From: Reclinomonas americana ATCC 50394
Taxonomy: Eukaryota
Reading direction: 5' to 3'
DNA: 50,559 nt
Assembly: GCA_048213135.1 (NCBI GenBank)
Contig: PS015082.1
Coordinates: 109,012 to 159,570 of the forward strand
Position 1 is the stretch's first letter. Each line of letters starts with the position of its first letter. Positions 1-50,559 of this stretch are shown in pieces. The notes beneath the pieces are model-generated. The model was given only the letters and a program-made list of their open reading frames with translations. It was not told the origin of the DNA and did no database searches. Both the position numbers and the translations under genes were made by a program.

Positions 1-987
1 ACCACCGCCTGGCGAGTCCAGATTTGCGCCGAGGTTTGGTGCGGCTGCGGTGCCGAGTGCGGAGGCGCTGTCGGTGGGCCCGCGAGTCGGGCCCAGTGAT
101 CCCATTCATTTCAGTGAGCTCTCCTCGGAGGAAATCGATGCTGGTGAGTGGCATGTGTCATGGATGAAGGTCGCGCGCCGCAATAAGTTGCTGACGCGCG
201 ACACGCACAGGTGTGCACTTTTCGGTTTCGGTGGGTGAGGATCTGTCCAAGGCGGCGGCCAAACTGGAGGTCAGCGAGGACTACTTTTGCTTTGCCACCA
301 ACCAGGTCGTCCGTGGCGGCAATCGGGACGGTGGCGCCCGTCGAGGCAGCGCGTCGACAACAGTACCGCGTCCCGACAGTCAGCCGGCATCGTCGGCGGC
401 CAGCATGGATGGCTGCTCCATGGCCAGTGGCGGCAGCAACGGCAGTGGCAGTGGTGCGTCACTCCTACCGCACACCTCATATCATTGCTTGCTCACCGTG
501 TACGGTGTTCTTTTTTTTTTCTGCAGGCCGCTCCCCCTCCGCCTCGTCCACAACACAACAAAAACCACCCCGTGCACCCACCCCGAACCTCGGCTCCCCC
601 TCGGTCGGCAAGTTCGATGCGCAGCAAGAGTCGCCCTTCTCACGGCCACGGTCATCCTCCTCAGCCGCCTCCTCGGCGGCCTCCACACCGCCACTGTCGA
701 CCTCGTCGTTTGGCAACTCGCGCTCTCGGATCTCCCTGTTTGTAAATCCCACCGACGGCGCACCGCCCCTCTCCCCCGGCACCCCCGGCACCCCGAACTC
801 CGCAGCCTCCTCCTCTCCGCGCCCACGTGGCGCACCACCACGCACGCCCACGGCCGGTGCTGCTTCGGGCCTGACGCCTTCGCCACCTCCACCACCTCCG
901 CCGCCACCTCCAGCCTCGGCGCCCAACAGCGGCGAAGCCTCGTCACCAACCGGAGCACGGCTTCGGCGTCGATCGTTTGTGATTTGA
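1..987 (+). CDS. 3' part of an unknown gene; Ser/Pro-rich low-complexity C-terminus
   Basis: GT-AG introns at ~144-210 and ~454-526 join EEIDA|GVHFSVSVGEDLSKAAAKLEVSEDYFCFATNQVV...|GRSPSASS...RLRRRSFVI* in frame. No family recognised. Confidence 0.55.
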
Positions 988-1109
988 GGGTGTGTGTGTG
1001 TTTCCAAAAAAACCCAAACAGCAGCAGTAACAGCAACGTGTAATGAACAAAAAAGTCGACAGCACGTCCCGCATCACGCTCAGTCATTCGTCGATTGCAA
1101 CCGGACGCA

Positions 1110-2196
1110 ATGCACGACAGACATCACACAGCGGGTGTTGTGGTGTTTGGTGCGCCACCACGTCGCGGACTCTCCTCTCTGCACCTCCTCGCCCTCTGCA
1201 CCCTCGCACTGTGGTGCATGCTCAACTCCCACTCCTCGTCACCACCACACATTCTCCTCGCGCGCGGCGATGTGGAGCCCGTCGCGCAGCCGAACTTTTA
1301 CGTAAAGACCTACCCGACAGCCTCACCAGCCTCGGCACTGCCGCCACCCATTGCGTTCATTGGGCGGCACTTTACCGCGCGCTTTCGCACCTCGCGAGTG
1401 CCCGACGACTGGGCGCGACTCTACTACGACTACGACGCAGGCAAGGTGCTGCTGGTGTTCTACAACAGAGACATGTGGTTCTACGATGCCAACGCTGTTG
1501 CGTCACGAGTGGAGAATGGAGAATGGCGACACAGGAGACTGACTGAGTGACGCTCTTTTGTGTAGGGTTACGAGTATGATCTTGTCAAGACCGAGGGCGG
1601 CACACTGTGCTTCTCGCGTGCCATTACGCACCAGTTGTGGTACCCGTCGATCCCCAAGGGCGCCATCTACCGCGACACGGTGCAGCGCGGCACGTATTTG
1701 AGTCGTCGCATGCAGCGCTTTCAGGATGTGGCCACGGGCGTGTTTCGGAACGTGGACGGGTGGACGCTCGGTGAGGCCGACCCTCCTCCGAGCGTGCGTC
1801 GCTGGTGCCTTCTCACTCTCTCAATTCTTCCGCGCAGGCGCGACGGCGATCCAGACCGAGGTGGCGGCAAAGCAGGTGCAGGAGGTGTTTTACTATCTGC
1901 ATCCGCGCTACTACGAGGTGGGAGTGACTGGCGGGCAGACGTACAAGCTCAAGTGGCTGGACCACACGGTCATTCCGTCGTCGACGTTTGATGTGTTGCC
2001 GACAAAAGGCAGCCAGGATGTGCTGAAGGCCGGCAACGTGCCGCAGTGCCTCGATTTCAGCTACCGGAACACGGTGGCGCAGCTGGCGCAGCGGTGGGAC
2101 TACATGATTGCCGAGGACATGTGGCACATGATGGACTTGCTGTTTGGCGAGTCCCCCGGTCCGCTCTTCCCGCTGGCACAGCCCATTCGCTGGTAA
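1110..2196 (+). CDS. Secreted protein, possibly ependymin-related (EPDR/LolA-fold-like); 3 exons
   Basis: Hydrophobic N-terminus (LHLLALCTLALWCML). Introns 1497-1565 and 1771-1838 give a continuous frame: FTARF...RLYYDYDAGKVLLVFY...WFYDANA|GYEYDL...C...STFDV...C. Family call is inferred from the YDY motif and spacing only. Confidence 0.55.
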
Positions 2197-2418
2197 AAAA
2201 ACAAACAACAGCAAACAGATGATGAAATAGGTGCCGCCACGGGAGGAGGGGTCTTGTATTTTGCACGCTGCTGCAACAGAGAGAGAGAACGGAACGCAAT
2301 AACGAGACTCCAACACCACGCGGTGGTGACGCGCACTCCACACACACAGCCAGGGGAAAAACAACACACACACGCACACAAAAGGACGAAACGCCTCTTG
2401 CTGCCGTGCCTCTCGCGC

Positions 2419-3687
2419 TTAACGGTAGCGGGGGAGCGAGAGGGTGTTGAGCCTGCGCCACTGGGCACGTCGTGACGGACGGCGTCCGTTCGAGCCGTGG
2501 TGTCGCACACGCAGACCACGACCCTGGCGACCAGCCGAGGTCAGACCGCGCAACTCGCGGTGCTTGTGGACAGGGCGGCAAATCCACGACACAGCCGGAT
2601 CGCCCATCACTGCCTTGTGGTTCGGGTCGACCAGGACCACCTCGTAGTACAGGTAGGTCGAGTCCGCAGCCACCCAGTACGAGTTCAGCACGCGCAGGTT
2701 TCCGCTACGCACACGAAATGAAAAAGGAGTGAATGAGTGAGTGCTGCATGTCGGCGATTGGACACGCTGTGGTTGATGCTGCTCACCAGCGCTTGCCGAC
2801 ACGCTCCTCAGCCACCGAGCGCTTGTTCCTGTAGAACTTGAGCTCGTTGACACCGTGGCCGGAGGGCTTGCCACGGGTGTTGCCACCGGGCACCAGTCTG
2901 CGGCGGCCACCACGGCGCACGCGCGAGCGGTACTACACACGCACACGAGATCCGAAGTCAATCTCACAGCACATGCGATTGAAGGAGGAAGGAAGGGGGC
3001 GCATGACGCACGACAACGAAGCCCTGCTTGGCCTTGTAGCCGAGGCGGCGAGCCTTGTCGGGGCGGCTCGGCTGCACAAACATGACAATCATCATCAGTC
3101 TCTTGCGCAAGTCATGGTGGTATGCAATGGACTTCCTCCCGACGAATACTCAACGTGAGTGAGGCGCACAATGCCAGGCTGCTGGCGGTACTCCCACGCA
3201 CGCACGCGCAGCAGGAAGCGCATCACGTCGCTCTGCTTCTTGCGCCACATCTCCTGAACGTACTTGTACGCGCCTGTGATGTGTCGGAATGAGCAAGCCA
3301 GCCGAAAACCTCCCAACAACAACTTAATAGCGACATGCACACACAGAGACGGAGAGACGGAGAGCGGGGAGAGGGGAAGGGAGAGGGGAAAGGGGGAGAG
3401 TGCGGGCATGTGCATGCATCATGACCGCCATGACACACAAGAGAAGCACCGCCACCATCACTGCGCCCCTCTCTGCCACGCCTTAGTACACACACGCGCA
3501 TGGTATGCACTGTGCAAGGAAGACTGCACCACGCACAGAAACACGAGGCGCTCACACGCGGGTGTCGTGCATGTCACACCATGCACAGCAGCAGCAACAC
3601 ACACACGCTGACACACACACGCATGCACGCATTCGACCGCCGCCACCACCTCGCTGTCTCCCTCCACACACAGCCAAACTAACCCAT
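2419..3687 (-). CDS. RPL15: 60S ribosomal protein L15 (eL15); 5 exons, first coding exon is only ATGG (3684-3687)
   Basis: [32 protein letters not shown]...[17 protein letters not shown]...[11 protein letters not shown]...[15 protein letters not shown]...NTLSLPRYR*. Confidence 0.97.
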
Positions 3688-3763
3688 GTTTTTTCCTCTC
3701 TGTGCGACACGCGCGAATAGTGAAAGACAATGCGGCTCGCGGCCGGTCATCTGTCCCTTTCCA
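3688..3763. promoter_or_regulatory. Probable bidirectional promoter region between RPL15 and METTL3
   Basis: Only 76 bp separate the divergent start codons at 3687 (-) and 3764 (+). Confidence 0.5.
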
Positions 3764-6501
3764 ATGGAGAACACAGCGCGCGAGATCGATGAGCTGCGCA
3801 AGCGGCAGGAGGCGCTCCGCCTGCGCATGCGCCTGCGTCCAACACGCAGCAGTGGCATGGAAGGTCTCCTTCCTCTGTTCGTACTTGGACATCCACTTTT
3901 TCGCTCACTGTTTTCGCTTTGCAGTCGATGCTACCACCCCAGCAACAACGCCCATGTCACCTTCGTTGCCACCAGCACAAGGCGTACCTCCTCCTCCTCC
4001 TTCTCTCGCTCCACCGCCTCCTCCTCCTCCACCCCCTCCTCCACCAGCTGCTGCAACACCATTGCTGTCATCACCACCTCCACCGCCACCACCGCCTCCA
4101 GCTGCTGCACCACTGGCATCACCGCAGAAGATGAGCGTGCTTGCTGCACCCATGGAAGTGGAGACCCCCGCTCCTGCAACGCCTGCAGCTGTGGCGGTGA
4201 CCATGCCCGACAATCCGGCGCTGGCCCCACTGTGTCACTATCTGTTGCAGTCCATGTTGTCGTTGCCGGTGCATTCGTTGGCGGTGGCTGAGGCGCTCCA
4301 TGTGCCAGTGGCACAAGTGGAGGAAGCGCTGCGTGCGTTGGAGGCCGCAGAGGGAATGGTGCGCTTGGAGACGTTTGACACGGGAGCGACGGAACGATTG
4401 TTGGTGTGGCATGTGGAACGGGGACGCATGAGGGCGTATGTGGACACGCTGCCAGTGGCGCGACCGGTGGCACCGACAACACCGTCGGCATCGTCGTCAA
4501 CCACCACACAAGTGACGGTCGCGGCGGGAGGCGGGGCCATTGAGGACATTCTGTTGCAGCCGTCGTACCTTGAGCAGGAGCGTCTGTCGTCGGCGGAGAT
4601 CATCAGTCAGCTGTTGTCGATGCCCACGTTCCGCGAATCGGTGGTGGCGCAGCAGTTTCAGAACAAAGGACAGCGCTTCCGTGCGTACTGTGTGCACAAG
4701 ACACGAGATGCGTGCTGTGAGGCTCGTGGGTCGTCGGTGCCCTGCGACGGTGTACACTTCCGCCAGTTGGTGTTTCCGCACACGGATCTCTCGCTCGGCA
4801 ATTGCTCCTACCTCGACATGTGTCTGGTCATGGGATCGTTTCGTGTGGACACACTTCTTCATCTCTTTGCCACAACACCCATCCCCGCTCACCATGTGCA
4901 CACAGATGCAAGTACGTGCACTGGGTGCCCGACAATGCCGACGCCGAGGGCGATCAGCAGCATGCCACTGCGGCTGATGCATCGGGTGCACGACGACCGA
5001 CGTTCCTCATGAACAGGCTGACCGCCAAGCGACGCCTCAGTGGTCTCAGCTGGCAACGCATCGAGGATCGCCTCCGAATGGATGCGCACAAGCGCCGGCG
5101 AATCATGCTGGATGCCGAAGAAGCAGGCAACGGAAGCTCGTCAGGAGTCGTGACGCTCCATCGTCCTTCTTTGTCGTCTGCCGCCACTCGACGATGGCGC
5201 CTGCCGCAGCTCGGTGAGCGTAGTGGCAATGGGATTGTGTGTCGATTCGTGCTCACTGTCCTCCACGAGCAGATGCATTGCCGCCTGATGTCGCTGAAGT
5301 GTTTTCACGACTGCAATCTCATGTTGCGTCGTCGTCGTCACAATCGTGGCATGCGCTCGATTATAGCGTCGCTCATGTGATTTCCGTCCGCAGCAAAAAC
5401 CACCGCAATGGATCCGGTGCGACGTGCGCACCTTCAAGTGGAGCATCATCGGCAAGTTCTCTGTCATCATGGCCGACCCGCCGTGGCGCATCCGCATGAG
5501 CGTTGCGTGCCTTGCTCCGACGTGCTGTCGCTCTCCTTTCAGTGTCATCTCATTCTGTGTCACGGTGCAGTTGCCGTACGGCACACTGGACGACAATGAA
5601 ATGCTGTCGCTGCCGGTCGGCAGTCTCCAAGACGACGGACTCATCTTTCTGTGGGTCACTGGTCGAGCGGCGGAGCTCGGTCGCAACTGCTTGCGGGAGT
5701 GGGGGTTTGTTCATTCGTCGCATTCCCTGCACCTGTGACTTGGTGTGTTGTCTGTGCTCATCATCATGCATGTCGCCAGCTACCAACGCGTGGAGGAAAT
5801 CATTTGGATCAAAACAAACCAGCTGCATCGTGTGATTTCCACCGGTCGCACTGGTCACTGGCTGAACCACACGAAAGAGCACTGTTTGGTCGGCATCAAG
5901 GGCAAACCGAAACTCAACACGTTGCTGGACACTGATGTTATTGTCTCGATGGTGAGCTCTCCTCTGCGTTGTGGATGCCATGCCGTTCGCTGGCTAACAC
6001 ATGGGGGCCTGCCTAGCCGCGTGAGACGAGTCGCAAGCCGGACGAGATCTATGGGATGATTGAGCGACTGTCACCTGGCACGAGAAAACTCGGTGAGGAG
6101 GGTGCAAGTAGATGCGGAGCCGACATGCAGTGGCACGATTCTCACTCTTGCGCGCAGAGATTTTCGGTCGGTCGCACAACCTCTGGCCGAATTGGTTGAC
6201 GCTGGGAAATCAGCTGCCTGGTGGTTTCTACGTGTGTGAACCCGAGGTGGCTCGTGGTGTGGCCGAGACGTACCCGGATCTGCAATCGGTCCCGTTGGCA
6301 GGCGCGCCCCTTCCGCCCGTTCCAGCTCCGTGGCCTGAACCAATGCCAGTTCGTGGACGAGGACGCGGTCGCGGTCGCGGCGCATCGTTGCGTGTGGAAG
6401 TAGCAATACCGCACAGCACTTCTGTTGTCTTACTGTTGGCGTGCGTACGTGCGTGTGTTCACAGACGGCCGTACAGAGCCAAGCAGCGAGTGTTCCCGTG
6501 A
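3764..6501 (+). CDS. METTL3: mRNA m6A methyltransferase catalytic subunit (MT-A70 family, METTL3/IME4/MTA); ~10 exons
   Basis: Leader helix [22 protein letters not shown]; two CCCH fingers (CVHKTRDAC...CDGVH and [17 protein letters not shown]); [94 protein letters not shown]. Confidence 0.96.
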
Positions 6502-6554
6502 CACACACATTGTAGCACGACATGTTTCGCACTCGTCCCAGTGTGGCTCTCGTT

Positions 6555-9086
6555 TTACTTGCCTTGTGTTTGTAACAAGGCCAAGAACTCTTGTGGTGTG
6601 GGAATGTGGTACCGTGGCACCGCCTCATCGTCTTCATCGTCATCATCATCGTCATCATCTTCGTCGTCCACCGCGGACGCAGCACGCGCCGTCACCGTTC
6701 CAAGTTGGACGCGGTAATGTGCCGCCTCTTCGACGACAGGTTGCCTCTTGGCGGTCCCACCGAGCGACTTCTCGATGCGGTCGAGTCGCGCCGTGTGTCC
6801 GCGCAGTGTGGATTCAATGGCGTCGAAGCGCACCGTCATGAAACGCAGCAAGTCGTCAAAGGTGGTCACCGAGCCCGTGGCCGACGATGATGTCGCCGCC
6901 CCAGCAAGTGTGACCGGGATGACGGGCGGGAGGAGATCGCTTCTGGCAGGCGATGCCGGCGTCCTGCAACACGCACACGGTCAACACAAAACAGAACGCA
7001 GTGTCGACAAAGAGGGAAGCGCACGCAACGGTGAGGCACGTCGCGGGGCGGAATCGGCGGCAGTCGTCGGCAGCTCGGGAAAGTCACCGATGCGGCACAG
7101 TCGCAACTGGAAGCGAGTAGTCGTCTGTAGCGACATGGGAGCGGGTGGTGCGGCGGCGTCGCCGGCAAACACAAAGAGATCGGGAATAGTGGTGAACAGC
7201 GGAGCGGCAGATGGTGACGACGGGGTGGGTGGGCGTCGGGGCTGTCGCACTGGTCGCGCCCAGTGCAGGCCCTTCACCCGCTCAGTACTCTTCAGCACAT
7301 CGATCACAAAGTGTGACTGCAGATCGCCGGCATGCGAGATGCGCATTAGCTGGACGTTGTGATGGCTGCACGAGGCCACGGCCAGAATGTGCACGTCCTG
7401 TTGCACGAGCAGCATTTCAGGGTACCGCATGCTGGTCGGCACGCACGACAGTTGCGGGATCGGTCCTTCGCCCAGTCCCACACGCCACACGGCGACGAAA
7501 CCAACACTCTGCGATTTCTGCGGTGCCGCGAGGAAACATGGTCAGCTGCCGAGAAAGCAATTACCATGCATGCTGCCGGTGCGTGCAAACCTCAATGGCG
7601 GCCGGCTCGGCCGACACATCGTGCATGCTCATGGTGGTGATGTTCATCAGGGCCTCCAGCACACCTCCAGCGGGGGCGACGGCACCAGCCAGCGTCGGTT
7701 GAATGAGCGGCAACTGGAAGGGCAGCGCAGTCAGAACAAGCGAGGCACCAGCAGCAGCAGGGGGTTTCCCGCACGCAACATCGACAGAGGAACGCGGTGG
7801 CACAAACGCCGGTCGGGCATGGAACTGACCAACCGCCGCCTGTCGCTGCCGTTGTTGCTCACGAAGTTGCAGGCGATGCATTTCGGAGAGGCGAATGGTC
7901 TCGTGCCCGCACGCCACCACACCCCACTGCCAGTCGCGCACATTGGTGATCTCTACATCCACCAACTGCGACAACTCCTCATCATCGTCGCCGACTGTGT
8001 ACGAATCGGAGCCCGAGGCCGTGCCATCGCGCGCAGAGCGACTGTCAAAAATGAGCGTGTGCTCCAGCCGACACATCGGTCGTTCAAAGCTGCCAATGTC
8101 AAACACTTGCACGTGACGGCCGGCAGCACTGTGCATGACCAGCAATAGGTTAGCATGCATGCAACGACCAAAGCGCATGCATGGTAGCGGGAGTGGACGC
8201 AACACAAAGACTTGCCGCCCAGACGACGACCAACCGCAAAACGAAAAGTCGCCCTGTACAGAAAAGCACAGGTTTCGATCGGCGACGAGCAGCAGTGACG
8301 CAGACAACCCGTGCACAACGCACCGACAGCGACCAGAACGGAGCCGGAAACGCGTCGTCCGTGTCCACAATGCGGTACAGCTGCACGCCGTGCTGCGTCC
8401 ACAACTGCCAGCACACGGCGATGAGAGAAGAAGCGTCGACTCACCTCCGACTTGCTACAACAACAACGCACCAGCAGCATGTTGGAGTGGTGCGCCGGGC
8501 AGCAGGCAAAGTCACGCACTCGCACGTCAATGTCCTTGGTGATGGTGCGCCACACACGTGCGTGGCTCAGATCGCCTCTGTGTTTTGCAGCAGATGAGCG
8601 AGATCCGAGAGTGACGGAGACAAGTCGCGGCACAAAACGTTGCATCGCCACTGCATGCTTGATACAACAGTCGCCGTGGTGATCGGAAGAGAATGGCCAC
8701 GTGTGTGCCATTGGTCGACACACCGTCCACACTGTTGCACAAGGTCAGAGAGACACAAGGAATGCATTCTCCTCACTCCACACACACACACGCACCCATG
8801 GTACTCCTCCGTGTTGCGCACGGGAAAGTAGTCAATCACTTGTGTGGCGAGACTCACATCCACGAGACTGGAGCCATCGGTGAACACACAGTAGTCGCCA
8901 ATGCCAATGCCTGCACTTGTCGGCGCACCACTGCCACTCGGCGTGTCTGCATGCACGAGTGCATGCGTTAGTTGCACTCTCATCGTCACCTCTGCTCACA
9001 CGCACTCACTCACAGGAACACGAGGTGGTGAGCCGGTGGCGAGGCAGCTCAGCGTTGCCGAGGGTCACCGACTCCACAATGCTCAT
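6555..9086 (-). CDS. WDCP: WD-repeat and coiled-coil protein, WDCP (C2orf44)-like; multi-exon
   Basis: Starts MSIVESVTLGNAELPRHRL and contains VFTDGSSL. The block PEMLLVQQDVHILAVASCSHHNVQL...LKSTERVKGLHW...DLFVFAG resembles recalled human WDCP (PDLIAF...VVAVASNTCN...LENTERPKGICF...LLLILVG). C-terminal coiled coil LLRFMTVRFDAIESTLRGHTARLDRIEKSL. Confidence 0.65.
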
Positions 9087-9122
9087 GGAGCACTAAACAA
9101 CGAAAGATTGAGAAGGACATCA

Positions 9123-9703
9123 NNNNNNNNNNNNNNNNNNNNNNNNNNNNNNNNNNNNNNNNNNNNNNNNNNNNNNNNNNNNNNNNNNNNNNNNNNNNNN
9201 NNNNNNNNNNNNNNNNNNNNNNNNNNNNNNNNNNNNNNNNNNNNNNNNNNNNNNNNNNNNNNNNNNNNNNNNNNNNNNNNNNNNNNNNNNNNNNNNNNNN
9301 NNNNNNNNNNNNNNNNNNNNNNNNNNNNNNNNNNNNNNNNNNNNNNNNNNNNNNNNNNNNNNNNNNNNNNNNNNNNNNNNNNNNNNNNNNNNNNNNNNNN
9401 NNNNNNNNNNNNNNNNNNNNNNNNNNNNNNNNNNNNNNNNNNNNNNNNNNNNNNNNNNNNNNNNNNNNNNNNNNNNNNNNNNNNNNNNNNNNNNNNNNNN
9501 NNNNNNNNNNNNNNNNNNNNNNNNNNNNNNNNNNNNNNNNNNNNNNNNNNNNNNNNNNNNNNNNNNNNNNNNNNNNNNNNNNNNNNNNNNNNNNNNNNNN
9601 NNNNNNNNNNNNNNNNNNNNNNNNNNNNNNNNNNNNNNNNNNNNNNNNNNNNNNNNNNNNNNNNNNNNNNNNNNNNNNNNNNNNNNNNNNNNNNNNNNNN
9701 NNN
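9123..9703. other. Assembly gap (others at ~22647-22666, 30809-31160, 40009-40719, 41456-42348)
   Basis: N runs; the last three are flanked by (CT)n/(GA)n microsatellites. Confidence 0.99.
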
Positions 9704-9742
9704 TGACGTCACATTCCCGCGCGCGCAAGCAAACAGCGCGCG

Positions 9743-12700
9743 ATGGCGAGTTTGATCTTGAATGATGTGCCTGTGGAGTTTCCCTTTCAGCCGTACCCGT
9801 GTCAGAGAGCGTATATGGAAAAGGTGTGTGGCAGAGAGAGAGAGATTGTGTGTCACAAATCACAAGAACGCCCTCACTTGTCTCTCTCTCTCACACTCTT
9901 GCTCACATACTCTCTCACACACACTCTTTCATTCGCACTCTCTCTCCCTTCCTCTCTCTCCCTCAGGTGATTCAAGCATTTGCACAAGAACGCACCGTTG
10001 GATTGTTCACCCATCTCTCTCACTCTTGCTCTCTGACACACACACTCTCTCTCGCAGTCAATCCTAACTCTCCACAGCAGTGGGAGTGTTCACCCATCTC
10101 TCTCTCTCTCGCACATTGTCTCTATCCCACACACTCTCTCTCGCTCATTCTCTCCTTCTCCCTCTCCCTCTCTCATTCCTTTCCCTTTCCCTCTCCGTCA
10201 AAATCCAAGCCCTTGAGCACCGCAAGAACACATTGTTGGATTGCTCATCTGTCTCTCTCTCTCTCCTTCTCTCTCTCTCTCTCTCTCCTTCTCTCATTCC
10301 TCTCTCTCTCCTTCTCTCATTCCTCTCTCTCCCTCCCCTCAGGTGATTCAAGCCCTTGAGCACCGCAAGAACGCACTGTTGGAGAGTCCCACTGGCACAG
10401 GCAAGACTCTGTGCCTGCTGTGCTCGACACTGGCTTGGCAGCAGCACGAGAAGGGCCGGCAACAGTGCGCTGTCCGTCTCAACCCGGACAGTGGTGCGCG
10501 CGCGTGCGATCACTCTCACCCTGACTCACTCGCATGGACTCACACGCGGCACAGAGTTTGACGCCGAGAGCGGTCCGCAGTCAGTGCGCGTGCCCAAGAT
10601 CATCTATGCGTCACGCACGCACAGTCAGCTGGCACAAGTGCAGCGTGAACTCAAGGCGACGAGCTATACGTTGCGTCTTTCTCGCGGCCAGTCGCAGTGT
10701 ACTTCTCCTCTTCCCTCATCTCTCCTGATCATCCCTCATCTCTTCTCTTGTGGCACGATTCACACTGTGCCGTTCATGTCGGTCTCCTCTTCTCCTTGCT
10801 TTGACATCGTCTCTCCTTTCCTCTGTCCTCTCTCCTCTCCTTTGCCTTTCTCAATTCTCTCTCAAGCTCGTTCTCCCACTCACTCTCTCTCTCTCTCTCT
10901 CCTACGGCGATCGCAGTGTGCTTCTCATCTTTTCTCTTGTGACACGATTCACACTGTGCTGTTCATGTCGGTCTCCTGAACTCCTGCCCTCTCCTCTTCT
11001 CCTCTTCTTTCCGCGTTTCTCTCCGTTGCTTCTCTCGATTCTCTCTCCTCCTCATCTCCTCTTCCTGTTCTTCTTCTTCTTCTTCTTCTTCTTCTTCTTC
11101 TTCTTCTTCTTCTTCTTCTTCTTCTTTCCTCTCCTTTGCTCCCTCTCACCTCTCTTCTCCTTTGCTCCCAGTCACCTCTCCTTTCCTATCGTCTCCTCGT
11201 CCTCCTTACCTCTCATCTTCTTCCGCTCTCTCATTTTTCTTTCTCTCCACCTCTTCTCACCCCTTCCCATTCCTTCCCCTCCCCTCTCCTGTGCGCGCAG
11301 CCCGCGTGTGGTCACACTGGCCTCTCGCGAGCAACTGTGCTGCCACAAGGAGGTCAGCGAGCTGCGCGGCAACGCTCAGAATGTAATGTGCCGTGCGCAC
11401 GTCGACAACAACCGCTGCTCGTACTACATCAATTACCGCGGTTCGTGCCTTCCCCCTCTTCCTCCTTGTCCCTTTTGCTGACAGTGCGATTGTGGCAAAG
11501 ACTACAAGCAATCCAACGGCGGCTGCTTCAAGAAGGGCGAGTTGGAGGAGATTGAGGACCTGTTGCAGACGGCCTCGCGCGAATCCGCCTGTCCATTCTA
11601 TCTCACCCGGTGTGCGCCACCACGTCTCCTTCTTCTCCTTCCTCGTGGGTCGAGCGACTGACGCGGTGGGAGGGAATCTACAGCGATGCGCACACGGAAG
11701 CCGATCTCATCCTCATGCCGTACAACTACCTGATCGACGGCACCATTCGTCGCCTCCTCAACATTGAGCTGAAGAATGCCATTATTGTGTGCGACGAGGC
11801 GCACAATTTGGAGGGGTGGGCCACGCAGAGTGCCTCGTTCGATTACAGTCAGGTCGACATTGCGGCGGGCGAAGCCGAGGTCGGTTGTCTGTGTGTCGCG
11901 AACCAGTGGGTCATTTGGTGTGATGATGCTCACCGTCTGTGCAGCTCGATCGGTGTATCCGCATTGTGCAGGCCAGCATCGATGGCAAGGGATTCAGCGA
12001 CGTCACCTACTCGGAGAACGACGCCAAAGTGTTGTGTCAGGCCAAGAGTTGCGTGGCGCAGGCGCAGTCGTGCACCACCCACAATGTGTGTTCACCTGCA
12101 TTGCGCAGAGATTCTTGGCCTACTGAGCAAGAGTCTGGCCAAGTTTCCGGTCGAGGCCGGCGAGGGCAAGGGCGTGACATTTGAGGGTGAGTCACTTAAA
12201 GGGGAAGAGTCGGCTCATTAGCGTCCACCTCATCAAGGAGCGAACAGGGCGCGAGATTTTTGACTTTATGGGCCACATTGGTATCCTGCCGGAGACTGTG
12301 CCAGTCATCAATGAGGCCATTGAGAAGGCCATTTCGATTCTGGTGGCCAACAGTTGCGCGTGTGTGCATGCATGCACATTCACCGTCTCTTCCATCACAT
12401 CTAATCCACGTGTTGCAGCCGGTGGCGATCAGTTTGCCAGTGCATCGGCCTCGAACCGGCGTGGTGGCAGTGCGTTGCACAAGTTTCGCGATGTGCTTGG
12501 CACGATCTTCTACGGTGGTGAGGCGGCATTGCGGTCGCTGTTCGACTTTAGTCTCTGTTATTTGTTGATGTCGAGTGCCGCAGACTCGCAGGATTTGGAA
12601 CGGGCGGACGCGTATCGTGTGCACGTTTGGCAAGACACACAAGCCGGTCGTGGAGCGGGCGGTCGTTTTGGTGCGGCCAACGGCGGAACCGGAGGTACAC

Positions 12701-15582
12701 GCTTCCTCCCGCCTTGTTTCGTTGTCATTTTACTCATGTGCGCGTATCCAGCACGCGTGCTGAGTTACTGGTGCTTCAACGCCGGCATGGCCATGCGTGA
12801 GATCGCCGCCGAGCAGGTCCACTCGTTCATTCTCACCAGTGGAACACTGTCGCCAATGGAGTCGTTTGCGTTCGAGTTGTCACTGTTGCGTCGCACAGCG
12901 TGAGAGTAGAAGATGTGCACGGTTGATTGTCTGACTGAACACACTCTTCTTTTGCATGTGCAGCGAGTTTCCGGTGCGCTTGGAGAACCCGCATGTGGTC
13001 GATTTGTCGCATGTCTGTGTGATGACGTTGGAGAAGGGACCGGGCGGTCGCACACTCAACTCGTCGTACCAGAATCGCGACCGACCCGAGTACAAGGACG
13101 AACTCGGGGCCACTATTCGTTGCGTGGGTGAAAATACGTGGATGCTGCGATGGCCACTTCCCTTTGCTCAGTCGGTGTGTGCAGGCAATGTTGCGCGGGT
13201 TGTGCCCGACGGTCTGCTCGTGTTCTTCCCGTCGTATGTGGTGATGCAAAAGTGCATCGAGTGGTGGAAACTCGTGTCACACGAGTCGCCGACCTCACTG
13301 TGGGATCAGCTCGGTCGCTACAAGCGAGTTGCGTCCTCGTGTGCTCCACGCAGGCGGTGCGGTGACGGTCGTGCCTGACACAGAGTTTCATGGTCGCCCA
13401 GTGTCTGGTCGAGCCACGCGACAGCTCACAGCTCAGTTCGGTGGTGGAGGAGTATCAGGGTTGTTGCAACAGCGGCCAGGGTGCAATTTTCTTTGCCGTC
13501 TGTCGAGTGCGTCTACTTGTCGTGAGTGCAGCTGCGACGAGTCGGTGATATTGACGTGATCGTGTGCAGGGCAAGGTTAGCGAGGGTGTCGACTTTGCCG
13601 ATGCCCACGGGCGTGCCGTCATTGTCACCGGTCTGCCGTTTCCGTCGCTCACGGACCCTCGAGTTGTGTATCAATGTTGGTCCTTTGTTGATTTCCCACT
13701 CTGTGCTCATTGCTTCCTCCTCGCAGATCAAGCTGAAGAAGGAGTATTTGGATCAGTTGAGCAGTCGTGGCCGCGGGCACTCCTTGACCGGCGAAGAGTG
13801 GTACACGCAGCAGGCGACGCGCGCGGTGAATCAGGCCATTGGTCGTGTCATTCGCCATCGCAACGACTACGGTGCCATTCTGTTGTGCGACGAACGGTAA
13901 GCGGCAGTCAGTGTGTGGCTGTGTCATGCATGCGCTCATTCTGCGTGTGTGTGAAGCTTTACTCAACCGCGACAACACAACTCGCTGTCGGCATGGTTGC
14001 GGCCGCTGGTCAAGCGCGAGACAGAATTCGGGCGTGCGAATTACGAGTTGACACAATTCTTTAAGCGCATGAAGGAGCTGGCGCCCGAGGGCGCTGCCAA
14101 GCCATCGCGCGCCGGTACGTCTACATTTTGTGGATGATAAGGGAAGAGCGTGCACCAATTCATGTAAGTGTGTGTGCGCGCAGACGACGGCGACGACGGC
14201 GGCGGTTCTTCGTCGTCGGCGGTTCCGCAGCTGCGCGCTGGTGTGCGAGCTTCTGGCCTCCGTCGTTCAACATCGCTGGCGGCGAAGAAACCCGTCGAGG
14301 ACAGTGTGCTCTCCGTGTACGATGCACCCACTGCGTCCGACACGCTGGCGCCACCGCCGCCAGCCACCACTGCCTCTTTGTCGGCTTCACAAGCGGAAGA
14401 CGAGCAGCGGCGACAGCAGGCGCGCGCACACGCCAAGGCCCATCGACAGTTGGTGGCGGCTGGCAATCCACCACCGTCACTAGTGGACGAGGTGAGTGCT
14501 GCGTGCGATTCCCCCCTTGTCCCTTGTTGCTTTCTAAAGCGCAAGCACCGCAACAGACATCAGCTGCTGCTCCACGACTCCCACCTCCTCCTCCTCCTCC
14601 TCCCCTGTCTGTGCTCTCTTCAACAACGACAACAACTGGAAGCATTGGAGCGGATGTCGGTGCACCAAAGGGGCGTGTGGCTCTCTTGGACGAGTCATTG
14701 GATGCGGAGCCGGACGCCGTGGACCTGGCAATGGCCGCCGCCGACGACCCTTTCGCCGATGAATTGCGTGACATGGGCGTCGTGCTGCCGCCGGCGCGTG
14801 TGGCACCATCAGCACCAGCTCCAGCTCCCCCAGTCTTGTCACGGTCCACCTCCTCTGGATCAGCCATGAGCTTCCCCGAATCGCCCGTGTTGTTTGGGCC
14901 GCGGTCACACATTCCCGCACCTCCTCCACCACCACCACCACCACCACCACCGCCACCACCACCACCTGTGCTGCAGATGCCTGTGCCGTCGGCATCGACG
15001 GCTGCAGCGGCTGCGCCACCACCACCACCCGTCAAGGGACCCGGTAGTGTGGCGGAGGGCTTCTTGGAACAAGTGCGGCGTGCGCTGACTGCGGCCGAGT
15101 ATCAGGGCTTCCGGCGGACGCTGAAGAACGTGCGTGAGACGTGCGTACAAAAGGACGCACAAGGGGCGCTGGCACCACAGAAGCGGGAGGCGCGTGCGCA
15201 GGCCTTTGAGGCGCTCTTCTCCGACATTATCAACCTGCTCTCCACGCCGGCATCGCGGCGGCCGCTGCTGCAGGGCTTCGAGTCGTTTGTTCCAGGCGGA
15301 CAGCTGCCACGATGGAGGCAAATGGTGGCGGAACGCGAGCGCCGGGATGCCGTGTCCATGCCGCCGTCACCAGCTGCTGCTGCCATTGATGTCGACGCCG
15401 AGGATGTCGTCATGGCGGCGCCGATGCCAGTGAATCCGGCGCTGGGTGCCGCGGGCGCAGGACGCGGTCTCGCCTCGCTCTCCTTTGCGTCGCCTGCCGT
15501 CAGCCCAGAAAAGTCCAAGAGGAAGCGAGCCGGCATCGACCTCGTCACTGGCATGCCCGTGTACAAGCGGCCGAAGCAATAA
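9743..15582 (+). CDS. RTEL1: Regulator of telomere elongation helicase 1 (Fe-S DEAH helicase, Rad3/XPD family); ~20 exons
   Basis: [122 protein letters not shown]-terminal harmonin-N-like domain ([17 protein letters not shown]...[10 protein letters not shown]) favours RTEL1 over FANCJ. Confidence 0.92.
9961..10244 (+). repeat. Decayed copies of the RTEL1 intron-1 acceptor and exon-2 start
   Basis: cctcagGTGATTCAAGCATTTGCACAAGAACGCACCGTTGGA (9961) and ATCCAAGCCCTTGAGCACCGCAAGAACACATTGTTGGA (~10203) versus the real exon at 10343. Confidence 0.85.
10691..10977 (+). repeat. Direct duplication of ~70-100 bp inside an RTEL1 intron
   Basis: cacgattcacactgtgc(c/t)gttcatgtcggtctcct occurs at ~10755 and ~10943. 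Confidence 0.8.
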
Positions 15583-15967
15583 TGAATCACGAATATCTAC
15601 TAGATGTAATCAAGAGAAGAGGGCAGCTGCATGATCGTTCCGGTCAGGCTGTACGTGCTCCTCAGCTCTCTCGCACGTATTATTTCACGCTCCTCCTCCG
15701 TTGCATCCGCTTCTCTTCTCCTCGTCCCACTCGTCAGTAGTTGTTGTTTTGTTGGTCTCGCCGCGCGCGCGCTCTCTCTCTCTCTCACACACACACTCTC
15801 CATCCTGAGAAACTAATCGTGAAACTCCTTTTCTTATTCTTGAGGTTGTTGGATTTTTACAGCGATAACAATCAGTCATTGTGCTCGGAGTGTTCGGGAA
15901 AAAACGTACAAGGGGTAGTCGGCAGTTGCTGCCGGTGTTGGTGGCCGAGGCGCGGCGGCGCCGCGGG

Positions 15968-16562
15968 TTAGTAGTGCTCACCTTCGGCGCCGGCGCCACG
16001 GAAGCTCATGGTGCGTGGTGCCACGTCGGAGAAACGCTTCATCTTGAAGAGCGGACCGGGTGGGTTCAACAGGTGCGGGTCCAGCTGCTTGCGATTCTCG
16101 AGGCTGCGCAGAATGTTGGCCTTGGTGTCCGAGGGACGGAAGCGATCGCGCCGTGGTGATGTGCCGCTCAGGTCCAGCGCGGCCGTGGCGCGTCGGGGTG
16201 ATGTCTGAAAGAGGGAGAAGGAGGAGAAGGAGAAGAGTGAGTGAGTGAGAGAAGAGAGAGAGAGTTGAATGATCTAATACAGGCAAGTGAACCAATAGCG
16301 CAGGGAGAAAAGAGACGGGATGCATGAAGGAGAATTTGATGGAGCAACAGGCGGTGATAAAGAGGAAGGAGAAGAACAAGATACACAGACACGAGAGAGA
16401 GAGAGAGAATTTGGAAATCAAGACACCGCAGGGAGAAAAGAGCATAAGTAGCGTCATGCATGAAGGAGAATTTGATGGAGCAATAGGCGGTGATGAGAGG
16501 AAGGAGAAGAACACAAACACAGAGGCATCAGAGTCAATCCCACAAATAACAGAGGCAAGAAA

Positions 16563-16593
<31 letters not shown>

Positions 16594-18046
16594 AGAAGAG
16601 AGAAGAGAAGAGAGGAGAGAGCAAGAGAGAAGAGAATAGAGAGAGAGAGAGAGAGAGAGAGAGTTGGCTGATCTGATGAGAAGAGGCACGTGAACCAGCA
16701 CCACGGGAGAAAAGAGCATAAGAAGGCGTGATGAATGAAGGAGAAGTTGATGCGGCAACAAATACATAGACACCAAAGAAACAAACTCACAAAAAGAACA
16801 GGGCAAGAGAGAGAAAGAGAGACGAGAGAGAGAGAGAGAAACACAGATACAGAAGCGTTTCAGCAGCGACAACCAACGCACCACCGGCGAGTTCACAGCC
16901 TTTTGCTGTGCTTGCAGCTGGCGCTGCTGCTCCAGCAGCCACTCGTACTGATACGAGCCGTGCACCACATCGTCAATGGGTGTCTGCGGGCGGTTCTTGA
17001 CGCCGAACGTGATGCCGGGAGGCGCGGCCGCCGAGCGCGCTGAGCCGCTGGAGCGCTTCTGCGGGATGCGCGTGCGGATATCGTGTGTGGTGATGAAGCG
17101 ATTGGCCTCGGCATTCGACGAGATGCCCTCCTTGACCAGACGCCGATTCAGCGCCTTGTAGTCCTTGACGGCCGACACGCGCGGTGGCAAGTGATCGTCG
17201 CTGCTGTCGCCCACTGTTGTCGCGCCGCCCCACTGCATGCTGTCCTTGACGCCGCCGGTGGAGACCTTTGGCGGATGGCCGTACGCAAAGCTCTCCGCCG
17301 GCAGATCGTGAATGGGGCGACGCGCGCGACCGACCTCCGACTCGATCAGCACGTAGTTGGCGTGGGAGTTCTGCACGACGCACAGCATGAGTGGGAGAGG
17401 AATAAGAGAGGGAAGGGGGAGAGGGAGAGAAGGAGAGGGAGAGAAGGAGAGGGAGAAGGAGAGGGAGAAGGAGAGGGAGAAGGAGAGGGAGAAGGAGAGA
17501 GAATGGCCTCACCTCGCCCTTGCTAATGGATCCGCCGCGTGCCGAGTCGACCAGTGCCGTCATGAGTGAGTGCATATCGATATCTGTGTTTGTTGCGCGA
17601 AAAGCGTGTGAGTGACTGCAGTTCGGCGGCGCTCACTCTCTCTTTCTTCATTGACTCACCCTCAATAGCAGCTTTGTGATTCACACGCTTGGCATGCTCC
17701 ACTGCACTGGTCACCTGCACACACATTGATATGAGTCGATCAACGACGCGTGCCTCTCTCTCTCTCTCTCTCTTTGTGTGACCTTTTCGAGTGCCTCCGC
17801 ATCCTGCTCCGGAGGAAACGTAAAGTTGGTGTGGCGACGCAGAAAGGCGCGCAGTTGCGTCCATATGCGCGCGGGTGTCTCGGTCAGGGTGACGCCCTGG
17901 AGAGCCTCGCGTGCGCCTGATATCAGAGAGAGTGAAAAGCGCGGTCAGCAGAGGACGACGTGCAGACACAGAGCGAGAGAGAAGGAGAGGGAACCTGCGG
18001 CGAGGAGGTTGATTCGTGTGCCACCACGCTTGGTTGTGCTTGCCAT
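15968..18046 (-). CDS. CFAP77: Cilia/flagella-associated protein 77 (DUF4483), with an N-terminal extension; ~6 exons
   Basis: NYVLIESEVGRARRPIHDLPAESFAYG...GGVKDSMQW...KDYKALNRRLVKEGI...DIR...PPGITFGVKNRPQTPIDDVVHGSYQYEW, and last exon ...DTKANILR...LFKMKRFSDV. Upstream exons splice in frame from ATG 18046. Confidence 0.85.
16280..16772. repeat. Three diverged ~100-bp direct repeats in the last CFAP77 intron, mixed with (GA)n
   Basis: gggagaaaagag...atgaaggagaa(t/g)ttgatg at ~16303, ~16431 and ~16705. Confidence 0.8.
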
Positions 18047-19300
18047 CGTGTGCTGTGTTGTGCTTGGCTCACTGGTGGTCGTTGGCAACGGCTGATGGGC
18101 GGTGGTGACACTCGGTGGATGCGGGCGGTGTCATTTATTGCTTTTGATATTCACAGCGGCACGTCTCGAACAGTTGTGCGTTTTCAATGTGTGGATGTGG
18201 TTGGAGAAGACTGCGTGTGGAATGCCTTCGGTCGTGAATTTCGGATTCGATGGGCAGCTGCGCAAAATGCATTGATATTGATTGATAACGGATCGTCTGT
18301 GCTTTTGTCGACTTGTGCACAAGGTCAACAGAAGAAGGGTAGACGACGGTGCTGCAAAGGAGCGGGCAGATGCATGTCATGCATTCATGCATGAGTTGCC
18401 AGTATTGCAGACGGGTCGAGTGCGCAGTTGCACAACACCAACTCTAGACAGCTGTTGCTTGTTTGTTGGTGAATGAATTGTTGTTGTTGTTCACCAGCAA
18501 CTCCAGCAACAGTTACCATCTTGATGACCGTGCTCAACCATATCCAAACACCAGTCATACGGAAGCGGTAGGTTTGTGAACTTCGAACAAGTCGACAACT
18601 GCAATATTCAACAGAAAGCGTGGTTGAACAACGAGCTTGACGAGCTTGCATACCACGCACGTACTCACACACCGTGTACACATGCGATCGTGCACGGTAC
18701 GTCACATCTTTGGGAAAGGGCCAGAGCCGAGTCGACTTTAGTCCAGTTCGAGACGCAGTACTGCCAATAGTGGATATCAGAGGCGTCACCTTGGTGCGCC
18801 GTGCATACATGCAACTGCAACGCGAGCGATCGATGGGTTAGAAAGTGGTGTATATATACAGGGGAGGCGAGCTCTCTTGCCATCAAAAAGACGCCAAACG
18901 ATTGTTGATTGTCCTCAAAATTTTGAAAACCAATCGGAATTGCAAAGCGTTATCGCTGTCTTTCTCTTCACGGTGAGCACTCACCACCAGCCCACTCTCA
19001 TATTTTTCTCCGTGTCTTTTTCTCTCTCTCTCTCTTCCTTGCTTTCCTTCTCTCTCACTCTTCCTCTTCACCGCATCTACCACGCTTGCGCATTCCCAGT
19101 GTTGGTTTTCCACATTCACATTGTGTGTTTTGATTTTTCGCGCGCTCTCTATTCATGAGCACACGCCCTATCCACAAACTGCATTGCTGTGCTTCTTGTC
19201 TCGTCCCCCCCACCCGCTCACACACGCAATGCGTGGCGCGGCACGCAGCCAACTCATCACTTGGTGTTCGAAATTCTTGTGTTGCGCGCGCAGGGACAAC

Positions 19301-22300
19301 ATGGCCGACCTCACTCTCCTCCGCTCCACCGCGCTGCTGTGCCTCGTCACACTGCTGTCGCTGGCGGTGCTTTGCAGCACTGCAGGAGCCGCAAGTGAGT
19401 TCACACACCCACCCACACACACCACGCAACATCAGGTCGTTGCCATTTTTGCAATTGTGCACCTTGTTCGCATTTGGATTCGTAACGGTGCTTTTGCTCA
19501 ATATCCCCACTCTTTCTCTCTGTCTTCCTGCCTACCTCCCATGCCATCCTCTGGATGTCACATTCTTTCCCTCTTTTTTTTCTTTTCCCTTTTTGCGCGC
19601 CAAAGAAGACCGTTGCAACTCATTTTTTCGCGCGCTAATATATCGTTCATTCCAGTCGTCTCTCCGAGCAACATCGCCATCAAAGCCGGCACCGCTGGTC
19701 AGATCGTCGACATCAATGTCAGTGGCTCGGCCATTGCCTGGTCGACTGCCTCCACCGCCACTCTCTTCCTCGATCGCTCGTGCACGGGCGTGTCGCCGAC
19801 CACTGTCGTCAACTCCAACGCTGCTGCCTCGCTCACCTTCAGTGCGTCGGGTGATGGCAATGGTGGTGAGCGCTACCTGTGCATCGACGTGGACGGTGCG
19901 GGTACGGCCGCCCGCAACGAGTTCGCAGCCACAGTGTTTGTCTGTTGCGTGCATTCTCCTCATGATTGAATCAATCATCGCTCCCTCTTTGACTCCCCCA
20001 TCCTCCCTCCCACCACCCAGACACCCTTGGTTCGCAAAACAAGTCGCCGCAGCTGGTCAATGGTCTCGCCGACTTCCGGCTGACGGTGGCTGGCCAGTAC
20101 TTTGCCAATCGTCAACTGGGTGCTGGTGGCTCGTTTGGCCTGTACGCGGCCGCAGACTGCAGCGGCGCGGCGGCACCGAACTCCAGTGCCGCTGTGCGGA
20201 CTAGCGATCCCTCTGGCCAGTACGTTGACTTCTCGGTGGCCACTGGCGCTTCGTTTGGGCAGGGCGCTCTCGGCGTGACGGCAACCGGGTCGTGCACACT
20301 GGCGACGCCGGGCGTGTACTATCTGTGTGGCAAGTTGCGTTGATGGGCAGGGAGGGAGGGAGGGAGAGAGAGAGAGACTTTTGGTGCACTGTCGATGTTC
20401 CGTTCTGAGTGAGCTTGCACTCGCCTCCACTCGTGAGCTACTAAAGTCTCTTCTCCCTCTGTCTGTCTCTTTCTCTCTCTCTCCCTCCCTTTCCCCTCCC
20501 CTCCCCCCATCTCTCTCACTCTCTTTGCTCTTCCCCCCTACCAGATTCCAGGCCGGCGGCACCGCTGTGTACCGCCTGCATCCACTCCCGCTCTTCGTGA
20601 CTGCCGCCTCATCGACGCCGGTGATCTCCTTTGCCGCTCCGCCCGTGCTCAAGTACGGCAGCGCCAATGCGATTGTGATTGGCTCCTCTGCCGAGAACCT
20701 CACCGACTGCACGAGCTTCAAGCTGGTGCCGGCCGGCGTCGACTGCTCCACTCTGTCGGACTACTCCACGCTGACGGGCAGTGTGGGCGCGGTGTTCGTG
20801 CGCGGTGGCGCCGACACCTGCAAGTTCGCGACTGGCTGCCGCTTGTTCCGCGCTACCATCACGCCGAACGGGTCGAGTGGTGGCGGCGCGTACAAGTTGT
20901 GCATGGCGGCGAACAACGGACTGTACGTGTCGGCGGAGGAGTCGTTCGCCTCCGGCTTTATGACGGATGGTGGCCTCAGTCCGAGCGGCCCGATGCCCAT
21001 GTCGGCTCCGCTGGCCACCGACGATGTCGGCGCCACCAAGCCGAGCATGTCGACACTGGCTGTGACAACCAGCACGATCCAGTTCACGTTTGCTCGCGAG
21101 TTCTTCCGCCGTCCGCGCGTGTTGCTCGGCTTTGCCAGTGTCGGCAGTCAGAATTCCACTCTTCCGATTTCAACTCTGGCCAACGAGCCGACTGACGGCA
21201 CGTTTGCTTTCTGCGCGGAACCGGTGGTGACGGTGGCCAGGCTGTCGACACGCTGCTATGGCGTGTCGACGGACGGCCAGCCGGGACCCACCATTACACT
21301 GAGTTGCGTTCACTAGTGCGGTGAGACGTGTGAGGGAGAAGTGTAACTCAACTTCTCTCTGCCTACAGGCTACCTGGCGTACTATGTGCATCAGACGAAT
21401 GCGCTGTCGATGGACGGTCAGCGCACGCTGACGAGCAAGGCGTGGGTGACAGATGCAGTGAACAAGAACAGCTCGACTGTTGCGTGTTTTTTGTGTGAAC
21501 CCTCACCCCTATGTGCCAACTCCTCATTGTCGTCCACTTGAGCACAGTTGGTGAGCGTTTCATCCGCGTACCAATTTGCGTCGGTACCGGCCATTCCCGT
21601 GGCCGTCATTGGTGTGCTGTCGATGCGGCAGTCGGCTAAAGGCGTCGATGGACGCGTGCGCGGCGACAACTTTGCGGTGACAAGCAACTCAGCCTCGCGC
21701 ACCAGTTTCGTCATCAAGGGCACGGTGAGCGGCGACTCACGCGTCGAGGCGGTGTCTGCACGCTTTGCTGTGGCACCGACGCGCCCCGACAACACCAACA
21801 ACAGCGGATTTGTCATGCTGTCGGGTGGTGCGTTTGTCTCTCCCCCCGTCTGCTGTGGAGCGTATTGTCTCAATACCTGACCCCGTTCGTGTAACGCAGA
21901 GACGACCCACCCCGGTAGTGCGACGACACAGACAGTGAGTCTGGTGACTCCGTCGACTCCCAACGGCCTGCTGCGTGCCACCATCGGGACCCAGCTGTTC
22001 CTGCGTGGCTGGAAGACGTCGGCTGTCGTCGTGCAGAACCGTGTCGACCTGCAATCGGTGCAGTTTATCACGAAGCGCCTTGGCAACGAGGACTATGTGA
22101 CGGCGATCTCGTACAACGCCAGCGGGACGGACGCGTCGGACATTGTGTACGTGACGTGGGTGGCGATTGGTCGTGCGACACAGGGCGCGCCGATCTCGTG
22201 CCCTGCCGGCTACAGCGGCTCCAACTGCGGCGTGTGCACACTGCCCGACGGTGCCACGACGTGCTCGCTGAACCATCGTGCGGTGCTGAGCTGTGCGTAT

Positions 22301-23082
22301 GGCACCACTCAGATTGTTGCTGAGTGTTCCGAGGGCCGTGAGTGCTTTGAGGCGTACGGTACGGCGCAGTGTGCCTGTGCGGCTGATGGCGCCAGTTGCT
22401 CGAGCGGTGGCCAATGCTGCAGTGGTGACTGCAATAGTAGTGGAATTTGCGCGCCAATTTGTACAGTTGGCGGGACTGGTGACATGTGCTCTTCCTCGTC
22501 CGAATGCTGCAGTGGCCTCTTTTGCGTCTACTCGGCATGCAGTGCCACCTGCGGTGCTGAAGGCAATGGCTGCACGAGCGATGGGGATTGCTGTTCGGGC
22601 AATTGTGATTTGGTTCACGGTGGATGGTGCGCGCCAATTTGTGTTGNNNNNNNNNNNNNNNNNNNNTTGGTGCCCTTGGAGACACGTGCTCTGTTCCGGC
22701 GGACTGCTGCAGTGGTTTCTGTGTCGGGCAGTCTTGTGCGGCGACACTTGGTGCCAACGGTGCGGGCTGCGACTTCGGCACCGAATGCGAATCTACTTTT
22801 TGTGTTTACGGCAGCTGTAGGGCTGCTTGCCTCGTTGATGGACTCGGTTGCGCATTGCAGGGCGATTGCTGTTCGCAACTGTGTGACAACTACGTCTGTT
22901 ATACAGACTGTGGCAAGTACTCAAACGGCCAATCATGCTCGAATGGTTCTGATTGCTGCAGTGGTTTTTGTGTCAGCGGTGCTTGCTCATTGGCTTGTGG
23001 TGGACAGTCTGATGGGTGCACATCCGACAGTGATTGTTGCTCCAATGTTTGTAACTTGACAAGCCAGTGCGATCCCAGTTGA
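19301..23082 (+). CDS. Large secreted protein: signal peptide, beta-rich modules, ~3 H-type-lectin-like domains, an EGF-like motif, and ~8 tandem cystine-knot-like repeats
   Basis: MADLTLLRSTALLCLVTLLSLAVLCSTAGAA signal; IQFTFAREFFRRPRVLLGF...ITLSYLA; VYVTWVAIG; CPAGYSGSNC; repeated GxxCx5CCSGxC units from 22370 to 23080. A small N-gap at ~22647-22666 interrupts the repeats. Confidence 0.75.
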
Positions 23083-23832
23083 GAATGAGAAGGGTTACTC
23101 GCGTGCACCTGCTTTCACCTGTGCTGCGGTGACTTCTGCCTCTCATCTGTCTGTTTTTCTCTTCGTTTTCCTGGGTGTGGCGATCGCCCAGTTTTCCTTC
23201 CCCTTCTTCAAATTTGTCCCCTCTACGTCAAGCTCCTGAGTTATGAATGAACGCTTGGCAGTTTGAATAACAACACGAAGATCACAATGGTCGACAGCTG
23301 CACTCCATCTGCCGCAGTCAATCATCACCGGCTACCGATGCCACGAGCTTTGTAGCGTGAAAAAATTCATTCGACTTGTACATTTCAAAACCATTTGTTG
23401 GACCTGACGGTCTGCGCAGACTCGCTAATCTTCTGTTGTTGTTGTTTCACACAAAATAGTGATTATCATGCAGCTATGTTGCTGATGAGATTAGGAAAGT
23501 TGTTGTTGTCATGCACAATATCGAAATCTTGATCGACATTGCGCGAATATTCCAATCAATGCCCGCAGGCCAGCGTCTCTCTGCGCGTGGCAGAAGCATA
23601 CCCTTCTCGTACTTGCAGATCTCTCTCCTTCACCCGACGTCGAATATCACCAGTTTCGACGTCGCGTCATGACACGAAAACCGGACACACGCGCGCCGCT
23701 CAAAAAAATCATCACAAAGGGAGAGAGAGAGGAAGAGAGAGAGAGAGAGGAGGACCAGAGGCGGTGGGCTGTGCGAGCCTTTCCCCAGTAGACGCTCTTT
23801 GCTTTTACACAACAGAGAGCAGGCAAAAGAGA

Positions 23833-24370
23833 ATGGCACACGTGCGTCGCCACAGCGGCAACAGCAGCAGCAGTGATCGATATCGCGTGTACGATGGAGG
23901 AGGAGGAGGAGGCACAGGCAACAGGAGAAGAACAGCAGATGTGGAGACTGACTCTGGTGGAGGAGGAGGTGGAGGAGGAGAGGAGGAGGAAGACGATGAG
24001 CATTCTGTCATGTCGTCAGTGTCGGCTGTGTCTTCGTCGTCGACGGCGTCGGGTGCGGCCGCGGCAATGAGTGTGCGAGAGGCGCTGACGATCATGGCGT
24101 CGGCGGATGCGGAGGAGCGTGTAAAGCAGTTCTTTGCGAAAGTCAGGAACTTGAGGTGAGAGTGCGAGGGAGGAGAGAGAGGGAGAGATGAGAGAGTATA
24201 GCACACACTCTGCTCTTCTCCCCCTGTCTCTCCCTCCCTCCCTCTCTCTTTCTCTCTCCCTGTCTCTCTCTCTCTCTCACGCACAACACACAATCTAATG
24301 AATTGCTCCATCAGACTCTCTTCTCTTCCTGTTCTTCTCTCTCACACCTCTTCCCCTCGTACTCCCCTTC

Positions 24371-24401
<31 letters not shown>

Positions 24402-27400
24402 CTCTCGTTCTCGCTTTCTGTCACAGCCCAACGGATTGCTCCTTCAGACTTTCCTTCTTCCCTTCCTCCTCTTCTCTCTCCCTCCTCTGCTCTCTCTCAC
24501 GCACACTTTCTCACATGCGCGTCCTCCTCTGTGCTTTCCCCTTCTCTCCCTCTCTCTTGCCTCCTCTCTCACATACTTACAACCCAATCAGCCTCCCCTT
24601 CTCTTCCTCTTCTTCCTCTTCTTCCTCTTCTTCCTCTGCCCTTCCCCCTTCTCCCCCCTTCTCTTCCCTCTTTCCCTCTACTTCCCTGCCTCCCCCTGTG
24701 TCTTTCCTCTCCCTCGACCCACAATGCCATATTCACCCTCCCGTATTCATTTGATGATTTTTTTCCTGCAGATACAAGGAGGTGAAGCAAGCACTGGAGG
24801 AGAACCTGGTGTCGCCACTGGTGCGCGACAAGTTTGGCAACAGTGGTTTTTTAGTGGCTTGTCAGGTGCGCCATCTCTCCTCTCGCTCTCTGTTGTGTAA
24901 GCCTGTCATGATGCTCATGTCGCCGCTCACAGAACGGGTCGAAAAAGTTGGCCAAGCTGTTCCTGCGTCGCGGCTGCAATATCAACGATCGCAACGTTGC
25001 GCTTCCTCCCCTCGTCCCTCCCTCCCCCCAGGCGCGTCTGACTTGTGTGCGTTCCTCGCGCAGCACAAGGAGCAAACGGCGCTCCATTTTTGTTATGCGT
25101 TTGGGCATGTGGAGCTGGCCGAGTATCTGATCTCCAAGGGCGCCGACACCTCCATACGCAATGCGTATGGTCTCATGCCGGTGCAGGGCCTGAGTCCGGC
25201 CAAGGAGCCACCAGGAGCGACGCCGTCTCGCGCAGGCGCGCCGTCGGCGTCCGAGTCACCAATCTCCAGCAGCCGCGGGTCGGCAAAGAAGGAGCGTGCG
25301 CACAGCATCAACTCGGCGCGCTCCGCCATGCCATTCGATCAGCATCAGCAACGGCAGTACGGCGGTGGCTACACCGACCGGGAGGCGTTGGCTGTCAGTC
25401 TCACCACGCGCTCCTTGGAGGTGCCGCGGGTGGCGCCACTGGCCGACGACGACGACGACGACGGTGGTCACTTGGGAGGCGGCTCCACACGACAGGAGAT
25501 GATTGCGGGCTCGTATCAGGGCGGAAGGGTGAGCAGCCGTCGTTCTCGCACACCTCTCCCTCTTTTGCACTCACCCGTACGTTATGTTCGCAGTTACTGC
25601 AAACCGGCAGCGAACCCTGGCAAGATTCGGGGCGCGATGCGTACTCGGATCCCGCCGGCTACCCCACCGCCAGATCCATGCTCTCTTCTGTGTCGTCAGA
25701 GGCGAGTACCGCGCGCAGTGGCGACGTCGCCACGGCCAGTGCACGAAGATTTTACGGGTACGGCGGCAGTGGGCGGGGAAATGCCGGTGGTGCCGGCGGT
25801 GGTGGCGGAAGTGACCGCCGCAGCGGACGCAGTGCAAATGATGGCCTGGTGGACAGCGGACGTAGCGCGCAACTGCATCGCGAAGGAGATAGGTTTAGTA
25901 ATGACGGCAGTCGAGCGAGTCGGCACAGTCAGCCGGTGATGAGTGGTGGTGGTGGTGGTGGGGCGTTTAGTGACGAAGAGGGACCGAGCGGTCGCTCGAG
26001 TCGGAACAGTCGGCAGGGGGCGGCGGATGCGTTTAGCGCCGACCGCCGCACCAATCGTTCATCGCACAGCGGTGCCGGTCACTCGTCGGGCGATGCGGGA
26101 AGTGAGCAAGACTTGCGTCTGCAAGCAGAGGCAATTGTGCGCACTATGGCTGCCGAGCCGCCTTCGTCACCACCTCCGCTGGTCCCGCCCGTACCGCTGT
26201 CGGGACTCTCGTTGGTGCCGCCGCCGCCGCCACTGGTCGCGCCACTGCCCGTTCCCGTGGCACCGCCGGCGCTACCGTTTGTGGACAGCGCCAATCGGTT
26301 CCGATTGCCGCCACTCGCGCAGCTCCGATACGAGGACGACTCGATGCGGTGTGTGCCCTCCCCCTCTTCTTTTACTCGTTGCATCTCGTCTCCCTCTCAT
26401 CTTCCTCTCATTTTCTCTCTTTTCCTCTCCTTTCCTCTCGTCTCCTCTCGTTTTCTCTCAGTCTCCTCAGTCTCCTCTCAGTCTCCTCTCGTTCCTCTCG
26501 TTTCCTCTCGTTTCCTCTCAGTCTCCTCTCGTTTCCTCTCGTTTCCTCTTGTTTCCTCTCGTTTCCCTCTTGTTTCCTCTCGTTTCCACTCCTTTCCTCT
26601 CGTTTCCACTCCTTTCCTCTCGTTTCCACTCCTTTCCACTCGCTTCCTCTCGTTTCCCTCTCGTTTCCACTCGTCTCGCTCTCGATTCCACTCGTTTCCC
26701 TCTTCCTCCTCCTCTCGTCTCCCCCTCTCATCGCCTTCTCGTCTCCCTCTCATTTCCCTTCTCTTCTCCGCAGGAGTGAAACCACCGTGTCGGCCATGGC
26801 CTTTTCACAAATGCCCACATCCCCGCCGATGCCCGTGCTCACCTCGCCGACGTCGCCACCGGTGCACACAACGACCGCCGCCGCCGTCAACGTCGTCATG
26901 TCGCCGTCGCAACGAGCGCTGGCCGGTGTGGAGCCAGCGTCTGCGGTGGCACACCTGCGTATCAATGAGGTGCGCCCGGCGTCTGCGCCATCGCTTCTCG
27001 CCATGGCCATGGCGGAATCGCAGCGACAGCAGCAGCAGCAGCATCGTGGCGGTGCCCCTCCGCCACTTGCCTTGCCGGCGGATGGCGACGAGTCGCCCCC
27101 GGTGCCGCTGGTGCAAGGTGGTGGGCGGCAGCGCCGCTCGTCGGTGCGCCTGTCGGATGTTTTTGACGAACCCGTACCCTCATCCGGCATTTCCCCGTTC
27201 TCGGCGGCCGAACCGCTGTACATTCACACGCCGCTGGCACGACCGGTGGCGATGCCAGCGTCGGCCGCCGCCGCCGTCGCCGCTGCTGTGGCCGCCGGCT
27301 CACCACCGAGCGAGGTCATGCGACACTCCCCGATGCGTGCAGCCACGGCGACCTCGCCGTCGCCACAACACCGACAGACCGGCCACCGAAGGCGCGTGAG

Positions 27401-27722
27401 CACATCGAGCACCGCGCCTCTCCGCACACCCGTCGAAGTGACCACTCTCGAATCGCTGGTGGCCTCGTCACCACGCTCGCCACCGCCACTGGTCGGCGTC
27501 TCCGCGCAACCCGGTGGCCTCGCCTCGCCCGGCTACGACCCTTCGCTCGGCTCCCCACAGACCGACGAGGAAGACGTGTACGGCTCCTCCGCCGACGGCA
27601 ACTACCAGATCAAAACCCCCGCCAGATTACGGGAAGCACGTGCCGCACAACGCCGCCAGCAGCAAGCCACCCCACCATTACGACTTCACGGCGACGTACA
27701 GGAAACTGTGGACTACTTGTAA
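23833..27722 (+). CDS. Ankyrin-repeat protein with a long low-complexity C-terminus
   Basis: Spliced FFAKVRNLR|YKEVKQALEEN...RDKFGNSGFLVACQ|NGSKKLAKLFLRRGCNINDRN|HKEQTALHFCYAFGHVELAEYLISKGADTSIRNAYG. Downstream exon boundaries are less certain. Confidence 0.8.
26420..26700 (+). repeat. Intronic minisatellite of ~10-nt units (CTCGTTTCCT/CTCGTTTCCA)
   Basis: More than 20 degenerate units are visible directly in the sequence. Confidence 0.85.
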
Positions 27723-28028
27723 CAAGAGAAAATGGATAGTTTATTATTTGTCTGCACGCTGGGTAATGCATCTTCCTTGTCTTCTGGGCGAGTTCAGCGT
27801 CTACGTAGGCCGCTGACACCATTTGCAATACTGGTCACGATGACATCAGTCGTCTTGGTTTCTGCAGATCTGCGTTATCTGCTCATGTGCATGGTTCCCA
27901 CTGGAAGGTCGTATGTGTATCTCTCTCTCTCACTCTGTTCTTGGTTAAAGCGGAGGCTCAACAGGAAACCCAGAAAGCCATTTGTAACGGTCGAAGTTCC
28001 GCGAAGTTATTGGAAGAGAGTGAGAGAG

Positions 28029-28123
28029 ATGGCGCTCATCTTCAAGATGGGCGCTGGGCCCGAGATCCTGCGTGAGGTGTTGTTGGAGCTTGGTGAGTGT
28101 GTGTGTGAGTGTGAGGGACGCAA

Positions 28124-28164
<41 letters not shown>

Positions 28165-30665
28165 CTCTCAGTCTCTCTCAGTCTCTCTCCCTCGTCTCTC
28201 TTCCTCTCTCTCCTCCTCCTCTCTCTCTCTCTCTCTCTATCTCTCCTCTTCTTTCCCCTTCTCTCCCCTTCTCTCCCCTTCTCTCCCTCTCTTCCTCACT
28301 CTCACTCTCATACAGAGTGGGAGGAGTTTGACGCGGAGGTTCACGAGCCTGAGGCGTGGCACTTGTGGTGGAAGAACTCTCGCTTTCGGATCAAGCAGAA
28401 CGAGCACTGCGCAGCGTACCAGCGCGTCAATCACTTTCCGAACTCGTGGCAAATGACGCGCAAAGACACTCTTGTGCGCAACATGCGACGATCGCGAGGC
28501 ATTCACGGTGCCATCTTTGACTTTATCCCCGACTCCTTCATCCTCCCCAACGAGTATGTCAAGTTTATGCATCAGTACGCCGAGGAGACGCGAGGAGGCA
28601 ACAAGGTAAGACGAGGAGAAGCATGTGAGCGCGAGCTGGTCCTGACAGTATCTATCGTAGCCTGTGTGGATCTGTAAGCCGTCGGATTTGAGTCGCGGGC
28701 GCAAGATCTTTCTGTTCACCGATCACAGTGAGTTGTCGTACGACAACACGTATGTGCTGCAGAGGTACATTCCCGATCCGCTGCTTATTGGTGGATACAA
28801 GTTGCGTCATTCCTCTGCCCCCTTCTTTGCTTTGAGTTGCTGACAGCTCTTCAGGTTCGATCTGCGCATGTTGCGTCGAGTGCGTGGAGGGATCGGTTTC
28901 CACTGTTTGCCGAGTCTCTGACTTTGATTGCACACAGTTACGTGCTGGTGACGTCGTATCACCCGCTGCGTATCTTTTTGTATCACGAGGGCCTGGCGAG
29001 ATTCAGCACGCAAAAGTTGCGCGGACCTGCGCGCCACGTGCGTCGGGGCCGATGAACTTATGTTGTTGCTGCGTGTCGCAGATACGACAATGCGTCGCTG
29101 AAGAACCAGTACGCGCACTTGACGAATGCCTCCATCAACAAGTTCAGTCCACAGTATGCCGAGTCGAAACCCACCATTGGCGAGGGCAGCAAGTGGCCAC
29201 TGGCGCGTCTGCGGACGTACTTTGCCTCGCAGGGAATCGATGATCAGATCATGTGGCGACGCATTCGAGACGACTGCATTCTCACGCTGGCCACCACGGC
29301 AGCGTGCATTCCCGAAAACACTGCGCAGTGCTTTGAGTTGTATGGCTTTGGTGCGTGTTTGTGCCAGACAGCGTCAAGTAGCCGGTCGATGCTGACGGTA
29401 TTGGCGCAGATTATCTGCTGGACGAGAAACTGAAACCGTGGTTGCTGGAGGTCAACTTTTCGCCAGCACTCGGTATCGACAATGACATTGATCGACAAGT
29501 GAAGAAGGTGACACGGTGGCTACATTCTTGTGTTGAGTCTCTCCCCTCATCTTGCCTCTCTCCACAGCCGCTGCTGCAAGACACGATCCGCATCCTCAAC
29601 TTCAATCCGGACGCCAAGCGCCTATGGGAGGAGCAAACGGCGCGCGAGAAGAACAAGGTACAGTGTCGTTGCCTGCCATGCTGTGAAACCCGGCCACAGT
29701 GGTTGATTCGCTGCGTGTAGGCCGCCAAACCAGCCGTCCCGCGCTCGCTCTCGTCGACTACGGTAACTCGCAAGCGGTCACTCTCGTCTGGGCCCACCAC
29801 TGCTACCGCCGCCGCCGCTGCTGCCACCGCCGCCACCGCCGCATCGGCCTCTGCTCCTCGCGCGCCAGGTGGTCCGTCAAGATCGCGCGCAGCAGCAGCA
29901 GCAGCCGCTGCTCAACCGAGTCCCGACAAGGTGCGCCGCACACGCACCAATCCGCGTCTGTCACTGGGCGTCCCACGCGGTGCTGGTGGATCCGAGGCGA
30001 CGGCCACCGCCGCCGCCACGGTAACGCCCTCTGCCGCTGCGGGTAGGGGCGCAGCGCGGCCAAGAGGAAGCGGTGCACTGCGTCGTCGCCAGCGTGCAAC
30101 GATGTCGGACGGTGAAGATCTGGCGGCGGACGACGACGAAGAGTTCCTGTCGTCGCTGGCGGCAGGTGCCATTGACGACGAGAGCGAAGATCCCGAAGAG
30201 GAGGAGGAGGAGGAGGAATCGGCAGTCGCCAGCCGACGCAAGCACCGACACGGCGCACCATCTGCGTCCGCCGCACCGGTATTAGCCTCCTCAGCTCCCG
30301 CCCCTCCTCGCGCCCCTGCCCCCGCCCCCGCCCCTGCCCGCACCATTGAGGCCGCCGAGTTTGGCGGCTCCGCTGGCCCCTCATCTGCAGCCGCTGGTGC
30401 ATCCTCCGAACCGTGCGTCGAAGCCCCGCTGTACCCGGGCTACCTTACACAAGAGCTCCGCGACCGCATCCCGCCCGGCACCGACCCACAAGAGATCTTT
30501 GGCGACTTCCACCTCATCTTCCCCTTCAACGACGAGACGGAGCGCGTCGCCGGCCTTCTCTCGGAACGCTCTCGGGATCGCGAGTCACAAGTGCGAATTA
30601 TCGTGCACCACCTGAAGCAATTTCGCAAATCGTCGTCGTCGTCGTCAGCTGCTGCGCGAGAGTAA
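28029..30665 (+). CDS. TTLL2: Tubulin polyglutamylase of the TTLL family, TTLL2-like; start may lie further upstream (in-frame ATG at 27732)
   Basis: WHLWWKNSRF; RVNHFP...[90 protein letters not shown]; C-terminal GDFHLIFPFN. Confidence 0.88.
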
Positions 30666-30669
30666 ACAA

Positions 30670-31325
30670 ATGTCACTCTCACAAGTGTTTGTGCTCTCCT
30701 CGCGCGGAGACACAATCGTCTTTCGCGACTGTTGCGTGTGTGAGACACAAGAGAAGAGAGTGAGGGCACTTTTATCACACAGTTTGATGGTGTTCTCTCT
30801 CTCTCTCTNNNNNNNNNNNNNNNNNNNNNNNNNNNNNNNNNNNNNNNNNNNNNNNNNNNNNNNNNNNNNNNNNNNNNNNNNNNNNNNNNNNNNNNNNNNN
30901 NNNNNNNNNNNNNNNNNNNNNNNNNNNNNNNNNNNNNNNNNNNNNNNNNNNNNNNNNNNNNNNNNNNNNNNNNNNNNNNNNNNNNNNNNNNNNNNNNNNN
31001 NNNNNNNNNNNNNNNNNNNNNNNNNNNNNNNNNNNNNNNNNNNNNNNNNNNNNNNNNNNNNNNNNNNNNNNNNNNNNNNNNNNNNNNNNNNNNNNNNNNN
31101 NNNNNNNNNNNNNNNNNNNNNNNNNNNNNNNNNNNNNNNNNNNNNNNNNNNNNNNNNNNNCCGTCCGTTCCGGTCCGTACCGTACGACACACACTACACA
31201 CACACTACTACTACTCTCTCTCTCTCTTCTTCGTCGTACGTACGTACGTTAGTTAGTTGTCGTCGTACGTACGTACGTACGTACGTACGTACGTACTACT
31301 ACTCTCTCTCTCTCTACTACTACTA

Positions 31326-31381
<56 letters not shown>

Positions 31382-34087
31382 TTCCACAATGACCATGCAT
31401 TCACACTCATATCACGCACTCTCACTTGCAGCTCGCATCTCTCATATGTCATGTCTCTCTCTCTCTCTCATCTCTCTCAGACCGCGGTGACATCACCAAG
31501 GCCTCGACCGAGATCTTCTTCCGCAAGATCCGCTTTGAGGAGACGATTGCGCCACCAGTGTTCGCCGTCGACGGCATTCAGTTCATGTATCTGAAGAAGA
31601 GCGGCGTGTACTTTGTGTGCACCTCGCGTGTCAATGCATCGCCGTCGTTTGGTCTCGAGCTGTTGGTGCGCATCACCCGCATCTTCAAGGACTACTGTGG
31701 CGTGCTCAGCGAGGAGGCGCTGCGGAAGAACTTTATTTTGGCGTATGAGTTGTTGGATGAGGTCGTGGTGAGTGCGATGATGATTGAGGATGTTTGACTG
31801 CATTGGGTGTATTTGTGATTGACTGGTGGTGCGCTACTAGGATTTCGGGCATGTGCAAGACATGTCGTCGGAGCAGTTGAAGGTGTGGAGAGTGGCTCCT
31901 TTCAGTCTTTCCGTGTCTGTGATCAATCGGTTTCCTTCCACTCTCGTGTCGCCGAGGCCGGCCACATGTCTCAGTCTCTCTTCTGCTGTGAGCACTCTTT
32001 GTGTTGCGCCGACGCGGCCACGTCTTCCGATCGCCCTTCCCATTCGTGCTCACTCGTCCTCTTTCCACTCTCGTCTTTTTATGTTGCGTCGAGGCTATCA
32101 GTCGATGCAATCGCTCCTCTCGTCCATGATCACTCGTTTATCTTCTACTCTCGTGTCTTTCTGCCGCACCGACGCGGCCACGTGTTTCAGTGGCTCTTTT
32201 CGTCCATGATCACCGTTTCTCTTCCGTTGTTGTCTCTTTCTGCTGCACCGACGTGGTCACGCGCTTCGGTCGCTCAGTGGTCATTCGTTTTCCCTTACAC
32301 TCTCATCTCCTTCTGCTGCGACGAGGTGGCCCACGTTTCTGTTGTTTTTCTGCTGTGAACACTCGTTTCCCCTTCCATTCTCATCTCTTTCTGCCGCACC
32401 GACGCGGCCACGCGTTTCAATCGCTCTTCTCTTCCGTACTCGTTTTCCTTCCTTTGGTGCCGCGTGACTCAGTCGCTCTTCTCATCGCTATCTACACTCT
32501 TCCGAATGTGACCGCCACTCACCTCGCCGTTTCCCTTCTCATTGCAGGTGTACATTTTCAACGAGCCCGCACCGATTGATGGCTCCTCCAAGTTCCTGGA
32601 CAAGCTCAGCAACCTGCGGGTGTGTTATTGCTGCTGCTGCTTCTTCTTCTTCCTCCATGTTTTTCTTCTTTCTCTTCTTCTTCTTCTTCTCCTTGTGCTT
32701 CTTCTTCTTCTCCCCCTCCTCCTCCTCCTCCTCCTTCGCCTCCTCCTCCTCCTCCTCCTTTCCTCCTTCTCCCCCTCCCCCTCCCCCTCCTTCTCTTCCT
32801 GCGCTGAGTGCGGCTGCAGGTGACGGAGCGCAAGACTGTGTCGAGCACGGCATCGAATCGGTCGATTCTGGCGCCGGCCGGCAAGGGCGCCAAGGCCAAG
32901 AACGAAGTGTTTTTGGATGTGATTGAACGCGTCGACTGCATCTGCAACGCGCAGGTGTGTGACCTTTTCGATTCCCCCCTCCTGTGGCCACTCGGTTGAC
33001 GACGCTTTTTCTCGCAGGGCTCGATCATCAAGTCGTCCGTGCACGGCGTCATCACCATGAAGAATTTCCTGTCGGGCGATCCGCACATTCGCATGTCTCT
33101 CAACTCCAATTTGCAGATTGGCCGCCGTCCCGAGAGCTCCTCGTACGGAGGTCAGTCATGCGTGCATCACTTTGGCGCTTGCCGTTGTTACTCATCGGTC
33201 GTTCTTTTGCGTCGCGCAGGCATTGTGTTTGACGACTGCAACTTCCACGACTGTGTCAACTTGAGCCAGTTCGACATTGATCGCTCGTTGGCCTTCAAGC
33301 CGCCAGATGGCGAGTTCAACGTGATGACGTACCGGGTGGACGGCGTGTATGAGTTGCGTGCGACTCTTCATCGCAGCAGTAGGGATTATCGTAACTCAAT
33401 TGGTTGCCTTCATTCTACCAGCATTCCGTTCCGCGTCATGGCGCACATTGAGGAGCTGTCGCAGCGTCGTCTGGAGTTGGTGGTTCGGCTGGCGGCCAAC
33501 AACATCCCAAGCGATTCACACGCGTCGAATGTTGTTGTGCGTGTGCCTGTGCCCGACATTACAACCTCGTTGCGTGCAACTCGCGAGGAGTTCCGAGAGA
33601 AGGGTTCGCGTACTCATGCTGGATTCGCAGTGTGGGTCACGATTACGGTGGCGACGGCGCCGGTCAGTCATACGAGTGGATGCCGAGTGAGAAGGTGGCC
33701 ATTTGGCAAATCAAGAAGTTCAACGGTGGCACCGAGGAGCTGATGCGCTTCAGGGTATGTTTTTTCAGCGGATGCGCGCCGAGCTCGAGGAAAAAGTTGT
33801 GTTTCTCATGCACGGCTCGCAGCTGTCGCTCGACGCGGACATTACCAACCTGTATCGCAAGCAAATCGGGCCTGTGAGGTGAGCCGTCCCGTGTGTGTTG
33901 CGTCGTTGTCTCCCTCTCTCTCTCTCTTTGTTCACACTCTCGTAGCCTGTCGTTCGAGGTGCCGATGCACAACGTCACGGGTCTCGAGCTGACGAGTCTC
34001 AACATTGAGGAGCGCGGCAAGTACAACCCCGCGCGCTGGATCCGCTACATCACACTCGCCGAGTCGTACGTGTGCCGACCATTCTGA
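30670..34087 (+). CDS. AP4M1: Adaptor protein complex 4 medium (mu) subunit
   Basis: MSLSQVFVLSSRGDTIVFRDYRGD...EIFFRK...PPVFAVDGI...RIFKDYCGVLSEEALRKNFILAYELLDEVVDFG; KNEVFLDVIER; FDDCNFHDCV; PPDGEFNVMTYR; RWIRYITLAESYVCR. Confidence 0.93.
31950..32480 (+). repeat. Degenerate ~75-80-bp tandem repeat in an AP4M1 intron
   Basis: Core ctgccgcaccgacgcggccacg or variants at ~31951, 32007, 32161, 32240, 32314 and 32391. Confidence 0.75.
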
Positions 34088-34169
34088 TTGGCCGCCTCTC
34101 TCGCACGCACGAGAAACACAATGAAACAACTGCGTGCACGATCACAACACAGTACAGCAGGTCTGATTA

Positions 34170-35379
34170 TTATTGAAAGTTCACTCTTCTCGACGACGAC
34201 GACGATGATGGGAGACCTCTGCAACGGAGACACGTCAGCGGCAGCATAACACAGCGTGCACCTATCCACAACACCAGACGCAACATGCTCTGCGAGGGCA
34301 TCGGCACTGGATTCATCAACGCATTCGCTCGCGCTCGCTCCCCACGCTCGCGCTCCAACCTCTCTCTCCGCAACCGGTCTATCTCCGACTCCTTCACCAC
34401 CGCACGCACCGCCAGCTGTTCCACGCACAGTCAGTCAGTCCGTACGCACGCACGCACACAGAGCAATCACGGACGACGCACTTGCCGCTCTGCCTCGGCC
34501 CGTTTCGCCTCTCGCTTCTGCCGCTTGCGCAACTCGGTCTTGACAAGCACCAGTAACCTGTACGCATCGGTGGCATCCACACGCGACGGCCTGCTCACTC
34601 TGCATGCATGCAAACCGATATGATCATCCCCGCTCAAGGTTGACGAATGGCGGGGGGCGGTGTCCACACTCAACTGCCCCTCCGCAGACGACGGTCTCTC
34701 GAAATACCACGGCTTGCTGTCGCTCTTCTCAATGGACCCAAAGCCGAGGGCGTACTTTTTCTGCTCCTCCGGGTCCATCTCCCCGTGCTTCTTCTTCTGC
34801 CTCTTCATCGGTGGCGCCAGTCCCTGCAACATCAACATGAGATCTCCTTCTTTGTGTTGTCGCTTCGTGAGTGCCCGCAACGCACTCCCGTCTCCGCCTC
34901 CTCGCGCTCAGCATCCGCGAACAAGTTGACTGGCGTTGCCTCTGCGGTTGTCGTCGTCGTTGTTGTCTCACTCCCCTCTTCATCGCCACCTCGTTGTCGG
35001 CGCTTGAGAACCTCCAGTCGCGCCTCTTGTTCTCTCAGCGCCGCCTGCTCTCGCGCCTCCTCCTGTTTGCGCTTGTGCTCTGCCTCATCGCGCTCCACGC
35101 GATCAATGTTCTGTGCGAGGGGGCGGAGGGTGTGAGTGAGGGAGAGAGAGATAAGGAAGGAGTGTGATTACGAAACATCGCGGTTCCACACATTCCACGA
35201 CTGTGTGCACACAAGTAGGTGAGTGGAAGCGAGTAGGAGTCAAGGGAGAGACGAGTATTGAGGCGTACCTTGTGTGCTGTGTGGGAGTGTAAGAAAGTGA
35301 GAGAGAGAGTGAGTCGGATGCAAAGAAAGAGGGAGAGTGAGGAGGAGACGCAACGGAGAATGATCAGGCGCCCACTCAT
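34170..35379 (-). CDS. LENG1: LENG1-like protein (CIR_N domain, splicing-associated)
   Basis: Spliced MSGRLIILPHKSWNVWNRDNIDRVERDEAE (CIR_N), then VNLFAD, KPWY and IDRLRRERLERERGERARANALM. Confidence 0.8.
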
Positions 35380-35651
35380 GCGTTAAAGGTGAGGGTGACA
35401 CAGGAAAGCCGGTGCTCCAACACCAAGCACAAGCCAATGGGACATAGAGTGTGGGACCAAGTGATCTCGGAAGATCCTCATACGCTCTCATACTTGTGTG
35501 CGCTATCGTCCTTTCTCCCCGTAGTGTGCACTTGCAGTTCTTTGTGAACGTCGCTGAAACAACCACAAAAAGAATCCATTTATCAACAAACAAGCAACAG
35601 CTGACAATGTATGCAGACGGCATAGAGTGCTGTTCTTGCTTACGACACAGT

Positions 35652-36740
35652 TCAGAGACCGCCGTCCATGCACGTGAACCAGCGATGAGCAACAACCTCC
35701 GCCTCCTCGACAATGAAGCACCGCAGCACAATCTCCACCAAGCAGCGCGGATCCAGTTCCCCCCACTTACTCTCGCGCTGCACCTTCTGCACAGCGTGCA
35801 TGGCCATCCGCGCGCAGTTGAGCTCCCGTCGAGCGAGTCCACGCGGCGTCCAGCCCACCTGCACCGTCGAGTCCTGACTCGCGCTGACGATGTGCTCGCC
35901 GTCGCGAGTGACAATCACAGACCACACCACGTCGGAGTGTCCCTCCAATCGTTGCACCTCCTCGCCACTGGCCAGGGACCACACTCGCATTGTGTCGTCA
36001 TGACCGCCGCTCACCGCAAACAGACCGTCGGGAGTCACGGCAACACACCGCACCCAGTGAGTGTGTCCCACCAACCGTCGCACCTCTTCTCCACTCGCCA
36101 GCTTCCACACTCGCACGGTTTGATCCTGACTCGCGCTCGCGATGTGCTGGCCGTCGCGAGTGATGGTGACCGACAGTACCCCTTGAGTGTGGCCTTCCAG
36201 CCGCCGAACCTCCGCCCCACTCTCCAGTGACCACACTCGCACTGTGTTGTCGGAGCTCCCGCTCACGACGTGCTGACCGTCGGGAGTGACGGCCACGGAG
36301 ACCACGGTACCAGTGTGTCCCTCCAGTCGTCGCACTTCCTCTCCATTCGCCAGTGACCACACTCGCACTGTCTTGTCAAAACTGCCAGTCACAGCGTATT
36401 GACCGTCAGGAGTGATGGCGACCGACAACACCGCATGCGTATGCCCCGTCAACTGTCGCACCTCCTTGCCACTTGCCAGTGACCACACGCGTGCGGTGTC
36501 GTCGAAACTTGCACTCACAACGTGCTGGCCATCGGGAGTGACTGCAACCGACCACACGCAGGCGATGTGCCCCTCCATCCGTTGCACCTCCTCCCCGCTC
36601 GCCAGCGACCACACACGCACGGTCTTATCGTAGCCTCCACTGACAATGTGGAGACCGTCGGGAGTGAGAGTGACAGAGGTTACTGTGCCAGTGTGTCCGC
36701 ACAAGCATGCACATGGGTGAGAAGAGGGATCTGAGGACAT
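35652..36740 (-). CDS. Intronless WD40 protein, 7 repeats plus a conserved C-terminal tail (paralogue 1)
   Basis: 362-aa ORF with seven GH..V.SV.VTPDG..VVSG..D.TVRVWSLASGEEVRRLE units. Confidence 0.92.
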   Translation of the reverse strand: MSSDPSSHPCACLCGHTGTVTSVTLTPDGLHIVSGGYDKTVRVWSLASGEEVQRMEGHIACVWSVAVTPDGQHVVSASFDDTARVWSLASGKEVRQLTGHTHAVLSVAITPDGQYAVTGSFDKTVRVWSLANGEEVRRLEGHTGTVVSVAVTPDGQHVVSGSSDNTVRVWSLESGAEVRRLEGHTQGVLSVTITRDGQHIASASQDQTVRVWKLASGEEVRRLVGHTHWVRCVAVTPDGLFAVSGGHDDTMRVWSLASGEEVQRLEGHSDVVWSVIVTRDGEHIVSASQDSTVQVGWTPRGLARRELNCARMAMHAVQKVQRESKWGELDPRCLVEIVLRCFIVEEAEVVAHRWFTCMDGGL

Positions 36741-36948
36741 TGTGTTGCGGCGTGAGTGAGTTGTCCTTTTTCAAGAGGACCATTTATTGGACTTCCACTC
36801 GGCGACGCTCGACTGCATACTAATAAGAAAGCAAAAGACATATGCACCCAACCGGCATGGAACATTACAACAAGAAGACAACACTTGGAGAAGAGAATCG
36901 AGACAGGCAAAAGAGGAGAGAGAGATGCATGTCGAAGCAACTTGTCAT

Positions 36949-38049
36949 TCACTCCTTCACCGCAGACGACCATCGATAGACCACGACCTCAGCCTCCTCC
37001 ACGATGAAGCACCGCAATACGATCTCCACCAAGCAGTGCCGACGCGATTCCTCCTCCTCATCGTCCCCGAACAGCACCTCCTGCACCGCAAGCACGACCG
37101 ACCGCGCACAGTTGAGCTCCAACTGAGCGAGGCCGCAAGCAGTGGACCACACTGTCACAGTCGTTTCTTCGCTCCCGCAAGCGCTCGCAATGTGCTGACC
37201 ATCGGGAGAGACAGCAACAGACCGTACCCAGGACGCATGCCCCTCCAATCGTTGCACTTGCTCCCCATTTGCCAGTGACCACACTCGAATTGTTTTGTCA
37301 TGGCCCGCACTAACAATGAACTGACCATCGGGAGTCACGGCGACACAAGTCACGGCCTCAGTGTGCCCCTCCAACCTTCGCACCTCTGCACCACTCTCCA
37401 GTGACCACAATCGCACTATCCCGTCTCCACTCCCACTCACGACATGCTGACCGTCAGGGGTGATGGTAACCGACCACACGAAGCAGCTGAAGCTGTGAAC
37501 CTCCAACCGCCGCACCTCCTCTCCACTGGCGAGCGACCACACACGCAGTGCACTGTCAAAGCTGCCACTGACAACGTGCTGACCGTCGGGAGTGACGGCC
37601 ACGTCAAACACCAAATCGATGTGCCCCTCCAACCGTCGCACCTGCTTTGCATTTGCAAGTGACCACACGCGCACAGTTTTATCGGCACCTCCGCTCACAG
37701 CGTGTAGACCGTCAGGAGTGACGGCGACAGAATACACAGCGCCCTTGTGTTTCGTGAACCGGCGCACCAACTTGCCACTCGCCAGTGACCACACTCGCGC
37801 GGTCGCATCGTCACTTGCACCGACGACGTACTGGCCATCGGGAGTGACGGTGACAGACCACACGTAGCCAATGCGACCCTCCATCCGTCGCACCATCTTG
37901 CCACTCGCCGGCGACCACACGCGCACGGTCTTATCGTAGCCTCCACTCACAATGTGGAGACCGTCGGGCGTGAAAGCGACAGTGGTAACTGTGCTAGTGT
38001 GTCCATTCAAGGTTGCGCATGCGTGAAACCAGGGAGCTGCAGAGGACAT
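36949..38049 (-). CDS. Intronless WD40 protein, 7 repeats plus the conserved tail (paralogue 2)
   Basis: Uninterrupted ORF. Start MSSAAPWFHACATLNGHT chosen by alignment with paralogue 1. Confidence 0.9.
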   Translation of the reverse strand: MSSAAPWFHACATLNGHTSTVTTVAFTPDGLHIVSGGYDKTVRVWSPASGKMVRRMEGRIGYVWSVTVTPDGQYVVGASDDATARVWSLASGKLVRRFTKHKGAVYSVAVTPDGLHAVSGGADKTVRVWSLANAKQVRRLEGHIDLVFDVAVTPDGQHVVSGSFDSALRVWSLASGEEVRRLEVHSFSCFVWSVTITPDGQHVVSGSGDGIVRLWSLESGAEVRRLEGHTEAVTCVAVTPDGQFIVSAGHDKTIRVWSLANGEQVQRLEGHASWVRSVAVSPDGQHIASACGSEETTVTVWSTACGLAQLELNCARSVVLAVQEVLFGDDEEEESRRHCLVEIVLRCFIVEEAEVVVYRWSSAVKE

Positions 38050-38348
38050 GGTGTGTGCGCGGGGTGATGGAGACATGTGTGAGTTGTCCTTCACCAAGCG
38101 AGGACTTTCTTGACGTCACAAACCATCGCTTGGCGATTCAGAGTGCTGCTGCTCGACTGTTTACTGATAAGAATGCAAGATGTATATGCTCTCAAGCAGC
38201 AACATCAAGAAAGATAACAATTGCATTGCAGGGCACGAGAAAAATCGAGACAGCTGATCGCTCGAAAGAGGAGGGAGAAAGAGATACCTGTCGAAGACAA
38301 CCACGTCGTCCACACCTACCGCGTTTCACTCCTTCACCACCGTTATTG

Positions 38349-39560
38349 TCACAGACGATCGTCCGTCAACCATCGATAGACCACGACCTCAGCCTCCTCC
38401 ACAATGAAGCACCGCAACACAATCTCCACCAAGCAGTGCCGACGCTCCTCCTCCTCCTCACCGTCGTCCTCTAACTGCACCTCCTGCACCACATGCATGG
38501 CCATCCGTGCGCAGTTGAGCTCCTGCCGAGCAAGACCAAGTGGCGTGGACCACACCCGCACGGTATTGTCCCTACCCCCACTGACAATGTGCTGACCATC
38601 GGCGGTGACGGCCACATCACACACCGCATCTGTGTGTCCCTCCAACCATCGCACCTCTTCTCCACTCACCACAGACCACACCCGTACGGTCTTGTCTGCA
38701 ACCCCAAAGACGACGTGTTGACCGTCGGGAGCAACGGCGGTACACGTCATGCGTCTCTCGATTCGGTGCACCTCTTCGCCACTTGCCAGCGACCACACTA
38801 GCACTGTGTCATTGAAACCCCAGCTCACGATGTGCTGGCCATCGGGAGTGACCGCAACCGACCACACGTAGTCGCCGTGACCCTCCAGCCGTCGCACCTC
38901 CTCCCCACTCGCCAGCGACCACACGCGCACAGTCTTGTCGAAGCTGCCACTCACGATGTGCTGGCCATTGGGGGTGACAGTGACACTGGATACTGTGCCC
39001 GTGTGTCCTTTCAATCGTCGCACTTGCTTGCCACTCCCCAGTGACCACACTCGCACAGTCGTATCAAAACCACCGCTCACAATGTGTTGGCTGTCGGGAG
39101 TGACGGCAATGCACTGCGCTCCAAATCTACCTCTCTCCCACCGTCGCACCTCCTCTCCACTGGCCAATGACCACACTTGCACCACCTTTTCAGAGGAGCG
39201 GCTCACCACATGCCGACCATCGGGAGTGACAATAACAGCACGCAAAATGCCGGTCATGTGCCCCTCCAACCGTCGCACCAGCTCGCCACTCACCACCGAC
39301 CACACCCACGGCGCACCATCTGCATCACCCCAGATCACCAGCTGCTGCCCATCGGGAGTGACACGAAAAGACAACGACAACTCAGCGTTCGCTTCAAACT
39401 GTTGCACTTGCACACCAGTTGCCAGCGACCACACGCGCACAGTGCTGTCACTGCCACCGCTCACAACGTGCAGACCGTCTGCGGTGACTGCAACATACTC
39501 CACAAAGTGTGTGTGTCCATGCAAGCATTTGCAAGGAAGCGACGGTGGAGTCAATGACAT
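38349..39560 (-). CDS. Intronless WD40 protein, ~8 repeats (some degenerate) plus the conserved tail (paralogue 3)
   Basis: Uninterrupted ORF. Start MSLTPPSLPCKCLHGHT chosen by alignment with the paralogues. Confidence 0.9.
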   Translation of the reverse strand: MSLTPPSLPCKCLHGHTHFVEYVAVTADGLHVVSGGSDSTVRVWSLATGVQVQQFEANAELSLSFRVTPDGQQLVIWGDADGAPWVWSVVSGELVRRLEGHMTGILRAVIVTPDGRHVVSRSSEKVVQVWSLASGEEVRRWERGRFGAQCIAVTPDSQHIVSGGFDTTVRVWSLGSGKQVRRLKGHTGTVSSVTVTPNGQHIVSGSFDKTVRVWSLASGEEVRRLEGHGDYVWSVAVTPDGQHIVSWGFNDTVLVWSLASGEEVHRIERRMTCTAVAPDGQHVVFGVADKTVRVWSVVSGEEVRWLEGHTDAVCDVAVTADGQHIVSGGRDNTVRVWSTPLGLARQELNCARMAMHVVQEVQLEDDGEEEEERRHCLVEIVLRCFIVEEAEVVVYRWLTDDRL

Positions 39561-39702
39561 GGTGTGGAAGAGAGAGAGAGTGCGTGAGAGAGTGTGCGCG
39601 TGTGACAAAACTCGCGTGCAAGGGACAGTGGCCGACAGTCTTCATATCACTTTCGCCTTCGTTGTGTTTGCAGTGTGTGTGTCGCCTTCTGCGCGCGTGT
39701 GT

Positions 39703-39742
39703 GTGACTGTGACTGTGACTGTGACTGTGACTGTGACTGTGA
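39703..39742 (+). repeat. (GTGACT)n hexamer array directly upstream of the TTRAY ATG, inside a 182-bp divergent intergenic region
   Basis: About 6.5 perfect copies. Confidence 0.9.
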
Positions 39743-39866
39743 ATGGAGCTCGATCGCATTGCGACTCTGTCGCTGCCTGAAGGCGAATTGCGCGCCATTA
39801 GCTTCCACCCGCTGGATAGCACAGTGGCAATGGCAGTCGATCGTGAAATCCAAGGCATGTTTGCAT

Positions 39867-39897
<31 letters not shown>

Positions 39898-39973
39898 GAG
39901 GAGGGAGGGAGTGTGTGTATGAGAGGGTGAGCATGGCGTGCCACTCTCCTCTCTCTCCTCTCTCCTCTCCTCC

Positions 39974-40008
<35 letters not shown>

Positions 40009-40822
40009 NNNNNNNNNNNNNNNNNNNNNNNNNNNNNNNNNNNNNNNNNNNNNNNNNNNNNNNNNNNNNNNNNNNNNNNNNNNNNNNNNNNNNNNNNNNN
40101 NNNNNNNNNNNNNNNNNNNNNNNNNNNNNNNNNNNNNNNNNNNNNNNNNNNNNNNNNNNNNNNNNNNNNNNNNNNNNNNNNNNNNNNNNNNNNNNNNNNN
40201 NNNNNNNNNNNNNNNNNNNNNNNNNNNNNNNNNNNNNNNNNNNNNNNNNNNNNNNNNNNNNNNNNNNNNNNNNNNNNNNNNNNNNNNNNNNNNNNNNNNN
40301 NNNNNNNNNNNNNNNNNNNNNNNNNNNNNNNNNNNNNNNNNNNNNNNNNNNNNNNNNNNNNNNNNNNNNNNNNNNNNNNNNNNNNNNNNNNNNNNNNNNN
40401 NNNNNNNNNNNNNNNNNNNNNNNNNNNNNNNNNNNNNNNNNNNNNNNNNNNNNNNNNNNNNNNNNNNNNNNNNNNNNNNNNNNNNNNNNNNNNNNNNNNN
40501 NNNNNNNNNNNNNNNNNNNNNNNNNNNNNNNNNNNNNNNNNNNNNNNNNNNNNNNNNNNNNNNNNNNNNNNNNNNNNNNNNNNNNNNNNNNNNNNNNNNN
40601 NNNNNNNNNNNNNNNNNNNNNNNNNNNNNNNNNNNNNNNNNNNNNNNNNNNNNNNNNNNNNNNNNNNNNNNNNNNNNNNNNNNNNNNNNNNNNNNNNNNN
40701 NNNNNNNNNNNNNNNNNNNAGAGAGAGGAGGAGGAGGAGGAGGAGGAGGTAGGTAGTGTGTAGTGAGTAGGAGCGCGTCGCGTCGTCGCCTCTCTCTCTC
40801 TCTCCTCCTCACTCTCCCGCTG

Positions 40823-40875
<53 letters not shown>

Positions 40876-41409
40876 TCTCTCTCTCTCACTCACTCTCTGT
40901 CTCTTGTTGTCGCGTTTCGTCTGTTTCTCTCTCTGTTTCTCACGTTGTTTGCGTGTCAGAGTATGATTTGAACACGGGCGCGCGGCTGTCGAGCTTCCGC
41001 ACCGATTTGAGGACGACGCACTTGCTGCATTCACAGACGAACAATGCATTGATTGCGGCAATGGAGGTAAGAATACTTTTCTTCACACACGTGCACGTGT
41101 GCGCACGCGCAAACTGAGGAGAAGGGAGAGAGAGAGAGAGAGAGAGAGTGCGTGCAGCTGTCATCCCTCGCGCACACTTGCAGAGAAAGGAGAGAGGAAG
41201 AGAAGTCGAAGATTTACCAACTCAGAGAGGAGAGGGAGAACGAGAGCTTCCACGCGCAATCACAGAGAAGGAAGAGAGAGGGAGCGCATTCAGCTGGTTG
41301 CTCTCCCTTTGTGTCCTGTCACACACGGAGCAGCGGCGAGAGAGAGAGAGAGGAACGAGAAAGAGTTCCGTTCGCTGGTAAGCCTTTGCTCCAAAACAGT
41401 CGCAGAGAA

Positions 41410-41453
<44 letters not shown>

Positions 41454-42893
41454 TANNNNNNNNNNNNNNNNNNNNNNNNNNNNNNNNNNNNNNNNNNNNN
41501 NNNNNNNNNNNNNNNNNNNNNNNNNNNNNNNNNNNNNNNNNNNNNNNNNNNNNNNNNNNNNNNNNNNNNNNNNNNNNNNNNNNNNNNNNNNNNNNNNNNN
41601 NNNNNNNNNNNNNNNNNNNNNNNNNNNNNNNNNNNNNNNNNNNNNNNNNNNNNNNNNNNNNNNNNNNNNNNNNNNNNNNNNNNNNNNNNNNNNNNNNNNN
41701 NNNNNNNNNNNNNNNNNNNNNNNNNNNNNNNNNNNNNNNNNNNNNNNNNNNNNNNNNNNNNNNNNNNNNNNNNNNNNNNNNNNNNNNNNNNNNNNNNNNN
41801 NNNNNNNNNNNNNNNNNNNNNNNNNNNNNNNNNNNNNNNNNNNNNNNNNNNNNNNNNNNNNNNNNNNNNNNNNNNNNNNNNNNNNNNNNNNNNNNNNNNN
41901 NNNNNNNNNNNNNNNNNNNNNNNNNNNNNNNNNNNNNNNNNNNNNNNNNNNNNNNNNNNNNNNNNNNNNNNNNNNNNNNNNNNNNNNNNNNNNNNNNNNN
42001 NNNNNNNNNNNNNNNNNNNNNNNNNNNNNNNNNNNNNNNNNNNNNNNNNNNNNNNNNNNNNNNNNNNNNNNNNNNNNNNNNNNNNNNNNNNNNNNNNNNN
42101 NNNNNNNNNNNNNNNNNNNNNNNNNNNNNNNNNNNNNNNNNNNNNNNNNNNNNNNNNNNNNNNNNNNNNNNNNNNNNNNNNNNNNNNNNNNNNNNNNNNN
42201 NNNNNNNNNNNNNNNNNNNNNNNNNNNNNNNNNNNNNNNNNNNNNNNNNNNNNNNNNNNNNNNNNNNNNNNNNNNNNNNNNNNNNNNNNNNNNNNNNNNN
42301 NNNNNNNNNNNNNNNNNNNNNNNNNNNNNNNNNNNNNNNNNNNNNNNNTCTCTCTCTCTCTCTCTCTCTCATACCTCTCTCTCACACACCCTTCCCTTCT
42401 CGCACAGGATGGCTCCATCAACGTGTGGAACCTGAACGAGCACAAGCTGCACGTGACGCACGTGCCTGTGCGCACAATTGAGCGCAAGCCGATTGTCGCC
42501 TGTGCGATGGCCCACACGCAGCCGACACTGCTCTACTCCAAGGGCTCCAAAGAGATTCACGGTGCGCATTTATCCACGCACTCCTTTCCTTTGCCCCTCG
42601 TTTGCTGATTTCTTTTGTCGCACGACTGCAGTGTTTAGCATTTACGGCGCCGAGTTGGAGAAGCCGCGTCTGGAGGGACACAATCGTGTCATTTCGGCCA
42701 TTTGTGCGCACCCGCGCGTGGATCAAGTGGTGTCGGGCTCCGTCGAGGGTCACATCAAGATTCACGATTTCGAGTCGGGAGCCTTGCGTGCTGAGTTGAC
42801 CGGTATGCGCCTTCCTCCCTCCCTTCGTCTCCACCTCTCTATGTTTTTCCTCTGTCTCCTTCACTCCCTCTGTCTTTCTCCTCCTTTTTATTC

Positions 42894-42953
<60 letters not shown>

Positions 42954-42976
42954 CTCTCTCTTCTCTCTTCTTCTCT

Positions 42977-43022
<46 letters not shown>

Positions 43023-46000
43023 TCGCTTTTCCTTCCCCTGCGTCTCCCTCCTTCCTTCCCTCCTTGTCTCTTTCCCTCCTTCCCTCTCCTTTTCTCCCTC
43101 TCTCTCCCTCTCTCTCCCTCCTTCGTTTTTTTCTTCCCCTGCGTCTCCCACCCTCCTTCCCTCACCCTTCCTGTCCTTTTCTCTCTCACAGAACACTTGA
43201 CCGGCAACGCCCGCGTGGGCATCAGTGCGCTCACCTTTGACGCCGCTGGCACAATTCTCGTGGCTGGCACCACCGAGGGGCAGCTGGCGTTCTGGGACAC
43301 GGGTTCTGGTGGCACTCCGCGTTTCAAGGCCAGGTGGGGCGTGTGTGCCTGTTGATGTTGCACCACACACACACTCTCGCTTCTCTTGCTCACTCACTCT
43401 CTCTCTCTCTCTCTCTCCCTCCCTCCCATGGCAGCGTGCGCATGAGCTCGCGCCGCGTGCTCAGTATCCAGTACCACCCGTACCTCGGGTTCTTCTTTGT
43501 GCTGACGGCCGACGGCGATTTGACCGCATGGTTCCTGCGCAAGGACAAGAAGGACGCCGAGTCCCTGTGCCAGTACGGCGCATTCAAGGTGCGCTGTGCA
43601 CACAACTCGCCATGTGTCTCACACTTGTTGTGCTCATTTTTTCTGTCGCTCGCCACAGATTTACAACGTCTTTATTGCCGATCGCACGTGCCGCGTGCCG
43701 TCGATTGAACGCTTCAGCTTCAACTTCCATCCGCGCGCCAACTTTGCCATGTTCCTCGGCGTCGTCAATCCAATGTCTTCCAAGCTGCCAGTGTTCTCCA
43801 TGCAGCAGCGCAGCAACCCGCGTGCCATTCTGCCGTGTGTCTTGTCGAACGAGTTGGACCCGGCGCTCGTCCTTGCCGACCCCATCTACATTTCGCCAGT
43901 GTCGGGAGGTGTGTTGGGAGGTCTGTCCGTTCCACTGCGTGGCAGCACGCGTCACCAATCATTATGGTTCTGCAGATGACGCGAGCGGTGCCAGCTCGTC
44001 TGCTGGCTCACAGGCAGACTCGCGCCCACGTGGTGTCATGCCAGCCGACAAGAGCCGCGTGTTCCCCTCCATTGTCTTCTACACAGATTTGTACTACGGC
44101 TCGTACGTGCTGATGAAGCAGTCGTTGCTGTCGGATCAAGTCGATCGCGTTACTGGCTTGACGAAATCGGTCTGTCAGACTGATAGAGTCTATTGTCGTG
44201 GATTGCTGATTTCTCTCGTGATGTAGAGTGAGGATCCGTCCGACCAGGATCTGTACAGACCAGTGCGTCTGTCGCGCAGTGTCAAGGGCAACCGCTTCCT
44301 CATTGTGCTGCAAGGTCACGGCTTCAATGTTCGCGGTCGAGGTAACCTCACGATCTCGTCGTGCCCACGACGATCTTCTTTGTTGCTTGTACTCACCCTG
44401 CGTTGACACACGCAGAGTTGCTCAACAAGTACGCACTCTGCAGCAGCGACGCCGACAACAGCTGCACTCCGCTAATGCCGGGACGGGACGGTGTCTTTGT
44501 GGGTCCTGATGACATGGATTACCTCATTTTGTCGCACGACGGCAAATCGGTGAGTGCTTGTGTCTGACTGCGCTGTGACAGCACATGGCTGATGGGGCAA
44601 TGGAATGCATTAGATATCGTTGCACACTCTGGCGTCGGAGATGCCGCCAGTTACGTGTCCAGTGGAAGACGACATGCAAATCGATCGCGCGTGGCCGTGC
44701 AAGTGGGGTTCGTCGTCGCTTGTCGCATCATCGGCGTTTGTATTCAGAGCTCCTCACACGCGTGTGATGTGCACGACAGGCGCCGATCCCAATGCTGCTC
44801 TCTACTACGACAAGCGCGGACACCAGCTGATTCTGTCGGCATCGTTTGCGTCCCCTGGCCTTCCTGGTGTCGCCCGCTACGCCCCCTCGTCACAACACAC
44901 GTTCCCGCTGTTGGATCTGGAGTCGCTGGTCGACGTGATGTGGACGACACATGCTGTGACTTCGTCGGGCCTTCCGCAGACGGTGGTTGGTGTGCTGACC
45001 ACTCGTCGCGCCATTATTCTGTCGGCCAAGCTCGGCTTGATCTCGTTCTTCGAGAACACGTCTGTCTTTGTTGCGTTCCAGCGTCGTCGTGTTCACGAAT
45101 TCTACTGTCCCTTCTTAATAACGACTACTTCGTGCAGACTCACCGCTCATGCCTGTGGATCGGACAATGCCTGCTCTTCAACACGGACGTGGAGGTGCGA
45201 GTGCTCTCCGCCGACGGCACGTGCACCACGGTGTGCACCATTGATACACCGAATTCGAGTTACATTATAGTTCTTCTCTCTCCCTCTCCCTCTCTTGCAT
45301 CTCACGCTCACGGGCCCTTTCCTGCAGTGCTGTGCACTGTGCTGCAAGATCGCATCATTTTCGCCAGCTTCATGAAGGAGAAGACGTTCTTGTGGCACCG
45401 TGGTGTTGCGTCATTGCTTCTCTCTTTCTCTCTCTGTTGGATTCCGTCTGCTCATACCACTGCAGATTGGTCTGCTGGAGCCGCTGATGCTCGGTATTCT
45501 TGGCATGCATGACCACGTGCGAAAGCAGCCGAACGAAGACGCCGACGCTGTGACTGCGCGCACATCTGCACTATTGCACTCGTTGACAAAGCGGTGTGTG
45601 CGCGAGTTTGTGAGTTCTGCTGCATGTCCGCGACGCTGCCTCACCTGTCGGACTCGGCGATTGCAGATTTGATGGAAACCGCATCGGTCCCACCCTGGTC
45701 GACCGCGTGCAAAGAAGTGGATTCTCGTCCTTGGCTTTGGAGTTGGTGCGCTTGTTCCCTGTCGGCGGAGTTGTTTGTGCATGTCTGCACTCACGAGTGT
45801 GACGTGGTAGGTGTTGAATGCACCGGAGCGTTTCCTCTGGCCATTCCGGTTCGGCATCGCGCTGAAAGCGCTGCGCTTTGACCGCGCGTACGAGGTGCTG
45901 GATCAACAGCGCAAGATCGAGAATGGAGTGGACTCCAGTTTCGCCGTCTCCGCGTGGTGTCAACAGAGCGCGCCTTGTCATTCACATTCATTCTATTACG

Positions 46001-49000
46001 CTTCTCACAGCATCCACATTGAGCGAGGGCTCGCCACTGTACTCTCACTATCTGCGGCTCGGATCGGTGTGCGCTGACTATGGTCAGTTCGCACTGGCAG
46101 CACAGTGCTTCGATTGGGTGAGTGTGCGCGTCGTCCGCGCGGCTGTCCGTACTCAGTTGTCTGATTTGTGGTACGCCGCAAGATTGGCGATGACTGGGCA
46201 CTGTTCGAGGTGTTCTCCTCGTGCAACAATGCCGGCGGTATGAACCTGCTCAAGCAATCAATGGCCGAAGACAGCCGCCACTCGTCGCTGGTGTACGCCA
46301 TTCACGCGTACCTGGATGAGCCAGTTGTGTTGCAGCTTTTTTTTTGTTGTCGTTGTTGGTGATACATTTCGCTTGTGACTGACACTATCCGTTCACAGCA
46401 ACAAGAGGTCGACACGTTCTCCATGGAGATGAGTGGCGGCACTGGAAAACGGCAGCGAGTACTTGGACAGTCAATCGATGGTTCGTGGGGGCGTCGTGGC
46501 GTGTGTGTTCATTGCCCTAATCTGCGTTGCCAACACTTGCATGCACAGCGCTGCGCCTCATTGATTGGCCAAAGAAGACGCTCAGTGTCGAAGAGTGGGT
46601 GCTGTCGCAGCAGAATGTGGGCGACATGGTGGTGGCGTTTGTTGCTGATGGCAAGGTGGAAAAGGTGAGTATCTCCTTGCCCCGGCATTGAATGGGAACG
46701 GATTGGTGTTTGCTTACCGCTGTTGCTACAGATTGCGCCGCTCAGCTACCAGACACTGATCGAGTGGCTCGGCTCGCCGAAGACCATGATTCACCTGAAG
46801 CAGCTCGGGCAGCAGTTGCGTGGGGCGTTTTCACACAAGAAAAGTCTGCGCCTGCTTCCTTGGTGTATGCTCATTGGTTGTGGATCATCGCAGAACTGCT
46901 CACCGTCGCAAGAAGGCGGGCCCGGGCGGAGCTGGCGCTCCATCGGCCGAATCGACTGCAGCCTCCACCGACGGTACATATTCGTGTGTGTGTGTTCGCG
47001 CGTGCGTGTGGCCGCCGCGATCGTCGCTGTTCTGATCACATGCAACAACCACAGACACGGTTACCGCCGACGAAGCGGCGGATGCGCAAGAAAAGGCACG
47101 CGCAACATTCCAGAGCTACGGCCAAGATATGTATATTGGCTTGTGTTGTGTACTGCGCGCGCATTACCCCACACACGCACTTATCTGCGTTCTTCTTGTC
47201 GTGCACGCAGCGAAGACGACTGGTCTGACGACGAGGGTGATCGTCGCAAGAAGTTGCGCTCTCACGCACGACAAGTGTCGATGTTCATTTCATTCTCCAT
47301 ACTCATGACATTGCGCCGCACAGAATCATGGTCGTCATCAAGGCGCAGGCCGTCAAGAGCACCGGCACGGGAGAGTCGCTGTCGAAAATCACCAAGAACT
47401 TCAAGCTGCGCGGCAAGGGTGGCGCCGTTGTCAAGTTGCGCTTCATGGATCCGCTCCTACGCAGTTAAGTGGGCTCGTTACTCACCGCATTACGTGCACG
47501 CAGGGGTCACAGCAAGTCGGATTCGTGGAGCGATGACGACTTTGGCGGTGAGTCGTCGGCACCAAAGGCTGCCACGGCACCCAAGATATCACTCAGTGCC
47601 GCCGGGTTTGTGACTCGTTGTGCTTGCACCTCCGCAGCGATGCGCACTTCTCACATGTACGCTGTATGCGCAGATCGTCGGCCACTGGCGGATCCGACTC
47701 GGCTCCTGGCACGCCCAACTCGGACGATGGAAGGTGCCGTTGACTTGTGCTTCGTGTATGCGCGTGTTACTGTTTACCGATACATGCGTGTGCGTAGTGC
47801 GTCTGCGACTCCTGTGAAAACGCAACGCGCGCCGCGATCCATGGCTGCGTCCTTTGGCGATGACTTTGACGATGATTTCGGCGGCGAGAGTTCCGGGAGT
47901 GCCGGTGGCTCCTCGTGCGTACCTCGGCACTCGATGATGCCAGTTCACGCCTTGTCTCATTGTGTGTTGCGCAGAACGCCGGTGTCGCCGCCTGCTGGTG
48001 GCTCTCTGTCGGTGCCCAGTGCTGGCTCCGATGGCCCACTCACACCGCCTGCCGGTTCACCGGATGCGGCGTCTCCGGGGTCGTCATCAACTGCGGCCGC
48101 CGGGTCGAGCAGTGGCGGCGGTGGTGACGATGACGATGACTCAAGCAGCCGTCCCAAGTCTCGTCCTGTTAGGTTCGGTGCCGGGGGGGGGGCACAATTA
48201 TTTTGCGATGTCATTTGCCGCACGTTGCTCACCTCATTGCAGTCTCGGTCGTGGTGGTCTTGGCGGCAAATTGTCACTCGGCAAGAGCGGTGCCGCCGCC
48301 AAGAAGGAAGTGGACATTAGGTTCTGTGATCGACGTGCTTTTGTTGCTGCGTACTTTGTGTGCTTCTACTGATACTCGGCATGGTTTGTGTGTTTGCAGC
48401 AAGAACCAAGCGGCGTTTGACCAAGGCATGGAAAAGATCGCTGCCGGCGCTTTCCCCGCAGCTCTTCAGCTGTTCAACAGCGCACTTGTTGGTCTCGGTA
48501 CGCCGTGCAGTTTTTTTGCCGTGTTGTTTTTCTCGCTGTTGGCGTTCTGACTGGATGTGCCGCAGATCCCGATGCCGAGGAGAAATGCAAAACACTGGCA
48601 AAGCAGTGCATCGAGTACAAGAAGCTGCTCCTGCTGTTGTTGCAGGATCGACAGGAACTGGCAAAGAGGGCCACCGAGGGGGTACGTCACTCGCGAGAGT
48701 CTTCAGTGCTGTATTCGATACTGATCATTGTCTGTACACAGTTGGCGCCTGTGAGTCGAGGCGGCTTGTGCCTCGCTGCGGCCAGCCAGCTGGACGTGCA
48801 GCGAGTGTACACCATCCGATGCGCTCGCCTCGCAATCGACCGGCTCATGCAAGCCGAGGCTTGGCAGTATGCTGCAGAAATCCTCTCGGTGCGTTGATTG
48901 CTGTGCGTTGGATTCTGTCGTGCACTTGCGGCTCACAGTACTTTCGTGATGTTCTTGTTTCACACAGGAGTGGGTTCGTTGTAATGTATTAGTGTGCAAC

Positions 49001-49399
49001 CGTCTGTGGTGGATCTCTCATCTCACTTTTCGTAACACAGGAAATCTCCAAGACTGCACCCCCACAGGCTCGGCCGGAAATTGAGCAAAAACTCAAAATT
49101 TGCGAGGATCACTCAAGAGAGAACGGCTCGGCATGCGTCACACTTCCGCCAGGCACGCCACTGAAGGAGGTCGACTTGTGCTTCTCGGTCAGTGCCGATT
49201 CCCGTTGCCATTTATATGTTTTGCGTGGTTGCGACACTCACATGCTGGCTATTTTCAGTCGTTTATTCCTGTCAACGGGGTCGACAACACAACTCGGTGC
49301 AACTTTTGCAAGTGTCGCTTCCACCCAGATGCCGCCGTCGCGGCACTCAGCAAATGCCCGATTTGCACATTTGGAATCATTGCCCGCTCCAGGCGGTAA
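39743..49399 (+). CDS. TSET/TPLATE complex scaffold subunit (TTRAY/TWD40, most like TWD40-1/TTRAY1); ~30 or more exons
   Basis: ISFHPLDSTVAMAVDREIQEYDLNTG; ICAHPR; RDGVFVGPDDMDYLILSHDG; VGVLTTRR; RSCLWIGQCLLF; IGLLEPLMLG; RFDGNRI; ALKALRF; LGSVCADYGQF; C-terminal CNFCKCRF...CPICTFG. These match recalled plant TWD40-1 blocks in the same order. Confidence 0.85.
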
Positions 49400-49589
49400 C
49401 GTGTACATGTGTGTCCGTGGCCTTCACGTGGCTCACTCGAGTCGAGGTGTTGCAGAATGAGGCAGTGAAGTATATCCGTATTTGCACATCGTGCCACGAG
49501 GCCAATGTTCGGGGGCCTTGTGTGTAATAATAGCTTGGCAACCAGTATTTTTCCGCGAGAGTGATAGAGCAGAGACAACTCGGTCGCGA

Positions 49590-50559
49590 ATGCTTCGTGG
49601 ACGTGGTGGTGGTGGCGTCGCACTCATCGATGAAACTCCGCGTCTTCAACTGCTAGTGAAACCGGTGGACGGCGCACATGAGCAAGCACTTGGCCTGTTG
49701 GCAGGTTTGTGTCGTGTTTTGATTGTATTGCATTCGCCCCATGCTCGATCTCACACTTTATGCAGCCACGCGCATCACCTCTGCCATTCGCAACCACGCT
49801 GCCACCATCGAGGTGCTGCAGCGCTACGAGAACGACTCGGCCACCGATGTTGTCAAGGCCGTCCTCAGTGTGCCCGTCGATGCGGGCACGGTGGTCGCCG
49901 ACTTTGCCGTGGCGCGTGTGGACGGGAGAGTGATTCGTGGTTCGGTGAGACCGCGAGAGGAGGCCGCCGACACGTATGACGATGCACTGGCGTCGGGACA
50001 GGCGGCGTACATGGTGCAGCAGAAGAAGGACACGCAGCGCAAGACGTTTGAGGTGCATCTGGGGCGGCTGGATCCTGGTGGTGAGTGAGTGATTGAGTGA
50101 TTGAGTGATTGATGGAGAGTGATCTGCTTGTGCGATCTCATTTGGTGAGCAGAGTCGGTGACGTGCATGGTGAAACTGGTGCGGGAGGGAGCACTGGAGC
50201 CAGTGGGCAACACGTTTGTGCACGTGATCGAGGCGGGACTGTTGCCTTCATTCGAGGATGCTGGGTGAGTGCGATTCAATGTTGTTGTTGTGGTGGTGGT
50301 GGAAGAGACTGACTGCTCAAGTGCGTGTGCGTGTGACAGACCTGGACTCGATGAGTATGAGACACCACTGGGCAGCTTGCCGGTCAGTGGCCTCTCGGTG
50401 GTGGTCCATATCGAGTCCGACAAGGCGATTCGCGATGTGGAGGTGAAGAACTACCAGGTGGAGATTGTGCGATCGGAGGCCGATCCGTGCAAGGCGACAG
50501 TGCACCTGTTGGACGTGAGTCGGGAGGGGAGCCGTGCGCGGCCGGCGGCGTTCGAGACA
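49590..50559 (+). CDS. VIT-domain protein (VWA5A/inter-alpha-trypsin-like), 5' part only
   Basis: ATIEVLQRYEN...KAVLSVPVDAGTVVADF...DGRVIRGSVRPREEAADTYDDALASGQAAYMVQQ...FEVHLGRLDPG|ESVT. Confidence 0.85.

Follow-up and report, generated by a model that had tools for sequence, protein, structure and literature searches.

Human donors that pair with U1 in a register shifted by +1 are rare; they are of the GUUAAGU kind and fit canonical U1 (Roca and Krainer 2009, as cited in Tan et al. 2016, PMC4856993), and all validated non-canonical registers together make up 1.5% of human donors (PMC4856993). The human predictions include 68 sites with a bulge at +2/+3 and 51 with a bulge at +3 (PMC4856993), so bulged registers are exceptional in humans. 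Variation of U1 itself has also been described: there are human variant U1 snRNAs with altered 5' ends (PMC3561869), and the diplonemid S. specki has two U1 genes with different 5' ends (PMC12621601).

The GTTGCGT sites in the window (the whole 50,559-nucleotide stretch of Reclinomonas americana DNA analysed here) are true GT-AG donors used by the ordinary U2-type spliceosome and form a second, intron-side class (class 2, as opposed to the remaining donors, class 1). Like the human +1 sites they start with GUU, their G+1 can take the U1 cytosine of the -1 G, and the cut is at GU. Unlike the human sites they constitute 13/35 donors, have an invariant GC in place of AA and fit canonical U1 badly. 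Another way to draw GU-U-GCGU is as GUGCGU with a bulged U+2/+3, which resembles the bulged and asymmetric-loop helices described by Tan et al. 2016 (PMC4856993). As in the exon-side and intron-side donor classes (the 2022 report PMC9803359; Kenny et al. 2025, PMC11842720), G at -1 and intron-side strength are anti-correlated, with one class relaxed on the intron side and the other on the exon side. In contrast to the known intron-side GURAG, the word is here GUUGCGU, which is one base longer and has U+3 and C+5, and the split, which in those reports is a tendency (PMC9803359, PMC11842720), is nearly absolute. The mechanism favoured below resembles the U1-variant genomes (PMC3561869, PMC12621601) in having more than one U1 5' end per genome. 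Both U1 forms of S. specki are said to suit the same donor logo, however, diplonemid donors being (G)/GTATG (PMC12621601), and the consulted parts of the two reports on U1 variants (PMC3561869, PMC12621601) describe no case of two U1 forms serving two donor classes.

The initial annotation had listed 33 donors beginning with GTTGCGT or a variant of it, each after A, C or T. Every one of these positions carries the sequence given for it (24 GTTGCGT, 5 GTTGCGC, 2 GTTTCGT, 1 GTTGTGT and 1 GTTGAGT), and base -1 is indeed A, C or T throughout, G being found at 0/33. On both strands of the window GTTGCGT occurs 32 times versus 9.83 expected (100 dinucleotide shuffles; sd 2.89, largest 17), which is about three-fold over-representation. 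The 8 copies not claimed as donors are close to the chance number, and 2 of them (32083 and 33897) fall within AP4M1 introns. G/GTTGCGT is absent, as had been noticed: the base before the 32 copies is T (15), C (8) or A (9). This absence is less striking than it appears because G is already rare before GTTGC here (21/195); the probability of 0/32 is 0.026 on this base rate and 3e-4 against GTTGCG[ACG] (8/36).

Donor status was assessed by spliced alignment with a motif-blind model containing GT..AG only, using homologues of three genes (METTL3-like, 27; RTEL1-like, 32; AP-4 mu, 45). A donor was counted as homology-fixed when 50% or more of the homologues selected it, or when its exons abut in PDB eL15 alignments. 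Nine claimed donors are fixed by the spliced alignment (4838, 5502, 10670, 12885, 13119, 13328, 13663, 33353 and 33569) and a tenth (3154) via eL15, giving ten class-2 donors in four conserved genes that were located without using the motif. The list of 33 is thus borne out site by site for ten members, while three more agree, on inspection, with the reading frame of a TTLL gene, and the support for the other 20 is statistical only.

In the METTL3-like gene (plus strand) the class-2 introns are ATC/GTTTCGT at 4838..4905 (22/27 homologues) and AGC/GTTGCGT at 5502..5570 (27/27); the class-1 introns GGG/GTTTGT at 5705..5779, ATG/GTGAGC at 5952..6016 and TCG/GTGAGG at 6093..6157 are each chosen by 27/27. 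The candidate class-2 donor at 5323..5329, in an unconserved linker, is chosen by 3/27 and follows by-eye frame logic with the intron at 5214-5272. The RTEL1-like gene (plus strand) harbors five fixed class-2 introns: TAC/GTTGCGT at 10670..11300 (631 nt; donor 21/32), ACT/GTTGCGT at 12885..12963 (30/32), TTC/GTTGCGT at 13119..13184 (25/32), CGA/GTTGCGT at 13328..13401 (donor 16/32, donor-acceptor pair 13/32) and CGA/GTTGTGT at 13663..13726 (20/32). Its class-1 introns after G are AAG/GTGTGT at 9824..10342 (intron 1; 15/32, a plurality only), GCG/GTTCGT at 11441..11500 (23/32), CCG/GTGTGC at 11610..11683 (31/32), AGG/GTGAGT at 12187..12247 (12/32, again a plurality), GAG/GTACAC at 12695..12751 (donor 10/32, acceptor 25/32) and ACG/GTAAGC at 13897..13956 (27/32), and a normal-register donor after a non-G base, CGA/GTGCGT, opens the intron at 13507..13569 (27/32). 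Two candidate class-2 donors belong to the same gene, one in a weakly conserved part (12048..12054; 4/32, acceptor at the 92nd percentile) and a GTTGCGC in an unconserved stretch (12353..12359; fewer than 3/32, with rivals at 12343 (11) and 12362 (4)).

The AP-4 mu gene (plus strand) has class-2 introns TGA/GTTGCGT at 33353..33421 (45/45) and CTC/GTTGCGT at 33569..33630 (39/45). Its class-1 introns are GTG/GTGAGT at 31768..31840 (45/45), AAG/GTGTGG at 31883..32547 (665 nt; 42/45), CGG/GTGTGT at 32620..32828 (donor 33/45; the acceptor at 32828, with 22/45, is unsettled), CAG/GTGTGT at 32955..33017 (45/45), GAG/GTCAGT at 33151..33219 (38/45), AGG/GTATGT at 33755..33822 (42/45) and GAG/GTGAGC at 33879..33945 (42/45), the last one containing the non-donor GTTGCGT at 33897. 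In RPL15 (eL15, minus strand) the class-2 intron CAC/GTTGAGT at 3072..3154 separates exons that abut at eL15 residues 41 and 42, and the normal-register non-G donor GTC/GTGCGT (2933..3011) exons that abut at residues 61 and 62. The class-1 intron CTG/GTGAGC (2705..2786) was read by eye, its upstream exon aligning to eL15 62-109. The introns of the TTLL-like gene (plus strand) were likewise read by eye. The class-2 introns CAA/GTTGCGT at 28801..28854 (upstream exon without PDB match; followed by a 15-nt micro-exon), CAT/GTTGCGT at 28870..28937 (downstream exon aligned to TTLL6 from 170/171) and AAA/GTTGCGC at 29016..29081 (junction inexact, with 3-residue slack in the PDB alignments) fit the reading frame with partial PDB support; the class-1 introns are AAG/GTAAGA at 28606..28678, TTG/GTGCGT at 29351..29409 and AAG/GTGACA at 29508..29567.

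The two donor classes are confirmed by this sample. Of the 25 donors fixed by homology, the 13 after G include no GTTGCG-like one; the 12 after A, C or T comprise 10 GTTGCG-like and 2 GTGCGT (Fisher p=2e-5), so the claimed tie of GTTGCG-like donors to a non-G at -1 holds in the window. The curated sample of 35 donors from five genes in one 50-kb window, 7 of them read by eye and 3 chosen by less than half of the homologues, gives 20 class-1 and 0 class-2 donors after G and 2 and 13, respectively, after other bases (p=7e-8). An exon ending in G is followed by a loose intron start, GTRWGY; an exon ending in A, C or T is followed almost always by the heptamer GTTGCGT and rarely by GTGCGT. One fixed word opens roughly one in three of the introns checked in this intron-rich protist, and the exon end before it is never G. 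A frequent second class at non-G exon ends is therefore real, but T at +3 also occurs after G (at 5705 and 11441). Of the unshifted non-G donors mentioned in the initial annotation, those at 13507 and 3011 are real as well, and as both are perfect GTGCGT, GCG(T/C) is present in 13/15 non-G donors. The shared core UGCGU at non-G donors therefore compensates for the absent -1 G.

The cut had been placed before the GT and not one base later. Two junctions at which homology is informative agree with this: at METTL3 5502 the cut before GT gives L, as in 27/27 homologues, and the later cut V, while at RPL15 3154 the cut before GT yields the conserved P42. The RTEL1 junction at 13663 favours the later cut (V in 28/33), by a conservative I/V difference only.

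Pairing with U1 was calculated for the canonical 5' end AUACUUACCUG with every register allowed; the energies follow nearest-neighbour rules for unmodified RNA, with pseudouridine, U1C and LUC7 left out. The predicted mean duplex energy is -1.2 kcal/mol for class 2 (n=13) versus -6.9 for class 1 (n=22), and against 170 GT decoys the AUC is 0.31 for class 2, below random decoys, and 0.90 for class 1. This poor predicted pairing of ordinary U1 with GTTGCGT is a hint that splice sites are read by an altered or an additional factor.

Judging from the motif alone, class 2 may be read by a non-canonical or second U1-like partner with ACGCA(A/C)C, to which we give a probability of about 45%. The heptamer would be recognised through base pairing with a partner other than the canonical U1 5' end, most likely a U1-like snRNA ending 5' in ACGCAAC (a second U1 beside the canonical one) or ACGCACC (a single altered U1). 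Intron G+1 would occupy the cytosine that in class 1 pairs with the -1 G. The cut would stay at GU, set by U6/U5, which would have to fit one extra U between GU and the paired stretch. With the hypothetical ACGCAAC end, class 2 reaches an AUC of 0.96 at a mean energy of -10.6 kcal/mol. For all 35 donors the AUC is 0.93 with canonical U1 plus an ACG(U/C)AAC partner, 0.855 with the best single 7-mer and 0.68 with canonical U1 alone, values to be read with the fact that the best of 16,384 candidate partners was chosen, a choice that partly restates the motif, and that GC-rich 7-mers score well generally in this test. With the ACGCACC end, the predicted energy is -6.2 kcal/mol for the shifted form with a 1x1 loop and -5.5 for the bulged form, and sequence does not distinguish the two. 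Several points count against such a partner. Neither pairing model accounts for the avoidance of G at class-2 position -1, which is itself of only moderate significance relative to the local base rate (P=0.026 to 3e-4). By complementarity to ACGCACC, H/GTGCGT is expected to be no worse a donor than H/GTTGCGT, but its count is six times lower. Few eukaryotic RNA sequences are as conserved as the 5' end of U1, which makes an ACGCA(A/C)C partner less likely. A search for snRNA genes within the window found none.

The poor fit to canonical U1 would also be expected if class-2 donors were weak U1 sites by design and were chosen later or otherwise, by a UGCGU-specific protein (an RNA-binding protein or a helper of the U1C/LUC7 type) or by U6/U5 contacts, which would make them an extreme case of the intron-side class already known. 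The stricter acceptors of class 2, with C at -3 in 13/13 versus 13/22 in class 1 (p=0.013), point in the same direction. However, GUUGCGU by inspection offers the conserved U6 ACAGA box only two Watson-Crick pairs, one base off register, and a core of five invariant bases, two of them in G-C pairs, resembles RNA-RNA pairing; we consider this explanation rather unlikely.

The initial annotation proposed routine recognition in a register shifted by +1, G+1 replacing the -1 G, through an unusual U1/U6/U5 register or a variant snRNA. The variant snRNA agrees with the partner favoured above; the shifted register is considered here as pairing of ordinary U1 with GUUGCGU in the +1 register (or with U+3 bulged). 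Human cells do prove that shifted and bulged registers exist (PMC4856993), and GGTGCGT and GTTGCGT superimpose as claimed at five of seven positions (G, T, G, G, T), so that class 1 and class 2 share the G (+5/+6) and the T (+6/+7). The superposition fails at the equivalent position +4/+5: class 1 has A 10, T 7, C 3 and G 0, whereas class 2 has C in 11/13 (p=1.6e-4). The class-1 preference for A/T and avoidance of G are expected opposite U or pseudouridine at canonical U1 position 5, where class 2 would place its invariant C, and this difference suggests that there are two partners and not a single shifted register. The +1 register helps GTTGAGT (3154) only, with all pairs offset by +1 and -4.6 kcal/mol; the 12 other class-2 sites range from +0.5 to -2.5 kcal/mol, whichever register is used. 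The donors include no GTTAAGT-type sites, which would suit shifted canonical U1 best. Taken with the mean energy and the AUC of class 2 given above, these results do not sustain routine shifted pairing, which we regard as improbable.

The class might also be an artefact of picking frame-restoring GTs in GC-rich sequence with long chance ORFs. The 20 sites in unconserved sequence, beyond one-by-one checking, leave some room for this. They comprise 5323, 12048 and 12353 together with 17 in genes lacking usable homology, and a Pfam search of 20 ORFs from the regions of these 17 gave no match. On the plus strand the 17 include candidates at 1497..1503, 6387..6393 and 24996..25002 (GTTGCGC), whose best downstream acceptors are at the 97th, 99th and 98th percentile of background, respectively, and one known from sequence only at 19944..19950 (33rd percentile). 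Sequence and group statistics speak for those at 20334..20340, 21303..21309, 21479..21485, 30731..30737 (an N gap lies 72 nt downstream), 45070..45076 (flanking ORFs without Pfam match), 45405..45411, 47253..47259 and 47435..47441 (both GTTGCGC), and on the minus strand for those at 7023..7029, 8197..8203, 34278..34284, 35170..35176 (GTTTCGT) and 35348..35354. A strict frame-restoring ORF test is satisfied by 14% of GT sites (896/6304), and a donor-blind gene finder placed donors poorly, recovering 3/20 and then 15/35 known introns. Against an artefact, 15/33 claimed sites pass the ORF test (p=1.6e-5), the acceptors downstream of the 20 sites are better than those of random GT sites (17/20 above the background median; Mann-Whitney p=7.6e-5), the heptamer is over-represented, and ten sites are fixed by homology; this explanation is very unlikely.

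It is highly improbable that class 2 is served by a minor-type spliceosome of its own (U12-like) whose 5' motif has been transformed. Rigid 5' heptamers that do not depend on how the exon ends are characteristic of U12-type introns, but the class-2 motif is unlike RTATCCTT and no TCCTTRAY-like box is seen by eye near the 3' ends. The introns otherwise agree with class 1: YTNAY is present in 11/13 class-2 and 21/22 class-1 introns, the branch-acceptor distance is 14 versus 18 nt, the intron length 65 versus 68 nt (p=0.43), and AG ends every curated intron. The identical 7-base start of many introns might suggest that the heptamer was inherited as the terminus of mobile introns (an introner family) and is no selected signal. 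This is hardly credible, since insertion would not predict the tie to the -1 base and the intron bodies, compared without heptamer and CAG, are not more similar within class 2 than within class 1, with mean best bit scores of 3.6 within class 2, 3.7 within class 1 and 4.7 across the classes.

The donors of the window fall into two classes separated by the last exon base (position -1): class 2, GTTGCGT-like donors following an exon-final A, C or T, and class 1, all other donors. Twenty-five donors were fixed by homology, either because half or more of the homologues selected them in spliced alignment or through abutment of PDB matches. Thirteen of these follow G, and none of the thirteen is GTTGCG-like; they read GTGAGT, GTGTGT, GTATGT, GTCAGT, GTAAGC, GTTTGT, GTTCGT and similar. 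The 12 donors after A, C or T comprise 10 GTTGCG-like sequences and two perfect GTGCGT. The link of class 2 to a non-G base at -1, put forward in the initial annotation, is thus borne out (13/0 vs 2/10, Fisher p=2e-5). Addition of three RTEL1 donors with plurality support only and seven donors read by eye gives the curated set of 35 donors (20/0 vs 2/13, p=7e-8), 13 of them class 2; all donor statistics cover five genes of this one window. The well-supported plus-strand donors 5705 (GGG/GTTTGT; the slash marks the exon end) and 11441 (GCG/GTTCGT) carry T at +3 after G, so that a third-position T is tolerated in the normal register too.

Protein-to-genome alignments were made by our own spliced aligner, which permits any GT..AG intron and leaves splice sites otherwise unscored. 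For the RTEL1-like helicase (about 9743-15561, plus strand) 33 proteins of 850-1600 aa were taken from 150 listed representatives, and 32 remained after one with a score below 300 was dropped. Class-2 donors were chosen at 10670 (21/32), 12885 (30/32), 13119 (25/32), 13328 (16/32) and 13663 (20/32); the proposed donors 12048 (4/32) and 12353 (fewer than 3/32) were poorly chosen. The first 45 listed AP-4 mu matches of 410-500 aa place class-2 donors of the AP-4 mu subunit gene (31489-34000, plus strand) at 33353 (45/45) and 33569 (39/45). In the METTL3-like methyltransferase gene (about 3600-6300, plus strand), the 27 listed matches of 330-800 aa select 4838 (22/27) and 5502 (27/27), and the proposed donor 5323, which sits in an unconserved linker, only in 3/27. 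Three exon translations of RPL15/eL15 (2420-3290, minus strand) match residues 2-41, 42-61 and 62-109 of PDB eL15, which fixes CAC/GTTGAGT (3154) and the unshifted GTC/GTGCGT (3011) to the base. The TTLL-type tubulin ligase gene (about 28320-29640, plus strand), where the sequence was read by eye, shows CAA/GTTGCGT, a 15-nt micro-exon, CAT/GTTGCGT and AAA/GTTGCGC. PDB support for its junctions is partial, with a slack of three residues left at 29016, and its upstream exon has no PDB match. The micro-exon (28855-28869, plus strand) comprises five codons and a split codon, and lies between a 54-nt class-2 intron upstream and another class-2 intron downstream. Altogether, removal of the introns restores a continuous match to homologues at 10 class-2 donors and 15 others.

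The curated introns have GT/AG ends in 35/35 cases, a count partly built in, as the aligner demanded GT..AG. A cut one base later would require TT..GN intron ends, and it changes the residue at 4/9 homology-aligned junctions as well as in RPL15. At METTL3 5502 the cut before GT yields Leu, matching 27/27 homologues, and the shifted cut yields Val; at the RPL15 junction the cut before GT yields the conserved P42. The column at the RTEL1 13328 junction is variable, and at AP-4 mu 33353 neither the canonical nor the shifted residue matches the homologues. At RTEL1 13663 the homologues have Val in 28/33, the canonical cut giving Ile and the shifted one Val, a conservative difference. The junction residues favour cleavage of class 2 before the GT, as had been claimed from METTL3 and other genes, but less uniformly than that claim implied: METTL3 5502 and RPL15 P42 agree with it, and RTEL1 13663 favours the shifted residue.

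All 33 donors listed in the initial annotation carry the sequence ascribed to them, and none is preceded by G. The window contains 32 copies of GTTGCGT vs 9.8 expected; 24 of them are listed donors, and the other eight are about the number expected by chance (two fall within AP-4 mu introns). No copy is preceded by G, but GTTGC seldom follows G in this DNA (21/195), so the 0/32 taken alone is only moderately significant (P=0.026 on the GTTGC base rate, 3e-4 vs GTTGCG[ACG]). Support for 20 of the 33 listed sites comes from group statistics and not site by site. Seventeen remaining sites lie in genes without usable homology, and Pfam recognized no family in 20 flanking ORFs. For the group of 20, the best acceptor 45-100 nt downstream was scored with a matrix built solely from class-1 introns and compared with that of random GT sites. 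The acceptors of the group proved better (p=7.6e-5), 17/20 lying above the background median and 6/20 above the 90th percentile. A strict frame-restoring test was passed by 15/33 listed sites vs 14% of GT sites, ORF-length tests being weak in the GC-rich DNA of the window. Our own donor-blind gene finder (codon log-odds, then an acceptor matrix with a length prior, then an intronic donor mixture) recovered exactly 3/20 and later 15/35 known introns, the codon bias being too weak; it was dropped as a source of donors because of this poor recovery.

Pairing with U1 was calculated by RNAduplex, free to shift or bulge the register, using the canonical U1 5' end from Tan et al. 2016 (PMC4856993). 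The class-1 sites (n=22) have a mean energy of -6.9 kcal/mol, all 20 of those after G pairing in the canonical register, and the class-2 sites (n=13) have a mean of -1.2 kcal/mol. Compared with 170 random GT decoys, class 1 stands out clearly by its pairing with canonical U1 (AUC 0.90), and class 2 scores lower than the decoys do (AUC 0.31). The +1 register helps only GTTGAGT at 3154 (-4.6 kcal/mol); the other 12 class-2 sites give +0.5 to -2.5 kcal/mol in any register. Routine +1-shifted pairing to U1, proposed initially, is not supported for canonical U1 by these values, the shifted register being not clearly better. The base preferences agree with this result. If the same U1 bases read both classes, equal preferences would be expected at equivalent positions, but +4 of class 1 (A 10, T 7, C 3, G 0, as should be seen in a base facing U1 position 5) differs from +5 of class 2, which is C in 11/13 (p=1.6e-4).

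The reading we prefer, tentatively, is that class 2 pairs with a non-canonical partner, for which a second U1-like RNA is a likelier candidate than a change in the 5' end of U1 itself. In its boldest form, to which we give a probability of roughly 0.3, two readers of the 5' splice site would operate: canonical U1 for donors after exon G and a second U1-like snRNA (5' end approximately ACGCAAC) for GUUGCGU donors. A hypothetical ACGCAAC 5' end would bind class 2 with -10.6 kcal/mol (AUC 0.96) but do badly on class 1 (AUC 0.52). One ACGCACC end for both classes would be an intermediate solution (AUC 0.73), and canonical U1 together with an ACG(U/C)AAC partner gives AUC 0.93 over all 35 donors, the best single 7-mer reaching 0.855. 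These scores should be taken as a prediction and not as a finding, since they partly restate the motif, ignore pseudouridine and proteins, and favour GC-rich partners. No snRNA gene was detected in the window at the Rfam gathering score, and relaxing the threshold to E<=1 brought up nothing beyond hairpin-like matches on low-complexity CT/GA tracts. The chief rival, which we regard as less likely, is that class 2 is read by a protein, or by selection of deliberately weak U1 sites at a later stage. If there are indeed two readers, recognition one base off the usual register would apply to over a third of introns, and U6 and U5 would regularly have to make room for an additional U in the catalytic centre. 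A sharp prediction can be made: the U1 5' end, or that of a second U1, should carry ACGCA(A/C)C.

Intron length is the same in both classes (medians of 65 nt in class 1 and 68 nt in class 2, p=0.43), and a YTNAY branch motif lies 10-40 nt before the acceptor in 21/22 class-1 and 11/13 class-2 introns. Judged by their GT/AG ends, homologue continuity and YTNAY motif, the class-2 introns are probably of the U2-type GT-AG kind. A U12-type nature was rejected, as the class-2 motif is unrelated to RTATCCTT, the branch motif and its spacing match those of class 1, and no TCCTTRAY or U12-like box was found by eye near the 3' ends of class-2 introns. Introner-type mobile introns were rejected as well: class-2 bodies show no excess similarity beyond the heptamer (all-against-all blastn, 31 short introns), which argues against a mobile origin. 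The intron ends in CAG in 13/13 class-2 vs 13/22 class-1 cases (p=0.013); the rigid donor thus seems, on these sequences, to go with a stricter acceptor.

That U1 can pair in shifted or bulged registers is established, but in humans such sites are few: validated non-canonical registers are reported for 1.5% of donors (PMC4856993). Unlike the human +1 shifted-register sites, 12/13 class-2 sites gain nothing from the +1 register on canonical U1. A split of donors into exon-side AG//GUNNN and intron-side NN//GURAG is described for several species (PMC11732430). As in those U5-type and U6-type classes, G at -1 anti-correlates with the intron-side consensus in the window (p=2e-5). Unlike the GURAG class, class 2 is GTTGCGT (T at +3 in 13/13, C at +5 in 11/13), a fixed heptamer that exceeds the usual form by one base; it is frequent and almost fully exclusive with G at -1. 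A protist whose two U1 genes differ in their 5' ends has been described, its donors being ordinary as given there (PMC12621601). The CT-rich tracts of the window brought diplonemids into question as its source, but the same paper gives their donors as (G)/GTATG. The present case joins the shifted-register and two-class ideas in a form of which we found no description; the heptamer was not found as a splicing signal in the full-text literature, in a search whose reach excluded figure logos and supplementary files, where donor tables of unusual protists may be found. Work on which RNA sets the cut site, and on the register slack that U1 and U6 permit, has drawn mainly on engineered sites and on rare exceptions in humans, and a genome with a routine one-base-offset donor tied strictly to the last exon base would, if true, be a natural system for this. 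Gene finders trained with one donor matrix would, in this organism, put roughly one exon end in three in the wrong place.

The window is a scaffold piece of 50,559 nt and about 57% G+C with five N gaps; its genes are closely spaced and their introns short. The proteins are 47-65% identical to their best relatives. Among the matches listed in a word search, the named best matches of AP-4 mu are stramenopiles (56-65%), and in a quick single-gene tree it forms a branch of 1.33 with at most 47% identity and receives no placement. RPL15 is nearest to the eL15y/eL15z ribosome entries of the PDB, which we take to be plant. The C-terminal exon of RTEL1 (505 aa) gave no homologue match as a query in the first search. 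Intron 1 of the RTEL1-like gene (9824-10342, plus strand) contains, among CT-rich tracts, degenerate repeats of the opening 38 nt of exon 2: the copy at 10203-10240, 143 nt upstream of 10346-10383, is 92% identical to that stretch, and a weaker one lies near 9985. The sequence suggests that the acceptor and the beginning of the exon were duplicated locally in tandem.

In the long introns of AP-4 mu (32111-32435 and 32640-32800, plus strand) there are long CTT/CTC microsatellites as well as a 79-nt tandem repeat (4.2 copies, 66% matches). GA/CT low-complexity tracts at 39860-40010, 24130-24310 and 20330-20510 fold as long hairpins; the many sub-threshold Rfam matches to microRNA families on such tracts were taken as spurious. 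Three consecutive minus-strand ORFs of 372, 388 and 430 aa (35655-39641), with about seven WD40 repeats each, may be a tandem family of genes or parts of a single WD40 protein of very large size; relative to the neighbouring genes they have few introns. The stretch 40001-45000 has a G+C content of 38% vs about 57% elsewhere, and the two largest N gaps, 40009-40719 and 41456-42348, flank it. A repeat, foreign DNA or a scaffolding join could account for this stretch.
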